Of a stretch of 64,000 bases of DNA, positions 1 through 64,000 are shown piece after piece. The position numbers and the translations under genes are program-made. Within the stretch, counting starts at the first letter, position 1; every line of letters begins with the position of its first letter. The DNA is from a virus: positions 1 to 64,000 of IMG/VR virus record IMGVR_UViG_3300046519_000323. One strand, written 5' to 3'. A model generated the notes under the pieces. The model was given only the letters and a program-made list of their open reading frames with translations. It had not been told where the DNA came from and did no database searches.

Positions 1-244
1 GTATTACTTTATTATTTAATACCGTTTTAATTACATCGCCGTCAGTACGGAAAGTAAGGGTCAATGATTGCCCTTCTTCAAGATTGAAAATAGCGTCTTT
101 TGTCGCAACGCCACCTGTGGCTTTTTTCATTTTATCCACGAAAACATAAGCCATTTTTTGCTTAGTTGCGTTCTCCAAAATTTCACTAATTAAAAGAATT
201 AAATCATGCTTTTCTGATAAAGAAACGAGTTCAAAATTTGCCAT
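1..244 (-). CDS. hypothetical protein, N-terminal part only (ORF runs off the left edge)
   Basis: Own translation of minus strand from ATG at about 244: MANFELVSLSEKHDLILLISEILENATKQKMAYVFVDKMKK..., 81 codons without stop down to nt 1; absent from ORF track because no stop in window. Confidence 0.4.
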   Translation of the reverse strand, partial: MANFELVSLSEKHDLILLISEILENATKQKMAYVFVDKMKKATGGVATKDAIFNLEEGQSLTLTFRTDGDVIKTVLNNKVI

Positions 245-314
245 AGCTCTAAAGCCTAAAATCAATTTATTCTATTTTGAGCTATGGCCGTAATCTCAAT
301 AATTAGTTATTCCA

Positions 315-686
315 TCATGAATAATTGAAATCATGTTCGTATCGTAAAGGTATTGTCTCAACGATATTTCGCTTAAAATTAATTAGGTCTTTAAAGTGAA
401 AATATTGGTCAGATAATTCTTTGTATGGATGGTCTTTTACATCAGATATGAAGATATTCGAAAATTTAAGCCCTTCATTTAATCTTTCAGCACTTTCCCA
501 AATTAATACATATTGTTGTAGGTGTTGTGGGATGGTCTTCACTACACTTGTATTAGCCCCAAAAACCATAATTACCGTATCCTTAGGTACAAGTAGATTT
601 AGTATTTGTTCAAGATAGATATTACTTGTAAGGCTAATAACAATTTTAGTTTCTGGTTTACCAAACCACCCCATGAACACACTCAT
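315..686 (-). CDS. hypothetical protein
   Basis: 123-aa ORF; its start shares nt 686 with the stop of the upstream glycosyltransferase gene (translational coupling); no motif recognised. Confidence 0.6.
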   Translation of the reverse strand: MSVFMGWFGKPETKIVISLTSNIYLEQILNLLVPKDTVIMVFGANTSVVKTIPQHLQQYVLIWESAERLNEGLKFSNIFISDVKDHPYKELSDQYFHFKDLINFKRNIVETIPLRYEHDFNYS

Positions 687-1372
687 TAGCCCACCTTTAT
701 CGTATTACCAAACTGATCAACTACTTCAGCTTTACCCCACACGGCGGGATAATTAACAGGTGGGCTAGCTTTATGGTAATTCTTAATTTCCCCATTATTT
801 ACGTACATATCTTTCTGCTCACGCGTGTTTTGAATTGCAGCCACTCGGTAAGAAGCATGTATAGGGTGATATCTGAGGTGATGAGCTCTTACTCTTAAAT
901 TACCATCATCACCTTTTAGACCTACGATATTTTCATTGTAGCCATTGAGACGATAGAAAGCTTCGCGTGTATATCCCACACGCCCTAAAATACCTTCATT
1001 TTCAACGCCTAAAAGGGGTAGAAATAATTGCCAATCTTTTAGTAAACGCAGCTCATATAAAAGGCCATCATAGATAAAATTATCTGCGTCTAAATTGAAT
1101 AGAATGTCTCCAGTTCCAAGGCGATGAGCCACATTTTTCGCATATGCAGACGTATAAGCATAATCCTCATGCATTTGGAAATATTTGAGCTGGCCGTTAT
1201 TTAAATATTCTTGAAAATTATCAAAAATCCATTCCTGTAACCCATCTGGTGACTGGTAATCTAATAAGATTATTTCAGAATGCTCATCGAGTATTTTTAT
1301 ATTTGCTGGTAATGTCTGATTCAGCTGCCATAACCTGCCTTTGCAGGTTGTACAAAATGAAATTTTAAGCAT
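686..1372 (-). CDS. GT-A fold glycosyltransferase (GT2 / GalT C-terminal type)
   Basis: 228 aa; DxD-like LDADNF; NGYNENIVGLKGDDGNLRVR resembles the GWGgEDdD..R motif of GalT-like GT-A enzymes. Confidence 0.6.
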   Translation of the reverse strand: MLKISFCTTCKGRLWQLNQTLPANIKILDEHSEIILLDYQSPDGLQEWIFDNFQEYLNNGQLKYFQMHEDYAYTSAYAKNVAHRLGTGDILFNLDADNFIYDGLLYELRLLKDWQLFLPLLGVENEGILGRVGYTREAFYRLNGYNENIVGLKGDDGNLRVRAHHLRYHPIHASYRVAAIQNTREQKDMYVNNGEIKNYHKASPPVNYPAVWGKAEVVDQFGNTIKVG

Positions 1373-1387
1373 TTCTCAATTCATCTC

Positions 1388-2068
1388 CTATTCAGGTCGT
1401 ACAACATGACCACAAAGGGCTAAAGAATTAATTAATATTCTGGTTTCTGTAACAGGGTCGGTTAGCCTACCCGTAGTATTAGCCTGTAGCACCACACCAG
1501 CTGTTAGGCTCAACTTCATGCAATCAGGAGTAAGGTTTTCTAGGTAAAGTTGGCCGTTGTTTTCTGAAGAAACATAGTAAGAAAGATCATTCACCAAGTT
1601 TGAGCCAATAACTATAACTTCATCAGCCCAAATTGTATTAAATCCTTCTAAAATAGAAGTACTTACTGTACTTGATGCAATGGCTTGATAGATGTCATCA
1701 TTAACTTTTAGAGTATAAATAACCGAACCGTATTCCATTGGCGTTGTTAAGCTATAGATGTTTGGATAAATGAAAAAATCATCTTCACAATCACAATCGC
1801 TTGTATGAAGCCGTAATACTTGAATACTAGGTATGCCAGTGTCTAGCGCATCTTGCACAGCAACATAGTCGAGATTTTTAGGGTCATAACCCAGTAAACC
1901 ACGAATATTCGATTTGGTTATGGTCATAGGACGGTCCAAACGCCCCCGCTTAAATGAACCCACAATCATATTATTGATTGGGGCTGCACCTGTGGTACCT
2001 GTTTTGTCTTGTGTGCCCTGATATTGAATACCGGGTTCATTTCCGATGATTTTAGTAATGTGTGGCAT
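1388..2068 (-). CDS. tail-associated protein, member 1 of a 4-member family sharing an N-terminal module
   Basis: 226 aa; first about 88 aa (MPHITKIIGNEPGIQYQGTQDKTGTTGAAPINNMIVGSFKRGRLDRPMTITKSNIRGLLGYDPKNLDYVAVQDALDTGIPSIQVLRL) nearly identical to ORF 56475..57152 and related to 54309..56462 and 57630..58487; C-terminus unique. Confidence 0.6.
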   Translation of the reverse strand: MPHITKIIGNEPGIQYQGTQDKTGTTGAAPINNMIVGSFKRGRLDRPMTITKSNIRGLLGYDPKNLDYVAVQDALDTGIPSIQVLRLHTSDCDCEDDFFIYPNIYSLTTPMEYGSVIYTLKVNDDIYQAIASSTVSTSILEGFNTIWADEVIVIGSNLVNDLSYYVSSENNGQLYLENLTPDCMKLSLTAGVVLQANTTGRLTDPVTETRILINSLALCGHVVRPE

Positions 2069-2137
2069 TGTCTTAGCTCTTTGAAATATCGGCTAATTAT
2101 CAATTTTTTTCTTTTGGCCTTAGATTTGAAGTTCCAT

Positions 2138-2167
2138 AAAAAAAACCGCACAACGGCGGTTTTTTTT
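2138..2167. terminator. rho-independent terminator (bidirectional look)
   Basis: ACCGC-loop-GCGGT hairpin flanked by an A8 run and a T8 run, about 10 nt after the stop of 2177..2950. Confidence 0.7.
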
Positions 2168-2176
2168 GATTATCGA

Positions 2177-2950
2177 TTAGTAAAGACCGGCACGCTTTCC
2201 TTTAGTCACCGAGCGGAAACGCTGATTTAAAGCTGCACTGCTAAAGGCTTTAACTCGGGCTTTATTTAAAGCAGCCTTTTGTTTTGCTGTAAGCTTCACT
2301 TTACCGTTTACACGCTTATTAACAACGGTAATTTTACCCTTGCGGACTGCTTTAATCGCTTTGTAAATGACTTTCCCGAATTTGCCCTGTTTAACAGTTG
2401 TTTTACCCAACGAAGCTGAATCAAGAATAAGACCATCTTCACCAATTTCACCAACCGCATCACCAAATACAAACGCTTGAACAAATTCGCTGATTTCGTC
2501 TGCAGGAGGAACATTTGATTCAACAGTTTCGGCAATTGCTTCTAAAGCTTGGTCAGCTTCAGTCACATTGTCACCAAACGCGGCATCAATAAGCGATTCA
2601 TCAGTTACGCCAAGCGTTTCAAAGGCATCTTTAACATGCGCTGTAATGATATCTAGCGTTGTAGGGTCAATTTCTACTTCATCGCCGTCTTCGCTGCCGC
2701 TAAAGCCCGCAAGTAACGCAGCAAAACGGTCACTAGGTAGCTCATCATCAGCCAAATCATTGCTTACGATCGAGTCTGTGAAAACTAAAACAAGCGAGAT
2801 AGCAGCAATACGTAACATACGGTTTTGCTGATTAAGCTCTGCAATATCAAGCTCGTCAGCCATATCAGCAATTACTGCAGCTGCCTCGCCTGCAGCGCTA
2901 TCAAGAACTTTAACTAGGTTAGGATTTAAAGAATCAAATAAAACACTCAT
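2177..2950 (-). CDS. virion-module protein with acidic N-terminal two thirds and Lys/Arg-rich tail
   Basis: 257 aa; D/E-rich until about aa 180, last about 70 aa KQGKFGKVIYKAIKAVRKGK...; function not recognisable. Confidence 0.5.
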   Translation of the reverse strand: MSVLFDSLNPNLVKVLDSAAGEAAAVIADMADELDIAELNQQNRMLRIAAISLVLVFTDSIVSNDLADDELPSDRFAALLAGFSGSEDGDEVEIDPTTLDIITAHVKDAFETLGVTDESLIDAAFGDNVTEADQALEAIAETVESNVPPADEISEFVQAFVFGDAVGEIGEDGLILDSASLGKTTVKQGKFGKVIYKAIKAVRKGKITVVNKRVNGKVKLTAKQKAALNKARVKAFSSAALNQRFRSVTKGKRAGLY

Positions 2951-2962
2951 GTATTTATCCCA

Positions 2963-4261
2963 TTATTTTGAAACTGCAAAATTGCTGTAAGCTGCACGTG
3001 TACAGCCGTTAGGGTGATAACCGAGGGATACGTCAACCGCATCGTCTGGACGATCAGCGCGAGGGGTAATGGATAACTCAAACAAGCCGCTAAGTTCTTT
3101 GGATTGAACGAGTAAAGGGCGATCTTTAGAAGTACAAGCTTCTAAAAACTTCTTACTCTCTTTTGTTGCATCTTCGATAAATGTCGTCATACCTTTTAAG
3201 AGGTGACGCATAACAATGGCATTGATCGTATTATCAATAAACATTGCAATATCAGAAGAGTTAGCAAGCTTCAAAATAGCAGTATTGTCGCCGTTGGCAG
3301 TCAACACATCCCCTAGAATAAATCGCACGCCTGAGCGATATACCTGACGCTCTACAACGTTGATTTGAGCATTTGCAAGGCGTTTACGGGCCGTGTCATC
3401 CAGTACCACGTCGTCACGCTTTTGCATACCAGTGAACTTAAACGGATAGTCAAAACCTGCAATCGGGTCTTGCAGCGGTGGAATACCTGCAGTGTTTGTA
3501 CGTGCATCACGTAGGGCATGTTCACCTAAGATTTTGCCAACCGCTAAACGTGGCGTTCGTTTACCATTTAAACCTACGGCATTAATTGGGCGTGCAACCG
3601 TTGGATTCCATATAAGCATGACACGGTGGTCAAACGGCGAAAGATCATTACCAATTTGAACGGCCTGATCGATCGTAAGCGTTGGGTCAAGTTCTACGAT
3701 GAGACGAATATTTAGTTCATCTGCTACGCGTAAAAGCTCTGTAAAGAGTGGGACATTATCCGTAAATGCAACACCTAAACGCGTAGGCGGAACATCTTGC
3801 TGTGTCAAAATATCAAATACTTGATTAAGATTAGATACTAAGGGACCGCTTGCCCAAGCTTGCCATACAGATTTACGGCCTAAGGTATTTAAAGCATTAA
3901 AACCTTCTGATTGCTGGATAGCGCTGACGAAATTCATTTCATTCGGAATAGTAATTTCGAATGTTTTAAACTCTTCAGTTGCATCAATTACTGCGCTTAT
4001 TGAGTTCACTGCTGATTCATCTGTATTAAGCGAACCAGAAAATTTATAAATTTGGTCCCCTGTCAGATCATCCACAAAGACAAGTTCAGCCTTTACTGAT
4101 TCAGGAGTAATAGTCGTTTCGGTAGCAAAAAACCGAATGTTTAAACTAACCCCATCACCTAAATGACTATAAGGCTCAAGTGCAATTTGCATTACTGCAG
4201 CTGACGACTCTTCATTGCTTAATGTTAAATCGCCCATTGCATTCATTAATAAAAAATTCAT
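2963..4261 (-). CDS. tail sheath-like protein (C-terminal sheath-type domain)
   Basis: 432 aa; ...RLAVGKILGEHALRDARTNTAGIPPLQDPIAGF...INVVERQVYRSGVRFILGDVLT... follows the pattern of sheath C-terminal domains as I recall them; needs profile search. Confidence 0.4.
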   Translation of the reverse strand: MNFLLMNAMGDLTLSNEESSAAVMQIALEPYSHLGDGVSLNIRFFATETTITPESVKAELVFVDDLTGDQIYKFSGSLNTDESAVNSISAVIDATEEFKTFEITIPNEMNFVSAIQQSEGFNALNTLGRKSVWQAWASGPLVSNLNQVFDILTQQDVPPTRLGVAFTDNVPLFTELLRVADELNIRLIVELDPTLTIDQAVQIGNDLSPFDHRVMLIWNPTVARPINAVGLNGKRTPRLAVGKILGEHALRDARTNTAGIPPLQDPIAGFDYPFKFTGMQKRDDVVLDDTARKRLANAQINVVERQVYRSGVRFILGDVLTANGDNTAILKLANSSDIAMFIDNTINAIVMRHLLKGMTTFIEDATKESKKFLEACTSKDRPLLVQSKELSGLFELSITPRADRPDDAVDVSLGYHPNGCTRAAYSNFAVSK

Positions 4262-4264
4262 GCA

Positions 4265-4918
4265 TTAACCTTCTACTTCAAAGCGCGCTTTACCAGCTAA
4301 CGCATTTAATTGAGCAAAGTTCATTTGAGCCTGTTTTTTTGCACCAGGTGTTTTGTACTTAATCACCACACGTTCATTTTGCGGTAAATTCGTACGCGAC
4401 ACGTTGCAATGCGTGTTACTACCACTGTTTAGTACAGCAAGCTCTAATGGGCCTAAAGCTTCAGTTTCATCTTTTTCAGGCGGCATATCGTGCTGAATAG
4501 CTGCTTGTTGAATTTGTTGATCTGGTACCTGATTTGAGTCTTTTGAAGGATTATCACCAAGTGACTCATCGACTTTTAGATTTTCATCTTCAGTTTTCTG
4601 AGTTTCGTCAGCATTATTGGTGGTCTGAACTGCATCACCAGCTGCTTGCTCGTCTAACTTTTGATCTTCATCTTCGGTTTTCTGAGTTTCTTGATCTGGT
4701 GTACCTTCAGTCTTAGTTTCATCAGGACCATCATTTTTTTGAACTGCATCACCAGCTGCCTGCTCGTCCAACTTCTGATTTTCATCTTCGATTTTCTGAG
4801 TTTCTTGATCTGGTGTACCTTCAGTTTTTGTTTCTTCAGCTGTTTGAGCCGTAACTTTTTTACCCTTTTTAGGACCAGCTGCTTTTGTTGAATCTTCTGG
4901 ATTGGCTGTCACTGTCAT
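4265..4918 (-). CDS. acidic tandem-repeat protein (possible decoration/scaffold protein)
   Basis: 217 aa; 38-aa unit DETKTEGTPDQETQKxEDEdQKLDEQAAGDAVQ.... repeated 2.5 times; sits between the large structural protein and the sheath-like gene. Confidence 0.55.
   Translation of the reverse strand: MTVTANPEDSTKAAGPKKGKKVTAQTAEETKTEGTPDQETQKIEDENQKLDEQAAGDAVQKNDGPDETKTEGTPDQETQKTEDEDQKLDEQAAGDAVQTTNNADETQKTEDENLKVDESLGDNPSKDSNQVPDQQIQQAAIQHDMPPEKDETEALGPLELAVLNSGSNTHCNVSRTNLPQNERVVIKYKTPGAKKQAQMNFAQLNALAGKARFEVEG
4547..4837 (-). repeat. in-frame tandem repeat, 114-nt unit x about 2.5
   Basis: Protein repeats aa 28-65, 66-103 and partial 104-124 of ORF 4265..4918; nucleotide repeat visible (..gttttctgagtttcttgatctggtgtaccttcagt.. 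twice). Confidence 0.8.
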
Positions 4919-4984
4919 GACTATTTCCTATAATTGATCAGCTTGTGAAGATGGCGACTGTTCAGCCGCCACCTAATTCATTGG

Positions 4985-6844
4985 TTATGAATTTGAAACT
5001 GTTAGAGAAGCTGGTAAGTTAATTACTTTCAGGATTTCAACCTGATCTGAATAGCGTGCGATTTCATTGACCTGTGCTGCACCGCGTGAGGTGTAGTAAA
5101 CGCCTTGTACGAAGTCTTCAGAAGTCACATCTTTGGTAATCACTGGAACAGCGGTATGACCAACAAAAACGGCTTTAGCTGCAACAGAGTTACGACCGAT
5201 AATTAACATTTCGCCGTATTGAACTGCGGTACCATTTACATCAATTTCGCCTTCAGCCACGACGCCTGCAGATTCAGGAACGTAGTAGTAATTGTCTTGG
5301 CCTTTCGAACCAATACGCGTAATTTCAGTTGGGATACCGAAAGTAAGGCTTGAAGGTGCAAAATTTGTATCATCTGAAAGGACTTTCATAAGTGTAGAAA
5401 GTGAACCTGTACAGTAGATATCAAAACCATCAGGCTTATGATTGGTACGGGTAATAATTCGGCGTTTACAGTCTTCTACAGCTGGGAAAATCTCAGCGCC
5501 AATCATCGAAGTGCTGTTAAATGATTGGGTCATATCGCTGTTACGTGATAAATCACACTTACGCGAATAATCTAGTCCTTTAGCTCGACCGCTGATTTCT
5601 TTTAATAAACGTACGTTTTGTTCAAGCATTAATTTTGCAATCACAATTGCAATGAATGCAGAGCGCATGTCTACGCCTAATTCATTTTGCATTTGTGTTA
5701 ATGCTTCGATTGTTGCGTGATAAACCGCACGAATCGGATAAGCGTGTACTGACGCGTAATCAAGATCGATATCAGCGTTCGGAGCTGGTAAAACTACATT
5801 GCCATTACCATCTTTACGTTGGTAATCAGCAACAACTTGAATTGTAACTACTGCATCAGCTGGTAATGCTTTATCAAACTCAATTGAGAATGTGTCATTA
5901 GCAGAGTTATGAGTACCCGATTTAAGCTTGTACTCAGTACCCGCAATTGTGACTCCAACGCCTTCAGCTGGGTAGAAATTACTAACATCAGGTGTTTTAC
6001 CTTGAGGATGCTGGTCATTACCTACGTACACACCGTTTAAATAAACGCGTGATGCGCCGATCATTGCAGGTAAACGGTCATTACCTTGAGGTGCTAAGTT
6101 AGCATCTACAATACGCTTAGTTGTTAATGTGAAGGTCTTATTGTCTGCAGTCGCCAGTTTAAACTTATGGATTGCATCAAAGTATTGAGCACTTGCTTTA
6201 ACACCGTCAAGAAAATCACCTTTGCGGGTCTGTCCATAGTCACGACCAGCAATCTGACGTACATAAACAAGAGGTAAAGTATTGGTACCATTAGGGTTAG
6301 GTAAGTAAGCAACTAACGGCGAAGAGCTTGCAATCATCATCGTGATTGTAACCATCGCCAGAGCTGGTACATCTGCAATGTGGCCCGAGCTACCAGACGA
6401 AACGCTGTCATAGAATGACCGTACTTCTGAACTTACATTACGTGCATTTGCACTGTCAAAGATACCGTCAGTATTGGCAGACGATAAACCGTCGTAAATC
6501 AAATGGCCTGCATCTAATGCAGCTGCAATTGCTGAATTAGTCGGCATATTACCGCCATGGGCATTACGATACAGTTCAATACCACGACCAATAGAATCTA
6601 AGATTTGATTTTTTGCAGAAGGGCTGTCTTTGAACAATTCCAAAAGGCCAGTTAAAGACTTTGGTACCAAACCATTAATATTGATATTGCTCTGCTCGCA
6701 TTGAGCAACAATACCGTCATATTGGGCAACGCTATCAGCTGGGCGGCCTTTTTGATATTGCATACGAGAAACAAAATTCCCGACTGCAGCAATCGTTGCG
6801 CCAGTTGTTTTTGCATGATTACGGAGTTGTTCTTTATTAAACAT
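4985..6844 (-). CDS. large virion structural protein (candidate major capsid protein)
   Basis: Longest frame starts at 6958, but ATG 6844 (MFNKEQL) has an AAAGGAA SD and follows a hairpin terminator; 619 aa, no enzymatic motif, small-residue rich, central in virion module. Confidence 0.45.
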   Translation of the reverse strand: MFNKEQLRNHAKTTGATIAAVGNFVSRMQYQKGRPADSVAQYDGIVAQCEQSNININGLVPKSLTGLLELFKDSPSAKNQILDSIGRGIELYRNAHGGNMPTNSAIAAALDAGHLIYDGLSSANTDGIFDSANARNVSSEVRSFYDSVSSGSSGHIADVPALAMVTITMMIASSSPLVAYLPNPNGTNTLPLVYVRQIAGRDYGQTRKGDFLDGVKASAQYFDAIHKFKLATADNKTFTLTTKRIVDANLAPQGNDRLPAMIGASRVYLNGVYVGNDQHPQGKTPDVSNFYPAEGVGVTIAGTEYKLKSGTHNSANDTFSIEFDKALPADAVVTIQVVADYQRKDGNGNVVLPAPNADIDLDYASVHAYPIRAVYHATIEALTQMQNELGVDMRSAFIAIVIAKLMLEQNVRLLKEISGRAKGLDYSRKCDLSRNSDMTQSFNSTSMIGAEIFPAVEDCKRRIITRTNHKPDGFDIYCTGSLSTLMKVLSDDTNFAPSSLTFGIPTEITRIGSKGQDNYYYVPESAGVVAEGEIDVNGTAVQYGEMLIIGRNSVAAKAVFVGHTAVPVITKDVTSEDFVQGVYYTSRGAAQVNEIARYSDQVEILKVINLPASLTVSNS

Positions 6845-6896
6845 AGGTTCCTTTGCCTGTGTTGGCTTGTTGATGGAACCTATTTTGAAGTTTTGC

Positions 6897-6926
6897 AAAA
6901 AGGGGGAATTATTGAAATTCCACCCC
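6897..6926 (-). terminator. hairpin terminator after 6931..7968
   Basis: GGGGGAATT-loop-AATTC(CA)CCCC imperfect hairpin followed on the minus strand by T5, directly after the stop codon. Confidence 0.45.
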
Positions 6927-6930
6927 TTTT

Positions 6931-7968
6931 TTAAGGATTTGCGAGCATTCCAATACAACTAGGTTGAAAATAGAAGAATTGGCCTGCTGTGATTATCGAT
7001 CGTGCATAAAAATTTTGAATTGCACTGACCGCATCAGCTGAAGTAAATACGGCTGTTTGTGAAATAGCAGCAAATTGCGCTGAAGTTGAGCCATTTATCC
7101 ATGCATTTACAGGTGCAAGTGCAGTATTGGCGCCCGCGGGATTAATTAGCTTGTAATTATTATTGGTAATGCTAAATAGAACATCAGTTGAAGAAATACT
7201 TGCGGAAGTGCGGAAATAGCCACGTATCCACAATAAACCGCCCCAACGTGAAACTTCAAGCTTTGTATACTGGGGTAAGTTTGAAGTGATAAATTTTGCG
7301 TTTAAATCGCCAATCGTCGTGACATTCACCCATTCCATTGTTGCAGGCTTTAGATCATTAAATTGACGTTGCAGTTTTGCAAATGCTAAAAGATGGTTGT
7401 CAGCTGGTAAAAGCTTACCTAAAGCGGAATTACCAGCAATATCAAGTCCTGTTAATAGTGTATTTCGAACTCGATCAGTCGTGAAATATTGATTAACCTG
7501 CCCCTCAGGGACCTCATCAGTATTCATTCCCACGTTTACAGCATTAACTACCCACTTTTTATCGCTCGTATCCCATATAGCCCCCATACGGTCGAAGCCT
7601 GAACCACTATCAATATGAGCATAATCACCATCTAAGGCCATCGGTAGAGCTGCGGTTAAATTTGCATAACTACTAAATAGCCCTCTGAAATGTTGAACGT
7701 AATCCGTAGAATCAAGTTTTTGATTAATTGCATTACTCAGCTCGGTATATGCTGAAACATCAAGCTTTTGTGCAAGTGCCCCATTAAAAAGACTGACGTC
7801 TACTTTTGTGGCTAAACTCAAGTTAAGCAGATTTTTAGTAACCAAATCAGCTATCTTATTTTCAAACTCATCACGTCCAATACCGTTATGAGCAATAAGA
7901 AAATTATATACATCCTGAAAGTTGTTGATATTTATGCCAGCTGCAAGCATGTCATCTATTAAGCTCAT
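6931..7968 (-). CDS. fibrous structural protein (possible tail fibre/whisker)
   Basis: 345 aa; repeated K(V/L)D(V/S)S.(F/Y)-type pattern near the N-terminus (ATKVDVSLF, AQKLDVSAY, NQKLDSTDY) as in fibrous phage proteins. Confidence 0.4.
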   Translation of the reverse strand: MSLIDDMLAAGININNFQDVYNFLIAHNGIGRDEFENKIADLVTKNLLNLSLATKVDVSLFNGALAQKLDVSAYTELSNAINQKLDSTDYVQHFRGLFSSYANLTAALPMALDGDYAHIDSGSGFDRMGAIWDTSDKKWVVNAVNVGMNTDEVPEGQVNQYFTTDRVRNTLLTGLDIAGNSALGKLLPADNHLLAFAKLQRQFNDLKPATMEWVNVTTIGDLNAKFITSNLPQYTKLEVSRWGGLLWIRGYFRTSASISSTDVLFSITNNNYKLINPAGANTALAPVNAWINGSTSAQFAAISQTAVFTSADAVSAIQNFYARSIITAGQFFYFQPSCIGMLANP

Positions 7969-9117
7969 TTAAAGGCCCTCAACTTGAGACAAATCAATTC
8001 CAAACGAATAGGTTTGTCCTTTGGATAGAGAAAGCTGATAGTTACTAACCTCTCCTAGATAGGCCATTACGACAAATAGAAACATCTTATTCAAACTATC
8101 AAAATTACCAGGTAATAAGTCATATGAACGTACATCACCTTGTTTAATTTTGACGGGTAAATTTGCTTTTAAATCCTGATCAATCAATTCGACTAGGCCG
8201 TTGTGATCAATGGCAATCAAGAAATACGAGATTTTTTTATTGTTGGCCGTAATTGCTCGGACTGGCTCACTTGAACTTAGAACAAAAGTTTCAGACTCTC
8301 CTAAATTCACAGTTACAAGCTTTGTATCGCTTTCAGTTATGGAATAAGGGCTTTGTGTTAAGTCTGACATTGAGCGTAAAGATACGACCGTGGAATTTGA
8401 TTGAAGCTCAGGGTCATACGGCGTAATTAGCTTAAATTTACGTACAGTAAGCTCATCATCAGATATGGTTTCAGTTTCTTGTGTTTCTACATTAAATAAT
8501 GGGGTACTGGTATAGAACAGTTCACTGAGTTGGACAGGGAACTTATTAGAAACAGGTTTTAGCAGCTCTTCTTGAGAAATGAATGGTTCTAAATGCTCAA
8601 GTGAATCACGTACGTTAAATGCATATACTTCGCCGTGGTTCCCTTGCAGGCTTTGACCTGTAGAGCCCAAACATTCAAGCCATTTAACTGTATTTTCATC
8701 AATAATCAGGCCAAAAATATCGCCCTTTTGAGGTTTCCAATCAGGTACATTTCGCTGCATTTGGCGAATGCTTTCATAATCTTCAATATCAAAGGGTTCC
8801 ACTTGGGCCCTTATGGTTGCCTCACCGATATTAATACCAGAACCATCACTCCACATACTGCCACCGACAAAGTGATCGAATAATATTTTCGCGTAACCTT
8901 GTTCTTCGTAACGAGTAGCATGTTCTTCTTGAGAGCTTAATACCTCTGCACCAGGATAGACCGTGGCGTAACGGTCTTCTTGTTGGCTCACAGGTTCAAC
9001 ATAACGGCGAAAAACATGACAATCTACGGCTGATAGGCTCGTTATCACAATCGAACGGGCAGCCATGCGCCGCCCATCTGCTACCCGTGTAGCCTCTTTG
9101 CGAATTGGCTTTAACAT
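7969..9117 (-). CDS. hypothetical virion-module protein
   Basis: 382-aa ORF abutting neighbours without gaps; no motif recognised. Confidence 0.55.
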   Translation of the reverse strand: MLKPIRKEATRVADGRRMAARSIVITSLSAVDCHVFRRYVEPVSQQEDRYATVYPGAEVLSSQEEHATRYEEQGYAKILFDHFVGGSMWSDGSGINIGEATIRAQVEPFDIEDYESIRQMQRNVPDWKPQKGDIFGLIIDENTVKWLECLGSTGQSLQGNHGEVYAFNVRDSLEHLEPFISQEELLKPVSNKFPVQLSELFYTSTPLFNVETQETETISDDELTVRKFKLITPYDPELQSNSTVVSLRSMSDLTQSPYSITESDTKLVTVNLGESETFVLSSSEPVRAITANNKKISYFLIAIDHNGLVELIDQDLKANLPVKIKQGDVRSYDLLPGNFDSLNKMFLFVVMAYLGEVSNYQLSLSKGQTYSFGIDLSQVEGL

Positions 9118-9124
9118 GAATCAC

Positions 9125-10204
9125 CTATAACTTATTTGAAAATAGCTGAAATTCGTCCTCAGTAATAATTCCTTGCTGACGAAGTGCTTTAAGCTTGTTT
9201 AAAGCTTGATATTTGGTTTGAGCGGCTTTTGCTTTTTCCGCCAATACTTTGGCTCTTTGAAGGGCTTTTTGTTCTAACTTGCGTACTTCTTGCTGCAGCT
9301 TAGGAACAATGTGATTTCGAGCTGTGTTTGCTCTAACCATCTGCTCAGCAATATTTCTGCTTAGGTCTTTTTTATTGTGCTTATAGCGAGTGCCGACCTG
9401 TTTGGTGCGATCGGCATCTAAAGCCTGTTCAAGATAACGGCGGCCATGGGCTGACTTGATAAAATGCATGACGCGTAAAATGTGTTTACATGCAATGCCG
9501 GTTAATTGCGGATTTCGGATTTTCGGAAAACCGCCCTCTTTGCGACCCAATACCGTACCACCAACGGTATTAATATATCGGAACCAAAATTTAAATTTTC
9601 CACAGTCGCACTCGAACTTAACTTTGCCCTTTGAAAGCCTGTTTTCTACAGTAGTCGCCTTAATTTTTTCAGGATTAAAAATCAAAGAGTCAAACGCTTG
9701 AAACTCAACATTTACATGGTGATATAAAACATCACTACCCCGACTTGCATTAGTCACAAAATGCACTAATCCACCTTTACGGCGAACCGGGTGAGCCACG
9801 TGAATTTGCTGATTCGCTAAATCGATGTCATCTTGCCGACTGAATGCAATAACCTGCTCTACTGTGATGCCGCCTTTATAATTTTCGGCAATCGTTTCAA
9901 TGTTGTGTTTGAATGCCTGCAGGTCGTCACGTGTTAGTGCTCGTGTCAAGCCTTCAGGCATATTTAAAGTTGTTTGAAGCGCCCGCTTAAAGTCATAATC
10001 ACCTGCGATATCGGCTGGCCGTAGAAACGTAGGCTTTGAACCTTTTTTATCGTCCTTGCTCTCACGTTCTTCTTCAGCAAATCGCCGTTGAGCTCTGTCA
10101 TCTTTCTGACGGGCTTTTAAATCTTTACCAAACCCACCCTTTAAAAGTGCTTCTCTGAGTTTATCGGGTTCAAAATCTTCACTTTTAAGCATTCGAAACC
10201 CCAT
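9125..10204 (-). CDS. SWIM-type zinc-finger protein
   Basis: 359 aa; CxC...CxH (C199-D-C201 ... C239-K-H241, ..GIACKHILRV..) preceded by a beta-rich segment; basic coiled-coil tail. Confidence 0.55.
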   Translation of the reverse strand: MGFRMLKSEDFEPDKLREALLKGGFGKDLKARQKDDRAQRRFAEEERESKDDKKGSKPTFLRPADIAGDYDFKRALQTTLNMPEGLTRALTRDDLQAFKHNIETIAENYKGGITVEQVIAFSRQDDIDLANQQIHVAHPVRRKGGLVHFVTNASRGSDVLYHHVNVEFQAFDSLIFNPEKIKATTVENRLSKGKVKFECDCGKFKFWFRYINTVGGTVLGRKEGGFPKIRNPQLTGIACKHILRVMHFIKSAHGRRYLEQALDADRTKQVGTRYKHNKKDLSRNIAEQMVRANTARNHIVPKLQQEVRKLEQKALQRAKVLAEKAKAAQTKYQALNKLKALRQQGIITEDEFQLFSNKL

Positions 10205-10472
10205 GTAATTTTTGGAGTCGAATAATTTCGCTCAGAACCGGCAATAAAATAATTTTCTCTTCTAATTTCTCATGCCAAAACGACGCATTGCTTGCTATAC
10301 GTACTACATCTGAATGACGACGGGTTTTATATACACGTTCACTAATAAGTGAATGATCAGAAATTTCATCAATGCCGATTTGATACTGAAATAAAACATT
10401 TGCCTGACCAGCTTTGTTTTGATTGAGCTCAATCAGACGGCGTATATCATTAAGATATTCATTTACGGCCAT
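10185..10472 (-). CDS. hypothetical protein
   Basis: 95-aa ORF, first gene after the terminator at 10488..10521. Confidence 0.5.
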   Translation of the reverse strand: MAVNEYLNDIRRLIELNQNKAGQANVLFQYQIGIDEISDHSLISERVYKTRRHSDVVRIASNASFWHEKLEEKIILLPVLSEIIRLQKLHGVSNA

Positions 10473-10487
10473 AGCGATCGGAAAACT

Positions 10488-10521
10488 AAAAAAGGATAGC
10501 CAATTATCGGCTATCCTTTTT
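10488..10521 (-). terminator. rho-independent terminator after the tail-fibre gene
   Basis: 8-bp stem GGATAGCC / GGCTATCC flanked by A6 and T5 runs. Confidence 0.75.
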
Positions 10522-10541
10522 ATATGACTTTCTGCTTATTC

Positions 10542-11969
10542 CTATGCAATAGTGCTGACTTTTGCGTAACCGTTTACGCCATCTTCACCGTTATAGCCTG
10601 CAGCTTTGACGCCAGCTGCACCTAGGGTAAGACCAATATAAACAGGCTCGGTTGTAGTGTTTTGGTACTTAACTTTGATATAAGCACCCGAACCACCGCC
10701 GCCGCCGAATGAGAAACCATCATCACCTACGCCGTTCCCACCGTCACCACCAGCGCCATAAGCAAGGACAGGACTTACTGAAGCACCACCTTCATGCGCG
10801 CTCTGTGATTCGTTATGTCCCTTATTACCTGCAACGCTTTCAAGTATCACAACATTTGCAGCTGCTTGTGTATTCGCTTGACCGCCTACACCGCCTTCAC
10901 CATTGTAATAAGAGGAACCATTACCCCAAACACCTTCAGTACCATGCATACCACCTGAAGCAATCGCAAATGTGACGCCATCTAATGATAAAGAGGTATC
11001 TGTACCATCTGTACCGATACCATTGCCAGAATCCGTACTCCAACGGCTCGCACCACCCGAACCACCAGCACCAACAATAATGATTTCTTTGCTCGAATTA
11101 GCAGGGATTCCAATTACATAATCACCAGGTAAAGTATATTCGCCATCGCCAATAATCTGGCTTTCTGGTGAGGCTTGTATGACATTCCAATTGACACGGC
11201 CACCGTACCCAACACGGTTTGTACCCGAGCGGTCGTAAACATTGTATGTAAATGATTTAAGTGCTCTTAAAATGGTCCATCCTTCATGACCGCCTTCGGG
11301 CGTAATAGTTAAGACATATTTTGTGTCACGCAGATCATCTACTTTTCCAGTTAAATCGACAGTAGCACTACCGATCGTCACACCACTCGCAATAAGTCGG
11401 GGGTACATTAAACCAATATCTTCAATTACTTGGTCTATTTGCTCTTGAAGATGGTCATCCTTCTGCTTTACGTCAGTTTTTAAAGCATATTGAGGGTGTG
11501 GATTTACTGCAGTTTCATGCTGGGTCATGAGCTGCTGCATAATAGGTACATCAGTTTGTACTGTAACCGTAATATTTGACGTGGTACCTAAGGCAAGACC
11601 AAAGGACGCAACAAATGAAATCCCAACATCTAAAGTAAAAAACTTATCTGCTGCCAAGCTTGCGACAGCAAATAATGTACCGTCATCCGCAAAGATACCA
11701 ATTTCACTACACTGAACAGCTGCAGCTGGTACAAAGTTAACGGATAGAATTAAGGTATTAGTTACCCCAATGATTCCACCTGCAGACAGCTCAGCTTCAG
11801 CTATTTTGTTCTGTAAATTTGTTCTCGGGTCATTATCAACACTTACATAGTGTCCATTACCAAAACCAATTTTACTAAGTGTTAATTTTAGCCCGTTTTG
11901 TTCCTGGTTAAGTGCTGCCACTCGGCCCGCAGCTGTAACTTTAAAAATTACAGGAATACTTTCACTCAT
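10542..11969 (-). CDS. tail fibre protein (P2 gpH-type N-terminal domain, Gly-rich C-terminal domain)
   Basis: 475 aa; N-terminus VIFKVTAAGRVAAL...LTLSKIGFGNG...EIGIFADDGTLFAVAS...HETAVNPHPQYA parallels the P2 gpH tail-collar fibre N-domain; C-terminus GGSGGAS...GGGGGSGAY glycine-rich. Confidence 0.75.
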   Translation of the reverse strand: MSESIPVIFKVTAAGRVAALNQEQNGLKLTLSKIGFGNGHYVSVDNDPRTNLQNKIAEAELSAGGIIGVTNTLILSVNFVPAAAVQCSEIGIFADDGTLFAVASLAADKFFTLDVGISFVASFGLALGTTSNITVTVQTDVPIMQQLMTQHETAVNPHPQYALKTDVKQKDDHLQEQIDQVIEDIGLMYPRLIASGVTIGSATVDLTGKVDDLRDTKYVLTITPEGGHEGWTILRALKSFTYNVYDRSGTNRVGYGGRVNWNVIQASPESQIIGDGEYTLPGDYVIGIPANSSKEIIIVGAGGSGGASRWSTDSGNGIGTDGTDTSLSLDGVTFAIASGGMHGTEGVWGNGSSYYNGEGGVGGQANTQAAANVVILESVAGNKGHNESQSAHEGGASVSPVLAYGAGGDGGNGVGDDGFSFGGGGGSGAYIKVKYQNTTTEPVYIGLTLGAAGVKAAGYNGEDGVNGYAKVSTIA

Positions 11970-12037
11970 GAGTTCGACAATCCAATTTTTTCAGTAGTTA
12001 TAACGGCGTACGCTTTATAGATACTTTCAATATTCCA

Positions 12038-14014
12038 CTAACTCATTAAGTCCGCGACCTCATCAGCCTCTTCTAAAATGCTTTGTTCCTCTACCTCATC
12101 GGATGTTTTATAAGAACGGCCAACATAATCAATATTTACCCCATCATCTGCCACAGAGTAATTGGTACCGCTTAAAAACATAAAGGCAAAAGTATCGAGT
12201 AAATCGGGTGATTTAATCCCTTTCCTTTTCATTTCTTCTTTTGACAAGATTTTATAACGTGCTTGTTCGTCGAAGGTGTAAGGTACACGCGTCATCTGTT
12301 CCTCAATTTTTGCTTTTAATAAAAGCGTACGAATCTTAAATCGACCGTCTGAAATCGCACGTTGTAGGGCCACGTAAGCTTGAGCACGTTTGTTTACATA
12401 CATTTTTCGGTCATTCATACCGAAACACTGACCGCCCCAAATGACCTTTTTATAAGCGATGCCGTTGAGTGTGAGGTATTGCGCTAAGCCTGCCCCTGCG
12501 CCGTTTGCATCGAGTAAAATTGAGATATTCGGGTACTGAATCAGACAGTTATTAATAACTCCTGTCAGTTCAGCAATGTTGTCATTGTTTTTACAAAGCG
12601 GGATATCAATAATTTCGACACGGCGAGCACGTTCGCCGAATTTTGCATTACCCCAAACTCGCCCGATCACAATGGCCGAATCGTCTCGGCCCACACCGCC
12701 CCCGACGTCCACTGCCATAAAATACCCATAGTCTTTAAATTTTTTATTCTTAAGACTTCGGCCTTGCCACGCTTTTTTCGCATTCTTATACGTTATTAAG
12801 AACTCACCAGCCAAATCTGGGAAAAGTCCACGTATTCGAATCATGTATGACGGGTCGTCACGACTACCGTATTGAAGTAATGCCTCTTTAATCTTATTAA
12901 GGCTTACAAGAGGTGAATCTTCACTGTTAAATATTAATGAGTTCCAAATACCCCCGACGGCTTTAGATAGCTTGTGATGCGTGTCATAGAAGAAACCTGC
13001 AGGGCGTGCGGGCTGTGATGTCAGCACCATCCTGTTATTTTCTTCAGTCAATGCGTTTGTTAAGACGTCAAAGACGGCATCATCAATACCCGCGGCCTCA
13101 TCACACCAAATCGTTAAATATTTAGCATGCAGACCTGCAAGGTTTGTCGGCTTATTTGGTGGCGCTGTCTTAGCAAAAATATGCCAAGTTTTTTGAAAAC
13201 CACGGATGTAAACACTTTCTGCAAGGACCTCAATGTAATCGGCAAGCCAAGATAGGCGCCGAGTTCTCATTAACTCCTTACAGATTTCAATTTCTTTCCA
13301 TACTAATTTACGCAGCTGATCGATTTGCGGCGCTGTAAAAAGCATGATTGAGAAAGGGAAAAAACATAAATGCCATAAGGCCACAACACCAGCTGAACGC
13401 GTCTTACCTGTGTTGTGTAGAACGATGTCTTGTTCACCAAGGAACGTATGATTATTTAATAACTCAAAACCGTAATAATCCCCTTTACCTATCGATTTGA
13501 TCGACTGGATATAAACCCTTTCATAACCCTTTTTAGTCCATTTATAAAATGTATAACGGCGTTGCTTGCGCCGTTTCCATTGTAAGAATTGGTTTAATGT
13601 TACGGTGAGCCTTAACCCCATTTCATCCATAAGGCAAAGGATATGTGAGGCGTTAAAAACATGAGAGTGGCCGTTCTTGTATTTAACGCGGTAAAGCTTC
13701 TCTTGACCATTTAAAATATGAGTAACAACACGCTCTGAGACGTTATCATCACCCATGATCAAATCATTTTCTTGAATATCCTGAACATACTTAAACGACC
13801 CATCGAACATTTTAATGGGCGTATCAATCCCGAAACATCCGTGACCTGAAGATACAGACGTACGACTACCCGGCACAGCAATAGACGTATAGAGCTCATA
13901 TTGCTGCCAAGTAATTTCCATGCCCAGCGCTTCAATGGCAAAACGCGGCAGATCGTACCGATACCGCTTACAAGCGGCGTGCCATTCCGGTAAATCGACA
14001 AGACTTTTAAGCAT
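12038..14014 (-). CDS. terL: terminase large subunit, interrupted by a mini-intein
   Basis: 658 aa; P-loop split as ..SSGHG | intein | TGKT..; Walker B LTIWCDEAAG; C-terminal RNase H-like Asp motifs (MAVDVGGG, ILLDANGAG). Confidence 0.9.
   Translation of the reverse strand: MLKSLVDLPEWHAACKRYRYDLPRFAIEALGMEITWQQYELYTSIAVPGSRTSVSSGHGCFGIDTPIKMFDGSFKYVQDIQENDLIMGDDNVSERVVTHILNGQEKLYRVKYKNGHSHVFNASHILCLMDEMGLRLTVTLNQFLQWKRRKQRRYTFYKWTKKGYERVYIQSIKSIGKGDYYGFELLNNHTFLGEQDIVLHNTGKTRSAGVVALWHLCFFPFSIMLFTAPQIDQLRKLVWKEIEICKELMRTRRLSWLADYIEVLAESVYIRGFQKTWHIFAKTAPPNKPTNLAGLHAKYLTIWCDEAAGIDDAVFDVLTNALTEENNRMVLTSQPARPAGFFYDTHHKLSKAVGGIWNSLIFNSEDSPLVSLNKIKEALLQYGSRDDPSYMIRIRGLFPDLAGEFLITYKNAKKAWQGRSLKNKKFKDYGYFMAVDVGGGVGRDDSAIVIGRVWGNAKFGERARRVEIIDIPLCKNNDNIAELTGVINNCLIQYPNISILLDANGAGAGLAQYLTLNGIAYKKVIWGGQCFGMNDRKMYVNKRAQAYVALQRAISDGRFKIRTLLLKAKIEEQMTRVPYTFDEQARYKILSKEEMKRKGIKSPDLLDTFAFMFLSGTNYSVADDGVNIDYVGRSYKTSDEVEEQSILEEADEVADLMS
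13412..13837 (-). mobile_element. mini-intein (142 aa, no homing endonuclease domain) in the TerL P-loop
   Basis: aa 60-201: starts CFGIDTPI (block A), ..NASHILCL (block B-like), ends DYYGFELLNNHTFLGEQDIVLHN followed by +1 Thr; removal restores SSGHG-TGKT. Confidence 0.85.
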
Positions 14015-14027
14015 TCTCTACCCTTTG

Positions 14028-14585
14028 TTAGATAGAGAAAGGAACTAAAAAGTCGTCATGGTGTTCGCTGCTTAACTCAACTTCTTCAGTATGGGTAATT
14101 GTTGACGTTGCCATAGCGCGCAGCGAGGCCCAACAAGACGCTAAAATTGCAATGTGTCCGTTTTCAGTTTCATCAGGGTTTAATTCATAAACCGACCCGC
14201 CAATTTCCAACTTACGCAGCTGAATAACGCTGTCCAAGTTATATCTATTGGCAACCTCTTTACCTAGTTTGAGACGATCTGAGCGGAGTAATTCATAATA
14301 AGCAGCTGTAGCTTCAGGTAAATCTAACTTTTCCTGAAAATGCAGGTCCCATTTAGGGAATGAATTAGCGCTGTCCACGACAATCATTGTGTAGCGTTGT
14401 AGTGCTTTGATTTTCTCAATCTGTTCTGGTGTTTTACCTTCGTAAGTCACTTGCGACGTGTAAGGCAAAACTTTAGAAATCGCTAAGATGCCGTTAATAG
14501 CATCATAAGAACCTGTAACACGTACTTTATCGCCCTCATATGAGCCAATACGCACGTCCGTAATAATTACTCTTGGGTTGCTCAT
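14028..14585 (-). CDS. hypothetical protein
   Basis: 185-aa ORF, 4-nt overlap with the upstream gene, immediately upstream of terL; no DNA-binding motif seen, so not called small terminase. Confidence 0.55.
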   Translation of the reverse strand: MSNPRVIITDVRIGSYEGDKVRVTGSYDAINGILAISKVLPYTSQVTYEGKTPEQIEKIKALQRYTMIVVDSANSFPKWDLHFQEKLDLPEATAAYYELLRSDRLKLGKEVANRYNLDSVIQLRKLEIGGSVYELNPDETENGHIAILASCWASLRAMATSTITHTEEVELSSEHHDDFLVPFSI

Positions 14586-15346
14586 GGTTGTAAGCCCCCT
14601 TTCGTAATCACTTCTGAAGAACGCTCACCAGTGTCCTTATCTGCTTTTAAACGTAAATATTCTGGTGTAGGTCTATCAGGGTACATATCTGCTTCGACAA
14701 CCACACTCCACGGCGCTGGTTCATCAGGATTTAAACCTGCAGTAATTTGAGGTAATAATCCTTGAGCCACAAAATCAAAAATGCCGATCGTTAAATCAGT
14801 TTCTTCGATACTTGCTGAATCAGGAAAAATTGAGTTGTCTAAAATCGTGAGGTGCCAATCATCTGAAGCGTTGTCATCAAATACATAGGTGACAGGGAAA
14901 CGTCGCTTTTCAGCTAGTTCTATATAGTTGCTGAATTGATCTGTAAAGCTCGATGCTGAATCAGGGTCATTCACTAGAAAGGCAAACTGAATGCGAAAAG
15001 CTCGTGCAATAGCTCGAAACTTGATATTCCGCTTCAGTTGGTCGCCTGTGATACGAGAGTTAATTTCATTTGGTACCGTCCTCAAGCTGCTCGCGTCAGG
15101 CTTTTCTTTGATTCGCTGAACTGCCAAAAATAGACGGGGTAAACGTGCCGCGCCCGATTTACGATAGCTATCAACCATGGATTGCACATCATCTACTAAA
15201 CGGCCTTCAACGATTACGATTGGCTTAGAATCGTCTTTCCACGCTTGCAGGGCTTTGGTATCAGCATGCAGCCACTTTTGAAAATCCAAAATGACTTTAC
15301 ATAACGCCGTTTTTACAAATTCTCGGCTAGAACGTTGTTGTGTCAT
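14582..15346 (-). CDS. hypothetical protein
   Basis: 254-aa ORF in operon packing. Confidence 0.55.
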   Translation of the reverse strand: MTQQRSSREFVKTALCKVILDFQKWLHADTKALQAWKDDSKPIVIVEGRLVDDVQSMVDSYRKSGAARLPRLFLAVQRIKEKPDASSLRTVPNEINSRITGDQLKRNIKFRAIARAFRIQFAFLVNDPDSASSFTDQFSNYIELAEKRRFPVTYVFDDNASDDWHLTILDNSIFPDSASIEETDLTIGIFDFVAQGLLPQITAGLNPDEPAPWSVVVEADMYPDRPTPEYLRLKADKDTGERSSEVITKGGLQP

Positions 15347-15357
15347 AACGCCCTCGC

Positions 15358-16209
15358 TTAGAAGTAATCAAAAAAGCCGCCAAGTATCTTAACTGGCGTA
15401 TTTTTTTTAGTTTTACTTTGATTGGCGAGTAAGCCACTTACTTTATTGAATTGATTGGCGTCGTCTAAGAACTCTTCAAGTGATTTAGTAGGACATAAGG
15501 CCCCATCATAGAGCTCACCTTGTCTTTGGGTCTGTATTGCTTTACGACGTTCAATTTTGGCCTGTTCAAGCAAGAATCTTTGTTCAAGCTCCATTGCCTG
15601 TGCTAACCGCTCATTCGCATCATCAAGCGTAAATCGTGCGTATTGAACGTCATTGATACAATCAAGAATAGTTGCTAAACCACACTCGAGAGATTCACGC
15701 ATTAACGGCGTTTGCATCATTGCCGAGTCAAACTGGCCGTACCCGCAATTCTCTACAAAATTTTGCTGTAGTACGTAATCCATGCCACCCATGACAGTAG
15801 GTATATATCTGCCTCCCACTGGTTGAGCATCCACGGCCATGGAGAAACCGCCTACTTTTGCTTTGTAGTTTTTAAATGCGTATTCACCCGCGTCCGTTTC
15901 TAAGAACTCTTCTTTATGAGATACCTGACCTGAACTATCAGCAAAAAATTCAACCGTGCGTACAGCTGGGCTAATTCGATATTCTTTGCCAGCCAAAAAC
16001 GCCGTTTCAGGCGGATTCATACCGAATAATTGACGTACTTGATGGCCGTAATAACCCAACAAACCACCCGTAGAAACCATTTCTTGAGTTTCGGGTGAGT
16101 TAATAAGATCAACCCATGCTTTAACATCTACATCAGAGCGGTCTTGTCCTGTGTATTTCCGCCCCCTGTCGTTCAGATTAAACGTGATTAACTTAGTTAC
16201 ACGTGACAT
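15358..16209 (-). CDS. possible prohead protease / scaffold-like protein
   Basis: 283 aa; GYYGH and GGFSMAVD spaced like the His/Ser motifs of S78-type prohead proteases; coiled-coil-like C-terminus; weak. Confidence 0.3.
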   Translation of the reverse strand: MSRVTKLITFNLNDRGRKYTGQDRSDVDVKAWVDLINSPETQEMVSTGGLLGYYGHQVRQLFGMNPPETAFLAGKEYRISPAVRTVEFFADSSGQVSHKEEFLETDAGEYAFKNYKAKVGGFSMAVDAQPVGGRYIPTVMGGMDYVLQQNFVENCGYGQFDSAMMQTPLMRESLECGLATILDCINDVQYARFTLDDANERLAQAMELEQRFLLEQAKIERRKAIQTQRQGELYDGALCPTKSLEEFLDDANQFNKVSGLLANQSKTKKNTPVKILGGFFDYF

Positions 16210-16240
16210 AAAAAAGCCCTAAATACTGATATCTAGGGCT
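16210..16240 (-). terminator. hairpin terminator abutting the next start codon
   Basis: AGCCCTA / TAGGGCT stem followed on the minus strand by T6 and directly by the ATG of 15358..16209. Confidence 0.55.
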
Positions 16241-16273
16241 ATTTTGTTATAAGCAATTTAGGGCACTTTTTCG

Positions 16274-16732
16274 TTATTCCACCTGTGTACAAGCATCTAC
16301 AAACTTGGGTATCACATTTTTTACCAGGTAATCTTTTGAAATTAGCTTTTTATGGACCGTACCAAAGAAAGCTGCAACTACACGGCCTTCCCCCTCAGTA
16401 GAATGCGGTACCCGATCATCTAAAGCGTAAATGGTACCTTTTTCGAGTTTGATTTTTTGCTCATCAACAATCAAATAATCGTCTGATTCTAAATCGATCG
16501 GCATAAAGAAAATGTAACCCGTATCATCTGCATGCTCAGCTATTGGGGATTTCCAGCCATAGAATTGAACATGTTCGCTCTGATTCGTTGTAATGATATT
16601 TAAACCGGGCAGGTCTTTAGAAAGGACTTTCTGAACTGAGGTAATGATGCTTTGTAAAGTTGAACTGATCACGTCCACATGACCAACAACAATCACTTTA
16701 TTTAACTTGCCTTCTGAATCAAAAATTTCCAT
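16274..16732 (-). CDS. hypothetical protein, possible cupin / 2OG-Fe(II) oxygenase-like
   Basis: 152 aa; H-A-D ... (about 45 aa) ... P-H-S ... G-R-V spacing like an HxD...H...R facial triad; weak. Confidence 0.25.
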   Translation of the reverse strand: MEIFDSEGKLNKVIVVGHVDVISSTLQSIITSVQKVLSKDLPGLNIITTNQSEHVQFYGWKSPIAEHADDTGYIFFMPIDLESDDYLIVDEQKIKLEKGTIYALDDRVPHSTEGEGRVVAAFFGTVHKKLISKDYLVKNVIPKFVDACTQVE

Positions 16733-16774
16733 GGTTAATCCACATTTGATATGTGGTTTTATTATTTAGGTATT

Positions 16775-16809
16775 AAAAAAGCCCCCTTAGGTGTTATTCC
16801 ACAGGGGGC
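16775..16809 (-). terminator. rho-independent terminator
   Basis: GCCCCC / GGGGGC stem with long loop, T6 run on the minus strand, after stop of 16818..17042. Confidence 0.55.
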
Positions 16810-16817
16810 TTTTATAT

Positions 16818-17042
16818 CTATTTATTTAAATTTGTCTCTCTCGGACCATTATAGTCAATATCATCTAATCTCTGTTGATGCTCTAAAAACTCATTTTCAG
16901 TTATTACTTCTTCACCAAAAAGTGCTGATACATAACCCATAATATAAGCTTTAGTGGCAATAAACTTCTCATGGCTTTCATGCGGTTTCATGAGTAAAGT
17001 GATACGTTCATTCAGGATTTGACGTGTAATACCTTTCATCAT
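16818..17042 (-). CDS. hypothetical protein
   Basis: 74-aa ORF. Confidence 0.5.
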   Translation of the reverse strand: MMKGITRQILNERITLLMKPHESHEKFIATKAYIMGYVSALFGEEVITENEFLEHQQRLDDIDYNGPRETNLNK

Positions 17043-17060
17043 ATACCCCTAAATAATCCC

Positions 17061-17627
17061 TTATAGCTGGTTCCAGTCTACTTCTAAAATATCGTCAAAT
17101 GCGGTATCAACACTTTCAATTTCTTCACGTAAATTAATGATTTCAGGATTTAAAGATATACTGAATACAAAACCTTTTCGGAAATCAATTGAAGTATCAA
17201 CTAAATCCCAAGCCAATACATTTAACGATTTTTGTATATCACTGGAAACTTCATTTTTCCTTAATATTTCAACTAATTGCGTTAATGCATTATTAAATCG
17301 TTTTTCTTTATTTAAGTAACTTTCTAGGGTTTCCACCATAGTAGATTTTTGAATCCACTTCTCATCATTTGGAAAAACTGTATCGTAGGCTTCATCATAG
17401 CTATTGTGATACACAAGCTTTATGACATTTTCAAACTGTGCGTAGAGCTTTTTGATCTCTTCAGTTGCTTCTACTACATGAAATTCTTTTAAACCAGTTT
17501 TTAGACCTTTTACAAATAAATCCTCTGCGGTTTGCAGTGATTTATTTTCACCAAATCTTATAATTAAAGCACCTGATAAATCTTTTTTCTCAAATAACTC
17601 TACACAGGACTTTTGGAAGTTTGACAT
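17061..17627 (-). CDS. hypothetical protein
   Basis: 188-aa ORF. Confidence 0.55.
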   Translation of the reverse strand: MSNFQKSCVELFEKKDLSGALIIRFGENKSLQTAEDLFVKGLKTGLKEFHVVEATEEIKKLYAQFENVIKLVYHNSYDEAYDTVFPNDEKWIQKSTMVETLESYLNKEKRFNNALTQLVEILRKNEVSSDIQKSLNVLAWDLVDTSIDFRKGFVFSISLNPEIINLREEIESVDTAFDDILEVDWNQL

Positions 17628-17687
17628 TGTGAACCTTTTTAAAGATATAAAAGTAAGCCCCTAGTTATTATAAATAGAGGCGAGTTG

Positions 17688-18299
17688 TTATTTAGGTGTT
17701 GAAGCAGCTGGTGCCGTAGTAGTAGGCAAAAACCGATCAGTAAATTTATTTTGCGATTCAGTGCCTTTAACAGAGGCAATAAAGATCAGCCACAGGGCAA
17801 TTGTTGATAGAACTGTAATTATTACAGCTTTACCAATTTCTTTTAGCCATGCACCCCAGCCTTCTTCATTAATTTTACCAAGTTCAGACATCACAGCCGT
17901 GTGCTTAGTATTTAAATCACCTTTTAAATTACTTTGGCTTTGAGAAACAGTATTTTTAAGCGCTTCAAGCTCTCTTTTCATTTCTGAAGTTGTATTTTGC
18001 TCAAAACGCTCTTCAAGTTCGACAATCTTACTAGCAAGTGAATTTTGTAAAATCTCAGTAACAATTATTCCCGCTTCTTTACGTAGACCTTCTAAGGAGG
18101 ACTCCATCATAAAGAGTTCACGGAAACTATATATTTGTTCTGGTGTTGGATTACCATTGAATTGCTTAAAAAAATCAATTTTACGTTGCTTATAGATAAT
18201 ATAAGCAACGTTGTTTACTAAATTGAAATCGCCGTTATCGTTTTTTGTAAGTTCTTGATAAACCCAACTATATTTAGGGTCCTGAGTAGGGTTAGCCAT
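17688..18299 (-). CDS. membrane-anchored coiled-coil protein
   Basis: 203 aa; C-terminal TM segment AVIITVLSTIALWLIFIASV. Confidence 0.55.
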   Translation of the reverse strand: MANPTQDPKYSWVYQELTKNDNGDFNLVNNVAYIIYKQRKIDFFKQFNGNPTPEQIYSFRELFMMESSLEGLRKEAGIIVTEILQNSLASKIVELEERFEQNTTSEMKRELEALKNTVSQSQSNLKGDLNTKHTAVMSELGKINEEGWGAWLKEIGKAVIITVLSTIALWLIFIASVKGTESQNKFTDRFLPTTTAPAASTPK

Positions 18300-18567
18300 G
18301 GCTGTGTTTCATTGCTCGGTCGAAGGCATAATTAACTGTGTCTAAATCAATATTAAAACTACGTAATGCCTCAGAGCCAATTTTTGTACGTGGCTTAGCT
18401 GACTCATTTTTATAAGCATTATGTGATTGTTGAGATATTACCGCACCAGCTGCAGGGTTTTTAGCTATTGCCTCACCTATCTCATTACCCTTATACATCT
18501 TAAAGCGTGTTTTGGCTTCTAACGCATCTTCAATGGTGAAGCCTGTTACTTTAACAGTCATCTCCAA
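18292..18567 (-). CDS. hypothetical protein
   Basis: 91-aa ORF; perfect TATAAT (minus strand, plus coordinates about 18612-18617) upstream. Confidence 0.5.
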   Translation of the reverse strand: MEMTVKVTGFTIEDALEAKTRFKMYKGNEIGEAIAKNPAAGAVISQQSHNAYKNESAKPRTKIGSEALRSFNIDLDTVNYAFDRAMKHSHG

Positions 18568-18670
18568 ATCCTCATTTAAATATAATTAAATATGTATAAC
18601 TATCTTTTGTCATTATACATGTTTGCATAAAAGTAGTATGTAAGGTACTACAAAAAGTCTAATTTTTAAC

Positions 18671-18699
18671 AAAAAAAAGGATGCGTCAAAAACACATCC
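18671..18699 (-). terminator. weak rho-independent terminator
   Basis: GGATG / CATCC stem followed on the minus strand by T8. Confidence 0.45.
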
Positions 18700-18717
18700 C
18701 CGTTTAAAAACGCTAAC

Positions 18718-19848
18718 TTAATTAAAAAATGGGTTTACAGCCTCGCTATATTTTGTAGTAGTGCTATAGGTGAAATAAACATTTTCATGGAACTCCTGTT
18801 CCGTAATAACTTCACCTGTCATTGGACAACCAAATTCACCAGTTTCAGGATCAGCCGTACAATAATTTGCATATTGTTCTTCGCTTAGGACCATATCCTC
18901 TCGATAACCGTCATAAGGTTCATCATCGAATGCCTGGTAAAAAATGCCTCGACTCAGAATGCCTGCATCTATTAACTTTGAGGCAGCACTATAGAAATCA
19001 TCGTTCGATTTGTTGCCAAGGCATTCATTTAATATATTGGCGTTTATGTTTTCACTCTTTGCCCCAAAACGCTTCACTAACGGCGCTAAATCTAGCTCTG
19101 TTTCATTTATACCTATAATGCTTTGAATATGCTTTGCTGCTTCGATTGACTGCGCAATACGTATTTCGTTTAGCACCCTTCCGAGTCTTTGCTGTTCTTC
19201 TTGAAGCTGATATATACGGTTAGAAATACGTTTAGCTGCGCTTGGTTCAACCGCTGCAGCATCTTTGATTTTAAGGGCAGTATAGAGTCTTTCATTCCAA
19301 ACACTTGGCTCAGCATTCTCAAGTTGTTCTAACGAAAATTTTAGCTCTGTATGGCTACGCTGTAAGTCAAACAAATTAAAACCGTCGTGACCTGCTAAAC
19401 CTGTTTGAAAGACCTGTGATGCAATATCTACAAAGGCGCCTATCTTACTGAGAGTGTCCCCTAAACATTGATTAATTAATAGTTGATCTACTTCTTCAGC
19501 TTGCTTTAGAAAATTTGAAATATAGTTTTCAAGCTTTTCTAAATCTACAAGCGTTTGCTCTTCATAAGGCTTACATGCAGCTACACCATGATTTAGCCAA
19601 GCCTTAGAGTGAGGACACCAGCAATCATATGTATATAGGTATAACTCATTACCCTGCTTTAATTCATCTTCAGTTCGTTTTCTAAAGTTTTTACCAAAAT
19701 GTGAACAATTCCAGAATTGTGCGCCGTCGGGTTTTTCTTGCAATACAGTTTTAGCATCTTCAAAGCTTATGACTGCAGACTCACCGAATCTGAAATAAAA
19801 AATAAAACGGCGTGATTGATTAGTTTGAGTTGTCATGTTTTTCCCCAA
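18718..19848 (-). CDS. hypothetical protein
   Basis: 376-aa ORF; contains the A..VLQEKPDGAQFW motif shared with other early ORFs. Confidence 0.55.
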   Translation of the reverse strand: MGKNMTTQTNQSRRFIFYFRFGESAVISFEDAKTVLQEKPDGAQFWNCSHFGKNFRKRTEDELKQGNELYLYTYDCWCPHSKAWLNHGVAACKPYEEQTLVDLEKLENYISNFLKQAEEVDQLLINQCLGDTLSKIGAFVDIASQVFQTGLAGHDGFNLFDLQRSHTELKFSLEQLENAEPSVWNERLYTALKIKDAAAVEPSAAKRISNRIYQLQEEQQRLGRVLNEIRIAQSIEAAKHIQSIIGINETELDLAPLVKRFGAKSENINANILNECLGNKSNDDFYSAASKLIDAGILSRGIFYQAFDDEPYDGYREDMVLSEEQYANYCTADPETGEFGCPMTGEVITEQEFHENVYFTYSTTTKYSEAVNPFFN

Positions 19849-20449
19849 GGTTTTTAAATTCGTCTTTCAATTCGTTTGTTTGGTCTGGCTCATTACTTCC
19901 AGTGCATTTAAAGCGGTGGTTTATGGCCTGAGGGCAACGTTTATTACCGCAATCAGGACAAAGAAGCATTCGGGTAACTGGTAACTTCAGGTCTTTCTGA
20001 CATTGGTTACAATCGTAGAAAGTTGGCAAAATGTCCTTTTTATTCCCCTTAAATGAATCTATAAGGGCCTGCTTATAAGAAGGGGCCATATCTTTAGTAT
20101 CGATGACCATAAACGGCGGTTGAATAGATAACATTGCTTTTCTAGCAATTATTTTACAAATCCCTTCACGCAGCCGATTCGAATACAAATAACGATGTAC
20201 AAACCCAAGAAAATTGGTCTTTGCATCATCACTTACAGATTCAAATACTTTTGTATTTTCGTCACAGAATTTGGTTAGAGAACCCGTAAACTTTTCATCT
20301 GTTTGTTTAAGTATTTCTTCTTCAGGCATGTTTAAAGATTCAGGTAGCCACTCTAAACCTGACATTAATAGAGCTGAACCATAATCACCACGTAGCAAAT
20401 GACGAGAGAAACTGGATTGCTTTATTGCAGTATCAAGATGCGATTGCAT
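19820..20449 (-). CDS. hypothetical protein with C-terminal zinc-ribbon
   Basis: 209 aa; CNQC...CPDCGNKRC; GAGG SD; first gene after array A. Confidence 0.55.
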   Translation of the reverse strand: MQSHLDTAIKQSSFSRHLLRGDYGSALLMSGLEWLPESLNMPEEEILKQTDEKFTGSLTKFCDENTKVFESVSDDAKTNFLGFVHRYLYSNRLREGICKIIARKAMLSIQPPFMVIDTKDMAPSYKQALIDSFKGNKKDILPTFYDCNQCQKDLKLPVTRMLLCPDCGNKRCPQAINHRFKCTGSNEPDQTNELKDEFKNLGEKHDNSN

Positions 20450-20459
20450 AATTACCTCG

Positions 20460-20497
20460 CGTTCAAATGTTCATATGTTTAAATGAACATTTGAAGC
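20460..20497. promoter_or_regulatory. 8-bp-register hexamer array A (5 units)
   Basis: cGTTCA aa TGTTCA ta TGTTTA aa TGAACA tt TGAAGC; arms form the 13-bp inverted repeat TTCAAATGTTCAT / ATGAACATTTGAA. Confidence 0.7.
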
Positions 20498-20552
20498 AAA
20501 AAAATGTGTTTACTATATTTGGGCGAATGGTAAGGGGCTATACAGGCTCATT

Positions 20553-21791
20553 TTAAGAATTATTCCACGTGTTATAAGGCTGTACATCAGCAAGAGGACA
20601 CCCAAAAGGATGACCATTTTCTTCTAAACGGCCAAATACATAACCATCTTCTACGCGGTCCAGTTTACCTATGCCTTGAATGCGTTTACCGTCAGTCTCA
20701 ACGCGGTTTAGAGACTCAAAATCTACATAAACCTTATCACCCGCTTTAAGTTCCTGAGGTCGCAATTCTAAAGACTGTCTCCAATCACCTTTGTAGGGAT
20801 TTTCGCCCCTTGTCAGATTGAAAAAAGCAGATAAGTGGGATTGATTACGCCACGCATTGCCAACAATATGCGGCGGTACCAGCCACCCGCATGCCATACC
20901 ATCCTCATCGGTTGCCATAGCTTTCACATGTTCAGGAATTTTTGACCAGTCATAAAGAGTTTTAGGCTCTTCAATTTTGACTAAATCAGTTTCATCCGAA
21001 TGTGCTTTATTTTCTATATTGGCAAAGATTTCCTCAGCTGTTTTCAAAGGCGTAGAAAATTCAAGACGCTTGTCTTTGTCATACAAATCGTCGCAACGGT
21101 TAAAATCAAATACACCCATGGCAGTCATGAAAATTGCTTGAATATAAGCAGGGTCAATATTTAATTCTTTAAGCTCTTTAGGTAATTGCTGATCGGTTGA
21201 TTTGACTACACGGCGATAAAAAGCCTGTGCAAAATTACAGGTATCAATCACATCAGGGCATTTGATTCGATGGAGTTGGTCACGCAACTTATTGCATTCA
21301 CCTCTTAACTCTTCTACTTTACGTTTAAGAAAGAGGTTCTGTTCAGTCTTAGCTAGTGCGCGTTTATTTGCTGTATCCAATTTTTCAGATAGATATTGCC
21401 AAACCCGATACTCTGCTTCACGTTCAGCTTCATTTGTTTCGTCAAAATATACGTTTTCATAAACAGCACGACTCTCTTCAGAATCAGAAAGATTATGTAG
21501 CTTTAAGGATTGCTGATAATGCCAATTAAGAAATTCAGAGCTGTATTTATTCATATATTTTTCCGCCATTGCAGCTGTATTCATGATTTGCGTATGTGAC
21601 CAATAAACGGCGCCGTGCTCCCCTTCTGCTTGCAGCCATAGAAACCACTTATTTAAGTAGGGTGACCAGGCAAGCAGCTGGCTGCCATCATTAGACTTAA
21701 AAAACTTTTGATACTCTGTATCATAGATTTCAGCATCTTCAGGCATTTCATTAAGCAGCTGGCAAGCCAAAGCAATGGTTAGATGCTTCAT
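20553..21791 (-). CDS. hypothetical protein
   Basis: 412-aa ORF. Confidence 0.55.
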   Translation of the reverse strand: MKHLTIALACQLLNEMPEDAEIYDTEYQKFFKSNDGSQLLAWSPYLNKWFLWLQAEGEHGAVYWSHTQIMNTAAMAEKYMNKYSSEFLNWHYQQSLKLHNLSDSEESRAVYENVYFDETNEAEREAEYRVWQYLSEKLDTANKRALAKTEQNLFLKRKVEELRGECNKLRDQLHRIKCPDVIDTCNFAQAFYRRVVKSTDQQLPKELKELNIDPAYIQAIFMTAMGVFDFNRCDDLYDKDKRLEFSTPLKTAEEIFANIENKAHSDETDLVKIEEPKTLYDWSKIPEHVKAMATDEDGMACGWLVPPHIVGNAWRNQSHLSAFFNLTRGENPYKGDWRQSLELRPQELKAGDKVYVDFESLNRVETDGKRIQGIGKLDRVEDGYVFGRLEENGHPFGCPLADVQPYNTWNNS

Positions 21792-22030
21792 AGTTTTCCC
21801 CGTGGTGTACGGCTGCCGATTAAACGCAAATCCATTTTTTTACCTAATTTAAGCTCAGGTTTAGCAGCTATACGCAAACCTGTTTTTGGTACCGAAATTT
21901 TTCTAGCTGCAGAGTGAAGTTCATAACATTTTGTCTTACCTTCATTGATTGCTACAACTTTATACAAAGCTAGATCGGCGGGATTGGTTCTCACTACGAT
22001 GTCACCAATCAGAAAATCCTGTTTGTTCAT
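21788..22030 (-). CDS. hypothetical protein
   Basis: 80-aa ORF, 4-nt overlaps on both sides. Confidence 0.5.
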   Translation of the reverse strand: MNKQDFLIGDIVVRTNPADLALYKVVAINEGKTKCYELHSAARKISVPKTGLRIAAKPELKLGKKMDLRLIGSRTPRGKL

Positions 22031-22527
22031 GCCTGCGCCGTCCCTTTATTTTCTTGTTCCAAATCCACCCCGCTTAAAGAATCATGAAGTTCATCTAACT
22101 TTTTGAAAAATTCATCAGGTAAATGATTTGGGTATGTTGTTGCAATTGAAGTTAATGCAGTCCATTTGGTTGTTGCTATCTCTAAACGCTTTTCAAGTTC
22201 TGCTAGGCGCTTTCTGTCCACTTCATGATGTTGCCATGACCAAAGACCACCCTCTTCACCACATTCATTTTCAAAAACATTTTGAGCTGATTCCTTTGGT
22301 AGCTTTGGTGCTCTTGGTTTTGGATGCCAAAATTCATCACCATTTAAAGCATTTCTGTCTTTATCGAAATGTAGTAATGAAAAGTGACAGTCATTTAAGA
22401 ATTTAAAACCTTCACCAGTTTTAATACTTTGATATACATGGCCTGCATCATCTGCATCGGCTAATGTTGGCAGCTGATCAACGGCGCGAATCCAACCGCC
22501 AAGATTAAATTTTGTTTGTTGGCTCAT
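22027..22527 (-). CDS. hypothetical protein
   Basis: Start moved to MSQQTKF (GGGGA SD 5 nt upstream); longest frame starts at 22557. Confidence 0.5.
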   Translation of the reverse strand: MSQQTKFNLGGWIRAVDQLPTLADADDAGHVYQSIKTGEGFKFLNDCHFSLLHFDKDRNALNGDEFWHPKPRAPKLPKESAQNVFENECGEEGGLWSWQHHEVDRKRLAELEKRLEIATTKWTALTSIATTYPNHLPDEFFKKLDELHDSLSGVDLEQENKGTAQA

Positions 22528-23392
22528 TGCCGTCCCCAAAAACTGAAATATAGTCATTAACCCATTGTTTTAATTTCGCTATAGAGGTGAAACCTTTATA
22601 AAGATCACGTTCAACACTTCTATCCATTTCCACCCATTCAGATTTGTTTGAGTCATAGCAACTGCTAGGGTTTTTAAAATACAAATTGCTTTTCCGTGAC
22701 CACACCTCAGCATCAGTTGGTGCTTGTTCTAAAATGTGTTTTGCTCGAGCAAAACCATTGCCGACCGCTTTGAATCTAAAATTTGCTAATGCCTCGATTT
22801 GCTCAATCGAATAGATGACATGCCTAACTTCTTCGACGTTTACATATACACCCGCAACATTCACAACAGGACCTAAACCATGTTGGGGGCTTATCGCCTC
22901 ATACCACTCAATTACACTTTTAACGTGTTCCATTGAGTTCTCTTTAATGAATTGAGCTGCAGGTATTTCTATTGGGGTAAAGATGGCCTTATATATATCT
23001 ATCCACTCTGTAAGGCTCTCAATCTCCCCTTTACTAACCCCAGCAAATTCAGAACCATACGAAATCAAGTATTCACGGTGTGCTTGAGCTTGAGCCAAAC
23101 CATTACCTTGTTTTGTTGCACGTGATTCAATTTTCTCAATTGCATAGAGTGCATGCTTAAGGTCCAAAATCTTAACCAAAGTCTCTAAGATGTTTTTATC
23201 ACCGTAATTAATTGAACTGGTGGCCCAATCATTTAAAGATTCGGAAAAGAACCACCAATGATCATCTTCAAACTTGTAATAAAGTGGGTTGCCACCATTG
23301 TCGCCGTAGTATGTGGCGCCCTTCAGCGCCTCATTAACTACTGTATGCGCAGCATCTACCCCTTCAGCTTTTATAAAATCTGTAGCTTTCAT
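22505..23392 (-). CDS. hypothetical protein with two internal repeats
   Basis: 295 aa; LKHALYAIEKIESRATKQGNGLAQAQAH.. repeated as VRHVIYSIEQIEALANFRFKAVGNGFARAKH.. Confidence 0.55.
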   Translation of the reverse strand: MKATDFIKAEGVDAAHTVVNEALKGATYYGDNGGNPLYYKFEDDHWWFFSESLNDWATSSINYGDKNILETLVKILDLKHALYAIEKIESRATKQGNGLAQAQAHREYLISYGSEFAGVSKGEIESLTEWIDIYKAIFTPIEIPAAQFIKENSMEHVKSVIEWYEAISPQHGLGPVVNVAGVYVNVEEVRHVIYSIEQIEALANFRFKAVGNGFARAKHILEQAPTDAEVWSRKSNLYFKNPSSCYDSNKSEWVEMDRSVERDLYKGFTSIAKLKQWVNDYISVFGDGNEPTNKI

Positions 23393-24129
23393 TTATTTGG
23401 AGCCTTTACATGTGTATTGACTGATTGACATTGCGATTCGCTTAAATCAATAACGCATGTATAGCCAGCTGCAGTATTTTCCCCAGCTGAGCGGCCATTC
23501 TTTGAATAAAACTTTTTAAAACGTTTTACTAAAACATCCTCAGGGCAATTTGCTTCATAACGAAAACCGCAATCGCCACAATCGATCATAGAAAGAGCCA
23601 TTTCACGGCTACTATCAATTGATAAACCATCATCTGAAGCGCAATTAGGGCACTTACCAAGAGGATTTTTATATTCCTTCTCTGGTGGGTAACAGTCTTG
23701 GTCTAAATACTCAGGACAAGCTTTGTGATGCGTTCGCGGGCTATCAGTACGCACGGCGGCACAAATACGGCAATAGTTATTAATTGGTTTGGCGTTTCCA
23801 AATACCAGCGATTTATTTTTTTCAATAAATCTATTAAATACTTCAGGGTGTACTGCTTCAGGAAAGTATTTTGTGATGTCTAATGGTCGCTTATTCCAAT
23901 ATCTATACATCACTGAATCTTTACGACGTATATACTTCCAATTGAAATGCCATAAGAACCAAATAGTATCTTTTAAAGATTTACTTACCCGAATACCGTT
24001 CACGTTGAAATAACCAGCTGCATCAAAGTGAACCTTGTAATCAATAATTCCTTCGATCGTTACTGTTTCGCCTCGCACCATCATCGCAAGGGGTTTACGT
24101 ACTTCAGCTTGTTGAATAGCTACTGACAT
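23389..24129 (-). CDS. hypothetical Cys-rich (zinc-ribbon) protein
   Basis: 246 aa; several CxxC pairs (CRICAA, CPNCAS, CGDCGF). Confidence 0.55.
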   Translation of the reverse strand: MSVAIQQAEVRKPLAMMVRGETVTIEGIIDYKVHFDAAGYFNVNGIRVSKSLKDTIWFLWHFNWKYIRRKDSVMYRYWNKRPLDITKYFPEAVHPEVFNRFIEKNKSLVFGNAKPINNYCRICAAVRTDSPRTHHKACPEYLDQDCYPPEKEYKNPLGKCPNCASDDGLSIDSSREMALSMIDCGDCGFRYEANCPEDVLVKRFKKFYSKNGRSAGENTAAGYTCVIDLSESQCQSVNTHVKAPNK

Positions 24130-24830
24130 TAGTATTGCCCCGCATCAATTAAGCGCTTTGCGAGTGCTTCAGCTGTGTTTTTAATTGCCCGATCTACATG
24201 TGAATCAAGTTCAGGACGCTCACATTTAAAAGTGCCGTCTTCATCAAACCATTCCACTCGTCGCGCATACTGTTTAAGCCATTGGTAGCGGTCACTATCC
24301 TTGTGTACTTCTGATTCATCCACTAAAAATGAAACGCTTGTATTAAAGTGCTTAGCGAGTAATTTAAGGGTATTAAGCGTCGGATTATCTTCAGCACCAA
24401 TTTCTAATCTATGTATCATTTCGTTGTTAAGAAATGTCTTTTCAGCTACTTCAGATATAGATTCACATTTTTTACGGCGCAATTCATACAAGTTATGGCC
24501 TAAGATGCCGCGGACAATAACGCTGATAACATTCAGCTTAATATATGGCTTACTGTGTAAACGCTTGTTATGCGGGTAACCATCATCTACGCCTATCCAA
24601 TGACCGCAGCCGTACATACCTGCACTTTCCCAAATCATTGCGGGCCCGTCTTTTTGCTCAGTCTCAGCAAAATATTGATAATGATTGTTTTCAGGGAATA
24701 GTTCGACAAACAAATCATTGATATCACAGCACGGCGCAGACTCTAGCACTTCGGTCAAGTAGCACATTAGCTCTTGCTCTGATTCAAATACAGAAGCATC
24801 TAACCCCAATTTTTCGATAATATTTTTCAT
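24129..24830 (-). CDS. XRE-type HTH domain protein
   Basis: 233 aa; ..LYELRRKKCESISEVAEKTFLNNEMIHRLEIGAEDNPTLNTLKLLAKHFNTSVSFLV.. Confidence 0.55.
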   Translation of the reverse strand: MKNIIEKLGLDASVFESEQELMCYLTEVLESAPCCDINDLFVELFPENNHYQYFAETEQKDGPAMIWESAGMYGCGHWIGVDDGYPHNKRLHSKPYIKLNVISVIVRGILGHNLYELRRKKCESISEVAEKTFLNNEMIHRLEIGAEDNPTLNTLKLLAKHFNTSVSFLVDESEVHKDSDRYQWLKQYARRVEWFDEDGTFKCERPELDSHVDRAIKNTAEALAKRLIDAGQY

Positions 24831-24942
24831 TTCTTTTTCGCCTTTTTTCTTTGTTTAGCCTTTTTACGAACTTCAATTGATGGTTGGGTAAGCTGCCATT
24901 TGTTTTGGGGACAATTAAAGTCCCGTGCCATTTCGTTAAAAT

Positions 24943-25536
24943 TCATTTCTTAACCTGTTTGTATGCTTTAAAGCTGTTAGGTATTTCCTGATCTTCTTCA
25001 ATAGCAATTTGATCGGCCCCTTTTGCTTTAAAACAGACAAAAGGAAATTCAAAAATAAGGAGGTAAATAGCCACCCACGATAATGCAAACAACATGATTG
25101 GCTTAAGTATTAACGGCGTATCGTTCAACATCTTATAGGCGTTATTTACTTGCTTAAGAACCCACTCAGAAATAGGGCGATTTATCACAATTTTAATAAC
25201 TGGATAACAGCGGTTAGTATCGCTTAACGCTTGTTTTAACATTGCTGTTTGCACTTTGTGTTTTTCACCTGGTGCATTTACCGTTAAAAACCGCTCTTGT
25301 TGCATTTCATATAGAGCTCTGTGTGCCTCAGCTTGCCCACCAAATTCATTTACGATTGAAATTGATTTTAAAACTCTTCTTAGCTCGCAAACGGTAAAGC
25401 CTTCACAAGAACGAACCCATACGCCTTTAATGATGTTTAGAGGCATGTTGTCAGGCACATGATATTTTTCTAACGATTGATAAAGCTTTTCAGCTTCATA
25501 AACACCATAGATACGAACCAAATCAAAAACGTTCAT
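24943..25536 (-). CDS. hypothetical membrane protein
   Basis: Start moved to MNVFDLV (AAGGGG SD, directly after stop of 25547..25957); C-terminal TM PIMLFALSWVAIYLLIFEFPFV. Confidence 0.5.
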   Translation of the reverse strand: MNVFDLVRIYGVYEAEKLYQSLEKYHVPDNMPLNIIKGVWVRSCEGFTVCELRRVLKSISIVNEFGGQAEAHRALYEMQQERFLTVNAPGEKHKVQTAMLKQALSDTNRCYPVIKIVINRPISEWVLKQVNNAYKMLNDTPLILKPIMLFALSWVAIYLLIFEFPFVCFKAKGADQIAIEEDQEIPNSFKAYKQVKK

Positions 25537-25546
25537 AGATAGCCCC

Positions 25547-25957
25547 TTAATCGTAAGATGAAGGTGAGCTAGATGAATCACTTGAGCAGCTGCTATCACT
25601 TGCATAGCTCTCAGTCTGTCTCGAATATGAAGGGCTCTCTACGCTAGTATGCGTATTGCAATAATCACTTTGAATGACTGCAGTGCCATGAACCTCTGTA
25701 GGACCATTAACTTCAGCTTGATACAATGGTGCTAAAGTCATTTGGTTGAGAGTAGTTTGATTGTGGTCATCACTATTATTCAGGCTGGTTTTGCTGCCTG
25801 AATAACGCTGTTTATTTACTGCCAAACGTTCTTGTTTAGCGCGTTCAAAACTTGCTTCACGCTTCGCTTGTACATGCAAATCTGTATGGGCTGTAAAGGT
25901 GCTTAATAAGAAAAAGCGTTTCCCACATTCTTGACACTTATAAATCATTTTCTTCAT
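25547..25957 (-). CDS. classical C2H2 zinc-finger protein with Ser-rich tail
   Basis: 136 aa; YKCQECGKRFFLLSTFTAHTDLH fits (F/Y)xCx2Cx3Fx5(hydrophobic)x2Hx3H exactly. Confidence 0.6.
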   Translation of the reverse strand: MKKMIYKCQECGKRFFLLSTFTAHTDLHVQAKREASFERAKQERLAVNKQRYSGSKTSLNNSDDHNQTTLNQMTLAPLYQAEVNGPTEVHGTAVIQSDYCNTHTSVESPSYSRQTESYASDSSCSSDSSSSPSSYD

Positions 25958-26672
25958 TCCATATTCTTAATGCGTAATAAATGTCAGCCAGCTCAATGTG
26001 AAAGACTTTATTAATAGTTAGAAGGGTGTTTTCATTTAGGTCGGTATATGTTTCACGCCAACTATCTAACATGGCTTCGTATGAGTGAAATATCATGCCA
26101 ATAGGCTCTATACGCTCACGTACACCAACTACTACGCCATCGCGTATTGTGTAAAAAGTATTGTAATAATCAGAGCTTTCCGCCCAATACGCTCGAACGA
26201 CGACGGCAGCAAACTCAGGTGCCGTTTCTAGGATTTTTCTAGCACTGTCCACCCCACCCGCTTGTGACAGGATGGTTGCGGCGAATGCATAAGAGATAGA
26301 CGGAACATTGATTAATGGCTGTTTAGACCCGTCTTTATGTTGACTAAACGTTTTAGTTTCTTCGTCGTACCAGTTGTCAATATCAGGGCTTTGGCTGCTA
26401 TACAAAATAGAGCGAGCACGGTCTTCACCGAATTGCTGTATGAATGCTGGATAATCGTAATCCGTTGCAATATCAGTACCGCAAAACGGGCAATGAGAAA
26501 TAATTGTTTTATCGTTGCCAGTGGTACCGACTGCAATCGTAAGGCGTTTTAAATCTAAAATTTGATTGCTGAACACTTGCTCATGAAAGCCAAACTTTTG
26601 ATGAACGGCGGCATTCGAAAGTGATTCACACATTTCGAGCCAATTACCCGTATTTTTACAAGCCATATTCAT
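25938..26672 (-). CDS. hypothetical protein
   Basis: 244-aa ORF; ..GGVDSARKILETAPEFAAV.. motif. Confidence 0.55.
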   Translation of the reverse strand: MNMACKNTGNWLEMCESLSNAAVHQKFGFHEQVFSNQILDLKRLTIAVGTTGNDKTIISHCPFCGTDIATDYDYPAFIQQFGEDRARSILYSSQSPDIDNWYDEETKTFSQHKDGSKQPLINVPSISYAFAATILSQAGGVDSARKILETAPEFAAVVVRAYWAESSDYYNTFYTIRDGVVVGVRERIEPIGMIFHSYEAMLDSWRETYTDLNENTLLTINKVFHIELADIYYALRIWNEENDL

Positions 26673-27265
26673 GCTGCAGCTCCCTGCAATGCATAATTCA
26701 ATTCGGCCAAGTTAATAAGATTGGGGTTACTACCACGCGGCATTTTGAGCCATTTAAAGTTTACGAAATGACGCCAGCCACAATCATAACGGACGTAATT
26801 TTTACCATTTAAATCGTAGTGGGTAGCTGTTTTTGCTCTCCCTTCTAAAATGCTTCTGGCTTCATTCAGATCACTAAAAAGTTCTAAAAGCTCATCTTCA
26901 ACCAGCTTGATAGCCTCTTTGACATCTTCAAGCGTGAACTCGATACCATAGTAATTAAATGCTGAAGCGCCTTTAGTTAAACAATCACGTAGCTTCTCTA
27001 TACCAAAGCGGAAACGAATATATCGAATATGATGCACATGCTTATGGCGATCATAGTTTTCAACTACATCACGTAAATCTTCTACACGGTAGACGTTACG
27101 ACCGTGGTTTTTAGTGATTTCGTTAAATACTTGTACTTCAAAATTTGACATTTTAAAGTAAGTTGCAGGGTCAAGCTTTTCGATACATTTGAGGCAGTTT
27201 GCTGCGTTAACCAATCCACCTAATGCTTCAAGCAGAGCAAAGCCGGTCTTAAAATTTCTTTCCAT
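26669..27265 (-). CDS. hypothetical protein
   Basis: Start moved to MERNFKT (AGGGG SD, no overlap with 27276..27578); ..ARSILEGRAKTATHYD.. motif. Confidence 0.5.
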   Translation of the reverse strand: MERNFKTGFALLEALGGLVNAANCLKCIEKLDPATYFKMSNFEVQVFNEITKNHGRNVYRVEDLRDVVENYDRHKHVHHIRYIRFRFGIEKLRDCLTKGASAFNYYGIEFTLEDVKEAIKLVEDELLELFSDLNEARSILEGRAKTATHYDLNGKNYVRYDCGWRHFVNFKWLKMPRGSNPNLINLAELNYALQGAAA

Positions 27266-27275
27266 TTTTAGCCCC

Positions 27276-27578
27276 TTAAAACGTTGTTTGTTGACCGATA
27301 GCACGGGTCAACATCATCAAACCGATTTGAAAGTTATCAGTTGAGAGAGCAATAAATTTTTCAGGATTGGCTTTACACAAACGCTCATACTCTTCAACGT
27401 CAAAAACTTGGTTATTTACCTCATTCATACAGTTGTAGCGTTGGTTAGCGACGTAAGCTGTCACCTTTTGAATTACCGTCTCTACTAAAGGACCAAGTGC
27501 CTTAACCTCATTCATTAAATCCACTTCTTCTTGATTTAATTCGCGGTACCCTTTGATTTTTTGATGTTGGTTTTGCAT
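27276..27578 (-). CDS. hypothetical protein
   Basis: 100-aa ORF. Confidence 0.5.
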   Translation of the reverse strand: MQNQHQKIKGYRELNQEEVDLMNEVKALGPLVETVIQKVTAYVANQRYNCMNEVNNQVFDVEEYERLCKANPEKFIALSTDNFQIGLMMLTRAIGQQTTF

Positions 27579-27974
27579 CTATTTCCCCTTAATAACCTTT
27601 AATATTTGTTGAAATTGAAAGTCGCCTCGTAAGCGCTTCGCTAAATACAAATGTTTTGCTAACTTAAAAATGCGTTGTGGTGTATTGACGTATGCAAGGT
27701 CAGTAAACGGCGGTAAGAAGCCATCAAAAACGCCGTGTATTTCTTCAAAAATGACATCTACCAAAAGCTCGTAAGCTGGTTTGCAGTCCGATTCAGAATC
27801 CCATTCACCCGTACGGAACCAAAACATAAGTACATCGGGACACTCGTCATAACCGAAATTTGACTTTTTAGCGGCCCCCAATTTGATAAGGACCTCTGCA
27901 GCACGTGCATTTATTTTTTTCGTGATTCTTGGTTTACGTGAAACCTTAACTTTTACAGCCATATCACCACCCAT
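27579..27974 (-). CDS. hypothetical protein
   Basis: 131-aa ORF. Confidence 0.5.
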   Translation of the reverse strand: MGGDMAVKVKVSRKPRITKKINARAAEVLIKLGAAKKSNFGYDECPDVLMFWFRTGEWDSESDCKPAYELLVDVIFEEIHGVFDGFLPPFTDLAYVNTPQRIFKLAKHLYLAKRLRGDFQFQQILKVIKGK

Positions 27975-28456
27975 TAAGCAACGGTTGTTACGCCTCGAAT
28001 GATGTGTAGAACAGTTTCATACGCCTCAGCTTGGCCTTTCCAAAACTCCGCACTGTTTTCTTCACAGTTCTGAGAACGTACGGCGACTGCCTCACGCTGC
28101 CCTTTAATCTGTTTCGTAATGTCTTGGATTTGATTAGCTTGGGTTGAATTACCTAAGGCTTCAGAAAGCTGTAATTCCAATGAAATCGCTTTTGCATTGA
28201 CCAGCATGTAATTTGCATTAGTGAGGTCATTAACAAGCGTATTAATGCTTTTATAGCGTGATGCAACAAAACCGCGACCATCCTGATAATCAGCTTTGTA
28301 AATTCGCTCGCTGGTGTCATACACGATTGCAGTCGCTTGATGCTTATGAAAAGCGATGTATAAACTTTCATTTTGTACAGGCAATCTCTTCAAAACTGAA
28401 TTGATTGCATCCGCCCCAATTAAAGAAATTAAATTTTTCTCAAGTGTCATATTCAT
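27974..28456 (-). CDS. hypothetical protein
   Basis: Start moved to MNMTLEKN; the longer frame would translate the TATACA operator pair. Confidence 0.5.
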   Translation of the reverse strand: MNMTLEKNLISLIGADAINSVLKRLPVQNESLYIAFHKHQATAIVYDTSERIYKADYQDGRGFVASRYKSINTLVNDLTNANYMLVNAKAISLELQLSEALGNSTQANQIQDITKQIKGQREAVAVRSQNCEENSAEFWKGQAEAYETVLHIIRGVTTVA

Positions 28457-28481
28457 ATTCCGTATCTGAACGCGACAATTA

Positions 28482-28528
28482 TATACAATATTGTATATAT
28501 TTAAATACATTTTATACACTAATGTATA
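28482..28528. promoter_or_regulatory. two TATACA-N4-TGTATA operators, 31 bp centre to centre
   Basis: TATACAATATTGTATA (28482-28497) and TATACACTAATGTATA (28513-28528), upstream of 27974..28456. Confidence 0.65.
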
Positions 28529-28538
28529 ATTAAGTTAT

Positions 28539-28560
28539 AAAAAAAGCCTCAATTGAGGCT
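28539..28560 (-). terminator. rho-independent terminator after the tape-measure-like gene
   Basis: AGCCTC AATT GAGGCT hairpin, T7 on the minus strand. Confidence 0.7.
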
Positions 28561-28580
28561 AATTAATGCATTTTGTGTAT

Positions 28581-30608
28581 TTAATTATGGCTTTTATATC
28601 CTATACCTCCCCCAATAACATGCGCTAAACCACGATCAGATACATTTTGTGTAATAGAGGCATCTTGTTTATTAACAACTACAGGCGTCTTTGTTCCTTG
28701 TTTAGAGCTCTCAACCTTCAAGTCTTTTATAGTTGGTACCTTTATTGGTTTAGGGCGATCTGAAGTAGTTTTTGTATTTACAGCGGTTACTGTCTTTGGC
28801 TTTATTGCGTAAGGTACCTGTACATCTGTTCTTACACTCGGCTTAACCGGAATAGCAGAATCATCGCCGTTTTGCTTTATCGATTTATCCAAGTTATTAC
28901 GATAGTTATATTCTTTTGCTAAATGTGGCTTCCAGTCAAACGACTCTCCATTTCTTAATTTACTTTGGCCGTAAGCCCATTTCACATAACCTTTACCCAA
29001 AACCCTCGCAGCATCTTCTTTTGTTGCATTGGGGTTGTTCTTCATATACTCACTAACTTTTGCATATGAACTATCATTATCAAGTTCCCATTTCATAAAT
29101 TGCGCTTGTGCATCAAGTGAGGCTTGGCCTTTTATCATTTTTCCATTTTTATCAAGTAATCCGCGCCTACTCATAAATGCATTTAAACGTTCACGGCGGT
29201 CACCCTGCCAAGAAATCATACCCATATTAGTGCCGCCCGCTTTATCCTGGTGTTTACCGAATAGATATTCATCACGATAGTCATTTTCACGGCCAACCGA
29301 AGCTGTCATTGCTGCGGCCCAATTGGAATTAAAACCAGCTTTTTTCATAGCGTTATATACAGCAAGTTGCTTCTCTGTTTTATTCTTTCCGATTGGTGAA
29401 TTGACATCACTGCCTACAGCTCCGCCACTCATATCATAGAGGCCCTGCATTCCCTTATCGTAAATTGATTTACCCCATCCGCCTACCGTTTGCACTGGGT
29501 GGGTAACAAGGTTTGTTGCACCGCTTGCCAAAGTTTTTAGAGAATCAGTAAACAGCTTTGAAAAATCAATATCCTTTAATTCGTCAGTCCATTCACCTAC
29601 CTTTTTACCAAAAATGCCGCCAAGGTATGCCCCAAAACCGCCGCCCAAAATGGTTCCAGCTGGCCCAAATAACGACCCTGCAGCTGCTCCCGCAATACCC
29701 CCTGCTATTTCTCCAACGCCCTTACCTTTATCGCCAGCGTTTAAGCCATTCCAATCTTTTGCCAGCATTCCCCCACCGATTAATGCAGCAATCAACGGAA
29801 AGCGCTTTAATACAGTTTTGCCCAGCTTAGCTATGTTTTTACCTTTCCCAAGGCCAATTAGATCGGTTACACCAAAGCCGCCTGCAGCTGCTCCTTTATT
29901 GCCGCGTACAGCATCAATTAAACGCCGTAATAAGTTATTACGCTCTCTATCGCTTTTGTCCTCACGGCGGTTTTCCTTGGCTTGTTCTTCAGACAAAACC
30001 TCATCATTTCGTTTTTTACGAGCACGGCCACTAAATAAATTTACCGCTTTGGCCGTCATATGTGAAAAGACTGAACCAACGGGGCTAACAATATCCTTGA
30101 GCTCAGTTAATGCATCAATCGTAGGGTCATAACCTCTAACGTCCCCATCTGCCCCTCTCACGTTAAGAGCATCTTTGATTTTAAAAAGTAGATTCTTGTC
30201 ATCGGCACCAGCTGCTGAAACAAAACGACCGCTCTTATCCCGTTCACGTTGTTGCTGAGCTCGATACTCCGCGCTACTTGTTTTTATTGATTCTGAAGCG
30301 TCTCTTGCTTTCTTATATTGTGTTTTTGGCTCAACACTATCACTTACACGTATAGGCGCCTTATTATTTGGCAAAGTTCGGTTAGCCTGTTTTTGGGCTG
30401 TTTTAGTGCCTTCTTGATAAGCCTCTTTTACTTCTTTAACTGCCTCAGTAATGTCCTTACGTTCGCTATCAATAGCCTCTTTGACACCGCCTAGTACAGC
30501 CTGAAGGATTTCATAAGTATTGTCTTTGGTTTGATCAATACTTTCTGCCATTTGTCTTAACCGCTTTTCACCGATTAAAAAACCTGTCTCATCCGCTTTA
30601 ATTGTCAT
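28581..30608 (-). CDS. tape-measure / ejection-type protein with C-terminal lysozyme-like domain
   Basis: 675 aa; coiled-coil N-part, Gly-rich hydrophobic block GGIAGAAAGSLFGPAGTILGGGFGAYLGGIFG, C-part ..AVYNAMKKAGFNSNWAAAMTASVGRENDY..GGTNMGMISWQGDR.. like tail-tip lysozyme domains. Confidence 0.55.
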   Translation of the reverse strand: MTIKADETGFLIGEKRLRQMAESIDQTKDNTYEILQAVLGGVKEAIDSERKDITEAVKEVKEAYQEGTKTAQKQANRTLPNNKAPIRVSDSVEPKTQYKKARDASESIKTSSAEYRAQQQRERDKSGRFVSAAGADDKNLLFKIKDALNVRGADGDVRGYDPTIDALTELKDIVSPVGSVFSHMTAKAVNLFSGRARKKRNDEVLSEEQAKENRREDKSDRERNNLLRRLIDAVRGNKGAAAGGFGVTDLIGLGKGKNIAKLGKTVLKRFPLIAALIGGGMLAKDWNGLNAGDKGKGVGEIAGGIAGAAAGSLFGPAGTILGGGFGAYLGGIFGKKVGEWTDELKDIDFSKLFTDSLKTLASGATNLVTHPVQTVGGWGKSIYDKGMQGLYDMSGGAVGSDVNSPIGKNKTEKQLAVYNAMKKAGFNSNWAAAMTASVGRENDYRDEYLFGKHQDKAGGTNMGMISWQGDRRERLNAFMSRRGLLDKNGKMIKGQASLDAQAQFMKWELDNDSSYAKVSEYMKNNPNATKEDAARVLGKGYVKWAYGQSKLRNGESFDWKPHLAKEYNYRNNLDKSIKQNGDDSAIPVKPSVRTDVQVPYAIKPKTVTAVNTKTTSDRPKPIKVPTIKDLKVESSKQGTKTPVVVNKQDASITQNVSDRGLAHVIGGGIGYKSHN

Positions 30609-30680
30609 GTGTGACTAAACCATAAGATATTTTCTACATTATCGTTTTAGTCTTAAGGTGTCTTTTTTGATATTTCCCAT

Positions 30681-30775
30681 AAAAAAAACCCCATAAAGAC
30701 TAAACTTTATGGGGATATGACTAAACAAATAAGAGTGGGGCTTTCGCCCCGGATTTAAGCAACGACCAATTGCTT
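30681..30775 (-). ncRNA. candidate small RNA or terminated leader, about 95 nt
   Basis: Between promoter 30782..30809 and a strong terminator (CCCCATAAAG-loop-CTTTATGGGG + T8); two further hairpins, including GGGGC-GAAA-GCCCC (GNRA loop). Confidence 0.45.
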
Positions 30776-30781
30776 ACCCTT

Positions 30782-30809
30782 ATATTACAATAGTTTGCAT
30801 TTTGTTCAA
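30782..30809 (-). promoter_or_regulatory. sigma70-type promoter TTGAAC-16-TAATAT
   Basis: Minus strand: TTGAACaaaatgcaaactattgTAATAT; the -35 is a unit of array B. Confidence 0.55.
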
Positions 30810-30832
30810 TTGTTCTTTTGAACATATGAACA
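30803..30832. promoter_or_regulatory. 8-bp-register hexamer array B (4 units)
   Basis: TGTTCA at TGTTCT tt TGAACA ta TGAACA. Confidence 0.7.
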
Positions 30833-30847
30833 TATTTTTAACAATTA

Positions 30848-31789
30848 TTACTCTTCATCATCCTCATCCATCTCACTAACATCGTTATTAAGGCCCATGG
30901 CTTCCATCTGCTTATGAACTTCGTCAGTAACTTCTTTTTCAAGCTTACCTGATTCGATATACATACGCCGTGATTTGACCATTTCTGTTTGCTCCATGAG
31001 TCTTTGCTTTTGAGCCTCATACTCAGCGTCATCGTTAAGGTCTTGCATACGGTTGCCAGTTTCAGGCTCTTTAGTATCCTCAGGGGTAATTCCATATAAA
31101 GCAAAATCAGCCTTTAAAAGCTTGTCATATCCTGAAATGGCATTAACCAAGGTTTCAGTAAAACTCATATTGAAGTTATAAGCTGCTTCAACGTTATTAC
31201 GATCTACTTCTTTAGCAATAAGCTTGAATTGAATGTTTGTCATTAACTCCTTTGACATGACAATTTGGTCAAGCGTATGTGCAAGCAATAGGTGAATACG
31301 ATCAGTTGCATTACGGCCCCGCTTAACGACTTCAGCCGTGGTTTTTTTCTTATGCAGGCTTGTAGACAGTAACCTTTTGACTCCACCTATTGAAGTATTT
31401 ACGATTGCCTCTCTTTTACGTAAATATTCTTGATCAGAGTTGTATTCATCAAGCTCTGAGCCCTGTTCATAATCATTAGCGTCATCATCTGAATTTTTTG
31501 AATCATCCCCAATTAGTAGTAAATGCCCTTTGGTTCGCTGGACGATCTTTGTTAGCTTCGCCGTAGATAGCTTGGCTAGACCATCAGCCCTCACCCAATC
31601 CTCACGCTTGGCTCGGGCGATGACTGTGGGGCGTGATGGTAGATCAAATATTTGTGTTTCGTTTCGGACAATCTCAAGCAAACGATCTATGCTTGAGCTG
31701 CCGTCTGCCTCATATACCGCTTTAATACATGACCAAACTTCATCAGAATATCGGGCTGTATTGCTTTTCTTCGCTTCAGTTTTCGACAT
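30848..31789 (-). CDS. DNA-binding protein, possibly small terminase-like
   Basis: 313 aa; N-terminus ..YSDEVWSCIKAVYEADGSSSIDRLLEIV..PTVIARAKREDW like the HTH of gpP/Terminase_5-type small subunits; acidic C-terminus; weak. Confidence 0.3.
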   Translation of the reverse strand: MSKTEAKKSNTARYSDEVWSCIKAVYEADGSSSIDRLLEIVRNETQIFDLPSRPTVIARAKREDWVRADGLAKLSTAKLTKIVQRTKGHLLLIGDDSKNSDDDANDYEQGSELDEYNSDQEYLRKREAIVNTSIGGVKRLLSTSLHKKKTTAEVVKRGRNATDRIHLLLAHTLDQIVMSKELMTNIQFKLIAKEVDRNNVEAAYNFNMSFTETLVNAISGYDKLLKADFALYGITPEDTKEPETGNRMQDLNDDAEYEAQKQRLMEQTEMVKSRRMYIESGKLEKEVTDEVHKQMEAMGLNNDVSEMDEDDEE

Positions 31790-31811
31790 GTAGAACTAAT
31801 CATTATTAAGT

Positions 31812-32483
31812 TTAGATTTCATCTGATAATAAAGCCGGTTCAGGCTTTTGAACTGGGTCTTTATGAATATTTAAATTAATTTTCTCAAACCCCTCTATTT
31901 GCTCAATCATGTTTAACTCAAGAGCTCTTTGATATTTAGCAGTCATAGTCTCAAAAGCCCTCACGTGGTTCTCAAGATCATTACTCATTAGAAGAAGCTC
32001 AGGATATAACGCACTAAAGGCCATATCATGCTTATGTTTATTGATCTCTTTTACTAGATTTTTAGCTGCTACATGGAGCATAGCGCCTTGAAATTTAGGC
32101 AGCCTTTCCATTGTCTTTGTTAACACCATGCTGATTTGATCGGCAGCTTCTAGGGCTGTACAGCGCATTGTATCGAGTATCAAACCGTTATGTGATGCAG
32201 CTAGATCGGGTTCAATTTCATTACTAATACCAAATAGAAAATCGATACTGCATTTGTATGCTAGACTTATTTTATAAAGGGTTTGAGCTGAAATTGGCTT
32301 TGAGCCTTTTTCAATTTCTACAATTCGATTGAGCTGCTTTTCATTCGAATAACCGAAAATAAGCTTCATCGCTTTAGCCCTTGAGAAACCCGCCCAATCA
32401 CGCGCACGACGACAATTCTCACCAATCATTCTATTCAGTTTGTCTTTATCGACCGAATCTCTAAAAGTTGTAATTTCTGACAT
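31812..32483 (-). CDS. XRE-family HTH regulator
   Basis: 223 aa; ..FSRAKAMKLIFGYSNEKQLNRIVEIEKGSKPISAQTLYKISLAYKCSIDFLFG.. Confidence 0.6.
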   Translation of the reverse strand: MSEITTFRDSVDKDKLNRMIGENCRRARDWAGFSRAKAMKLIFGYSNEKQLNRIVEIEKGSKPISAQTLYKISLAYKCSIDFLFGISNEIEPDLAASHNGLILDTMRCTALEAADQISMVLTKTMERLPKFQGAMLHVAAKNLVKEINKHKHDMAFSALYPELLLMSNDLENHVRAFETMTAKYQRALELNMIEQIEGFEKINLNIHKDPVQKPEPALLSDEI

Positions 32484-32485
32484 GA

Positions 32486-32956
32486 TTAGATACCTAAATA
32501 CGATTTGATTTGAGCCATTGCATCAGCCACATTTCTGACAAAAACGACTTTATTACCCAGCGATTGAAGTAATTTTATTTGAACTTCCTGTTCTGGCCGT
32601 AAGCGACCCTTTTCGCTTTTTAATTCAATCCACAACGCACTAAATCCCCCACGTGCAACGGGTAGTAATAAATCTGGCGTACCAGCAATAACACCCATTT
32701 CTTTAAACTTAGCTGCCTCACCCTTTGAACGTAGCCCGCCGTTCGGAATGTGACGTATTAATTCTGAAACCCTGTACCCTTGGTATTTCAAAAAGGCGCA
32801 TTCAGTGATGATTTGTTTTTGAATATCATCCTCTAAAGGAGATAAACCCATAATTCTGCGTTCTAACGCGGTACGGCGCGTCTTCTTCGTCTTAGAAGTT
32901 TTTAGAACAGGAATGTTTGTTTTAAATTTTGGTGATGATTTAATGCGGTAAGTCAT
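32486..32956 (-). CDS. VRR-NUC domain nuclease
   Basis: 156 aa; ..GTPDLLLPV..ALWIELKSEKGRLRPEQ.. PD-(D/E)xK arrangement of VRR-NUC. Confidence 0.65.
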   Translation of the reverse strand: MTYRIKSSPKFKTNIPVLKTSKTKKTRRTALERRIMGLSPLEDDIQKQIITECAFLKYQGYRVSELIRHIPNGGLRSKGEAAKFKEMGVIAGTPDLLLPVARGGFSALWIELKSEKGRLRPEQEVQIKLLQSLGNKVVFVRNVADAMAQIKSYLGI

Positions 32957-33134
32957 TGAACTTAGCCTTTAATTGTTGTTCACAACGTAGAAATGCCTGC
33001 TTATTTATTTCCTCTATCGCTTTAACTTGTTTCCGGCTTCTTCCATGACGGATATGGCCGACTAAGTAATAAATACACACAGTAAATAACATCCCCAATA
33101 CAAAAATCGTAAGAATTAACGCCGAATTATGCAT
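32940..33134 (-). CDS. small membrane protein
   Basis: 64 aa; one TM (ALILTIFVLGMLFTVCIYYLVG); first gene after the TATACA operator triplet. Confidence 0.5.
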   Translation of the reverse strand: MHNSALILTIFVLGMLFTVCIYYLVGHIRHGRSRKQVKAIEEINKQAFLRCEQQLKAKFNDLPH

Positions 33135-33148
33135 AAAAACTTAACCTA

Positions 33149-33217
33149 TATACATTAATGTATAAATATACTAAATAATTATACATTAATGTATCTATAA
33201 TAATACAGAGCTGTATA
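33149..33217. promoter_or_regulatory. three TATACA-N4-TGTATA operators
   Basis: TATACATTAATGTATA (33149-33164), TATACATTAATGTATc (33180-33195), aATACAGAGCTGTATA (33202-33217); spacings 31 and 22 bp. Confidence 0.65.
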
Positions 33218-33228
33218 TAGTTTTAACC

Positions 33229-33261
33229 AAAAAAAAAGCTACTCGTTTGAGTAGCCTTTTT
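33229..33261. terminator. rho-independent terminator (bidirectional look)
   Basis: GCTACTC GTTT GAGTAGC hairpin flanked by A9 and T5. Confidence 0.75.
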
Positions 33262-33388
33262 CTGAAACTGTTACAGCCGCTTCACACTGTGCCCGATCTA
33301 TCTGGATTGAATAGAAACAAGCCTCCCCGCCTGAGAACCCAATAATATACACATACGTATCAAAGTCAATACATAATACGTATTATTT

Positions 33389-33838
33389 TTACTTAAAGCG
33401 CATCGCTTCTAAAATGGCCGCGGGTACAGATTTATCTGTTTCCCTCATATCAGGTTCATTTAATACCAGGTGCAAACCTTTAATCGTCGATCTGAGTGTA
33501 ATGTTTTCAACCTGCAGCGTATTCCTTTCCTCTGTCATCTTTTCCAGCTGTTTACGTAGCCGTTTAATCTCCTGATCTTTTTCATTACGATATTCGGCTA
33601 CTGCTCTTTTATACCCTTTTGCTGAAGCAGTTCGCACCTGTGGGTGCCAATCTAAATCATTTGTGGACCAAGCATAATTAGAAAATAATTTGTAAAGACC
33701 ATCTTCATGATGCTTGCTGAAATAAAGCACCTCAAAAAAGAGGAAACTAAAACTCCAAAAGGTTGGCTTATTCAAAAGATTAAATTCATGCTTTTTACGT
33801 AAATGTATGCCTTTAAGACCAAAAATAACTAAAAACAT
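33389..33838 (-). CDS. hypothetical protein with C-terminal coiled coil
   Basis: 149-aa ORF. Confidence 0.5.
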   Translation of the reverse strand: MFLVIFGLKGIHLRKKHEFNLLNKPTFWSFSFLFFEVLYFSKHHEDGLYKLFSNYAWSTNDLDWHPQVRTASAKGYKRAVAEYRNEKDQEIKRLRKQLEKMTEERNTLQVENITLRSTIKGLHLVLNEPDMRETDKSVPAAILEAMRFK

Positions 33839-33841
33839 GGC

Positions 33842-34222
33842 TTAATCTCGATCTATACAACGCCAGCCATTCATTTGGACTGCTGAATAAGGTACGCAGT
33901 CATTAAATGCATAGTATTCATACTTAGGCTTGTTTTGATGACTCGATTTTCGTGAACTATATAAAGGTTTTTTTACTGTAACCTTGTTATTTACAGGCTT
34001 TGGGGGGACTTTCGTTATCGACCTGAAAGACGTGCTTTTGAAACTCGAGGCAGTTTGAGTACGACTTAGGCTATTAGCAGCTACGGGACGGCTGACAGGT
34101 GATGACCGACTAGCACTAAATGACGCACGTGATGAACTAACGGCGCTATTTGCTGCTGTTGAGATAACGGCCAAAGGCATAGAAAAGGCTACAAGTAGAC
34201 AAAGGCGTGAAACTCTTAACAT
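33842..34222 (-). CDS. secreted Ser-rich protein
   Basis: Start moved to MLRVSRLCLLVAFSMPLAVISTAANSA (signal peptide); the 21 upstream codons are array C read as protein. Confidence 0.5.
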   Translation of the reverse strand: MLRVSRLCLLVAFSMPLAVISTAANSAVSSSRASFSASRSSPVSRPVAANSLSRTQTASSFKSTSFRSITKVPPKPVNNKVTVKKPLYSSRKSSHQNKPKYEYYAFNDCVPYSAVQMNGWRCIDRD

Positions 34223-34254
34223 AAAAAAATCCCTATCAAAGAAAGCCATAAAAA

Positions 34255-34284
34255 TGAACAAATGTTCAAATAAACATTTGTTCA
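34255..34284. promoter_or_regulatory. 8-bp-register hexamer array C (4 units)
   Basis: TGAACA aa TGTTCA aa TAAACA tt TGTTCA. Confidence 0.7.
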
Positions 34285-34332
34285 TATGGATTGAAGGGAA
34301 ATATAAATAAATCGTTTTATTTGGCTTTGGTG

Positions 34333-34728
34333 TTATTCCACTGCATTCGGATCATTAACTTGTTTTAACAAAGTGCGTATTTCTCGTCTTAGGAAATCAA
34401 TAGCCCAAACCATTGGCTCATTTTTCCGTTTAATTGCCTCTTGATACTGCATATCCATTTGTACCAAATGACTCTCAAAGGTTGTTATAAACAAGGTTTG
34501 ATTGCATTTAAGTCTTGAAATCTCCTCTTCAAGTTTATCAATTTTCAATAAAGCTTTTTCTGGTTCAAGTTGAAGGTTAGTAAAGCAAACACCGTCATGG
34601 ATACATCCCTTACGCTCAATACATACCCATGGCGCACCTGATTGACATTTAACGAGAGCATTTCCCCATATATTTTCGTCATTACTACTCAAATCCTCTT
34701 CACACGGTAGTCGCTTCATTGCCCTCAA
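34333..34728 (-). CDS. hypothetical protein
   Basis: 131-aa ORF. Confidence 0.5.
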   Translation of the reverse strand: MRAMKRLPCEEDLSSNDENIWGNALVKCQSGAPWVCIERKGCIHDGVCFTNLQLEPEKALLKIDKLEEEISRLKCNQTLFITTFESHLVQMDMQYQEAIKRKNEPMVWAIDFLRREIRTLLKQVNDPNAVE

Positions 34729-35491
34729 CCCCTGTTAAACTCAAGCTTTCAAGTGTTTCTAAGATACCTGCAGTGAAAGACGGCGCTCGGTCGGCTTCAG
34801 GAATTTGATATTTACGTTCATATCTACGTATTACCCTGTCTTGCTCTTTATTGAGCCTTTCAAGTTCAGTGACTTGGTTTGTAAGCTTCGGAAATGCACG
34901 CTGCATATAAAGTATTTGTTCAGGGTCTTGTAAACGCGCAAGAGCCATACACATCAAATTAAACTCGTTTTGAAAATTCCGCTCATTAAACGCAAACGCT
35001 TTAAAGCTATTCATAACATCCGTATGACTGCGCCACATTCGCGGCTTATTGTCGTAAGTTGTTCCGCATGGCGTTTTAGGTACGGCCATAGCGCCAGCCA
35101 TAACCTTACAGCGTCCACCAGCTGAAACATAAATCAGGCCCCATTTTTCTGGCAGCTCTTCAACTTTAATTAATCCTTTAGGGCATATGTAGTAACGCCA
35201 TTTACCTATACCCGTTTCGGGTTTACCTCGATGAGGCTTTTTCCGATCTGCTAAGAAATCAGAACGGCTCACTTTTGCCTCTAAAACAACGCTACCAACA
35301 TCATGACCACGTTCATAAACCTTGCCGTCAAACTCATATGGTTCGACTGTACCGTGACGAATACCAAAGACATCAGGGTTTTCGCCGTAACATGCTGCTT
35401 CAATAATTGTAAAGTGGCATCCATGGCCGTTTGCTGATTCTGGACGCTTAAGAAACTTAGCGCCTATTTCACATAGCTCTCTATGATTCAT
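34700..35491 (-). CDS. PD-(D/E)xK nuclease-like protein
   Basis: Start moved to MNHRELCEIG; ..ENPDVFG..(about 30 aa)..VVLEAKVSRSDF.. D...ExK arrangement. Confidence 0.45.
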   Translation of the reverse strand: MNHRELCEIGAKFLKRPESANGHGCHFTIIEAACYGENPDVFGIRHGTVEPYEFDGKVYERGHDVGSVVLEAKVSRSDFLADRKKPHRGKPETGIGKWRYYICPKGLIKVEELPEKWGLIYVSAGGRCKVMAGAMAVPKTPCGTTYDNKPRMWRSHTDVMNSFKAFAFNERNFQNEFNLMCMALARLQDPEQILYMQRAFPKLTNQVTELERLNKEQDRVIRRYERKYQIPEADRAPSFTAGILETLESLSLTGVEGNEATTV

Positions 35492-35705
35492 CGTAAAAAC
35501 CTTCTGGAACCTTCCAAAAACAACCCTCGCCACCAGTGAAAATTTTGCCTTCAGAATCTTTTGCACTTATGGCCGTCACAAAACGGCCAACTTTCACTGC
35601 AGCTATTCTCAGCTCTCCTTTTGGGTTCCATTTATCATGAGAAGGCTTAACCAAATCACCAACGGACCACCCAAAAGAAGCGCTCTCTTTAATTTCGATA
35701 TCCAT
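35481..35705 (-). CDS. hypothetical protein
   Basis: 74-aa ORF. Confidence 0.5.
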   Translation of the reverse strand: MDIEIKESASFGWSVGDLVKPSHDKWNPKGELRIAAVKVGRFVTAISAKDSEGKIFTGGEGCFWKVPEGFYDES

Positions 35706-35713
35706 GAATAAAG

Positions 35714-36253
35714 TTATTTACCGCGCTTTTGCCTGAACTCAGACTCCGTAATTTCTTTTAAATAGGGAGAAATTACCTTTGCCTTCCCTAAAACTTCTAC
35801 TAAAACGCTATCCGCAAAAGTTGACATATGGCTAATACCCTCAAAAAAAGACGTGCGAACACAAAGTTCGTCTATTACAGCTGCCGTGGTGAATACTTGG
35901 TTAAATTGGAGGGTAAGTTTTTGGGCTACTTCAGTACAAAACTTTGTATTAGCCTTAGATGGCACATAGATAGTTGCGTCTTCAATTTCATCTGTGGGCC
36001 CTATATATTTAGTTGGTTCAACTGACTCCCAAAGTGTTAGATCAACTTTTTGTTTTTCCTTATCACCTATATAAAAGCCACTACAAACAAATTCTCCAAT
36101 ATTAAATTTAATATCAGGTGGATAATAAGCCTCAATAAATCCATATTCTTTAGCTATGGCCGTGAACTTGTTACGGTGCTCATCCCGTTCATTCATTAAT
36201 TTATTAAGTTGAGCAACTAAAGCCGGCTCTTCAATAATGTAGAATTTTTCCAT
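35714..36253 (-). CDS. hypothetical protein
   Basis: 179-aa ORF. Confidence 0.55.
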   Translation of the reverse strand: MEKFYIIEEPALVAQLNKLMNERDEHRNKFTAIAKEYGFIEAYYPPDIKFNIGEFVCSGFYIGDKEKQKVDLTLWESVEPTKYIGPTDEIEDATIYVPSKANTKFCTEVAQKLTLQFNQVFTTAAVIDELCVRTSFFEGISHMSTFADSVLVEVLGKAKVISPYLKEITESEFRQKRGK

Positions 36254-36256
36254 GTT

Positions 36257-36925
36257 TTAACCTAAATCAATAATTGTTAATTTGCCTGTATGAAATGCTC
36301 CTGTATCAATAAAGACACAGTTGTCACGGCGGAATGCGTTAAAAACCATAGTGTGACCTAGAAACACATAATCAATATTTTTCACTTCCTCATAACCCGG
36401 ATTATGACGATCTACACGTCTACGCCCCCAAAGAGCCTCTTTTTGAGCCGATCTGATTGAAGTGGTGTCTTCTTGGCTCAATCTGGCTTTGAATTGCTCC
36501 CAATCATTCTCTTCAATATTGCCGTGTACAAAACCGTACTTTTTGCCCTTATGATGAACCTCTAATACAGTCGGCATGTTACGAAAGGCTGCTAAAAACA
36601 TATGTAGGTCAAATTCTGGTAGCTCATAGAACCAATGGCCCCCATTTTGAAGGTGACATTTCTTCATAACTGGGTCGCTCATGGCTTCAATACACAAAAG
36701 CTCATGATTGCCTAGCACAGCTTTAAACCAGTCTTCCCAAAGTAATTCGGCACATTCTTTACTTTGTGGTCCCCGATCAACTAAATCCCCAACGGAAATT
36801 AAAAGGTCATTATCAAAATCAAACCCTATTTCCTTTAGCCGGTTCATCAGTAAGTTATAACAACCGTGTAAATCACCAACGGCGAATAACTTACCTTTAC
36901 GCTTATTATTTAGAACTTGAATCAC
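36257..36925 (-). CDS. Ser/Thr protein phosphatase (lambda PPase / metallophosphoesterase type)
   Basis: 222 aa; GDLHGC, GDLVDRGP, GNHE motifs in canonical order. Confidence 0.8.
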   Translation of the reverse strand: MIQVLNNKRKGKLFAVGDLHGCYNLLMNRLKEIGFDFDNDLLISVGDLVDRGPQSKECAELLWEDWFKAVLGNHELLCIEAMSDPVMKKCHLQNGGHWFYELPEFDLHMFLAAFRNMPTVLEVHHKGKKYGFVHGNIEENDWEQFKARLSQEDTTSIRSAQKEALWGRRRVDRHNPGYEEVKNIDYVFLGHTMVFNAFRRDNCVFIDTGAFHTGKLTIIDLG

Positions 36926-37370
36926 TTGCGCTCTCCGGTTCTTTTACCTGATCTTTCATTTGCTGAAAGTGGTCTTTATTTTGAGTGCGCCATTCTTTCC
37001 AAGTTTCATCGGTTTCAATGTGCTTAATCCATCGCGGATGCTCTTTTTTCTCTACTTTAGAATGTCTGCAGCGAATAATGCCGTCATCCCCTTGAGCTTC
37101 CCCGTCACGATCAAGTCTGAGCTCTTCTAGCTCGTCATCATCCATATCTTCTAATTCATCTTCATAGATATAGTTTTCACGATGTTCAGAACAAAAAAAG
37201 CCACCACAATGCTCTGTATGTTCAGGGTCTTCACAACACGCAGCCCCCATACCTCTATCAATTTCAGTAAAACAACCAGGATGATCGCAGTAAGCTGGTA
37301 CACCGTACCCTTGCCAACGGCCATTACGCTCATAAATTGAATAACCCATATTATTTAATCCCCGTTTCAA
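36906..37370 (-). CDS. hypothetical Cys/His-rich protein
   Basis: 154-aa ORF; CDHPGC, CCEDPEHTEHCGGFFC. Confidence 0.5.
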   Translation of the reverse strand: MKRGLNNMGYSIYERNGRWQGYGVPAYCDHPGCFTEIDRGMGAACCEDPEHTEHCGGFFCSEHRENYIYEDELEDMDDDELEELRLDRDGEAQGDDGIIRCRHSKVEKKEHPRWIKHIETDETWKEWRTQNKDHFQQMKDQVKEPESASDSSSK

Positions 37371-37650
37371 CGTTACACATCCATTTGCGGATACGCTTAA
37401 ACCAAGCCAAGCTGAAGAGCATGACTATATAAAAAATGTCTTTAAAATCGCCGTGCTTATTCCACAGCTGATCGTAGTAACTTGCTATTTCGAGCGCCGT
37501 TAAAACCATCACGACATCGAGAAAAATAATTTTTTTGTTTAAAACTAAATCTTTGTTTTCATATAGCCATTTGCAGATAAGGACCGATAATCCAGAAGTG
37601 ACTATGGTTAACAAAGTCACAAAAAGACCTTTAATTGTTATTAGGAACAT
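37351..37650 (-). CDS. small multi-pass membrane protein
   Basis: 99 aa, three hydrophobic segments. Confidence 0.5.
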   Translation of the reverse strand: MFLITIKGLFVTLLTIVTSGLSVLICKWLYENKDLVLNKKIIFLDVVMVLTALEIASYYDQLWNKHGDFKDIFYIVMLFSLAWFKRIRKWMCNVETGIK

Positions 37651-38057
37651 AACCGCTCCTGAATAACCTGCCCCATGGCTTGAGAGAGCTCAAAACCTTC
37701 TTTTTGATATACGAAGTGTGGGAACCTTTCGACCTCTTTAAAATCAATATGATTCATTGCATTTGAAGCTTGTTCATACAACTCATCAATCAACTGAGGA
37801 TTAGTAAGTTTTACGCGCCACCCAGCACCTTTTTGCGGCTGGCTTAACTGTATGACTCCTTCAGCCTGTAATCTGACTGCAAGCATTAATCTCTGTCTCG
37901 AGTCAAAAGAACCCACTGAAGAAAGACTTGCCCATATGTAACTTAAATCAGGTCTTTTACGTTCAACATGCTTGTCTAGCTCAACAAACATAATGACCTG
38001 TTGAGCCAAGACTCTAAAAAGACATTCTTTAAAAAGTTCCTTATTTTTATTTTTCAC
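37641..38057 (-). CDS. hypothetical protein
   Basis: 138-aa ORF. Confidence 0.5.
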   Translation of the reverse strand: MKNKNKELFKECLFRVLAQQVIMFVELDKHVERKRPDLSYIWASLSSVGSFDSRQRLMLAVRLQAEGVIQLSQPQKGAGWRVKLTNPQLIDELYEQASNAMNHIDFKEVERFPHFVYQKEGFELSQAMGQVIQERLCS

Positions 38058-38629
38058 CCGTCCACCCCAACACCAAGACCTAAACTTAATTTTTTTTCTT
38101 TAAACCTGCGTTCATCAGCAAAGCTTTTAAAGGTTGAAATGCAAGTCAATACACAGTGATTTGACTTCACTACAAAAGTTTTACCCTCACCAACTGACTT
38201 TAGAAAATTCTCTAACTCACCATTGAAACCCAACCATTTCTTTTTAAAGGGTCCATCCTGAACATAAATATCAGCCTCTTCATCCCCTAAGAATTGCCAG
38301 AACTCCATTCGATCAGGTGTTGCTATTTCAAGCTCACATTCCACTATTTCACCAGTAGTTTCTTCAACGGCGCGTACACGGCTTACAATGTGAAAACTTT
38401 GTTCCGATTGGATTGTTCTAGTCTTTAGTGCAATTGCTAAATCGCCTTTATGGGCACTCGTCCATACCGTTGTTGGCGTATGTGTACTTTGTTGAGGGTC
38501 CACCCCTCCAAGCAAATGATGCAGCTCGATAATTCTGCGTGCATCTTCAACTTCCCAATGCATCTGAAACTTATGAGTTTTCAAGCGCATTAATTTCATT
38601 GGGTTATATTTCTTACGCGGTTTAGCCAT
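38054..38629 (-). CDS. hypothetical protein
   Basis: 191-aa ORF. Confidence 0.5.
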   Translation of the reverse strand: MAKPRKKYNPMKLMRLKTHKFQMHWEVEDARRIIELHHLLGGVDPQQSTHTPTTVWTSAHKGDLAIALKTRTIQSEQSFHIVSRVRAVEETTGEIVECELEIATPDRMEFWQFLGDEEADIYVQDGPFKKKWLGFNGELENFLKSVGEGKTFVVKSNHCVLTCISTFKSFADERRFKEKKLSLGLGVGVDG

Positions 38630-38678
38630 TTCAATTACTCACATAAACCGTAACTTGAAGAACAAAGCGTAATCTTCA

Positions 38679-40148
38679 TCATGCAACCACCGAATATTTT
38701 TGCTCATGTTTAAAGTTTGCTTCCACAAGTGCTCGCGCTACCTGAGGGCAAACCGAATTACCACACATTCTCGTTTGTTCTTTCTTATTCAATTTGACGG
38801 TATTCCCATACTCATCAATGCCATGAGTAAAGATGTAATTATCTGGAAAACCCTGAGCTTTAAATAACTCATGAGGCTGAAGCATTCGAAAACCGATATC
38901 TTCAATTGCATAGGTTTGACCCTTAATCGTTACTAGACCGAACCGTTCTTTTGTGGGAATGGTACGTATAGGCTGATCAACGGGGTTACCGTCGCGTTCA
39001 TTTCCGTAGTAGGCAGTTAAAAAAGCTCTAACTTCAGCAAAATGACCGCCTGAAGCTGTAATTGTGTGAATAGGTGTATCTACAGGCTGACCAACATTGT
39101 TATTTCTTAGCTTTACTAAATTGCTGGTTACAAGGCTGTGATGATCTTGGCTGGTAATTGTGTGAATAGGCTCTTTTACAGTGCTGCCAACCACCCCTGT
39201 ATAGTTCTTTGCCAAAAACGCTGACACAAGCGCATGATGACCACCTTTTGTCGCTGCACAAATCGTACGTATAGGCTCATTGGCAGGCATACAGCGGGGA
39301 CTTGATGCATTTGCACATTCTGTTAATACAGGCGCAATAAATGGCTTTTTGTTTTGATTAACTATGAAAGGCTTTTGAGCATTGATGACATAACGCATGA
39401 TTCCAGCTGCTATACGTTTTAGGGTAGCTGGCTGAAGTTGTTTTTTTCGTTCAAAAATACTCGGGCAGTTCAGTGACCAGTCTATACATTCACTTACTGG
39501 CACCCACTCCCGTACTTTTTTCCCTTTTTTGATTTTTTCAGGCTCTTCATGGCTTAGTTCAGGCCAAACAATCGGTAAACCATCACGGCGAGCAATAAGA
39601 AATAAACGTTTACGTAACGTAGGGGCGCCGTAATAACTTGCACGTAAAAAACGCCATTCAACTTTATAGCCTTGATGACCTAAAGCGTTTATAAAACTTC
39701 GAAATGTTTCACCCTTAAATTTTGGGTCGGGTTTACCATCTGGCCCCAATCTCCCCCATGTTGTAAATTCTTCTACATTTTCCAACATGATGACACGCGG
39801 ACGAGTTAGATCAGCCCAACGTAGTGCGATCCATGCTAAGCCACGTATTTTTTTATCAACTGGTTTTGAGCCTTTTGCTTTAGAAAAATGCTTGCAGTCA
39901 GGTGAAAGCCATACTAACCCTACGGGCTGGTTCTTTGTTATTACATCTGGCCGTACATCCCATACGCTTTCACAATAATGCTTTGTATGCGGATGGTTTA
40001 TGCGGTGCATTGCTAACGCTTTTGGGTCGTGATTAATAGCGATGTCTACGGGACGGCCAAAAGCTTGCTCTAGGCCAGTGCTGGTACCGCCGCCCCCAGC
40101 AAAGTTATCAATAATTAACTCATGAGGAAAAAGGGCTAAAGCACTCAT
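38679..40148 (-). CDS. DNA cytosine-5 methyltransferase with duplicated target-recognition unit
   Basis: 489 aa; motif I FAGGGG, IV SPDCKHFS, VI ENV, VIII RKRLFLIARR, X GNSVCP; four PI(H/R)TI repeats between VIII and X. Confidence 0.85.
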   Translation of the reverse strand: MSALALFPHELIIDNFAGGGGTSTGLEQAFGRPVDIAINHDPKALAMHRINHPHTKHYCESVWDVRPDVITKNQPVGLVWLSPDCKHFSKAKGSKPVDKKIRGLAWIALRWADLTRPRVIMLENVEEFTTWGRLGPDGKPDPKFKGETFRSFINALGHQGYKVEWRFLRASYYGAPTLRKRLFLIARRDGLPIVWPELSHEEPEKIKKGKKVREWVPVSECIDWSLNCPSIFERKKQLQPATLKRIAAGIMRYVINAQKPFIVNQNKKPFIAPVLTECANASSPRCMPANEPIRTICAATKGGHHALVSAFLAKNYTGVVGSTVKEPIHTITSQDHHSLVTSNLVKLRNNNVGQPVDTPIHTITASGGHFAEVRAFLTAYYGNERDGNPVDQPIRTIPTKERFGLVTIKGQTYAIEDIGFRMLQPHELFKAQGFPDNYIFTHGIDEYGNTVKLNKKEQTRMCGNSVCPQVARALVEANFKHEQKYSVVA

Positions 40149-40417
40149 TTCGAAGCTGCCTTTTCATCAGTGAATAAAACAGCGGTGCTTGGGTTGTTTA
40201 TTAATAAATTAAGCTGTTTTGCTTTCCATAGTTCAGCATATTTTTTAAAACCCTTTTCAGTCTGGCCCATACCAGCTTTACGCAATAAAATCGCACCTTC
40301 ATGCGGTAAATTTTTTAATAAAGCGGCATTACTTACTTTTGAAAGTTCGATATAACGGCGATTATTAATCATATAAATTCTTACCCCTACACCTGTTAAG
40401 TCATTAAATTGCATCAT
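40145..40417 (-). CDS. hypothetical protein
   Basis: 90-aa ORF, 4-nt overlap with the methyltransferase start. Confidence 0.5.
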   Translation of the reverse strand: MMQFNDLTGVGVRIYMINNRRYIELSKVSNAALLKNLPHEGAILLRKAGMGQTEKGFKKYAELWKAKQLNLLINNPSTAVLFTDEKAASK

Positions 40418-40427
40418 TTAAATTTTA

Positions 40428-40457
40428 TGAACATTTGTTCATTTGAACATTTGTTCA
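40428..40457. promoter_or_regulatory. 8-bp-register hexamer array D (4 units)
   Basis: TGAACA tt TGTTCA tt TGAACA tt TGTTCA, perfectly alternating. Confidence 0.75.
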
Positions 40458-40528
40458 TTTACTCCATAGTCATATACTTTTTTAATACCCCCTCTGCTAT
40501 TAATTAACAGAGAGGGCCCATTAATCTT

Positions 40529-41785
40529 TTAGAGTTCGCCTTTTAGGTATTTATCAATTCTGCTACCAATCCATTTCATGACTGGTACCGCCATCGAATT
40601 TCCTAAAGCAGCATATCGTTTAGTATCAGGACATTTATCAACACTTTTACCTCTATACGGTATACGTGTGTAGTTGTCTGGAAACCCCTGTAAACGCTCG
40701 CACTCTAAAGGAGTTAAACGCCGTACAACCCCATCACAAATAAAGTTCTGGTTATGCATCCCTTGTTTTGAAGTTAAAGCACCAGCTAGAAAACCATCGC
40801 CGCCAACCGCTCTAACTTCATCACGACTATTTTGCTGATAGTTCAGCGCTCCATTAACGTTTGAGATAGGCTTACAACCAGTAGAAGCCCTCAAAGTTGG
40901 CGCTCGTTGCAGTGCAACATCATCGGCTGCATTATCGTTAGCACAAAAAATTAAGTCCGCATCAAATAGAATTTTTCCATCCTCTACAGATTGATTGCCT
41001 AAACCCTTTTCATCAGATTTGCATAGAGTCCCTATGGGGTCTTTATGGCTGATCCAGCTCCTAGTTCGATTTGCATTCTTAGTGCCATTTCGAAGGGCTC
41101 GGGCAATCTCTTTTTTCGTGCTTCGGATCGGCGCAGAATCCCTACGCATGCCACCGAACTCAAATAATATTTTTTCAGGACTGAACCCGTTTCGAGCACT
41201 TCCGATAACGAACACACGACGGCGTCGTTGTGGAACTCCGAAAAATTCGGCGTTAAGTATCCGCCATGCCGCTGCTCTTTCTGGTCCAAACAGAAAACCT
41301 GCGTTCTTCCACCGAGTCCCTGCCGGTTCGAGCTCACAATTTTCTCCGGCAAGTGCTCCCAAAAAACATCCGTATGCATTGTCTTTTGTTGACAAGACAC
41401 CAGGGACGTTTTCCCAAATAATGATAACTGGCTCTTTTCCATTCTTTATTCTCACTTCATCAATAACATTGGCGAGTTCAATGAAAGCTAAAGTCAATTG
41501 ACCGCGATCATCATTAAGAGAGTTACGCAAACCTGCTACGCTGAAAGCTTGGCACGGTGTACCACCAATCAAAATATCAGGTGCTTCTATTTCTCCTCTT
41601 CTAATCCTTTCGGCAATTTTTGTCATATCGCCAAGATTAGGAACTCTTGGGTAATAGTGCTCTAAAACAGCACTAGGGAAACTTTCAATTTCCGCAAACC
41701 AAATTGGTTGCCACCCAAGCTCATGCCATGCCACTGTTGGAGCTTCAATTCCAGAACAAACAGAGCCATACGTTAAAGCCATCAT
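40529..41785 (-). CDS. DNA cytosine-5 methyltransferase
   Basis: 418 aa; motif I VCSGIEA, IV GTPCQAFS, VI ENVPG, VIII QRRRRVFVIG, X GNSMAVPV. Confidence 0.85.
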   Translation of the reverse strand: MMALTYGSVCSGIEAPTVAWHELGWQPIWFAEIESFPSAVLEHYYPRVPNLGDMTKIAERIRRGEIEAPDILIGGTPCQAFSVAGLRNSLNDDRGQLTLAFIELANVIDEVRIKNGKEPVIIIWENVPGVLSTKDNAYGCFLGALAGENCELEPAGTRWKNAGFLFGPERAAAWRILNAEFFGVPQRRRRVFVIGSARNGFSPEKILFEFGGMRRDSAPIRSTKKEIARALRNGTKNANRTRSWISHKDPIGTLCKSDEKGLGNQSVEDGKILFDADLIFCANDNAADDVALQRAPTLRASTGCKPISNVNGALNYQQNSRDEVRAVGGDGFLAGALTSKQGMHNQNFICDGVVRRLTPLECERLQGFPDNYTRIPYRGKSVDKCPDTKRYAALGNSMAVPVMKWIGSRIDKYLKGEL

Positions 41786-41951
41786 TTTCCGCCTTCAGTA
41801 AAATTTGGAAAAAGATCGTGCTCTATATAGGAACATACAAAAAACCATTATTCCTATACGTGAAATACACATAACGCATCATTTTATGCATTTAAGTATA
41901 ATTATGTATTAGTATTTATGCAATAACGTATAAATAATTATTTAAGTTATT

Positions 41952-41973
41952 AAAAAACCCCGCATAAGCGGGG
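41952..41973 (-). terminator. rho-independent terminator after rep
   Basis: CCCCGC ATAA GCGGGG hairpin with T6 on the minus strand. Confidence 0.75.
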
Positions 41974-41992
41974 TGTAAATACAAAATATGTA

Positions 41993-43255
41993 TTAAAGTT
42001 CTAATGAATCGACTGATTCTGCAACATCTTCTTCGGTACCATCTCTTTCATCTTCTTGTTTTTGTAAATTCAGTAAACCATTTTTTAACTGACACCATAC
42101 GTAATAATCAAAATCAATAAGTTTCACATCATTCAATAGGCTTGGTTTGCTCTTTAACAATGTCGCAAGGATATCTTTAGCTAGCTTACGGTTACTCACT
42201 TCATCATCTGTTACCGAGCCAGAATAAAACTCGCTGTAATCATTTAAGAATTGAGGACACGATACAAGGAAACCTATTTGTTTCTGAGTAAAGCTATCAA
42301 TGCGATTTATATATTTAATTCGATCAGGATGTTTGAAGTGTGAACCATCATCACTGTAAGGCACTGCAGCTTTAAGTAGCTTAGTTTTAAAGGCAAGTAA
42401 TTTTGCTTCTATCTTCTTCATCCGATCTGAAGCTTTATATTCATAATTAAAACGTAGCCCAACGATACTACGGCCACTCTTAAGATTTTCGACCTTAGTG
42501 ATATTGATATTCGAAAGGTCATTAATTTCTTTAATTGAAGGATTGATAATCCGCCGTTTTAAATTATCAATATCGTCATATGACGGCTTATCCTCTAAAT
42601 CGAGTGAAAATTTTAAATCTTCAAGTGATATTTCTAATGTATTTGATTTCCACTTATTTTCTATCAGCATTCTATACAAACGCATTGAATAGAATCCATC
42701 GAGCTGTGTCACTTGTTTAAGCTCATGAGCAAAATAACCTAATATTTTTTCATCATCTGCGGTATCAACAATTACACGATAGAAGTATTCATAAAATTCA
42801 GGAGCAAAACGTATATCAATACTTTTATGCTTAGCAATGTATTTACAATACGTAATCATTGGAACTTTAGCTGGTTCAGGTGAATCAGGTTCTTTTACTT
42901 TCATTACTAACGGCTGAAATTTCGTATAAATACGATGAAGTGCTTTATCTGCAGTCTTCTCGATCTGTTGTAATTCTTTTTCATCGAGTTCAGTTCCTTC
43001 ACCTTGCAAAACTTTCTTATGTGTAAGTTCAGCGTAATTACGCGCTGATATACGTATCTTTGCAAGCGGGTCAATATTTCCTTGATTCTCTAATTCCATT
43101 TTGCGAATTACGATCATAGCTGCAAACATGAGTTTTTCTTGGTTAGGGTCATTGCTATAACTTGCATAAGCCATAGTATTACGCGTAACAACCAAAGAAT
43201 CTTTTTTTACTCGTTTAGCTATAATCACTTCTTCTTTTTGTTCGGTCATGAACAT
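41993..43255 (-). CDS. rep: iteron-type plasmid replication initiator (Rep_3 / RepB-like)
   Basis: 420 aa; N-terminal pattern ..VVTRNTMAYASYSNDPNQEKLMFAAMIVI..ISARNYAEL.. typical of Rep_3 initiators; 13 iterons directly upstream. Confidence 0.7.
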   Translation of the reverse strand: MFMTEQKEEVIIAKRVKKDSLVVTRNTMAYASYSNDPNQEKLMFAAMIVIRKMELENQGNIDPLAKIRISARNYAELTHKKVLQGEGTELDEKELQQIEKTADKALHRIYTKFQPLVMKVKEPDSPEPAKVPMITYCKYIAKHKSIDIRFAPEFYEYFYRVIVDTADDEKILGYFAHELKQVTQLDGFYSMRLYRMLIENKWKSNTLEISLEDLKFSLDLEDKPSYDDIDNLKRRIINPSIKEINDLSNINITKVENLKSGRSIVGLRFNYEYKASDRMKKIEAKLLAFKTKLLKAAVPYSDDGSHFKHPDRIKYINRIDSFTQKQIGFLVSCPQFLNDYSEFYSGSVTDDEVSNRKLAKDILATLLKSKPSLLNDVKLIDFDYYVWCQLKNGLLNLQKQEDERDGTEEDVAESVDSLEL

Positions 43256-43363
43256 ATTCCCCCAAAAATCCTACTAATTTTCATTTTGTACGTTTATAGC
43301 ATCTTTTCCGTATTAACACTTAATACTTTTTTGTATCTTTAACCGCAAAAATCGGGAAATTTA

Positions 43364-43840
43364 GAGACAAGTTGTACGGTTTTATGATTTGAAGCCCTCC
43401 CCTCTTCTGTTATTAAGACATGTTGTACGGTTTTAATGGTTTTATCCGCTAAATAAGTTATAAAAAAATGTGCTTTGCCATTAACTTAATCAAAAAAAAG
43501 CCTACTTTTATCGGATAAAGACAACTTGTACGGAATTAAAAACGGCGAGACATGTTGTACGGAAAAGCTATTTAGACCACTTTTAAGACAAAAATTAAGC
43601 TAATACCGTGAAATTAATCATAATTATATGAATTGTGGATAACTATGTTAATAAAAATAGACGTATTGTACGGAGTTAAGACAAGTTGTACGGAATAAGA
43701 GACAAGTTGTACGGTTTCAAATACATGTTGTCGGGTTTAAATGACGTGTTGTCGGGTTTAAATGACACCTCGTACGGAGTTTGAGACATCTTGTACGGGC
43801 GTTAAGACATGTTGTACGGTAGATAAGACAAGTTGTACGG
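43364..43840 (+). repeat. oriV iterons, 13 same-orientation copies of (A/G)AGACAwGTTGTACGG
   Basis: Copies starting near 43364, 43414, 43518, 43547, 43658, 43677, 43699, 43721, 43741, 43762, 43783, 43803, 43824; the last nine form a contiguous 20-22 bp tandem array, three of them degenerate (GTTGTCGGG, CCTCGTACGG). Confidence 0.85.
43634..43642 (-). promoter_or_regulatory. DnaA box (perfect TTATCCACA on the minus strand)
   Basis: TGTGGATAA between the dispersed and tandem iterons. Confidence 0.6.
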
Positions 43841-43885
43841 AGTTTGTGCTATAACACAATGATTTATAAGAATTTATTCAACCTC

Positions 43886-43968
43886 CTAAAACCCTTCTAA
43901 AACTACCTAAAACCCTATCAAAACCTATCTAAAACATTTCTAAAACTTAGTTAAAACATTAATAAAAC
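43886..43968 (+). repeat. eight helically phased yTAAAAC motifs (10-11 bp period)
   Basis: Motif starts at 43886, 43897, 43907, 43918, 43929, 43940, 43951, 43962. Confidence 0.75.
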
Positions 43969-44010
43969 CCTCACTATTTTTTTTAAATTCATTTTTAAAT
44001 TTGTTTCTTT

Positions 44011-44040
44011 AAAAAAAGTATACCTCGATGGGTATACTTT
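44011..44040 (-). terminator. rho-independent terminator
   Basis: GTATACC / GGTATAC hairpin with T7 on the minus strand, after 44072..44260. Confidence 0.7.
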
Positions 44041-44071
44041 GAATTAGAAAACCATAAAAAGAAAATTATAT

Positions 44072-44260
44072 CTATTTCCTTATACTTACAGTCCCCTTTG
44101 CACCAGGATAAAGTTTGATGAGCGAAAGAATAGCTTCGCTGGCATCACAAGCGGTTATATCGCCAGTCTTTGTTATATAAGTACCATCTTTGAAATACTT
44201 CAGATAAAAGCTATATATCTTCTTAGCCTCAATTTCATGAAAATACCCCATTTCTCTCAA
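44072..44260 (-). CDS. hypothetical protein
   Basis: 62-aa ORF, 4-nt overlap with the upstream gene. Confidence 0.45.
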   Translation of the reverse strand: MREMGYFHEIEAKKIYSFYLKYFKDGTYITKTGDITACDASEAILSLIKLYPGAKGTVSIRK

Positions 44261-44664
44261 TTCCCCTTAACGCTTTTTTGACTATCTAAAGTCTGTTCAA
44301 TAACCAACTTATTTCTTTGACGTAAATCGTAAGCATAATATGAATTTTTTCGTTTACAAACTTTGCATCGGCAACCAACAGCATAACCTGTGCGGCCATG
44401 ATTAACGTTACTTGGTAACACGCCACTTTCTTTAAAAGATGTTTTGGCATCTTGAAAGTATTTTTGATTGTTTTTAATAATTATAGGTTTCATCACCGTT
44501 TCATAAAAATTAAGACATTCGTCACAACGACACTTATATGTCGTATATGCGTTTCTAGTACCGTGTTTAGACTGATCACTAACAAATTCACCCGTTAACT
44601 TAAAATGTGTCCGTAATCGTTCTACCGCTTTTCTATGGTTAAGTTTATTTCTTAATTTGCTCAT
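44257..44664 (-). CDS. zinc-binding protein with duplicated GT..aY...CRC..C module
   Basis: 135 aa; HGTRNAYTTYKCRCDECLNF and GRTGYAVGCRCKVCKRK. Confidence 0.5.
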   Translation of the reverse strand: MSKLRNKLNHRKAVERLRTHFKLTGEFVSDQSKHGTRNAYTTYKCRCDECLNFYETVMKPIIIKNNQKYFQDAKTSFKESGVLPSNVNHGRTGYAVGCRCKVCKRKNSYYAYDLRQRNKLVIEQTLDSQKSVKGN

Positions 44665-44678
44665 ATATAACTCTTAAT

Positions 44679-44716
44679 TGTTCAAATGTTCATTTAAACA
44701 TATGTTCAAATGAACA
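44679..44716. promoter_or_regulatory. 8-bp-register hexamer array E (5 units)
   Basis: TGTTCA aa TGTTCA tt TAAACA ta TGTTCA aa TGAACA. Confidence 0.7.
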
Positions 44717-44723
44717 TTTGAGA

Positions 44724-45599
44724 TTAAACAAAATCTGCTTTTAAAGGTGTAATCCCTTTTTCTAACAATAAGTTAAGGGATGTTTCATTCACTGGGGTTT
44801 TGGTATAGATCACTTCAGATAAACCATATCTTAATAAGCCGTTTAAACAATATTGACAAGGGATGTCATCAACAAGCGTACCAACTTCACCAATCTCGGC
44901 TGCAGCATTACCACTACTCAAATTTAAGCGTGCCATTGCAGCGGAATGTACGTAAGGAGTCGGATTATCACGCTCACATAAATGACTTTTGAGCATTCCG
45001 TCATGACGCGAATCAAAACCTAAAGAAATAATTCGATATTTCGAGCCTAGCTTTTGATACACCAGACACGCACCCATAAGACCATAATTTGCATGGGAAC
45101 GTACCCGTCTGAGTACAGACTCAAGCTCGTTTAATGAAAAATATTTATTTCTAATTTGGCTTTCTAATTCATCTTTAATCAAAATGTGTTTATGAAAGCC
45201 TGCATTAACTTCTTGCTCAACATAAATCATACCCGACTTAAGATTTTTAACACCGTATCTCAAGACCACATAACGCGAATCACCTTTAGCGTTACGCATC
45301 TTTCTTAATGAAACAGTAGATGTCTTTAAATATGCTGCTAGGGCTTTCTGACGTCCGCTACCTCGCTGCATCCAGCTTTTAAGACGTTTATGAACACGCA
45401 CCGCTTGTTTTTCTTCGACCTCAATTAATTCCATTGTCTTTCTAATTTCAGACATGAGCGTGTTATCCACTTTATAAGTGAATATCATGGAGTGAAGGGT
45501 TTGACGCTTAATACCCAGCATTCTAGCAAGCTGGGATAAACGGCCACGGCGCCGACAAAGCCATTTATTTAGATTTTTATATTCATTAAGTAAGTTCAT
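44724..45599 (-). CDS. double-HTH protein fused to a dCMP/CMP-deaminase-like fold lacking the catalytic Glu
   Basis: 291 aa; HTH-like LSQLARMLGIKRQTLHSMI and QKALAAYLKTSTVSLRKM; C-part GACLVY..YRIISLGFDS..VHSAAMA..(27 aa)..PCQYC..GLSEVIY parallels GAvIV..rIis.GYNG..HAE..PC..C..GIk.VvY. Confidence 0.5.
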   Translation of the reverse strand: MNLLNEYKNLNKWLCRRRGRLSQLARMLGIKRQTLHSMIFTYKVDNTLMSEIRKTMELIEVEEKQAVRVHKRLKSWMQRGSGRQKALAAYLKTSTVSLRKMRNAKGDSRYVVLRYGVKNLKSGMIYVEQEVNAGFHKHILIKDELESQIRNKYFSLNELESVLRRVRSHANYGLMGACLVYQKLGSKYRIISLGFDSRHDGMLKSHLCERDNPTPYVHSAAMARLNLSSGNAAAEIGEVGTLVDDIPCQYCLNGLLRYGLSEVIYTKTPVNETSLNLLLEKGITPLKADFV

Positions 45600-46420
45600 G
45601 CAGTTAGTCCCGTAAATAAATCTGGTTGCTTTTCAGCTTGAGGGTTAATCCATAAAATTTCTTGCCTGCCCACTGAGCCATTTTGCCCCGAAGCTGCAAC
45701 GGTTTTATTTACTTTCTTCCATCCCAATCGATCATATAAATCATTGTCATAGCCACATAAGATCACTTTACCCTGAACATGCTGAAGTAACTTAATAAGT
45801 TCTTCATGTTGTTCATTAGTCATTTCATGCGTATAAGCATCACCTCCCAATTTACGACAATCATGTAAATAAGGCGGGTCTAAAAAAAATAGTGTGCTGG
45901 GACGATCATGTTCACGAATAACTTGTAAAGCGTCCCTTTTCTCAACCATGACTTTTTTGAAGCGTTCTGCAGCTTGCTCAATTAAGTCACCTTGCCGATT
46001 CCAAATCGTTATAAGATCGGTGCAACCTCGTGCTGTATCTGATCTAAAACCTGTACTACTTTTCGTTGAGCCTGTGCTTCCGAACCCCATTTGTGCTTTA
46101 ACGATTAAACGGCGTGCTCGTTCAATTTCATCGCTAGAAAATTCTTTTGCTGCAATAAATTCACTTCTTGAATAAGGCGTATGATCAATAACATGTTTCA
46201 AAATTTGAGATTTTTTCGGGCAACGTAATACCTTAAAAAAATTTACTATTTCATCATCAATATCGTTATAAACTTCTACCCGGCTAGGCGTCTTTTCTAG
46301 TAAGACTGAAGCCGCACCACCAAATGGCTCAACATAAGTTTCATGGTGTGGGAAAAACGAAATAATCCAGCTTGCAAGACGAAATTTACCGCCATGATAG
46401 CGAAGTAATGGATGTTGCAT
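45596..46420 (-). CDS. dam: DNA N6-adenine methyltransferase (Dam / D12 class)
   Basis: Start moved to MQHPLLRYHGGK (AAGGGGA SD right after the upstream stop); motifs YHGGK, EPFGGAASV, DPPY. Confidence 0.8.
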   Translation of the reverse strand: MQHPLLRYHGGKFRLASWIISFFPHHETYVEPFGGAASVLLEKTPSRVEVYNDIDDEIVNFFKVLRCPKKSQILKHVIDHTPYSRSEFIAAKEFSSDEIERARRLIVKAQMGFGSTGSTKSSTGFRSDTARGCTDLITIWNRQGDLIEQAAERFKKVMVEKRDALQVIREHDRPSTLFFLDPPYLHDCRKLGGDAYTHEMTNEQHEELIKLLQHVQGKVILCGYDNDLYDRLGWKKVNKTVAASGQNGSVGRQEILWINPQAEKQPDLFTGLTA

Positions 46421-46430
46421 TACATTCCCC

Positions 46431-47393
46431 TTATATGACTTCGATAGTGCTGGTTTGGCGATAACTACCCCAATCGCAATTAACAACAAGAATGCGGCCA
46501 CTTTCGAGAAAACGGTCAGCCGATCGGCTTCCTATTAATTTTTCGAGCTCGGTATGAGCAATGTTTGATGTAATTAACGTCGGTAGTCGTTGCTTGTACC
46601 GAGCGTCGAGTATTGTTGTATAGGCTTCAAATAAATATGAACTTGACGCTAGGCTGCCCACGTCATCAATGCATAGGACAGGAACTCTGGAAAGATAACT
46701 GTAAATTTCTTTCGTAGTAGTTCTGCAGTCCTTTTTCCAAGTTTCCTGAATATCATTAATTAGCTGTGCTTCGGTGATGAATACACAACGTAATTTATTT
46801 TCATAATAAATATCGTTCACATGCTTTGTTTTGCACTTCACTGACCGCTTGATGATGTTTTGCAGAAATATACTAGCCATGGCTGTCTTGCCTGCGCCCA
46901 TATCTCCTGACAGAAGTATATTTCTGCTATCCACTGCCGTACCTTTGGCAATAATCGCTTGAAGTTCTTTAATCAGAGCACTGATAATTAATTTTTGTCT
47001 TGGGCTCTTAGTCACATCAAGAGCTTCAAAAGTTTGATGAATACTATTTTTGGGTATTTTAGCCTTTTTATATTCATCAAAGATTCTTTGATTTGTTGCA
47101 TCCGTTAAAGCTTCATAATTCCCTGCAGAATTACACTCGTAACAAGTACCTTCAACAGATTTAGCAATCATTTGAGGTACTTGGATTTGATTAAATCCAT
47201 GAACCTCACAGCCTACGCGGACAGATTGTACGGAAATGTGGTTTTGTATCTCCATTCCTTCTAAACGGTTTTCACGCTCTTTCAATTCTTTATCGCAAAA
47301 AGGGCAATTTGAATCACCACTGTTTTTGAACTTTCGGTAGATACCGTGCGAAGAACAGGTAAATTCATTGTATAAGTCAGCCATTGCACCCAT
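46431..47393 (-). CDS. DnaC/IstB-like AAA+ helicase loader
   Basis: 320 aa; Walker A SGDMGAGKT, Walker B LCIDDVG; N-terminal CxxC pairs. Confidence 0.65.
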   Translation of the reverse strand: MGAMADLYNEFTCSSHGIYRKFKNSGDSNCPFCDKELKERENRLEGMEIQNHISVQSVRVGCEVHGFNQIQVPQMIAKSVEGTCYECNSAGNYEALTDATNQRIFDEYKKAKIPKNSIHQTFEALDVTKSPRQKLIISALIKELQAIIAKGTAVDSRNILLSGDMGAGKTAMASIFLQNIIKRSVKCKTKHVNDIYYENKLRCVFITEAQLINDIQETWKKDCRTTTKEIYSYLSRVPVLCIDDVGSLASSSYLFEAYTTILDARYKQRLPTLITSNIAHTELEKLIGSRSADRFLESGRILVVNCDWGSYRQTSTIEVI

Positions 47394-47396
47394 TTC

Positions 47397-48371
47397 CTAA
47401 AAACCTTCAAAGTTGAATAACTGGTCTTCAGGAACCTCAACCGTTGGCACCTTCTCAGCTCTTTGATCTGAATTATTTAAGATGAACCGGCTAAAATCTT
47501 TAGAAGGTTTTTTAAAAGAGCTGTTTTGAGCAGGTTGGTTGTAATGATCTGAACTTCCTAAGGCTCTCATACGAGCGAAGTGTGCTCTTTGTCCAGCTGG
47601 TGAATGATGGATTTTCAAAAGAAACTTAATCAGATTATTTAAACGTTGATGATCATTCAAATTTTTATATTGATCATGGTTTGCGTTGAAATCAATAAGG
47701 TAGGTATCTAGTTGCTCTTGAGTTTGAATCATTGAGCCTAAACCTGCCATTTGTAAACGACCAAAAAATATTGGTTCTTTCAGTAGAACCCTGTATTTCT
47801 CAAGTAGTTCATTTCTTTTTTCCATGTCCCCTCCCCTATTAATCTTATTAAAATTATTACTTCTTAAATCATTGTATTTATTAGTGGTGGGTTCACCGCT
47901 AACGGAAAAGCCGTTTTCGGCTTCAGCTTTGTTTTCATCAATATCATCAAAATTAAAGCCAAGTTGAGCATCAGAAAGCATTGCTTCTTGAGTATCTTCA
48001 GAAGCTCGATCTTCAGCTTGAGCTATAATTTTTGTGTCTATTGGTGATTCAAAGATTTGATAGACAACTTTGCCAAAAGTGCCATCTTCATTTTTTAACT
48101 GAGTACGTTTGATATACCCAGCTTGTTCAAGACGGTTAAGCATGCCTTGAATTGCATCACGGCCTTCTTTACCCCTTTTTACTAGCGCTTGTATACAAAC
48201 CCTGTGTTTGTCACCCCACGACAACAATTCAACAAGTAAACCTTTATCGGCACGTTTTATATTCGGGTCCCGTAAAAGTTTGTTAGAGAGAACGGTATAA
48301 GGGTTTTCTTTGCTGTGCTCAGCACGATAGATGGTCCTTTGCAGAACATCCAGTACAGCCATATTGGTCAT
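47397..48371 (-). CDS. phage replication initiator (winged-helix, O/DnaD-like)
   Basis: 324 aa; ..PYTVLSNKLLRDPNI..ADKGLLVELLSW..GRDAIQGMLNRLEQAGYI..; precedes the loader gene. Confidence 0.55.
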   Translation of the reverse strand: MTNMAVLDVLQRTIYRAEHSKENPYTVLSNKLLRDPNIKRADKGLLVELLSWGDKHRVCIQALVKRGKEGRDAIQGMLNRLEQAGYIKRTQLKNEDGTFGKVVYQIFESPIDTKIIAQAEDRASEDTQEAMLSDAQLGFNFDDIDENKAEAENGFSVSGEPTTNKYNDLRSNNFNKINRGGDMEKRNELLEKYRVLLKEPIFFGRLQMAGLGSMIQTQEQLDTYLIDFNANHDQYKNLNDHQRLNNLIKFLLKIHHSPAGQRAHFARMRALGSSDHYNQPAQNSSFKKPSKDFSRFILNNSDQRAEKVPTVEVPEDQLFNFEGF

Positions 48372-48388
48372 TGTTAAATCCTAAAAAA

Positions 48389-48670
48389 TTAGTCCCGAAG
48401 AATCTGATCTACTTTTACAGCTCCCTTTGTCAGCTCTTCTAATGTCCGCGCAACGTTGTACGGAACAGGAACCTCCCCCGATAAATAACGACTAATAGTC
48501 CCCTGAGAACAATCAAAAGCTACAGCGGCAGCTTGTTGATTACAGAATTGAATACGCACAGTTGTTTGAAACTTACGTAACTTCTTCTGATCTTCAGCAT
48601 TTAAAGAATCAAATAATTCTTTACGTCGCTGAGCTAATTCAGCTCGTTTTATGTCTTTCAAGTTTTGCAT
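48389..48670 (-). CDS. Cro-like HTH regulator
   Basis: 93 aa; ..CSQGTISRYLSGEVPVP..; divergent from the cI-like gene. Confidence 0.65.
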   Translation of the reverse strand: MQNLKDIKRAELAQRRKELFDSLNAEDQKKLRKFQTTVRIQFCNQQAAAVAFDCSQGTISRYLSGEVPVPYNVARTLEELTKGAVKVDQILRD

Positions 48671-48709
48671 AAATGTATCTGAAATAACTTTTATGTATTA
48701 AAGGATGCA

Positions 48710-48738
48710 ATAATATGCGGAAATGTATAAATGTTCAA
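48710..48738 (-). promoter_or_regulatory. promoter of the cro-replication operon, TTGAAC-17-TATTAT
   Basis: Minus strand TTGAACatttatacatttccgcaTATTAT; spacer/-10 overlapped by the degenerate box TATgCgGAAATGTATA (48714-48729). Confidence 0.55.
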
Positions 48739-48801
48739 TCTAAACGTATAAATGTAAGTACGATTCTGTCTACTGGTATTTGATACGCATAATGCATAAA
48801 A

Positions 48802-48829
48802 TTGACTTGGGTTTATACATTAATGTAAA
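48802..48829 (+). promoter_or_regulatory. putative repressor promoter (TTGACT -35) overlapped by a TATACA-type operator
   Basis: TTGACT at 48802-48807; operator TATACATTAATGTAaA at 48814-48829 covers the spacer and the weak -10 (TGTAAA). Confidence 0.45.
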
Positions 48830-48908
48830 AAGTGTGGTATACGTATCACATTCCAAGAATGTATTGATTCATTTATTAAATTATAATTTTATGACCAGAG
48901 GAACTAAG

Positions 48909-49619
48909 ATGTCGCATAGTCTTAACGAACTTAATAATAAGAATGAAAGTATTGGGGATAGAATCACTCGGCTTTTGCTTGAGAGAAAATCTGATCAATA
49001 TCAATTAGCTAATGAATGTAAAACAACACAAGCGACTATTAGTAGAATTATGAGCGGTAAGGTTAGTAATAGTAAATTTTTGCCAGCTATTGCACAGGCT
49101 CTTAACGTTTCTGTCGGTTATTTATTATTTGGCGGAGAAACAGACGCTCAAGTCGAAGAATACAGTACAGAGCAATTGCGTATACATCAAAATGATTTTA
49201 TGCTTATCCGCAAGTATGAGAACGTATTAGAAAATAATGAAGATACGCATACAAAAAAGAAAGCAGAGGACATGTTGATGTTAAAGAGTTTAATTCCGCC
49301 GGGGTCTACTTCAGAAGATTTACGTTACATTTTGGTTCAAGATCATTCAATGTCTCCGAAGATTCCAATAGACGCAAGGGTTTGTTTTACAACGAAAGAG
49401 ACAACTGTTATCGCTGGTAAAGCATATGCTATTAAGTATGGTTCACTAGACGAACAGATTCGTTATTTATACCCTCAACCTGATGGCGGATTACGTATCC
49501 GTGTAACACCAGAGCAATCAGATGAGTTTCCAGAAATGATCGTTCCGCCCACTGAGATCAAGGAAAAAATCTTTAAAGTGCTTGGTAGGGTTTTTAGTGT
49601 TACAAGCTCTTGGATTTAA
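48909..49619 (+). CDS. cI/LexA-type repressor (HTH + S24 peptidase domain)
   Basis: Start moved to MSHSLNEL (GAGGAA SD); HTH ..QLANECKTTQATISRIMSG..; Ser in DHSMSP and Lys in AGKAY. Confidence 0.75.
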   Translation: MSHSLNELNNKNESIGDRITRLLLERKSDQYQLANECKTTQATISRIMSGKVSNSKFLPAIAQALNVSVGYLLFGGETDAQVEEYSTEQLRIHQNDFMLIRKYENVLENNEDTHTKKKAEDMLMLKSLIPPGSTSEDLRYILVQDHSMSPKIPIDARVCFTTKETTVIAGKAYAIKYGSLDEQIRYLYPQPDGGLRIRVTPEQSDEFPEMIVPPTEIKEKIFKVLGRVFSVTSSWI

Positions 49620-49640
49620 AATAATTTTTATAATCAATCA

Positions 49641-49664
49641 ACGGGCGAAAAAGCCCGTTTTTTA
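49641..49664 (+). terminator. rho-independent terminator after the repressor gene
   Basis: ACGGGC GAAAAA GCCCGT followed by T6. Confidence 0.8.
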
Positions 49665-49775
49665 TTGCCTAATACATTGAAAAATACGAAAAAATACAAT
49701 GTTTTTAATTTTTTTGCGTTTTTTACAAATATTTACTAAAACTCTCGGGTATCTTTTTTACGTTTTTATGCATAC

Positions 49776-49804
49776 TTGCATAATTATATACAGAAGTGTA
49801 TATT
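49776..49804 (+). promoter_or_regulatory. promoter TTGCAT-17-TATATT with embedded operator
   Basis: TATACAGAAGTGTATA (49787-49802) overlaps the spacer and -10. Confidence 0.6.
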
Positions 49805-49834
49805 TTGAATTATTCTTTATGTGGAATTAAAAGC

Positions 49835-50176
49835 ATGCAAAAAATAATCGATGTAAGTGAAAATAACCCTGAAGACCTGAATCATTTAACAGCTTCCCCT
49901 GCATCTCTTAATCAATTAAGAGATAAAGCAAAGTTCATACTCGGCTTAGCTTTGGAAGTTGAGAAGTCTATTCGTAATTTAATGACCGCCCTCTTCGCTA
50001 TTCGTATCGTCCAAATACTTACCTCTTTTGTGATTGTCACTGCCTTGTTCTATGCATTTCTCATTTACGGTGTAGATGCCCAAGAAACAGAAAATCAAGG
50101 TCGCTATCAGGCTAATCAGAAATACATTCAATTGGTTGAGGCTAAAAACCCAGAGGGAATATATATTTCTAAGTAA
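49835..50176 (+). CDS. small membrane protein next to the repressor gene
   Basis: Start moved to MQKIIDV; TM LFAIRIVQILTSFVIVTALFYAFLIYGV. Confidence 0.5.
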   Translation: MQKIIDVSENNPEDLNHLTASPASLNQLRDKAKFILGLALEVEKSIRNLMTALFAIRIVQILTSFVIVTALFYAFLIYGVDAQETENQGRYQANQKYIQLVEAKNPEGIYISK

Positions 50177-50177
50177 A

Positions 50178-50231
50178 TGTTCATTTGAACAAATAAACAA
50201 ATGAACAAATGAACAAATGAACAAATGAATA
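50178..50231. promoter_or_regulatory. 8-bp-register hexamer array F (7 units, mostly direct)
   Basis: TGTTCA tt TGAACA aa TAAACA aa TGAACA aa TGAACA aa TGAACA aa TGAATA, running into a perfect TATAAT (50230-50235). Confidence 0.7.
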
Positions 50232-50250
50232 TAATAGGTTGCATTTTTAT

Positions 50251-50547
50251 ATGGCTCAACGTGAAAGTATAGTTTGTCCGGCTTGTGGCAATAGATTGTT
50301 TTATGCCTTGGAAGTAAGGGTTTTACAAAAGCGTTTAGTAGACCCTAAAACTGGGGCTCTTATGAAGAGAATCTCATCTAATGTTCTACCTACAGAATAT
50401 GAAGAACATTTGTTATGTGAAAGTGAACAATGTCTTTTTGTAATAACCAAAGGCAACAATGATTATCACAATTACATGCATCTTTTTGATAAACCAAATA
50501 CCTCTGATCTTAGTGTTTTCAAAAAAGCTGTATACACAATTTTTTAA
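50251..50547 (+). CDS. hypothetical zinc-ribbon protein
   Basis: Start moved to MAQRESIVCPACGN; second Cys pair CESEQC. Confidence 0.45.
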   Translation: MAQRESIVCPACGNRLFYALEVRVLQKRLVDPKTGALMKRISSNVLPTEYEEHLLCESEQCLFVITKGNNDYHNYMHLFDKPNTSDLSVFKKAVYTIF

Positions 50548-50549
50548 TA

Positions 50550-50587
50550 AGTTCATTTGTTCAAATGAACAAATGTTCAAATAAACA
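50550..50587. promoter_or_regulatory. 8-bp-register hexamer array G (5 units)
   Basis: aGTTCA tt TGTTCA aa TGAACA aa TGTTCA aa TAAACA. Confidence 0.7.
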
Positions 50588-50645
50588 TTAACGGTACATT
50601 CTATTTTATTTAATCTGCAGGTTTGAGATTGCTCAAATAGATTGG

Positions 50646-50691
50646 TGAACATACAAACATTTGAACAAATGAACATTTGTTCAAAGGAACA
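50646..50691. promoter_or_regulatory. 8-bp-register hexamer array H (6 units)
   Basis: TGAACA ta cAAACA tt TGAACA aa TGAACA tt TGTTCA aa gGAACA; 17 nt before the erf start. Confidence 0.7.
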
Positions 50692-50707
50692 TTAGATAGG
50701 TGATTTT

Positions 50708-51439
50708 ATGCAAACTGGATTTAACTTAAATAATAATCTTGCTAGTGACTTACGTGGTGTACAGGTTGTACATGCAATTGCTGCGGTTCATAAAGTTCTT
50801 GTAAAAATGGGTATAGCTAAATCTCGCCGTACAAATAGCACAAACACAAAATTTACGAACTATAATTTTCGTAGTATTGATGATATGTATAACGTCATTT
50901 CGCCTTTGATGGCCGAGAATGGACTTTTATGTATTCCCACTGTAAAAGATACCAAAATTACAGAAAATAAAAATCAACACGGCGGTATTGCCCGTCATGC
51001 AGTTGTCACGGTTTCATATAATTTTATTAGTGTTGATGATGCTTCGATCATTACTGCAGAAATGGTGGGGGAAGCAATTGACACTGCTGATAAAGCCATA
51101 AGTAAAGCTTTAAGTATGGCTCAAAAAGGGCTTTTTGAGCAGGCATTCTCTATACCGACAAGACCTTTTACGAATGATGTTTCTCAACAATCGTTCCAGC
51201 GTGAACAAACTCAATTACCGAATAACGCACCAAACCCTTTACGCAATTTAAATGCTCCTGACTATCATGAATTAGATGCTTTTATAAATTTATTGGGCTC
51301 TATTGGTTGTAGCTTTGAACGTTTTCTTAAACAACGTAGCATCACAGAAAATCAAATTACCCGTGAAGTGCTGAAACAAGAAACAATTAATATCGAGAAA
51401 TATTTGAACCAACAAGGTGCGCCAACCCACCAATACTAA
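50708..51439 (+). CDS. erf: ERF-family single-strand annealing protein
   Basis: 243 aa; ..NYNFRSIDDMYNVISPLMAENGL.. and ..DTADKAISKALSMAQKGLFEQAFSIPT follow the ERF pattern (DKa..KA.s.A.K....F.IPt). Confidence 0.65.
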   Translation: MQTGFNLNNNLASDLRGVQVVHAIAAVHKVLVKMGIAKSRRTNSTNTKFTNYNFRSIDDMYNVISPLMAENGLLCIPTVKDTKITENKNQHGGIARHAVVTVSYNFISVDDASIITAEMVGEAIDTADKAISKALSMAQKGLFEQAFSIPTRPFTNDVSQQSFQREQTQLPNNAPNPLRNLNAPDYHELDAFINLLGSIGCSFERFLKQRSITENQITREVLKQETINIEKYLNQQGAPTHQY

Positions 51440-51450
51440 CCTTTCTTTAA

Positions 51451-51520
51451 TGAACATTTGTTCAAATGAACAAATGTTCATTTGATTAAAAGAACGTTTG
51501 AACTATTGAACATATGAAGT
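51451..51520. promoter_or_regulatory. 8-bp-register hexamer array I (9 units), candidate parS/operator
   Basis: TGAACA TGTTCA TGAACA TGTTCA TGATTA aGAACg TGAACt TGAACA TGAAgt at 51451, 459, 467, 475, 483, 491, 499, 507, 515. Confidence 0.7.
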
Positions 51521-51533
51521 TAATCGGTACAAT
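51506..51533 (+). promoter_or_regulatory. parA promoter TTGAAC-16-TACAAT
   Basis: The -35 is unit 8 of array I. Confidence 0.55.
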
Positions 51534-51664
51534 ACCTGAAAATACTTCTTTTAAAGGGCAGTGCCTTACTTCTCTTAGATATTAAACATATTCGTTCTGG
51601 CCCGATCTACTTGTAAATAATGATCTAAAGCCGAACTATCATATAAATAAATTGGATTTAAGAT

Positions 51665-52303
51665 ATGACGACAAAATATATCTCAACGCTTCAGCTGAAG
51701 GGCGGGGCGGGTAAAACTACAATCGCAAGTAATCTTATTGGTTATTTCCTTTCTAAAAATAAAAAAGTCTTGGGCGTTGATGCCGATATGCAACAAGGTA
51801 CTTTGCATGCCTGGTCAAAACTTTTTAAACACCCTAAATTTGAATGTGTAGGGGTTAACAGTCTTGAAGAGTTAATTTCTGTTCTTCGTGAGGCTCAAGA
51901 AAAATTTGATATCGTTATTACTGACCTACCTCCGCGGCTAGCTGATATTGCACGATCAAGTTTAGTTTTTAGTGATGTCGTTTTGATTCCCGTTGCTATT
52001 TCATCGCCTGATGTTTGGGCTGCTATGGACTTAACAAAACTTATTGAAGCTGCCAAAAGCGAAAGCGATAACGCAAAGGTTCGCATGGTATGGAATAGGT
52101 TTAAACCAACTAAACGCAAAATTGAGGCTAAAGAAGAAGTAAAGCAGCTTCTAGGGCACGATGAAATTAAACAATATATTTCTGACTATGTAGCTTATTC
52201 CGATGTGCTGGGTTTAGGTACTTGGGTGGGGGAACATAATCACGAAAAAGCTAAAACAGAATTTTTGGCCTTTGCCAAAGAAGTAGAAAAGTTAATTAAG
52301 TGA
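51665..52303 (+). CDS. parA: ParA-type partition ATPase
   Basis: 212 aa; deviant Walker A KGGAGKTT near the N-terminus. Confidence 0.85.
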   Translation: MTTKYISTLQLKGGAGKTTIASNLIGYFLSKNKKVLGVDADMQQGTLHAWSKLFKHPKFECVGVNSLEELISVLREAQEKFDIVITDLPPRLADIARSSLVFSDVVLIPVAISSPDVWAAMDLTKLIEAAKSESDNAKVRMVWNRFKPTKRKIEAKEEVKQLLGHDEIKQYISDYVAYSDVLGLGTWVGEHNHEKAKTEFLAFAKEVEKLIK

Positions 52304-52316
52304 AACGGTAATTTTT

Positions 52317-52583
52317 ATGACTAAAGCAAAGATGAATTTTGTAAAACCTACAGGTGAAGAAAAACCTCAAAATGACCGTTTTGGGGCTGCAGTTGAGTTT
52401 GCAAAGGCTTCAAAAGAAGTTGTTGAAGGCTCTAAAGATGAAGCGCGTGAAAATTGGGATTGCCCCAATAATTTACGTAAAGAGCTTAAGCAGTTTGTTG
52501 CAGGTTCGACGCGTTTCGCAACTAAGAAAGAGTTTTTAACACAGTGTTTAATTGATGGATTAAAGAACTATAAAGGTCAATGA
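52317..52583 (+). CDS. small partition adaptor, ParG/omega-like (predicted RHH C-terminus)
   Basis: 88 aa directly after parA; flexible basic/acidic N-part, then ENWDCP (strand) NNLRKELKQFVAGS (helix) TRFATKKEFLTQCLIDGLKNY (helix). Confidence 0.45.
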   Translation: MTKAKMNFVKPTGEEKPQNDRFGAAVEFAKASKEVVEGSKDEARENWDCPNNLRKELKQFVAGSTRFATKKEFLTQCLIDGLKNYKGQ

Positions 52584-53263
52584 AAAAGGCTATCGGTTAT
52601 GTCCGTGTTAGTACGGAAAAACAAGTAAGCGAAGGTGTTTCTATTGACGCACAGGTTGAGCGTATTAAAGCATGGGCGCTAATTAATGATTATGAACTTG
52701 TCGAGGTTTACTTTGATGAGGGTATTTCTGGTGCGACCTTTTCTAAACGTGAAGGCATTAATAAAGCTTTAGCGAATGTTGAAAAAGGTATGGCATTTGT
52801 TTGCTATAGCTTAAGTCGTGTAAGTCGTCATCTTGAAGATACCTTGATGATTGGCAAAATTATTCAGAATGCTGGCGCCGATCTTGTAAGCCTTACTGAG
52901 CAAATTGATACAACAACTGCTTCAGGCAAAATGATTTTTAATCTCTTTGGGGTTTTGAATCAATTTGAACGAGATCAGGTTGCTGAGCGTACACGTACGG
53001 CCATGCAATTCTTGAAAGCTAATAATAAAGCTTATACTCATCCGCCATATGGCTTTGATCGTCGTGGCGATGACTTTGTTGAAAATGAGGCTGAGAAACG
53101 AGTCATTGAATTGATGCTTGAGCTTAGGCAAAAAGGTTACGGTCACCGAAAAATAGCAACCCATCTTAATAAAAATGCAATTTATGCAAAAAATGGCGGG
53201 TTGTGGCATCCAAAAACCGTAAAAGGTGTATTAGATCGTATTGAAGGTGTTAAAACAGAATGA
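52580..53263 (+). CDS. serine recombinase (probable multimer resolvase)
   Basis: 227 aa; catalytic YVRVSTEKQ; C-part PPYGFDRRGDDFVENEAEKRVIELM..GYGHRKIATHLN like the start of the large-serine-recombinase 'recombinase' domain. Confidence 0.75.
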   Translation: MKKAIGYVRVSTEKQVSEGVSIDAQVERIKAWALINDYELVEVYFDEGISGATFSKREGINKALANVEKGMAFVCYSLSRVSRHLEDTLMIGKIIQNAGADLVSLTEQIDTTTASGKMIFNLFGVLNQFERDQVAERTRTAMQFLKANNKAYTHPPYGFDRRGDDFVENEAEKRVIELMLELRQKGYGHRKIATHLNKNAIYAKNGGLWHPKTVKGVLDRIEGVKTE

Positions 53264-53352
53264 TTAATACGGAAATTATCAAACATAGATTTTAAATACA
53301 TTTTATGTATAAATTAATTGACAATTATGCATATAGCCTAAGATTCTATGTA

Positions 53353-53374
53353 TGTTCAAATGAACATTTGAACA
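53353..53374. promoter_or_regulatory. 8-bp-register hexamer array J (3 units)
   Basis: TGTTCA aa TGAACA tt TGAACA in the convergent gap between the recombinase and RHH genes. Confidence 0.6.
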
Positions 53375-53404
53375 TCGTAATCAAGCGTTGATATTTTAGA
53401 AAAT

Positions 53405-53430
53405 TAAAGGCTCTTATTTAAGAGCCTTTA
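53405..53430. terminator. hairpin terminator overlapping the stop of 53414..53599
   Basis: TAAAGGCTCTT / AAGAGCCTTTA 11-bp stem. Confidence 0.6.
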
Positions 53431-53599
53431 ATAATTCGTTAAGTGCTTCGTCACGCGACTTTAAATTGTGTTCTTTCTTATAGTTCTCGATTAATTCCAG
53501 ACTATCTTTAGTTAGCCAGAAATCTTTTCTTTCAAAACCTTTTGCTAACATTTCTTCGCGTTGTTTGGCTTTTCGTTGAGCTGCTGTAAGAGCCATCAT
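53414..53599 (-). CDS. ribbon-helix-helix DNA-binding protein
   Basis: 61 aa; FERKDFWLTKD (strand) SLELIENYKKEH (helix) KSRDEALNELLKAL (helix); start overlaps the upstream stop (TAATG). Confidence 0.55.
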   Translation of the reverse strand: MMALTAAQRKAKQREEMLAKGFERKDFWLTKDSLELIENYKKEHNLKSRDEALNELLKALK

Positions 53600-54048
53600 T
53601 ATTCCTCAGTTTGTTCTAGGATTGATTCACGTTTGAACATTGGGATAATAAAAACCTCTTGATCATTTTCGATATCTTTATAACCATCAAAGCCCATATT
53701 TGTAGCGCATTCACCACGGCGAGCTATAACGAAATCATTTGTACCTTTTTCAGCAAACCAATGGTTCCAAACGCTATCGGAACTATTTAAAAGATTTTTG
53801 GCCGTTTCAGATTCAACTTCAAATTCTTCTACAATTACGTTAATCAATTCTTCGTCATAAAGATCACAAGCTTCAACAAAACGCATATTTTCGGCATTGA
53901 TTAAATACTGAATAGGTTCAGCTGTATTTTCTTCATCGTCGTCAACTGGCACTTCATAAACATCTTTTGAGAAAAATAAGCAATCATCATAATTGCCAGA
54001 CATTGTAATTTTTTCAATTTTGCATGGGCTGGTATGAAATAGTTTCAT
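53599..54048 (-). CDS. strongly acidic small protein, candidate anti-defence effector
   Basis: 149 aa; D/E-rich (..VPVDDDEENTAEP.., ..DLYDEELINVIVEEFEVESE..); AGAGGAA SD; first gene of a 2-gene operon. Confidence 0.35.
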   Translation of the reverse strand: MKLFHTSPCKIEKITMSGNYDDCLFFSKDVYEVPVDDDEENTAEPIQYLINAENMRFVEACDLYDEELINVIVEEFEVESETAKNLLNSSDSVWNHWFAEKGTNDFVIARRGECATNMGFDGYKDIENDQEVFIIPMFKRESILEQTEE

Positions 54049-54072
54049 TTTAGATTCCTCTGTTATGGCCCT

Positions 54073-54101
54073 ATCTTAATTCGTGAGCGGTCACGTTGCA
54101 A
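54073..54101 (-). promoter_or_regulatory. promoter TTGCAA-17-TAAGAT with palindrome in the spacer
   Basis: Minus strand TTGCAAcgtgaccgctcacgaatTAAGAT; CGTGA-N4-TCACG at 54082-54095. Confidence 0.6.
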
Positions 54102-54235
54102 GAGAATTTACTAATATTTTTGCTTTTCGTTCTAAATTACTTTAAATGATCAAAATATAGTTTTTAATAACTTTTTCTGATTATTATGCCTGATATACAT
54201 GAAACGTATGTTGATACATAGTGTGTATATTGCTA

Positions 54236-54271
54236 AAACGTGAACCACCCATTCCGGTGGTTCACGTTTTA
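54236..54271. terminator. strong rho-independent terminator (bidirectional look)
   Basis: 12-bp stem ACGTGAACCACC / GGTGGTTCACGT flanked by A4 and T4. Confidence 0.8.
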
Positions 54272-54308
54272 AAATGAATGAGAAGGGTACTTGTACTGAA
54301 AAAATGCG

Positions 54309-56462
54309 TTATAGAAAAATTTCAGGTGGGTACGGCGTGTTGTCTGTTACAGGTTCAAAGTACGTTTCGTTAAGAAAAAAGCCGTTTGGTGCTATTTCTT
54401 TGTCTATGGTCATTGAGTCAAACATTACCTGAGGATATGCCCAAACAAGCTGCTTCATAACGCCCACATCGTTATTATTAACTTTATCGCCTAAAATCCG
54501 TTGCCATATTGGAGGCCGATATTCTTTAGTATCATCAAACCCATATAAATATGCGATTGCTGAATCTGGAACAAAGCCAACTAAATAAGCAACTTTATCG
54601 GCTGGATAATCTAATTCTTCGAGTGGAATTTCATTTACCGCTTGCTTTGTTAAATCAAGACGACCCTCAAGAATCCAATCATATGCCTCCGTCATAATAT
54701 AGTCGAAGTTAGGATATTTATAATGTTCGCTAGGGTAGTTAATATACGTCGCTAGGCTTTCATTATGTGTTCTGATCGATGGAAAAAATATAAGAGGGCA
54801 GACCTTTGCACTCGGATAAATCTGTTTAATCATAGTCCGAATATCACGGCAAGTCTGGCCTAATTTATTTCTTAACCATGTTTTAAACTCATCGTACGGC
54901 GTACCAGTTTTATTAATTGCTTCATATATAGTACCTAAATCGGGTGCATATAAGCCTGTATCAGCATTAAAAGCTAGTCGAGTTTGATAATCATAAACAC
55001 ACGGTAGATTAGTCGCGGTATTAAACCACCACCACGGCTCACCGATCTGCATATTTACCTCACATCCGCCTGTCACCATTGTTGCAGCGAACTCTTTAAA
55101 TGCTTTGTGTAAATAGGCTAGGGCATTAGCATGACATAGGCTGAAGAAATAACTTGGGGGTTCATAACCAGTACGGCCAAGTGCGTCGTTAATGTCGCGT
55201 TGTGCCCAAAACTCATTACCAGCTTGAGAATACATTTCAAAGCTCACGCTGAAAACAGGGGTGAACCCTGCATCGTTTAAGGCTTTTGCATATGCTTCAT
55301 GCCATCGAATTGTGCAAGGGTTTACCACATCCTCATTGGTTACTAATGTGTCGGGTATTTGCCATTTGTTTATAGCTCCATTCCAATACATTTCAGGGTA
55401 GTGAGACATACCACAATAATGATTAATAAAGCCCTGGTACCCAAGTGCTTGCATATTGTCTACAAGGCGTTGAGGGTTCAAATCGTAATGATCGTCGAAG
55501 CTGGTACACATACCCAAATCATGCACAGGTACTTGAACAACTTTAGTAAGCAGCTTGGCCCCAGTGCCGGAAACTTGGGAATTAGTGATTCTTAAGTAGC
55601 CTACTTCCCCCGCTTCTAATGGATAAGGTGCAACTTCTTCAGAAGTTGGCAAGCCGTCTGCCCCTAGAACCTTATTTCCTACGTATGAACTTGTAATACC
55701 AGCGAAAAACATTTGAGTAATTTTATTTACTGGAAATGGTTGATCTGCGTAAAAACCTGCCTTAATTTCATCAAAATTAATGCTGATTGTAGAGGTATGG
55801 CCGACGGGGAAATCAGCATAATTGTATAAAGCAACATATGCCGTTTTTTCTTCACCCTCTTCAATATATTTAATCGTCAGGGTTATGGCTTTTTGCTCGT
55901 CATTTAGTGCCGGCATTGACGGCGAGAGCTCAATATCAAATTCCCATATCAAACCTGAATAATTGAAATTCGATTCATATGCTAATAATTTGTGATCTTT
56001 TTTGTCCTCAGTATCCCATATGATTCCTACTAAATCGTTGCTCATACGTGATTTGAACAAAACCTCGAACCCATTATCGAAGCTTGTAGTTGTAAATGAC
56101 ATTGTTTGAGGACCGTCAACCCGCCAATACTTAGGGTCGAAGCGATCAATAAATTTGGTACCTATCCTTAATTGAGGGGTAGTTTGACTGGCTGAGTCAG
56201 TTATTCGTAGAACCTGCAAGCTGTTTATGCCCGTGTTTAAAGCATCTTGAACGGCAGCATAATCTAAATTTCTTGGGTCATAGCCGAGCACGGTACGTAT
56301 GTTTTTAGCAGTTATATTCATTGGCCTATCAAAACGGCCACGTCTGAATTTACCTACATAAACATCATTTATCAGTTGTGAGTCCTTGGAACTAGAAGAG
56401 TCTCTAGTTCCTTGGTACTGAATACCCGCCTCAGGCCCTAATAGGGTCGTTTTGTGTGGCAT
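54309..56462 (-). CDS. tail-associated protein, family member 2, with large C-terminal TIM-barrel/glycosidase-like region
   Basis: 717 aa; N-terminus MPHKTTLLGPEAGIQYQGTRD..VGKFRRGRFDRPMNITAKNIRTVLGYDPRNLDYAAVQDALNTGINSLQVLRI; C-part with FSVSFEMY and IGEPWWWF strand-end Glu candidates (inference). Confidence 0.5.
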   Translation of the reverse strand: MPHKTTLLGPEAGIQYQGTRDSSSSKDSQLINDVYVGKFRRGRFDRPMNITAKNIRTVLGYDPRNLDYAAVQDALNTGINSLQVLRITDSASQTTPQLRIGTKFIDRFDPKYWRVDGPQTMSFTTTSFDNGFEVLFKSRMSNDLVGIIWDTEDKKDHKLLAYESNFNYSGLIWEFDIELSPSMPALNDEQKAITLTIKYIEEGEEKTAYVALYNYADFPVGHTSTISINFDEIKAGFYADQPFPVNKITQMFFAGITSSYVGNKVLGADGLPTSEEVAPYPLEAGEVGYLRITNSQVSGTGAKLLTKVVQVPVHDLGMCTSFDDHYDLNPQRLVDNMQALGYQGFINHYCGMSHYPEMYWNGAINKWQIPDTLVTNEDVVNPCTIRWHEAYAKALNDAGFTPVFSVSFEMYSQAGNEFWAQRDINDALGRTGYEPPSYFFSLCHANALAYLHKAFKEFAATMVTGGCEVNMQIGEPWWWFNTATNLPCVYDYQTRLAFNADTGLYAPDLGTIYEAINKTGTPYDEFKTWLRNKLGQTCRDIRTMIKQIYPSAKVCPLIFFPSIRTHNESLATYINYPSEHYKYPNFDYIMTEAYDWILEGRLDLTKQAVNEIPLEELDYPADKVAYLVGFVPDSAIAYLYGFDDTKEYRPPIWQRILGDKVNNNDVGVMKQLVWAYPQVMFDSMTIDKEIAPNGFFLNETYFEPVTDNTPYPPEIFL

Positions 56463-56474
56463 CAGTATTTCTCA

Positions 56475-57152
56475 TTATGCAGCTGGTGCTAGACAGAAAG
56501 CTAAATATTCAGGGTCAGGTCCAATTGAGCCTTGATACATTGCTGAAGGGTTAATAGGCATCTCGAATACATTTGGCGTGCTCGCATCAATAACTTCAAT
56601 TTTGATTCGCACATAATTAGATGACGTATTCTCAAAACGAGCTCCCACAGCCAAGTCATATCGGCCATTCACATTAGCTACAGGCTGCCAAGCTTCATCA
56701 ACGGGTGTAAATACAACCCCGTGAACTAGCATTAACCAATCTTTGAAAGAATCATCTCTGAAAATATTAGAATTTCCAAATAAGACATCATTTACAAATG
56801 CTCTATAAGTTCCGCCGTCAGTAAGAATTTGAGCTCCCATTTTTGAGGTGGCATCAGCACAGCCAATAGGAATCCCCTCATAACGGTTAATAATACGCAT
56901 CACTTGAATACTTGGTACGCCAGTATCTAGCGCATCTTGAACAGACACATAGTCTAAATTTTTAGGATCATAACCTAAAAGACCTCGGATATTTGATTTG
57001 GTGATTGTCATGGGGCGATCTAAACGACCGCGTTTAAAAAACCCCACAACCATATTATTGATAGGAGCGGCACCCGTAGTACCAGTTTTGTCTTGAGTTC
57101 CTTGGTATTGAATACCCGGTTCGTTTCCGATAATTTTCGTAATGTGTGGCAT
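56475..57152 (-). CDS. tail-associated protein, family member 3
   Basis: 225 aa; N-terminal 88 aa about 90% identical in protein and roughly 80% in DNA to 1388..2068. Confidence 0.6.
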   Translation of the reverse strand: MPHITKIIGNEPGIQYQGTQDKTGTTGAAPINNMVVGFFKRGRLDRPMTITKSNIRGLLGYDPKNLDYVSVQDALDTGVPSIQVMRIINRYEGIPIGCADATSKMGAQILTDGGTYRAFVNDVLFGNSNIFRDDSFKDWLMLVHGVVFTPVDEAWQPVANVNGRYDLAVGARFENTSSNYVRIKIEVIDASTPNVFEMPINPSAMYQGSIGPDPEYLAFCLAPAA

Positions 57153-57241
57153 GAAATAACTTTCTAGATTAGTGAACTTATAATAATTTTAGGTCTTTTC
57201 TATTTTTGTACTTTTGATTATTCCTATTGAAAAGTAGAGTT

Positions 57242-57267
57242 AAAAAAAACAGGTTTTACCTGTTTTT
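57242..57267. terminator. rho-independent terminator
   Basis: ACAGGT TTT ACCTGT flanked by A8 and T5. Confidence 0.7.
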
Positions 57268-57292
57268 GAAATTTTTGAGTCAGCTTGTACGC

Positions 57293-57580
57293 TTATCGCT
57301 CTTTCCATTGGGTGATATCGATCTCTATTGCCTCTTTTGGATTAAAAGTTATATTTCCTTCGGTGGAAGCTGTAATTTTTCTAAAGCCACTATGTATAAA
57401 ACAATAGATAAATCCATCTTGTTTATCAGCTATTTGCCAAGTTTCGCCATATGCATAATGTCCAAAACGACCAGCCCAGCCACAATTTAGGTAGTCAAAA
57501 AAGAAATCATACATTTTTTCTAAATCATCTGTTTCTTTGGCTGGTAGTCTTACTTTAAAAAGATTGGGTAAATTGTTCAC
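57293..57580 (-). CDS. hypothetical protein between tail-associated paralogs
   Basis: 95-aa ORF; position suggests a fibre chaperone, but no motif supports it. Confidence 0.45.
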   Translation of the reverse strand: MNNLPNLFKVRLPAKETDDLEKMYDFFFDYLNCGWAGRFGHYAYGETWQIADKQDGFIYCFIHSGFRKITASTEGNITFNPKEAIEIDITQWKER

Positions 57581-57629
57581 TCAATACTTCCTTACTTAAA
57601 TTTTGTTTTAAAGTTTCTCTCAGTTAAGT

Positions 57630-58487
57630 CTACACAATTTTAAAGATTTTACCTGTTTGATTTACTTTATCAAAAGCAAGTTTGGCGACTATTACGCCTT
57701 CTGTTTGTGTTGAGTCCTTTGTTGCAGTTGTATTGTGGTCCATTACTATTTGTTGAACCACTACACCGCCTTCATTTGTAAAGTTCACGCCATTACTTAT
57801 CATGGTACCACCTTTGTAGGTAGTGAATTGAATTTGAAAATTTCCATTCACAAGGGTCCTATACCAAAAAGCTTTAAGTGTGATTTCGAAATCATTTACA
57901 TTGCCGTAATCAGCTGCAAGGCGCTGAAGATTTACTAAAATATCTTCTCCCCCTGTTGCTGTATTGTCCCCGCCCCAAGTTAAATAATCTGAATCGATAT
58001 TAGCTTTATTCCAGCCAACGACGATATTACGCGCTGGCAATGTAATCGATGTGCGTGTATCAAGATCAAGCCCCCCACTTTCTGCCCATTCATAGCTTAT
58101 AACAGCATAATCAAAAGCTAGGATAGGCGTAGTGTTAGGGTCTTCAGGTTGGGGCTCTGGTTGGGGTTCCGGTTCAGGCTCTTCAAGTATTTCTGAAAAA
58201 TCTTTCTCAACATAAATACGAAATACAGAAAGCTTCTCTATTCCTGTTTCTAAAGCATCTAAGACGGCGATGTAATCTGGATTCCATGGCTCATGACCCA
58301 ATAAACCGCGTACATTCGCATTTGTAATAGTCATGGGTTTATCTAAACGGCCACGTTTAAAACTGCCGATCAAAACGTTATTGATAGGCGGTTTGTCATT
58401 GATATCTTCATCAATTGTGAAACCCCGATTTTGAACACCTGACTCATTTTCTAGGTTTTCAGAATAAATATTCATGTTGATTACCAA
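57630..58487 (-). CDS. tail-associated protein, family member 4
   Basis: 285 aa; ..PPINNVLIGSFKRGRLDKPMTITNANVRGLLGHEPWNPDYIAVLDALETGIEKLSVFRI, then an (EP/QP) linker and a unique C-terminus. Confidence 0.55.
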   Translation of the reverse strand: MVINMNIYSENLENESGVQNRGFTIDEDINDKPPINNVLIGSFKRGRLDKPMTITNANVRGLLGHEPWNPDYIAVLDALETGIEKLSVFRIYVEKDFSEILEEPEPEPQPEPQPEDPNTTPILAFDYAVISYEWAESGGLDLDTRTSITLPARNIVVGWNKANIDSDYLTWGGDNTATGGEDILVNLQRLAADYGNVNDFEITLKAFWYRTLVNGNFQIQFTTYKGGTMISNGVNFTNEGGVVVQQIVMDHNTTATKDSTQTEGVIVAKLAFDKVNQTGKIFKIV

Positions 58488-58518
58488 AACTTCGCCCTGA
58501 ATTACCAGGGCGATTTTA

Positions 58519-59130
58519 TTAAGATACGAAGAGTTGTTTTTCAGCTTGTCGGCGGTTCATTAGACCAGGGATTTTATGGCCTGCATCAAAAACCCAGCGG
58601 TCGAACTGTTCAGCTGCAGCCCGTCCCTGATTTGCATTGATTAAACGAAGCATTGTGCTTTTGGTGAATTGAGTTTCACCCACGTTGTAAACAAAACTTG
58701 CTAAGGCGTCGAATTGGTTTTGTGTAATACGCACTGTCACATATCGATCAAGACAAGCATCTACCCAACGACAATCATTAATGAGCCATTGTGAAGCTTG
58801 CTCTTCAGTGCATTTATCCCCTTTTGCTACTGCACGGCCATCAGGGTATTTAATGGTACCGTAACCAATTGTCCAAACCCCACCCGTATCTAAATATCCA
58901 TCAGTTCGGAAACCTTCTAATTTCTTAATTAAGGAATACCCACGGGCAGAAATGTCACGTTGGCCTGTGATTCCCCCAAAGGTATAATTAATTGATCTTG
59001 CAAAAGTATCGAGTCCCACTGCTGCAATGATTTGATCACCTGCAATTACCTGATCTTGTCTTAATGTTCCGCCCGACATTGCTTTTAACCACGAAAATGC
59101 CGCTGCAATTTGTTCTTTATCTGCGCTCAT
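58519..59130 (-). CDS. endolysin, GH24 T4/lambda-type lysozyme
   Basis: 203 aa; E-x8-D-x5-T triad in KKLEGFRTDGYLDTGGVWTIGYG; about 65-aa N-terminal extension. Confidence 0.85.
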   Translation of the reverse strand: MSADKEQIAAAFSWLKAMSGGTLRQDQVIAGDQIIAAVGLDTFARSINYTFGGITGQRDISARGYSLIKKLEGFRTDGYLDTGGVWTIGYGTIKYPDGRAVAKGDKCTEEQASQWLINDCRWVDACLDRYVTVRITQNQFDALASFVYNVGETQFTKSTMLRLINANQGRAAAEQFDRWVFDAGHKIPGLMNRRQAEKQLFVS

Positions 59131-59411
59131 GAATCACATCCTTCCATTTTTTGAAAATAAGCGGTGAGGTAGTGAATAAATAACGCAACTAAAAGAATCA
59201 AAATTAAAGAAATTCCAAGTGAATATTTATTAACGATAAAACTGCTAGAAGCTAAAATAATTAAAACTACTATCCAGCTTCTTTTACAATTCGCCGTGTA
59301 GATAATACGGCTTGGTAATAATGTACAAATAAATGTGATTATGATGGCAGTTAAGCAAACTATATTTTTGATTAAATAAATATCCATATTATTAACCCTC
59401 ACGGTTATCAT
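59127..59411 (-). CDS. holin-like membrane protein
   Basis: 94 aa, three TM segments, 4-nt overlap with the endolysin start. Confidence 0.55.
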   Translation of the reverse strand: MITVRVNNMDIYLIKNIVCLTAIIITFICTLLPSRIIYTANCKRSWIVVLIILASSSFIVNKYSLGISLILILLVALFIHYLTAYFQKMEGCDS

Positions 59412-59898
59412 TTTGCTTAAATGATTTCTTAATCTTTTTTAGGTCTGCGTCAGTTACAAAAAGACGTAGGCCCGTAAACTTAATTGCACCTGCATGAACT
59501 AAATGAATAATGGCGGGTGATACAAAAGAAACCCCTGCAACCCATATAATGACTGCAGGGGTAATATTGTTCTCAGTATGAATGTAATAGACAAAAGCTA
59601 AAAAACCGCCCGTCATTGAAATCAGGAGTTTAATTGGCTTAGGTATTGGTTTCGCACCATACTCAGGCGTTGGAAAAAAATAACCTATTGTTGTCCCGCA
59701 AATTAAAACAAAAATGCAGGCTAACGTTAAAATAAAATCGCTATGACTAGCAGTAGATTGTCGAAGGGCTTCATTCGTTAAGAATGCCGCCCCCTTAGGG
59801 TTTTTATCGAGAGCGGCAAAAGCAGCTTCAGTACATGGCAAAAATAGCCATACTACTCGCCACATCAGCGCTAACGAAAATTTAAGAACATCGCTCAT
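59392..59898 (-). CDS. membrane protein (possible holin/antiholin partner)
   Basis: 168 aa, about four TM segments. Confidence 0.45.
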   Translation of the reverse strand: MSDVLKFSLALMWRVVWLFLPCTEAAFAALDKNPKGAAFLTNEALRQSTASHSDFILTLACIFVLICGTTIGYFFPTPEYGAKPIPKPIKLLISMTGGFLAFVYYIHTENNITPAVIIWVAGVSFVSPAIIHLVHAGAIKFTGLRLFVTDADLKKIKKSFKQNDNREG

Positions 59899-59908
59899 AT
59901 ATACTCAC

Positions 59909-60175
59909 TTATTTGGTGAATCCTGCAGCGGCGGCCAGCATGCAAGATAATTCTGAGTACATTTGAGCATCTTTCTTTAAAGCTTCTTTTTTAAGTTTCC
60001 ATGCTGGGCTTTCGTAATATTCATCAATGAAATAAAACGGCAACTCTAAAACGTCATTCAGTTTGATATCACTATCAAGACTGAACTGTTGAATTTTCTT
60101 GTACCAGGATTGAATAGAGTTCTCTTGTTGGGCCTGTGATTGCTGAAGTAGCGCGAAATCGTACGGGTGCATCAT
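59909..60175 (-). CDS. hypothetical protein
   Basis: 88-aa ORF with GGGGG SD; overlaps the upstream ORF by about 100 nt. Confidence 0.45.
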   Translation of the reverse strand: MMHPYDFALLQQSQAQQENSIQSWYKKIQQFSLDSDIKLNDVLELPFYFIDEYYESPAWKLKKEALKKDAQMYSELSCMLAAAAGFTK

Positions 60176-60806
60176 CTGTACCCCCGTTATTAACCTTATT
60201 TAAAACGATTCCATTTGAATAAGAGATATCGACCAGCGTATTTAACTGATTTCTTACATATGAAAATTTATTGAATAGATCATTAAATATAACTTGATCT
60301 AGTGAGAGTAAAGTTTCAGATCGGCTTTGAATAATCTTGCAGGTAAAATCTAAAGTCTTTTGCGGGGGTAATGCGGGTAAACCTTCAATATCATCGCATC
60401 CGATTTGTAACGCCATTGCTCCAATAATCCAATCAGCCGTATTTTCACAACCCAGCTCAAGCGCTTCAGCTTCTAGCCCCGTTAAATGTCTTGCTGAAAT
60501 ACCATTCTCTTCTATTCGTTTGCTAGAAAAGTTACTTAAATCACCATTTAGATATTCAGAAATATCAATAGACCGATCTAAGTTTTTATCTTCAATAAAA
60601 TTCAAGTATTTCAGGAAAATTGCATAACGTTCACTTACCGTTAAATCACCTGGTACAACCTCAGGCCCCAATATTGAAGATAATGCTTTACTTAGCATTG
60701 CTTCGTAGTGATTTGCTTTGATTTTTGCCATGTCCAAAATATCACTACAAATAAGATGGCCGAACTTATAAAGACGGCCAGCAATTTTGTCTTGAAAATT
60801 ACTCAT
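60075..60806 (-). CDS. hypothetical protein
   Basis: 243-aa ORF. Confidence 0.5.
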   Translation of the reverse strand: MSNFQDKIAGRLYKFGHLICSDILDMAKIKANHYEAMLSKALSSILGPEVVPGDLTVSERYAIFLKYLNFIEDKNLDRSIDISEYLNGDLSNFSSKRIEENGISARHLTGLEAEALELGCENTADWIIGAMALQIGCDDIEGLPALPPQKTLDFTCKIIQSRSETLLSLDQVIFNDLFNKFSYVRNQLNTLVDISYSNGIVLNKVNNGGTDDAPVRFRATSAITGPTRELYSILVQENSTVQS

Positions 60807-60811
60807 TAAAA

Positions 60812-61585
60812 TTACTCACTATATAACGATGAAATATTGTTTTTGTCCCATGCCTGTCTGCTTAAGAAAGTAACTTGCGTGGTGACAAACATACGGTTGC
60901 CGTCCTCATCCTTGGGTGTAGTCAGAGGCTCAGAATAGGATTGAATTAATAAAGGAGCGTAGCGTTTACCGCCGTAATACACCGCAACAAAAGGCGGTAC
61001 CAATGACGGGAAAAGCGACTGCAGAGACTTATCTTGTGCAAAGTTTGCTAGAAGTGACTGGTCGCTTAAAGACTCGGGCAATGTCCATTGTTTTAATAAA
61101 TCTAGCTGGTCTTCAACTTCAGTTTTTGCATCTGCCCATGCTTCGAAATGTAGGGAAAGAGGCAGTGTTAAAGCCCCTGTAGAAACATAGATTTGAGTTG
61201 AGTTTTCTTTTGTAAGGTTACTACGGCCAGTTAAGGAATTAAGACTTTCCTTTTTATCATCGCTCATTTCAATGCCGATTGAACCTAAAACACTATCGAG
61301 TGTTTCTACCCATTGCCCTGATTGCAGCTGACCCATAAGTGTCGGTAGTTTTTGTTCAGGATTGGAATTTTCAAAGGGCGTTGAATACTGGTTTTCAATG
61401 GTGAGATCACCATCAATACCCAGTGCGGAAACTTGATCTGATTCTTCTAAAAGTTTGCCATCTTTATCACAACGGCGAATACGAACGATTAAATGTTCAT
61501 TAATCTTTCCGTATTGGGATTTATTTTGATATTTGGGGGCCTGAGTAGGGGTATTTTGAGGCTCTGCAGGTAGTTTGTAAGCCAT
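60812..61585 (-). CDS. hypothetical protein
   Basis: 257-aa ORF. Confidence 0.5.
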   Translation of the reverse strand: MAYKLPAEPQNTPTQAPKYQNKSQYGKINEHLIVRIRRCDKDGKLLEESDQVSALGIDGDLTIENQYSTPFENSNPEQKLPTLMGQLQSGQWVETLDSVLGSIGIEMSDDKKESLNSLTGRSNLTKENSTQIYVSTGALTLPLSLHFEAWADAKTEVEDQLDLLKQWTLPESLSDQSLLANFAQDKSLQSLFPSLVPPFVAVYYGGKRYAPLLIQSYSEPLTTPKDEDGNRMFVTTQVTFLSRQAWDKNNISSLYSE

Positions 61586-61656
61586 AGGAAACCGAAAATA
61601 AGAGAATTAAGCTTATTTTATCGGTCCCCTATTTATTGAAATTTTTAGAGTTCCAT

Positions 61657-61992
61657 CTATTTTTTAACGTATTCAGGAAAATCTATTAGAATCTCTTTGC
61701 AGAGTTTATCTTTTCCAACTTCTGCACGACGCTCATCAAATTGGCTCATACCAAATTTAATAACTTCCTGACTATATTTATCCCCTAATTCGTGTTTTGT
61801 GCATTTTGCTGCATCAGTGGTTAGCGACTTAGCGTAATAGCGATAATTACATGTAAATTGTGCTCTGCTCATAAATCCATGAAGTGCTACAGCTTGTTCG
61901 CAATATGTCGGCTCTTTACCATTTTTAGGCTCTAAAGCGTGAGTTAATGGAATAGTAAATAAAGCTAAAGTAATCACAAAAATTAAACGCAT
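61657..61992 (-). CDS. secreted small protein
   Basis: 111 aa; signal peptide MRLIFVITLALFTIPLTHA. Confidence 0.5.
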   Translation of the reverse strand: MRLIFVITLALFTIPLTHALEPKNGKEPTYCEQAVALHGFMSRAQFTCNYRYYAKSLTTDAAKCTKHELGDKYSQEVIKFGMSQFDERRAEVGKDKLCKEILIDFPEYVKK

Positions 61993-62082
61993 GATTTCCC
62001 CTTTTATGTGGTTTAAATTTATATTGAGCTAGTAATTGTTCGCGTATTTAATATTAATTGTTTTTTAGTGTCTATTAATAAT

Positions 62083-62106
62083 AAAAAAAGAGGGTAAATA
62101 CCCTCT
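62083..62106 (-). terminator. rho-independent terminator
   Basis: AGAGGGTA / TACCCTCT stem with T7 on the minus strand. Confidence 0.7.
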
Positions 62107-62129
62107 CTTAATGAAAACTAAATCACATT

Positions 62130-62366
62130 TTATGCATCTTCAACAATTTTAACTGTTTCGCCAGCGCCACAATTTAAACAATGAGTATAAACACCATTAC
62201 ATAAAGTTTCTGTCCACTCGCCATCTATTTTAAAGTTTTCAGGAAACTCTGATTCAGGTAATGTTTGTGAATTAAATGTATTTGAATGAGGTGCAACACC
62301 GAAATAAGGAAAGATAGAATCCCCATTACCATCATCACAGTGTTCACAACATTTACTTTCGCTCAT
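62130..62366 (-). CDS. hypothetical Cys-rich protein
   Basis: Start moved to MSESKCCEHC (GGAG SD); the longest frame starts at 62420. Confidence 0.45.
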   Translation of the reverse strand: MSESKCCEHCDDGNGDSIFPYFGVAPHSNTFNSQTLPESEFPENFKIDGEWTETLCNGVYTHCLNCGAGETVKIVEDA

Positions 62367-62562
62367 CAGCGATATACTCCATTTCCCAAGTTGGGTGAAA
62401 ATAGTTTGATCTTTTTTCACCCTCGAGCCTAATTGTTAAATGCATTGTGCCATCAGTACGTGTACCTGTGATGACACCTTGTTTACCCTCGGCAATTACA
62501 CGCATGCCGCGCTTTGCTGGTACACCGTACATTTTACGTATTGCTTCCATTGTGCCTTTCAT
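62353..62562 (-). CDS. hypothetical protein
   Basis: 69-aa ORF with AGGGGGA SD. Confidence 0.5.
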   Translation of the reverse strand: MKGTMEAIRKMYGVPAKRGMRVIAEGKQGVITGTRTDGTMHLTIRLEGEKRSNYFHPTWEMEYIADERK

Positions 62563-62595
62563 AACATTCCCCCTAATAATTTATGTCACCCTTAT

Positions 62596-62628
62596 GTGCC
62601 ACATGTATGTGTCACATACATGTGGCAC
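62596..62628. repeat. perfect 33-bp palindrome (16-bp arms)
   Basis: GTGCCACATGTATGTG t CACATACATGTGGCAC between 62637..63125 and 62353..62562. Confidence 0.85.
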
Positions 62629-62636
62629 TACGGTCT

Positions 62637-63125
62637 TTAAATAAACGAAATATGGGTTACTGTATCGTCTTCTTTTATTGTCATTGATACTTGCTGTACT
62701 GGTGCCGAAGCTACAGGCTTGGGACTTTCAATAATAAATCCTATTTCATGATCTTTTTTGCAATACCAGTACCCTGTCGAATAATCTTCATTCTCAGGTA
62801 GGACTTTAAACACTTGTCTAGCTAATTTCTCTTGCTCTTCATGCATAGTGAAAAAACCTTGATTTTCCCAAGCCTGAAGACTGCCATTAGCTAAACGTAT
62901 GAGTACAAGGTCAGAACCAAATAAACCAATTTTTTTACGTACCTGTACTGCAAAGCCCACACACTGCATTACGCTTGCATAGGGATGAAGAGCATATAAA
63001 AATTGCCCTTGTTTTAACTCCGTGCCACTATCGAAATTAGAAGTTATAAGTCTTGAACCTTTCTCATAATCTCTGTTTTCGATTATTTGTTTTAAAACTT
63101 CTAAACGTTTTTCTTCAGTAATCAT
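62637..63125 (-). CDS. hypothetical protein
   Basis: 162-aa ORF. Confidence 0.5.
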   Translation of the reverse strand: MITEEKRLEVLKQIIENRDYEKGSRLITSNFDSGTELKQGQFLYALHPYASVMQCVGFAVQVRKKIGLFGSDLVLIRLANGSLQAWENQGFFTMHEEQEKLARQVFKVLPENEDYSTGYWYCKKDHEIGFIIESPKPVASAPVQQVSMTIKEDDTVTHISFI

Positions 63126-63165
63126 AAAATGCCCCTAATATTAAATATTTAAGAATGAAACTCTG

Positions 63166-63471
63166 TTAATTGGGTGTTTTAGCTTTAGGTATTTGTAAAG
63201 AACTAACTGTTTCCAAAATTAAAACTACAGCTTCATACTTAACCCTATTTAAATCGTCATGAGGGGGATTAAAAAAACTAATAAAACCTGAAAAACTTGA
63301 GCATTCACCTTCTTCTTCAAGATGGGCATAGTATTTATACGCTAAGTCAAAAACTTCTTTTTGAAATCTTAACGTCGCATTTTCATGTTCTACTTCAGCA
63401 CGGCGTTCAAGTATTAAATCCCGCTCATCATCAGTTAATTCCATCATTGTAGCCATTAAAAACTCACCCAT
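63166..63471 (-). CDS. hypothetical protein
   Basis: 101-aa ORF. Confidence 0.5.
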   Translation of the reverse strand: MGEFLMATMMELTDDERDLILERRAEVEHENATLRFQKEVFDLAYKYYAHLEEEGECSSFSGFISFFNPPHDDLNRVKYEAVVLILETVSSLQIPKAKTPN

Positions 63472-63555
63472 TTTTAAGGAAATTAATTCCTTTGTTTTCG
63501 TATATATTTTGGTTAAGCCGTACCAACATTGGTTAATACGGCCTCTAAAGTTGAA

Positions 63556-63759
63556 TCAATTTGATGCTTTATTATTTTCAAGTAATTCTGTTAAAGCTTC
63601 CTCAAGTGTTGCGCCGTAGCTGGTATTTAAAGGGCTACCCGCTTCCACCAATGTAGCCATAAAACCCTCAGTGTCGAGACTTAGGGCAACTTCACAAACT
63701 TCATCGGGGTCATTTGCTAAGATTTCACGAATTAACTGATCTATTTTATTACTGCTCAT
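63556..63759 (-). CDS. hypothetical acidic protein
   Basis: 67-aa ORF. Confidence 0.45.
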   Translation of the reverse strand: MSSNKIDQLIREILANDPDEVCEVALSLDTEGFMATLVEAGSPLNTSYGATLEEALTELLENNKASN

Positions 63760-63774
63760 AGGTTTTTTACTCTG

Positions 63775-63993
63775 TTAAATGAAGTCGCTTGCATTAAAAG
63801 CCTTTTGAACTTTGGCTCTTGCTTGCCACATGGCCCAACCATAACTTAAACGTTCAGCTGCTTGCATAACAATAAGTTGATCAGCAAATTGATGTTTTGG
63901 CATATAAGCATTTAATGCCGCTATATATTCAACTCGTTCGAAAAGCAGTTCTGTATTCTGAGTTGCCTCAAAAAGTTCTCTTTCCTTATTCAA
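63775..63993 (-). CDS. hypothetical protein
   Basis: 72-aa ORF; apparent TTG start close to the window edge, so the true start is uncertain. Confidence 0.4.
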   Translation of the reverse strand: MNKERELFEATQNTELLFERVEYIAALNAYMPKHQFADQLIVMQAAERLSYGWAMWQARAKVQKAFNASDFI

Positions 63994-64000
63994 GTCAATT

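What the first reader, a model, noticed from the sequence alone, without database searches (positions are those of the whole stretch)
20460..53374. Ten dispersed arrays of TGTTCA/TGAACA hexamers on a strict 8-bp register, each at the head of a transcription unit
Seen directly. The arrays are at:
- 20460-20497 (5 units)
- 30803-30832 (4 units)
- 34255-34284 (4 units)
- 40428-40457 (4 units)
- 44679-44716 (5 units)
- 50178-50231 (7 units)
- 50550-50587 (5 units)
- 50646-50691 (6 units)
- 51451-51520 (9 units)
- 53353-53374 (3 units)

That is about 50 units in total. Each unit is TG(T/A)(T/A)CA plus two A/T bases. Orientation flips inside arrays, which produces overlapping 14-bp palindromes (TGTTCAwwTGAACA, equivalent to GAAC-N4-GTTC).

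Every array is intergenic and lies just upstream of a gene start. Several supply the -35 hexamer TTGAAC of otherwise good promoters: 30782-30809, 51506-51533, and a single unit at 48733-48738.

Contiguous short units of mixed orientation, at less than one helical turn and placed in front of many operons including parA, are the hallmark of RHH regulator/centromere proteins. Examples are omega of pSM19035 (7-bp heptads) and ParG on parH of TP228 (4-bp boxes every 8 bp). Functionally the layout also recalls KorB of RK2 and the dispersed C1 operators of P1.

Inference: one small element-encoded protein could coordinate partition, erf, the methyltransferase operon, early phage operons and a small RNA.
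Basis: partly seen in the sequence, partly recalled or inferred. Interest (0 to 1): 0.85.

Follow-up and report, generated by a model that had tools for sequence, protein, structure and literature searches.

The report
Partition-protein operator arrays across a phage-plasmid
Ten conserved arrays of an 8-bp repeat (TGTTCA or TGAACA plus two A/T bases) in an Acinetobacter phage-plasmid are most likely binding sites for the small ribbon-helix-helix protein encoded next to parA, which would let one partition protein also control many phage and plasmid operons, as omega does in pSM19035.

Summary
All arrays lie in the 8% of the window that is non-coding.

The window is part of an ~88-kb Acinetobacter phage-plasmid with a Rep_3 replicon, myovirus-type structural genes, a cI/Cro switch, erf, and parA followed by an 88-aa gene and a resolvase.

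Evidence that the 88-aa protein binds the arrays (indirect; no binding was measured):
- The arrays keep their positions in relatives (A. baumannii, A. seifertii, A. soli pGFJ2, IMG/VR contigs). They are 89% identical where the surrounding intergenic DNA is 60%.
- The 88-aa protein belongs to an unannotated family. A naturally duplicated homolog models as a tandem ribbon-helix-helix fold whose best PDB matches are TraY.
- Every relative examined (13 loci) has short boxes upstream of parA, on the 8-bp register or as paired palindromes. The box changes with residue 46 of the predicted beta-strand: Asn with TGTTCA, Ser with TGATCA or TGCTCA, Val with TGATTT. It does not follow overall relatedness.

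Rep iterons, cI/Cro operators, a host factor and the 61-aa RHH protein (probably an anti-CRISPR-associated regulator) are disfavoured.

Verdict: a new variant of a known kind, resembling ParG/parH and omega. Whether the dispersed arrays repress transcription is untested. Two details of the finding fail: the array at 53353 heads no gene in this window, and the single unit at 48733 is not conserved.

The parts
51451..51520 (.). Array of 9 units upstream of parA. Proposed main centromere and operator.
   Evidence: Its last units overlap the promoter TTGAAC(51506)-N16-TACAAT(51533). Array and promoter are conserved in the A. baumannii relative L007. Every relative has repeats at this position.
51665..52303 (+). 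parA: a small (212 aa) Walker-type partition ATPase with no N-terminal DNA-binding domain (type Ib).
   Evidence: Pfam AAA_31 4.5e-19 and CbiA 2e-12; PHROG 164 ParA-like 5e-37. NCBIfam ParA_partition scores 128 bits, below its cutoff of 180.
52317..52583 (+). 88-aa proposed centromere-binding protein and regulator. Conserved N-terminal tail (K10-P11, F22; R21 in most members) and a C-terminal ribbon-helix-helix domain (strand about 44-50 RENWDCP, helices 51-63 and 70-85).
   Evidence: No Pfam, NCBIfam or PDB sequence match. AF2 monomer shows an extended segment plus two helices, pLDDT 74-82. The tandem-domain homolog P0095 models as beta-alpha-alpha twice and matches TraY, a tandem RHH protein. 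Residue 46 covaries with the repeat box.
52580..53263 (+). Serine resolvase whose start overlaps the stop of the 88-aa gene. Probably the third gene of the par operon, for multimer resolution.
   Evidence: Pfam Resolvase 5.2e-37. Conserved after the 88-aa gene in most relatives.
53353..53374 (.). Array of 3 units downstream of the par-res operon, between convergent genes.
   Evidence: Conserved in A. baumannii and A. seifertii relatives that lack the neighbouring acr cassette. Its position recalls parC2 of pB171 (my knowledge, not checked here).
50646..50691 (.). Array of 6 units ending 16 bp before the erf start codon.
   Evidence: Almost identical in L007 while the flanks diverge. pGFJ2 has arrays in the same place.
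50550..50587 (.). Array of 5 units, 120 bp upstream of erf. It is followed by TTAACGGTACATT, which resembles the parA -10 region.
   Evidence: Conserved in relatives.
50178..50231 (.). Array of 7 units whose last units overlap a perfect TATAAT (50227-50232), ending 19 bp before the start codon of the 98-aa Cys4 gene (50251-50547).
   Evidence: Present with 3-7 units in relatives.
44679..44716 (.). Array of 5 units ending 14 bp before the start of the 135-aa gene (44257-44664, minus strand).
   Evidence: Conserved in L007, L010, L013, L033 and at the syntenic site of pGFJ2 (12398-12419).
40428..40457 (.). Array of 4 perfect alternating units ending 10 bp before the 90-aa gene, which is followed by a C5 cytosine methyltransferase (38679-40148, minus strand). 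A terminator-like hairpin lies upstream.
   Evidence: Conserved in IMG/VR relative L033 at 911-940.
34255..34284 (.). Array of 4 units, 32 bp upstream of the likely start (34222) of a gene for a protein with a hydrophobic, signal-peptide-like N-terminus (minus strand).
   Evidence: Conserved in L035 at 2323-2352.
30803..30832 (.). Array of 4 units overlapping the -35 of promoter 30809-30782 (minus strand). The promoter drives a structured, terminator-containing leader ahead of the 675-aa tail-lysozyme gene.
   Evidence: Conserved in L035 (5774-5803) and syntenic in pGFJ2 (26433-26462).
20460..20497 (.). Array of 5 units (2 perfect) ending 10 bp before the 209-aa gene (19820-20449, minus strand), at the border of the structural gene block.
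   Evidence: The array is identical in L036, where the downstream protein is only 57% identical.

Best explanation
The window is part of an Acinetobacter phage-plasmid, and the arrays most likely form the binding-site set of its type Ib partition system.

Proposed mechanism:
- The 88-aa protein encoded directly after parA is a ribbon-helix-helix dimer with a flexible N-terminal tail.
- One dimer reads one TGTTCA/TGAACA box through its two-stranded beta-ribbon. The conserved Arg44 pair would contact the outer TG/CA, and residue 46 the central two base pairs.
- Dimers coat contiguous boxes cooperatively at 8-bp spacing, in either orientation, as ParG does on ACTC boxes spaced 8 bp apart.
- The 9-unit array upstream of parA serves as centromere and auto-operator, because it overlaps the parA promoter.
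- The other nine arrays sit on or just ahead of the starts of erf, a Cys4 protein gene, two methyltransferase-region operons, a secreted-protein gene, the tail-lysozyme leader and the first gene next to the structural block. They let the same protein damp or silence those units in the plasmid-prophage state, and may add centromere capacity.

Shown here: the arrays, their conservation, the fold, and the covariation between box and beta-strand.
Inferred: the binding itself, one dimer per box, repression, and partition activity.
For: 1. The arrays are real and non-random.

2. They are under selection.
- All ten positions are kept in IMGVR_UViG_2657245607_000004. The six positions within the fetched +/-10 kb are kept in the A. 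baumannii and A. seifertii loci.
- Several are syntenic in pGFJ2, whose proteins are 30-77% identical.
- Against L007, array columns are 89% identical and other intergenic columns 60%. Changes inside arrays are often orientation flips or AA/TT spacer swaps that keep the register.

3. Gene context is the canonical type Ib layout: repeats, a 212-aa ParA, then a small protein.

4. The small protein is RHH.
- The AF2 monomer has an extended segment at 44-50 followed by two helices.
- Natural tandem-duplicated homologs exist.
- One of them models as beta-alpha-alpha twice. Its top ten PDB matches are TraY (probability 1.00, TM 0.61-0.69), followed at much lower probability (0.18) by VirC2.

5. Box sequence covaries with the beta-strand across 13 relatives.
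- RxN[WF]D goes with TGTTCA in 8 relatives plus the window: L001, L007, L013, L020, L022, L023, L026, L034. L030 has the same strand and two TGTTCA palindromes.
- RESWE goes with TGATCA (L025).
- RQSYD goes with TGCTCA/TGAGCA (L029).
- REVFD goes with TGATTT (L015, L017; L028 encodes the identical protein, but its DNA was not inspected).
- L025 is closer to the window overall than pGFJ2 is, yet L025 has the changed box and strand while pGFJ2 keeps both.

6. Other repeat systems are distinct.
- Rep_3 iterons are 12 repeats of 21 bp at 43363-43843.
- The cI-cro region has its own repeats.

7. The arrays are specific to this element family.
- A 3-unit pattern occurs in only 2 of 2.9 million IMG/VR contigs, and both are relatives.
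- Only pGFJ2 matches among 72,556 plasmids.

8. Precedents exist.
- ParG loads one dimer per box, with boxes 8 bp apart in direct and inverted orientation, and the operator doubles as centromere (PMC3130281).
- Omega needs at least 4 contiguous heptads and coordinates copy-number control, partition and a toxin-antitoxin system (PMC9499535; PMC4627068 abstract).
Against: - No binding, footprint or expression data exist.
- The protein has no sequence-level similarity to any RHH family: Pfam, NCBIfam and PDB searches were negative, and hhalign against ParG gave 0.2% probability.
- The fold assignment rests on AF2 models with mean pLDDT 66-67 built from an 11-sequence alignment. The model of the window's own protein gave no meaningful Foldseek match.
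- The covariation rests on few independent changes: two Ser lineages and one Val lineage. Other element-encoded proteins diverge along the same tree.
- For six arrays no good sigma-70 promoter could be placed, so repression at those sites is conjecture.
- More distant relatives (L022, L023, L026, L030) have paired 14-bp palindromes at about 17-bp spacing rather than a continuous 8-bp register. The unit of recognition could therefore be the palindrome.
- Host chromosomes could not be scanned.
Confidence: 0.66

Rival explanations
1. The 88-aa protein binds all the arrays, but the dispersed arrays act only as extra centromeres or partition-complex nucleation sites with no regulatory role, like the four scattered SopB sites of N15.
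For: - Most arrays have 4 or more contiguous units. That is the number omega needs on parS to activate its ParA (PMC9499535).
- Several arrays lack a recognisable overlapping promoter.
- One array lies between convergent genes.
- N15 uses four separate IR sites (PMC7205306).
Against: - Six arrays end 10-32 bp from a start codon, and two or three overlap -35 hexamers. A pure centromere role does not require that placement.
- No array lies inside the 92% of the window that is coding.
- Known RHH centromere proteins (ParG, omega) repress where their sites overlap promoters.
Confidence: 0.15
2. A different element-encoded DNA-binding protein reads the arrays. Candidates are the cI-like S24 repressor (48780-49619), the Cro-like protein (48389-48670), the XRE-like 223-aa protein (31812-32483) and the 98-aa Cys4 protein (50251-50547).
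For: - TGTTCAwwTGAACA contains GAAC-N4-GTTC, a palindrome that a dimeric repressor could read.
- cI, Cro and the XRE protein are conserved in pGFJ2.
- The largest perfect array directly precedes the Cys4 gene.
Against: - Runs of direct repeats at 8 bp (for example six TGAACA-oriented units in a row at 50186-50231, four of them perfect) do not fit a palindrome-reading HTH dimer.
- The cI-cro intergenic region has no array, only its own repeats (ATGTATAAATGT, ATGCATAAAAT).
- The cI and Cro recognition helices are nearly unchanged in L025 and L015, where the box is TGATCA and TGATTT.
- The Cys4 protein is missing from most relatives that keep the arrays.
- The 61-aa RHH protein is absent from A. 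baumannii relatives and pGFJ2, and belongs to an AcrIF11 cassette.
Confidence: 0.12
3. A host (Acinetobacter) factor binds the arrays, and the phage-plasmid has plugged its promoters into a host regulon.
For:
- The motif contains a Cheo-box-like GAAC-N4-GTTC.
Against: - Related elements in the same genus use different boxes at the same positions (TGTTCA, TGATCA, TGCTCA, TGATTT). A constant host factor would not predict this.
- The pattern is essentially confined to this element family in IMG/VR and PLSDB, which includes many other Acinetobacter plasmids.
- Acinetobacter lacks a canonical LexA (my knowledge, not tested here).
Confidence: 0.05

Closest known systems
ParF/ParG with parH and the OF operator of plasmid TP228 (type Ib partition)
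   Same: - A small ParA is followed by a small RHH protein with a flexible N-terminal tail.
- Binding boxes recur every 8 bp with A/T-rich spacers, in direct and inverted orientation.
- One dimer binds per box (shown for ParG, PMC3130281; inferred here).
- The array upstream of the ATPase gene is both operator and centromere.
   Different: - The box here is 6 bp plus a 2-bp spacer, not 4 plus 4.
- There is no detectable sequence similarity to ParG.
- ParG sites are confined to the par locus, whereas here nine further arrays are spread over 33 kb in front of phage and plasmid genes.
- The host replicon is a phage-plasmid.
Omega (ParB of pSM19035 and other inc18 plasmids)
   Same: - An RHH protein binds contiguous short repeats of mixed orientation at less than one helical turn.
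- The same protein is both centromere-binding protein and regulator of several operons.
- Arrays of 4 or more units are the functional size (PMC9499535; PMC4627068).
- A serine recombinase belongs to the same maintenance region.
   Different: - Omega uses 7-bp heptads at three promoter types, in Firmicutes plasmids.
- Here the units are 8 bp, at ten sites, in a Gammaproteobacterial phage-plasmid.
- The targets include recombination, methylation and tail-lysozyme units.
- The protein family is unrelated in sequence.
Dispersed centromere or operator sets of phage-plasmids and IncP plasmids: N15 SopB IR1-4, KorB OB sites of RK2, P1 C1 operators
   Same: One element-encoded protein has sites scattered over the replicon, some at promoters, linking maintenance and gene expression. 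N15 IR1-4 is covered in PMC7205306. KorB and P1 C1 are from my knowledge.
   Different: - Those proteins are HTH proteins that bind single palindromes. SopB and KorB are type Ia ParB proteins.
- Here the protein is an RHH type Ib centromere-binding protein that coats multi-unit arrays.
TraY (F plasmid relaxosome) and VirC2, single-chain tandem RHH proteins
   Same: TraY is the closest structural match to the family's tandem-domain member P0095. VirC2 follows at much lower probability (0.18). This shows that the domain is RHH and that it pairs with a second copy.
   Different: The similarity is in fold only (13-15% identity). TraY acts at oriT in conjugation and is not a partition protein. The window's protein has a single domain and would have to dimerise.

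Membership tests
Type Ib ParABS partition locus (small ParA plus RHH centromere-binding protein) | Walker-type ParA of about 200-220 aa with no N-terminal HTH domain | tested here: met
   212 aa. Pfam AAA_31 and CbiA, PHROG ParA-like. NCBIfam ParA_partition covers 6-206 of the protein but scores below its cutoff (128 against 180 bits).
Type Ib ParABS partition locus (small ParA plus RHH centromere-binding protein) | Small protein gene immediately downstream of parA in the same operon | tested here: met
   52317-52583 starts 14 bp after the parA stop. The arrangement is the same in all 13 relatives examined.
Type Ib ParABS partition locus (small ParA plus RHH centromere-binding protein) | Centromere-binding protein has a ribbon-helix-helix fold | tested here: met
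   The window protein's AF2 model has an extended strand followed by two helices. Tandem homolog P0095 models as a closed RHH pair whose best PDB matches are TraY. This is model-based and of moderate confidence; there is no sequence-level support.
Type Ib ParABS partition locus (small ParA plus RHH centromere-binding protein) | Array of short repeats next to the operon that acts as centromere and auto-operator | tested here: met
   A 9-unit array at 51451-51520 overlaps the parA promoter. Repeats occupy the same position in every relative. Function was not tested.
Type Ib ParABS partition locus (small ParA plus RHH centromere-binding protein) | Protein binds the repeats, stimulates the ParA ATPase and stabilises the plasmid | not testable with these tools
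   Needs EMSA or footprinting, ATPase assays and plasmid-stability assays.
ParG family (Pfam ParG) and omega family (Pfam Omega_Repress) | Sequence membership: profile match above threshold | tested here: not met
   None of the 20 family members hits any RHH, ParG or omega Pfam model at E of 1 or below. A PDB profile search finds nothing.
Omega-like global regulator (functional class) | The same repeat arrays occur at promoters of several unrelated operons on the replicon | tested here: met
   Ten arrays lie in nine intergenic regions, conserved in relatives. Overlap with promoters is clear for only two or three of them.
Omega-like global regulator (functional class) | Transcriptional repression at those promoters | not testable with these tools
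   Needs reporter fusions or RNA-seq with and without the protein.
Rep_3 iterons | Direct repeats of about 19-22 bp next to the rep gene | tested here: not met
   The real iterons are a separate set: 12 copies of about 21 bp (AGAGACAAGTTGTACGG...) at 43363-43843. They are unrelated to the 8-bp units.
LexA/Cheo-box or cI-type operators (palindrome read by an S24 repressor dimer) | Isolated palindromic operators at regulated promoters, including the repressor's own divergent promoter region | tested here: not met
   - The arrays include long runs of direct repeats.
- The cI-cro region has no array, only different repeats.
- The cI recognition helix stays the same where the box changes.

The most novel reading that the evidence does not exclude
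A previously unannotated RHH family serves as both the partition adaptor and the master silencer of an Acinetobacter phage-plasmid lineage, so that prophage gene expression is tied to the partition machinery. In addition, the family would show a simple natural recognition code: beta-strand residue 46 (Asn, Ser or Val) sets the central base pairs of a TGnnCA box. That would allow incompatibility and immunity groups to diversify by single substitutions, and would make the protein a compact programmable DNA binder.
Probability: 0.35. Interest if true: 0.7.

Novelty: new variant of a known kind. Interest (0 to 1): 0.55.

Why it matters
- **Clinical relevance.** The element family is common in Acinetobacter, including A. 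baumannii. One homolog of the 88-aa protein is recorded on 95 contigs of up to 114 kb. It is not the described 'AB' phage-plasmid group, which is about 110 kb and carries recA and ParB (PMC7969092).
- **Biology.** If the reading is right, one 88-aa protein links plasmid partition with control of recombination, methylation and lysis-related genes in a phage-plasmid. That would be an omega-like circuit in a Gram-negative phage-plasmid, built from a protein family with no current annotation.
- **Testability.** The ten arrays give a ready-made ChIP and reporter test set.
- **Specificity.** The covariation between residue 46 and the box centre gives a specific, cheap prediction about RHH recognition and about incompatibility between related elements.

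Tried and rejected
- **Nucleotide searches.** Megablast of 44000-56000 against the phage and plasmid collections found nothing.
- **Protein search in phages.** tblastn of the 88-aa protein against phages found nothing. Erf found only distant phages.
- **First genome scan.** The single-sequence scan of the genome collection found no relative. The profile-based rescans found only a few loci.
- **Sequence-based fold assignment.** Pfam, NCBIfam, PDB profile search and hhalign against ParG were all negative.
- **Foldseek on the window protein's monomer model.** The output was noise, because the N-terminal tail is floppy and the strand has no partner. Modelling a natural tandem-domain homolog solved this.
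- **Rfam.** No known RNA family in the window.
- **Literature.** Nothing found on these arrays. pGFJ2 is mentioned only in a catabolic-gene paper.
- **Rep iterons.** Rejected, because a separate 21-bp set exists.
- **cI or Cro as binder.** Disfavoured.
- **61-aa RHH protein as binder.** Rejected, because it is absent from relatives and linked to an anti-CRISPR gene.
- **98-aa Cys4 protein and 126-aa protein.** Rejected, because they are not conserved with the arrays.
- **Single TGTTCA at 48732.** Rejected as part of the system.
- **Promoter placement.** A simple consensus scan gave convincing promoters for only two or three arrays.

Full report
**Observation**

- Of 52 units, 36 carry a perfect TGTTCA or TGAACA, 11 have one mismatch and 5 have two. 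All 42 internal spacers are A/T dinucleotides.
- The window has 82 perfect hexamers against 46 +/- 7 in Markov shuffles. Neighbouring hexamers lie exactly 8 bp apart 19 times against 0.02 expected.
- A chain scan recovers the ten arrays plus two weak chains with no perfect unit. Shuffles give about one chain.
- All arrays lie in the 8% of the window that is non-coding. None lies in the structural-gene block (1-20000) or in 54000-64000.

**What the element is**

The 88-aa protein is encoded with an identical sequence on JGI metagenome contigs of about 88 kb. The gene content is that of a phage-plasmid:
- Myovirus-type structural genes: tail sheath, a terminase large subunit that appears to carry an intein, and tail fibres.
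- A Rep_3 initiator with 12 iterons of 21 bp.
- A divergent cI-like (S24) and Cro-like gene pair, then erf.
- A 212-aa ParA, the 88-aa gene and a serine resolvase.

Relatives:
- A. soli plasmid pGFJ2, syntenic, with proteins 30-77% identical.
- 81-86-kb contigs of A. baumannii and A. seifertii.
- An A. defluvii plasmid, A. lwoffii, Acinetobacter sp. ANC 3813, and several IMG/VR and metagenome contigs.

This is not the published 'AB' phage-plasmid group.

**The arrays are conserved**
- All ten positions are kept in IMGVR_UViG_2657245607_000004. The six positions within the fetched +/-10 kb are kept in the A. baumannii and A. seifertii loci.
- pGFJ2 has arrays upstream of parA, upstream of erf (two), at the site syntenic with 44679, and upstream of the tail-lysozyme gene.
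- Against L007, array columns are 89% identical and the rest of the same intergenic regions 60%. Changes inside arrays are often orientation flips or AA/TT spacer swaps that keep the register.
- The array at 20460 is identical in a relative whose downstream protein is only 57% identical.
- A three-unit alternating pattern occurs in only two of 2.9 million IMG/VR contigs, both relatives. Only pGFJ2 matches in PLSDB.

**Who binds**

The 88-aa protein has no Pfam, NCBIfam or PDB sequence match. An exhaustive search gives a family of 82-117-aa proteins. Family members share:
- a conserved N-terminal K-P...R-F...A..FA segment,
- a variable linker,
- a conserved C-terminal R-E-N-[WF]-D...F...F...F..QC..DGL..Y domain.

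Structural evidence:
- AF2 on the window protein gives an extended segment at 44-50 followed by helices 51-63 and 70-85, with pLDDT 74-82 in that domain. As a monomer model it gave no useful Foldseek match.
- Two family members carry the C-terminal domain twice in one chain.
- One of these, P0095, models as beta-alpha-alpha twice with both strands assigned as beta (taken to be paired with each other) and pLDDT about 80.
- Its ten best PDB matches are all TraY, the tandem ribbon-helix-helix protein of the F relaxosome (probability 1.00, TM 0.61-0.69). VirC2 comes next at probability 0.18.

The domain is therefore RHH, and the window protein would form the fold as a homodimer.

**Covariation between protein and DNA box**

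Every relative examined has short boxes upstream of parA. In most they lie on the 8-bp register. In L022, L023, L026 and L030 they form 14-bp TGTTCAwwTGAACA palindromes about 17 bp apart. The box sequence tracks the beta-strand:

| Predicted beta-strand | Box | Loci |
|---|---|---|
| R-x-N-[WF]-D | TGTTCA/TGAACA | window, L001 (pGFJ2), L007, L013, L020, L022, L023, L026, L030, L034 |
| R-E-S-W-E | TGATCA | L025 |
| R-Q-S-Y-D | TGCTCA/TGAGCA | L029 |
| R-E-V-F-D | TGATTT | L015, L017 (L028 encodes the identical protein; its DNA was not inspected) |

- L025 is closer to the window overall than pGFJ2 is (cI 57% against 45%, the 88-aa protein 51% against 40%). Yet L025 has the altered strand and box, while pGFJ2 keeps both.
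- The cI and Cro recognition helices stay nearly the same across these classes.
- The cI-cro region has its own repeats and no array.
It lies downstream of an AcrIF11-family anti-CRISPR gene (66.9 bits, cutoff 50), so it is probably an Aca-type regulator.
- The 98-aa Cys4 protein and the 126-aa protein are not conserved with the arrays.

**Mechanism (inferred)**

By analogy with ParG, one dimer would bind each box, boxes being 8 bp apart with A/T spacers, in either orientation, and the operator would double as centromere (PMC3130281). By analogy with omega, contiguous repeats with at least four needed would let one protein coordinate several maintenance functions (PMC9499535; PMC4627068).
- The 88-aa protein is proposed to coat each array.
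- At parA the array overlaps TTGAAC-N16-TACAAT, which is conserved in L007. This fits autoregulation plus centromere function.
- At 30803 the array overlaps the -35 of a promoter that drives a structured leader with an intrinsic terminator (z = -4.9), ahead of the tail-lysozyme gene.
- Six arrays end 10-32 bp from a start codon. That suggests promoter occlusion or a roadblock, but I could not place convincing promoters there.
- The array at 53353 lies after the par-res operon between convergent genes. It may be a second centromere site, as in parC2 of pB171 (my knowledge), or it may control an unannotated transcript.

**Rivals**
- The dispersed arrays are extra centromeres only: 0.15.
- Another element-encoded protein binds them: 0.12.
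- A host factor binds them: 0.05. This is disfavoured because the box differs between related elements in the same genus, but host chromosomes were not scanned.

**Verdict**

It is best filed as a new variant of the RHH centromere-binding-protein and global-regulator theme (ParG, omega). It is carried by an unannotated protein family in a common Acinetobacter phage-plasmid lineage. Binding and regulation still need experiments.

Noticed in passing
window 53414-54048 (minus strand): The 149-aa gene (53599-54048) matches the AcrIF11-family anti-CRISPR ADP-ribosyltransferase model above its cutoff (66.9 against 50 bits). The 61-aa RHH-like gene just downstream (53414-53599) is probably its Aca-type regulator. 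The cassette is absent from the A. baumannii, A. seifertii and pGFJ2 relatives.
   Followed up: partly
window 43363-43946: Probable replication origin upstream of the Rep_3 gene (41993-43255). It has twelve iterons of about 21 bp (AGAGACAAGTTGTACGG...), eight of them nearly contiguous at 43657-43843, followed by four CTAAAAC-type repeats (11 and 21 bp apart) at 43886-43946.
   Followed up: partly
window 30609-30776 (minus strand): The promoter overlapped by array 30803 is followed by a strongly structured leader (-48 kcal/mol, z = -4.9). The leader contains an intrinsic terminator (CCCCATAAAG...CTTTATGGGG followed by eight T) about 70 nt before the tail-lysozyme start codon. It is conserved in an IMG/VR relative, with one compensatory pair in the first hairpin. 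There is no Rfam match. It could be an attenuator or a small RNA.
   Followed up: partly
window 53334-53342; also L001 12348, L007 11017, L013 11018, L015 11053, L017 6651, L025 6340: The 9-mer TAGCCTAAG is conserved just downstream of the par operon in seven divergent elements, including some with no resolvase gene at that position. In the window it lies about 10 bp upstream of array 53353 (18 bp start to start). Its function is unknown.
   Followed up: no
proteins P0009 and P0095 (metagenome contigs of 6.5 and 9.3 kb): Two members of the 88-aa family carry the C-terminal domain twice in one chain. This is a natural single-chain version of the dimer, as in TraY.
   Followed up: yes
window 48671-48908: The cI-cro intergenic region has its own repeat set (ATGTATAAATGT and ATGCATAAAAT types), partly conserved in relatives. 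These are presumably the immunity operators. They are unrelated to the 8-bp arrays.
   Followed up: partly
window 44257-44664; L001 about 11200-11350; L015 about 9210-9350; L018 4203-4373: The 135-aa protein just downstream of array 44679 contains two copies of an HG(T/R)...Y...C-R-C..C motif (KHGT, then NHGRT). In pGFJ2, the A. defluvii plasmid and L017/L018, a small ORF of about 50-56 aa with the same motif lies between the repeats and parA. The window has no such ORF there.
   Followed up: no
window 12038-14014 (minus strand): The terminase large subunit appears to be interrupted by an intein. The pGFJ2 ortholog is annotated as a Hint-domain homing endonuclease, and the PHROG terminase match covers only part of the 658-aa protein.
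   Followed up: no
window 38679-40148, 40529-41785, 45596-46501: The early region carries three DNA methyltransferase genes: two C5-cytosine and one D12-class adenine. Array 40428 lies between the two C5 genes, ahead of the 90-aa gene and the 38679-40148 methylase.
   Followed up: no

Follow-up and report, generated by a model that had tools for sequence, protein, structure and literature searches.

A candidate type Ib partition cassette and dispersed arrays of its repeat in an Acinetobacter-type phage-plasmid

Positions 51451-52583 of the window (the whole 64,000-nucleotide stretch of DNA analysed here) are best read as a type Ib (ParF/ParG-like) par cassette of an Acinetobacter-type phage-plasmid, whose predicted ribbon-helix-helix (RHH) protein would also act at dispersed arrays of the same repeat, as a regulator and/or at extra centromeres. 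We put the probability of this reading at about 0.62.

The mechanism that we infer covers binding and its stoichiometry, repression, ATPase activation and partition. The 88-aa product of the cassette's small gene would dimerise via its C-terminal RHH domain and bind as one dimer per 8-bp unit, that is, a 6-bp TGAACA box in either orientation plus a 2-bp A/T spacer, with a two-stranded ribbon inserted into the major groove and R44, N46 and D48 pointing toward the DNA; dimers would coat an array cooperatively. On 51451-51520 this complex would form the centromere, where ParA would be recruited and activated via an N-terminal peptide (K10-P11 ... R21-F22); with the -35 of the parA promoter lying under units 7-9, the complex would double as autorepressor of the par operon. 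The protein would further occupy nine other arrays, placed close against the start codons of operons for replication/recombination and of the virion region; its most likely role there would be to regulate transcription plasmid-wide, probably by repression, and/or to mark extra centromere sites.

A candidate par cassette behind a repeat array

The cassette and its immediate surroundings contain the following features (arrays are given no strand).

51451 to 51520, no strand: nine-unit array in an 8-bp register, TGAACAww/TGTTCAww in both orientations; candidate centromere and operator of the par operon.
51506 to 51533, plus strand: putative sigma-70-like promoter TTGAAC-16-TACAAT, its -35 within array unit 8; 9/12 match to consensus, conserved in related locus L012.
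51534 to 51664, plus strand: parA 5' leader, poorly conserved, with only a degenerate remnant of the relatives' Cys-rich ORF.
51665 to 52303, plus strand: parA, encoding a 212-aa, ParF-like deviant-Walker-A ATPase (KGGAGKTT).
52317 to 52583, plus strand: gene for the 88-aa candidate centromere-binding protein and regulator, as judged from family alignment, AF2 model, a tandem homologue and covariation at residue 46.
52580 to 53263, plus strand: serine recombinase of resolvase type (Pfam Resolvase, E = 5e-37), its start overlapping the stop of the small ORF (ATGA).

The array reads TGAACAtt, TGTTCAaa, TGAACAaa, TGTTCAtt, TGATTAaa, AGAACGtt, TGAACTat, TGAACAta, TGAAGT, which gives nine hexamers in a single register, five of them perfect TGAACA/TGTTCA, one with one mismatch and three with two. 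The nine register-locked units described by the first-pass annotation are thus borne out. The same annotation had taken unit 8 for the -35 of TTGAAC-16-TACAAT. The sequence is present, the -35 consisting of the preceding T and the unit 8 hexamer, but a promoter-consensus scan of the parA region gave 17 matches against 23 expected from shuffles, and because matches are not enriched, we regard this element as a plausible parA promoter without statistical support from that scan. When compared with L012, array and promoter stand out as a near-identical island, the flanking leader having diverged. A remnant of 23 codons at 51514-51585 is the degenerate trace of an ORF of ~48 aa, rich in Cys, that is present here in relatives, and an Rfam search of 43000-54500, the parA leader included, gave no match. 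With nine units laid over TTGAAC-16-TACAAT, and with an array directly upstream of parA in 18 of the 19 loci carrying parA and the small gene, this short-repeat array upstream of the operon is a candidate centromere.

The genes that follow are, as had been claimed, parA and the 88-aa ORF. ParA reads LQLKGGAGKTT from residue 9, matches AAA_31/CbiA in Pfam, and scores 128 bits against NCBIfam ParA_partition, which is below the 180-bit equivalog cutoff. Its best PDB matches are to ParF of TP228 (4dzz, 5u1g), with a full-length alignment and E = 3e-10. The short length, the deviant Walker A motif and the absence of an N-terminal HTH point to a ParA of type Ib, in agreement with the earlier assignment. 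The 88-aa ORF begins 13 bp past the parA stop, and this order, parA and then the small gene, was found in 19/19 of the related loci examined; a small gene of centromere-binding type placed directly downstream of parA, in what appears to be the same operon, is the arrangement of type Ib loci. The serine recombinase is linked to the cassette in most, not all, relatives, with none beside the cassette in pGFJ2, and is probably its multimer-resolution partner.

The 88-aa protein

Alignment of the family reveals a conserved N-terminal peptide, a variable linker and a conserved 45-aa C-domain. Within the peptide, K10-P11 is invariant, F22 and A29 are near-invariant and R21 is found in most sequences; stimulation of the ParA ATPase by the N-tail is a candidate role for K10-P11/R21-F22. 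Structure prediction with AF2, in models of moderate confidence (mean pLDDT 70-74) on which the RHH call rests, placed a strand at ~42-50 (DEARENWDCP, an extended segment) and helices at 51-63 and 70-85, with pLDDT ~87 in this part; the tail had low confidence except for a short predicted helix at 21-31. The top PDB fold matches of the monomer model were RHH domains (ParD/PrpA, YiiF), with TM up to 0.72 and E >= 2, which is not significant. For the natural tandem-fused homologue P0009, AF2 gave strand-helix-helix twice, in the form of a paired-strand, single-chain RHH2, and this model matched chains E/F/G of the F-plasmid relaxosome (prob 1.0, E = 9e-4), which we infer to be three copies of TraY. 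TraY has been described as a single-chain RHH dimer (PMC12117103). P0009 and P0016, tandem-fused homologues predicted to hold two RHH repeats in one chain, resemble F TraY in fold only (17% identity), TraY being a relaxosome accessory protein and not a partition protein. A strand-helix-helix C-terminus behind a disordered N-tail had been proposed previously; AF2 and the tandem homologue predict both, with the boundaries of the strand shifted slightly, and we predict the flexible tail and C-terminal RHH domain that are typical of type Ib.

Sequence searches returned little. The 88-aa protein hit no Pfam family at E <= 0.1, and 20 family members searched against Pfam at E <= 1 gave no RHH, ParG or omega-type model, only 11 weak matches, each to an unrelated family and from a single member. 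It had neither an NCBIfam match nor a PDB sequence match, and hhalign against a ParG sequence gave a probability of 0.2%; by sequence, then, it does not fall within the ParG family (Pfam ParG). In PHROGs it matches phrog_26557 only, a family of unknown function. A word-indexed protein search found only two close homologues; an exhaustive HMMER search gave 93 matches, ~70 of which were discarded because the similarity was confined to the acidic/alanine-rich linker, the matched sequences being long proteins of low complexity or coiled-coil type.

Dispersed arrays across the window

A register-aware scan (hexamers with at most one mismatch, at least three units) identified ten arrays in the window, the one at 51451 included, compared with a mean of 0.44 and a maximum of 2 in 50 Markov-1 randomised sequences built from the window's dinucleotide transitions. 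This confirms the earlier statement that the unit of the parA array recurs at nine other loci.

20460 to 20489: four units, 10 bp upstream of minus-strand gene 19820-20449 and abutting its GAGG ribosome-binding site.
30803 to 30832: four units, in the gap between minus-strand genes 30848-31789 and 28581-30608, the latter tail-associated (phrog_6922).
34255 to 34284: four units, ~9 bp upstream of the likely ATG at 34245 of minus-strand gene 33842-34245.
40428 to 40457: four perfect units, ~11 bp upstream of minus-strand gene 40145-40417.
44679 to 44716: five units, 14 bp upstream of minus-strand gene 44257-44664.
50178 to 50231: seven units, mostly direct TGAACAaa, 8 bp before ORF 50239-50547; conserved in L012.
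50550 to 50587: five units, right after the stop of ORF 50239-50547 (scan and L012 comparison).
50630 to 50691: array ending 17 bp before the start (50708) of the ERF recombinase; conserved in L012.
53353 to 53374: three units downstream of the par/recombinase operon; equivalents downstream of the small gene in L012 and L013.

The parA array had been called the largest. It has the longest span, 70 bp against 62 and 54 bp, but it ties with 50178-50231 at five perfect units each. Of 82 TGAACA/TGTTCA hexamers in the window, 36 lie inside the 404 bp of arrays. The window is ~90% coding, and nine of the ten arrays have no overlap with any ORF; the remaining one runs into an ORF only where the 5' end of that ORF was extended mechanically. 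Seven of the nine arrays other than that of parA are 8-17 bp from a start codon and, within their gaps, are pushed toward the downstream start or ribosome-binding site, so close that a conventional promoter would hardly fit downstream of several of them, whose action could be occlusion, roadblock or activation. The array at 50178-50231 is kept in L012 although the gene downstream is replaced there; arrays persist around the exchanged gene. Finally, the cassette has arrays on both flanks (51451 and 53353), the second between convergent genes. Nine intergenic arrays thus supply predicted sites beyond the par operon, as in partition proteins that double as global regulators.

Two other identities for the arrays were rejected. 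Rep iterons are different, 21-bp repeats at 43666-43841. As res sites read by the serine recombinase, ten dispersed sites would be a poor fit, and pGFJ2 has arrays with no recombinase at its cassette.

Coordinated unit switches among relatives

Megablast of 50700-53300 against phage and plasmid collections gave no match, and relatives were found at the protein level only. The 19 related loci were defined by parA plus the small gene, with ParA identity down to ~45% among PLSDB relatives; the sole one where the expected array upstream of parA was not found is L021, with no recognisable TGAACA array there and a strand that reads RTNFDC. Complete relatives show the array pattern of the window: eight arrays in pGFJ2, nine in p1_010055, and in A. 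defluvii p1_010030 at least eight of a different unit, ATCATA, that of parA included, alongside no TGAACA array. Another relative, L013, has four TGATCA arrays in 20 kb. The AB group of Acinetobacter phage-plasmids (~110 kb, ParB + RecA) does not, by its description, fit this ~70-85-kb family.

In relatives the arrays have changed as a set, to TGATCA, TGAGCA or ATCATA, the TGATCA lineage being represented by IMGVR_UViG_3300014073_000002. Since the dispersed arrays switch together with the parA array, one plasmid-encoded protein would read them all; that the unit differs within one genus, with all sites of a plasmid switching jointly, points to the same conclusion. Of the candidate genes in linkage that were examined, none but parA and the small gene occurs at every array-bearing locus; the CI-like, Cro-like, ERF and recombinase genes are each absent from some loci.

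The predicted strand of the small protein follows the unit. All 12 TGAACA-type loci keep R44 and N46, and 11 of them D48 (the other has E), with variation at the alternate, core-facing positions 45, 47 and 49. The TGATCA locus reads RESWEC, the TGAGCA locus RQSYDC, and residue 46 is V or A in all four ATCATA/ATGATT loci. Mapped on the ParA tree, these amount to three independent departures from an ancestral TGAACA state, each with a change of residue 46 (N to S, or to V/A); three independent events are all that the covariation comprises, and heteroimmune plasmids differ in many genes simultaneously. The 88-aa protein would most likely bind the repeats specifically, as indirectly suggested by R44/N46/D48, which are predicted to face the DNA and change in each unit switch. 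Array spacings of 8, 9 and 8+9 bp occur among the relatives, as do the single-chain tandem variants (P0009, P0016).

Discussion

The par assignment could be right and the nine other arrays nonetheless serve only as extra centromere or loading sites of a multi-parS plasmid, with no meaningful transcriptional role, in the manner of N15 with its four dispersed IR sites or of pB171 with parC sites both upstream and downstream. We judge this unlikely. In the omega system, ParA can be activated by as few as four contiguous units, and the majority of the arrays here contain 4-7; array 53353 sits where a promoter is not expected, and promoter-like matches show no excess. Against this, the arrays press on the downstream start or ribosome-binding site (8-17 bp, seven cases) instead of being freely placed, that of parA overlaps a conserved -35, and promoter-sited arrays of centromere-binding proteins repress in both studied analogues, ParG and omega.

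A different set of alternatives concerns the protein that reads the arrays. The window encodes a CI-like HTH_3 + S24 protein at 48909-49619 and a divergent Cro-like HTH protein at 48389-48670; were the arrays the operators of one of these immunity repressors, the parA operon would be just another of its targets, and the 88-aa protein would have some other binding site or none. In P1-type phage-plasmids, repressor operators are indeed scattered across the genome, CI-like and Cro-like genes lie only 2-3 kb from the cassette in most loci, and inverted pairs such as TGTTCAwwTGAACA make 14-bp palindromes resembling HTH-dimer sites, with a 17-bp recurrence in one clade. The recognition helices, however, do not track the unit. 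The CI helix QSTISKI is found with TGAACA (L001, L003) and with ATCATA (L002), and QPTISRI with both TGATCA (L013) and TGAACA (L026). The Cro-like helices vary widely within the TGAACA loci, yet those of the window (TGAACA) and L013 (TGATCA) are almost the same despite the unit switch between them. Moreover, the cI-cro intergenic regions hold no arrays and share instead a different motif, GCATAA/TGCGTAA, common to all unit types; in L017, array and par genes are present and a CI-like ORF was not found; and long direct runs of the 8-bp repeat (50178-50231; L022) are atypical of HTH-dimer operators. We rejected both proteins as readers, and control of the arrays by an immunity repressor is very improbable. 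Yet smaller is the chance that another plasmid or host factor, such as a nucleoid protein, a metallo-regulator or the RHH-looking 61-aa ORF at 53414-53599, binds them and that their proximity to parA is coincidental. This ORF adjoins an array, in A. defluvii an annotated Arc-family gene has an array at its 5' end, and AT-rich hexamer arrays are superficially like Fur-type boxes. Neither the 61-aa ORF nor the defluvii Arc-family protein has a homologue in the other three complete plasmids, and the joint switching of units within one genus, together with the constant company of parA and the small gene, argues for a plasmid-encoded reader.

The reading as a par cassette with a doubly used RHH protein has precedents in several known systems. 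ParG binds 4-bp boxes separated by 4-bp AT spacers, an 8-bp period in both orientations, with one dimer per box at a site that is operator and centromere, and its N-tail carries an arginine-finger-like motif (PMC3130281). The cassette resembles ParF-ParG-parH/OF of TP228 in having ParF as the best solved relative of its ParA, in the order repeats, parA, small gene, in the predicted flexible N-tail and C-terminal RHH domain of the small protein, and in direct and inverted boxes with A/T spacers that lie upstream of the operon at an 8-bp period and overlap the promoter. It differs in that its small protein has no detectable sequence similarity to ParG, its units are 6 + 2 bp rather than 4 + 4, its replicon is a phage-plasmid, and some ten arrays extend over at least 33 kb, whereas ParG sites occur only upstream of parFG.

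In the delta-omega-parS system of pSM19035, omega is an RHH centromere-binding protein whose parS arrays, made of 7-10 repeats of 7 bp in both orientations, overlap the copS, delta and omega promoters, and at least four contiguous repeats are needed for ATPase activation (PMC9499535). Here, too, a small protein, predicted to be RHH, would bind short non-palindromic repeats in either orientation with one dimer per repeat, in arrays at several sites; through its promoter-sited arrays, omega coordinates partition, copy number and toxin-antitoxin control. Unlike in pSM19035, the period is 8 bp and not 7, the ParA is ParF-like and not delta-like, and there is no sequence relationship to omega, which comes from Firmicutes; omega controls three promoters of plasmid maintenance, whereas arrays here also precede recombination (ERF), DNA-metabolism and virion-region operons.

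The N15 centromere comprises four separate IR sites (PMC7205306). The candidate sites of the window are scattered over the replicon much like those of N15 Sop and RK2 KorB, which are type Ia systems with large HTH ParB proteins and palindromic single sites, in contrast to a small RHH protein and tandem arrays. In N15, SopB affects the expression of phage genes, and in RK2 many operons are under KorB repression. With the omega precedent (PMC9499535) and with dispersed centromeres known in the phage-plasmid N15, the idea is less novel than the first-pass annotation implied. In our view, the arrays would be best understood as an omega-like use of dispersed sites with ParG-like 8-bp geometry.

A further step, to which we give only a low probability, is that the RHH protein and its 8-bp arrays define at once partition specificity (incompatibility) and a second, CI-independent control of the prophage (immunity). 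If true, a single beta-strand substitution (N46 to S or V/A) combined with the rewriting of about ten arrays would give rise, in one step, to a new incompatibility-plus-immunity type. The arrays would also titrate the autoregulated protein, and through this titration the choice between lysis and lysogeny would depend directly on plasmid copy number.

The switched specificities seen in nature form a series that connects a single residue of the strand with the bases at the centre of the box. Together with the array spacings and tandem variants, it forms a data set for rules of RHH-DNA recognition, and it could be used in designing orthogonal repressor/operator or plasmid-partition pairs. As an easily read sequence marker, the arrays may also help to assign these phage-plasmids to incompatibility and immunity groups. 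If confirmed, the use of a centromere-binding protein as a global regulator, known from the Firmicute inc18 omega, would reach a Gram-negative temperate phage-plasmid and extend to operons far outside plasmid maintenance. The 88-aa protein would then represent an RHH family that is new and unannotated, with models in neither Pfam nor NCBIfam and a PHROG of unknown function, and this family would be the partition adaptor of the whole 70-85-kb group of Acinetobacter phage-plasmids.

Register-locked arrays in the window and at the parA promoter

We scanned the window for chains of at least three hexamers in an 8-bp register, each with at most one mismatch to TGAACA or TGTTCA, and recovered ten arrays (starting at 20460, 30803, 34255, 40428, 44679, 50178, 50550, 50630, 51451 and 53353); 50 Markov-1 random sequences built on the dinucleotide transitions of the window yielded 0.44 on average and never more than 2. 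Tandem Repeats Finder, run independently, marked most of these sites with rows of period 8 or 16. The arrays pack 36 of the window's 82 TGAACA/TGTTCA hexamers into 404 bp. About 90% of the window is ORF; nine arrays lie wholly outside ORFs, and the tenth overlaps one ORF only in its mechanical 5' extension. Seven end 8–17 bp from the next gene's start codon, on either strand, several leave little space for a promoter before that codon, and one sits between convergent genes. Elsewhere, the minus-strand ORF 4265-4918 contains a tandem duplication of 114 bp (4626-4839; 1.9 copies with 92% identity).

The genes around the array at 51451 are as follows.

48389-49619: immunity-like module; a CI-like repressor at 48909-49619 (HTH_3 and peptidase-S24, LexA-type, self-cleaving), upstream of the parA array, and a divergent Cro-like HTH gene at 48389-48670 (93 aa)
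50708-51439: ERF-family recombinase, upstream of the parA array
51451-51520: parA array
51506-51533: promoter-like site, followed by a 131-nt leader between array/promoter and parA
51665-52303: parA, 212 aa, with LQLKGGAGKTT
52317-52583: small ORF 3' of parA, 88 aa
52580-53263: serine recombinase, its ATG overlapping the stop of the 88-aa ORF (ATGA, 52580-52583)
53414-53599, minus strand: 61-aa ORF (phrog_27670, function unknown) with an RHH-like pattern, ERKDFWLT / KDSLELIENYKKEH / SRDEALNELLKAL, and an array just past its 3' end

The parA array reads TGAACAtt TGTTCAaa TGAACAaa TGTTCAtt TGATTAaa AGAACGtt TGAACTat TGAACAta TGAAGT: nine hexamers in a single register of 8 bp, five of them exact, one carrying a single mismatch and three carrying two. 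They are separated by 2-bp A/T spacers and, since TGAACA and TGTTCA are reverse complements, present in both orientations. Unit 8 and the T before it form TTGAAC, with TACAAT 16 bases on. The first-pass annotation had described nine locked units, this promoter-like element and nine further array loci, followed by a ParA with KGGAGKTT and the 88-aa ORF, and the sequence agrees on each point; in this region, however, consensus matches of the sigma-70 type show no enrichment, with 17 observed where 23 were expected. A comparison with L012, whose small protein is 85% identical, shows almost no change from the first unit to the end of the -10, while the last part of the ERF gene and most of the parA leader have diverged. 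Conserved islands of this kind also mark the arrays at 50178, 50550 and 50630.

The order parA, small gene, recombinase recurs in most relatives, and the ATGA overlap suggests that partition and multimer-resolution functions are translationally coupled. Several relatives carry a conserved Cys-rich ORF of about 48 aa (MSKLNKPVKH...C.C..C) between array and parA (L001:3786-3935; upstream of parA in L002 and L032; L013:9214-9345, in frame with parA), which is reduced to a short degenerate remnant in the window (51514-51585) and L012.

The replicon is a phage-plasmid with a ParF-like ATPase

Megablast of 50700-53300 against phage and plasmid collections gave no match. A search with the ParA protein led to three Acinetobacter plasmids of 71-79 kb: pGFJ2 of A. 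soli (68% ParA identity), p1_010030 of A. defluvii (67%) and p1_010055 of Acinetobacter sp. WCHA55 (45%). Genes for terminase, tail, lysozyme and Rep occur in these plasmids, as does a common block of CI-like repressor, ERF, ParA and small ORF, with or without the recombinase. The window itself encodes a RepM/RepE-like initiator (41993-43255, minus strand), upstream of which lie about eight 21-bp iterons (TTGTACGG...AAGACA; 43666-43841) and then AT-rich 11/22-bp repeats (43880-43969). These repeats are unrelated to the TGAACA arrays and, with the initiator, presumably form the plasmid replication origin (43666-43969). Given the initiator and iterons here, and the phage and Rep genes in the related plasmids, the replicon is a phage-plasmid; we rejected membership in the published 'AB' Acinetobacter group, whose ~110-kb description does not fit.

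ParA, a short ATPase with a deviant Walker A motif, has no HTH domain. Among solved structures its best matches are TP228 ParF (4dzz) and, in 5u1g, the ParA chain; both align over the full length at E = 3e-10, and we take 5u1g to be the TP228 ParF-ParG complex. The NCBIfam model ParA_partition scores 128 bits, under its 180-bit cutoff.

The 88-aa protein is predicted to be a ribbon-helix-helix protein

The 88-aa protein has no match in Pfam, NCBIfam or PDB sequences, and in PHROGs falls only in a family of unknown function. An exhaustive HMMER search yielded about 20 genuine homologues of 82-172 aa, the many hits to the low-complexity linker being counted as spurious. In this family, K10-P11 is invariant, F22 and A29 are near-invariant and R21 is conserved in most sequences; a variable, low-complexity linker joins this N-terminus to a conserved C-domain, RENFDxPxxLxxExxxFxAxSxxFKxKREFLxQCxxDGLxKY. 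AlphaFold2, given the family alignment, predicted a short helix (21-31), an extended segment (~40-50) and helices at 51-63 and 70-85, with a pLDDT of ~87 in the C-domain and 73.7 overall. The best Foldseek matches in the PDB were RHH domains (ParD/PrpA antitoxins, ParD1, YiiF), with TM at most 0.72 over 47 columns and E values of at least 2, as expected because the query is a 45-residue half-domain.

Two natural homologues, P0009 (L022:1615-2133) and P0016 (L028:6001-6480), carry the C-domain twice per chain. The P0009 model shows strand-helix-helix twice, with both strands called paired, and matches chains E/F/G of F-plasmid relaxosome structures, which we infer to be three TraY molecules, at probability 1.0 and E = 9e-4. 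TraY is described as a monomer that holds an entire RHH-dimer fold within one polypeptide (PMC12117103), and P0009 is predicted to fold as a similar single-chain RHH dimer; its strand (residues 65-73) aligns with residues 42-50 of the window protein. That the latter is an RHH protein is a well-supported prediction.

Unit type and the predicted strand change together

Related loci from PLSDB, GTDB genomes, IMG/VR, metagenomes and assemblies gave 19 in which parA is accompanied by the small gene. In 18 of them parA directly follows an array built in the same way, although its unit is not always identical.

Table. Array unit and predicted strand (residues 44-49) of the small protein
Unit; loci; strand
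TGAACA/TGTTCA, often with TAAACA; 12 loci; RENWDC, RVNWDC (x2), RENWDT, RENFDI, RENFDL (x2), RENFDM, RENFDV, RQNFDC, RTNFDC, RENFEM
TGATCA; L013; RESWEC
TGAGCA/TGCTCA with TATACA; L017; RQSYDC
ATCATA/TATGAT or AATGAyTT; 4 loci; REVFDA (x2), PEAFDV, GEVFNA

Across the 12 TGAACA loci, R44 and N46 are constant and D48 changes once, to E, while positions 45, 47 and 49 differ freely between loci. An RHH ribbon with 44, 46 and 48 towards the DNA and 45, 47 and 49 towards the core would be expected to give such a pattern. On a neighbour-joining tree of ParA, the TGAACA type is spread throughout, and each of the three other unit types has departed from it separately, together with a change at residue 46. 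The sole locus that does not fit is L021, a very AT-rich 2.2-kb contig that encodes a family member with strand RTNFDC (L021:1081-1232). In front of its parA no TGAACA array can be recognised; the region holds just a perfect palindrome of 26 bp and motifs resembling TGTATA/TATACA.

Dispersed arrays change unit together with the parA array. TGAACA-type arrays number 8 in pGFJ2 and 9 in p1_010055, whereas p1_010030 has none; at least 8 ATCATA arrays occupy the corresponding intergenic gaps there, among them those before ERF and parA. In L013, four TGATCA arrays lie within 20 kb. That all arrays of a plasmid switch together points to a single plasmid-encoded reader for them all.

Other linked genes fit this role poorly. 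The CI-like repressor has an identical recognition helix (Q-x-T-I-S-R/K-I) across differing units, QSTISKI occurring in L001 and L003 (TGAACA) as in L002 (ATCATA), and QPTISRI in L013 (TGATCA) as in L026 (TGAACA). Its divergent control region holds no array; whatever the array type, cI-cro control regions of all lineages repeat a different common motif, GCATAA/TGCGTAA, in the same place. The Cro-like protein varies greatly among TGAACA loci, yet the window's copy and that of the TGATCA locus are almost the same. The Arc-family protein annotated in p1_010030 is without homologues in the other complete plasmids, as is the 61-aa protein in three complete related plasmids; the serine recombinase is missing beside the cassette in pGFJ2, and L012 has another gene in place of the variable one that lies between arrays at 50239-50547, but retains the arrays. 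L017, on a different plasmid backbone with no CI-like ORF, still keeps array, parA and small gene together, and every array-bearing locus has parA and the small gene, which holds for no other linked gene examined.

Spacing varies by clade, from a strict 8 bp (the window clade) to inverted pairs every 17 bp (one clade) and 9 bp (L030), with variation noted at L003, L010, L011, L014, L018, L030 and p1_010055 (L008+L009). This implies that adjacent dimers may pack with some flexibility, and suggests an inverted unit pair with two bound dimers as the working module. The array upstream of parA in L022 consists of eight AATGAyTT units, all in the same orientation.

A candidate type Ib partition system with dispersed arrays

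The cassette has the type Ib features that can be checked in sequence: its ATPase is short and ParF-like, a small gene follows, the product of that gene is a predicted RHH protein with a tail, and repeats lie on the promoter. On these grounds it is, in function, a probable type Ib partition system, as the first-pass annotation had proposed; the par, RHH and shared-reader parts of that proposal are well supported computationally. If it works like the systems dissected by experiment, each unit would take up one RHH dimer and dimers would coat the array cooperatively; 51451-51520 would act as centromere and auto-operator, the conserved K10-P11 / R21-F22 peptide as the ParA-activating element, and the other arrays as extra loading sites.

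KorB and the SopB of N15 are HTH proteins, and KorB also has dispersed sites. Both systems resemble this dispersed-site design but differ in the fold of the reader; N15 is itself a phage-plasmid with four dispersed centromeres (PMC7205306). TP228 ParG binds as one dimer per 4-bp box, in either orientation, with 4-bp AT spacers, and thus shares the 8-bp period of the window arrays; its boxes serve as both operator and centromere (PMC3130281). The RHH protein omega of pSM19035 recognises 7-bp repeats in either orientation, in arrays of 7-10 that overlap the copS, delta and omega promoters, and requires at least 4 contiguous repeats for ATPase activation (PMC9499535); its dispersed sites are similar, but cover only three promoters, in Firmicutes. 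The 88-aa protein is not a member of the ParG or omega families at the sequence level, and we found no description of its family or arrays in the literature.

We consider it likely that the cassette is of type Ib and that its small protein is the reader of the arrays. Because the dispersed arrays abut gene starts, modulating transcription is their most likely role, by repression, read-through block or activation alike, though we hold regulation itself to be about an even bet; the combined reading has a probability of roughly 0.6. A 'master repressor' of the phage-plasmid would be a plausible description of the small protein. What is new here is an unannotated, predicted RHH family of putative centromere-binding proteins, each phage-plasmid carrying about ten arrays, together with a natural series of specificity switches.
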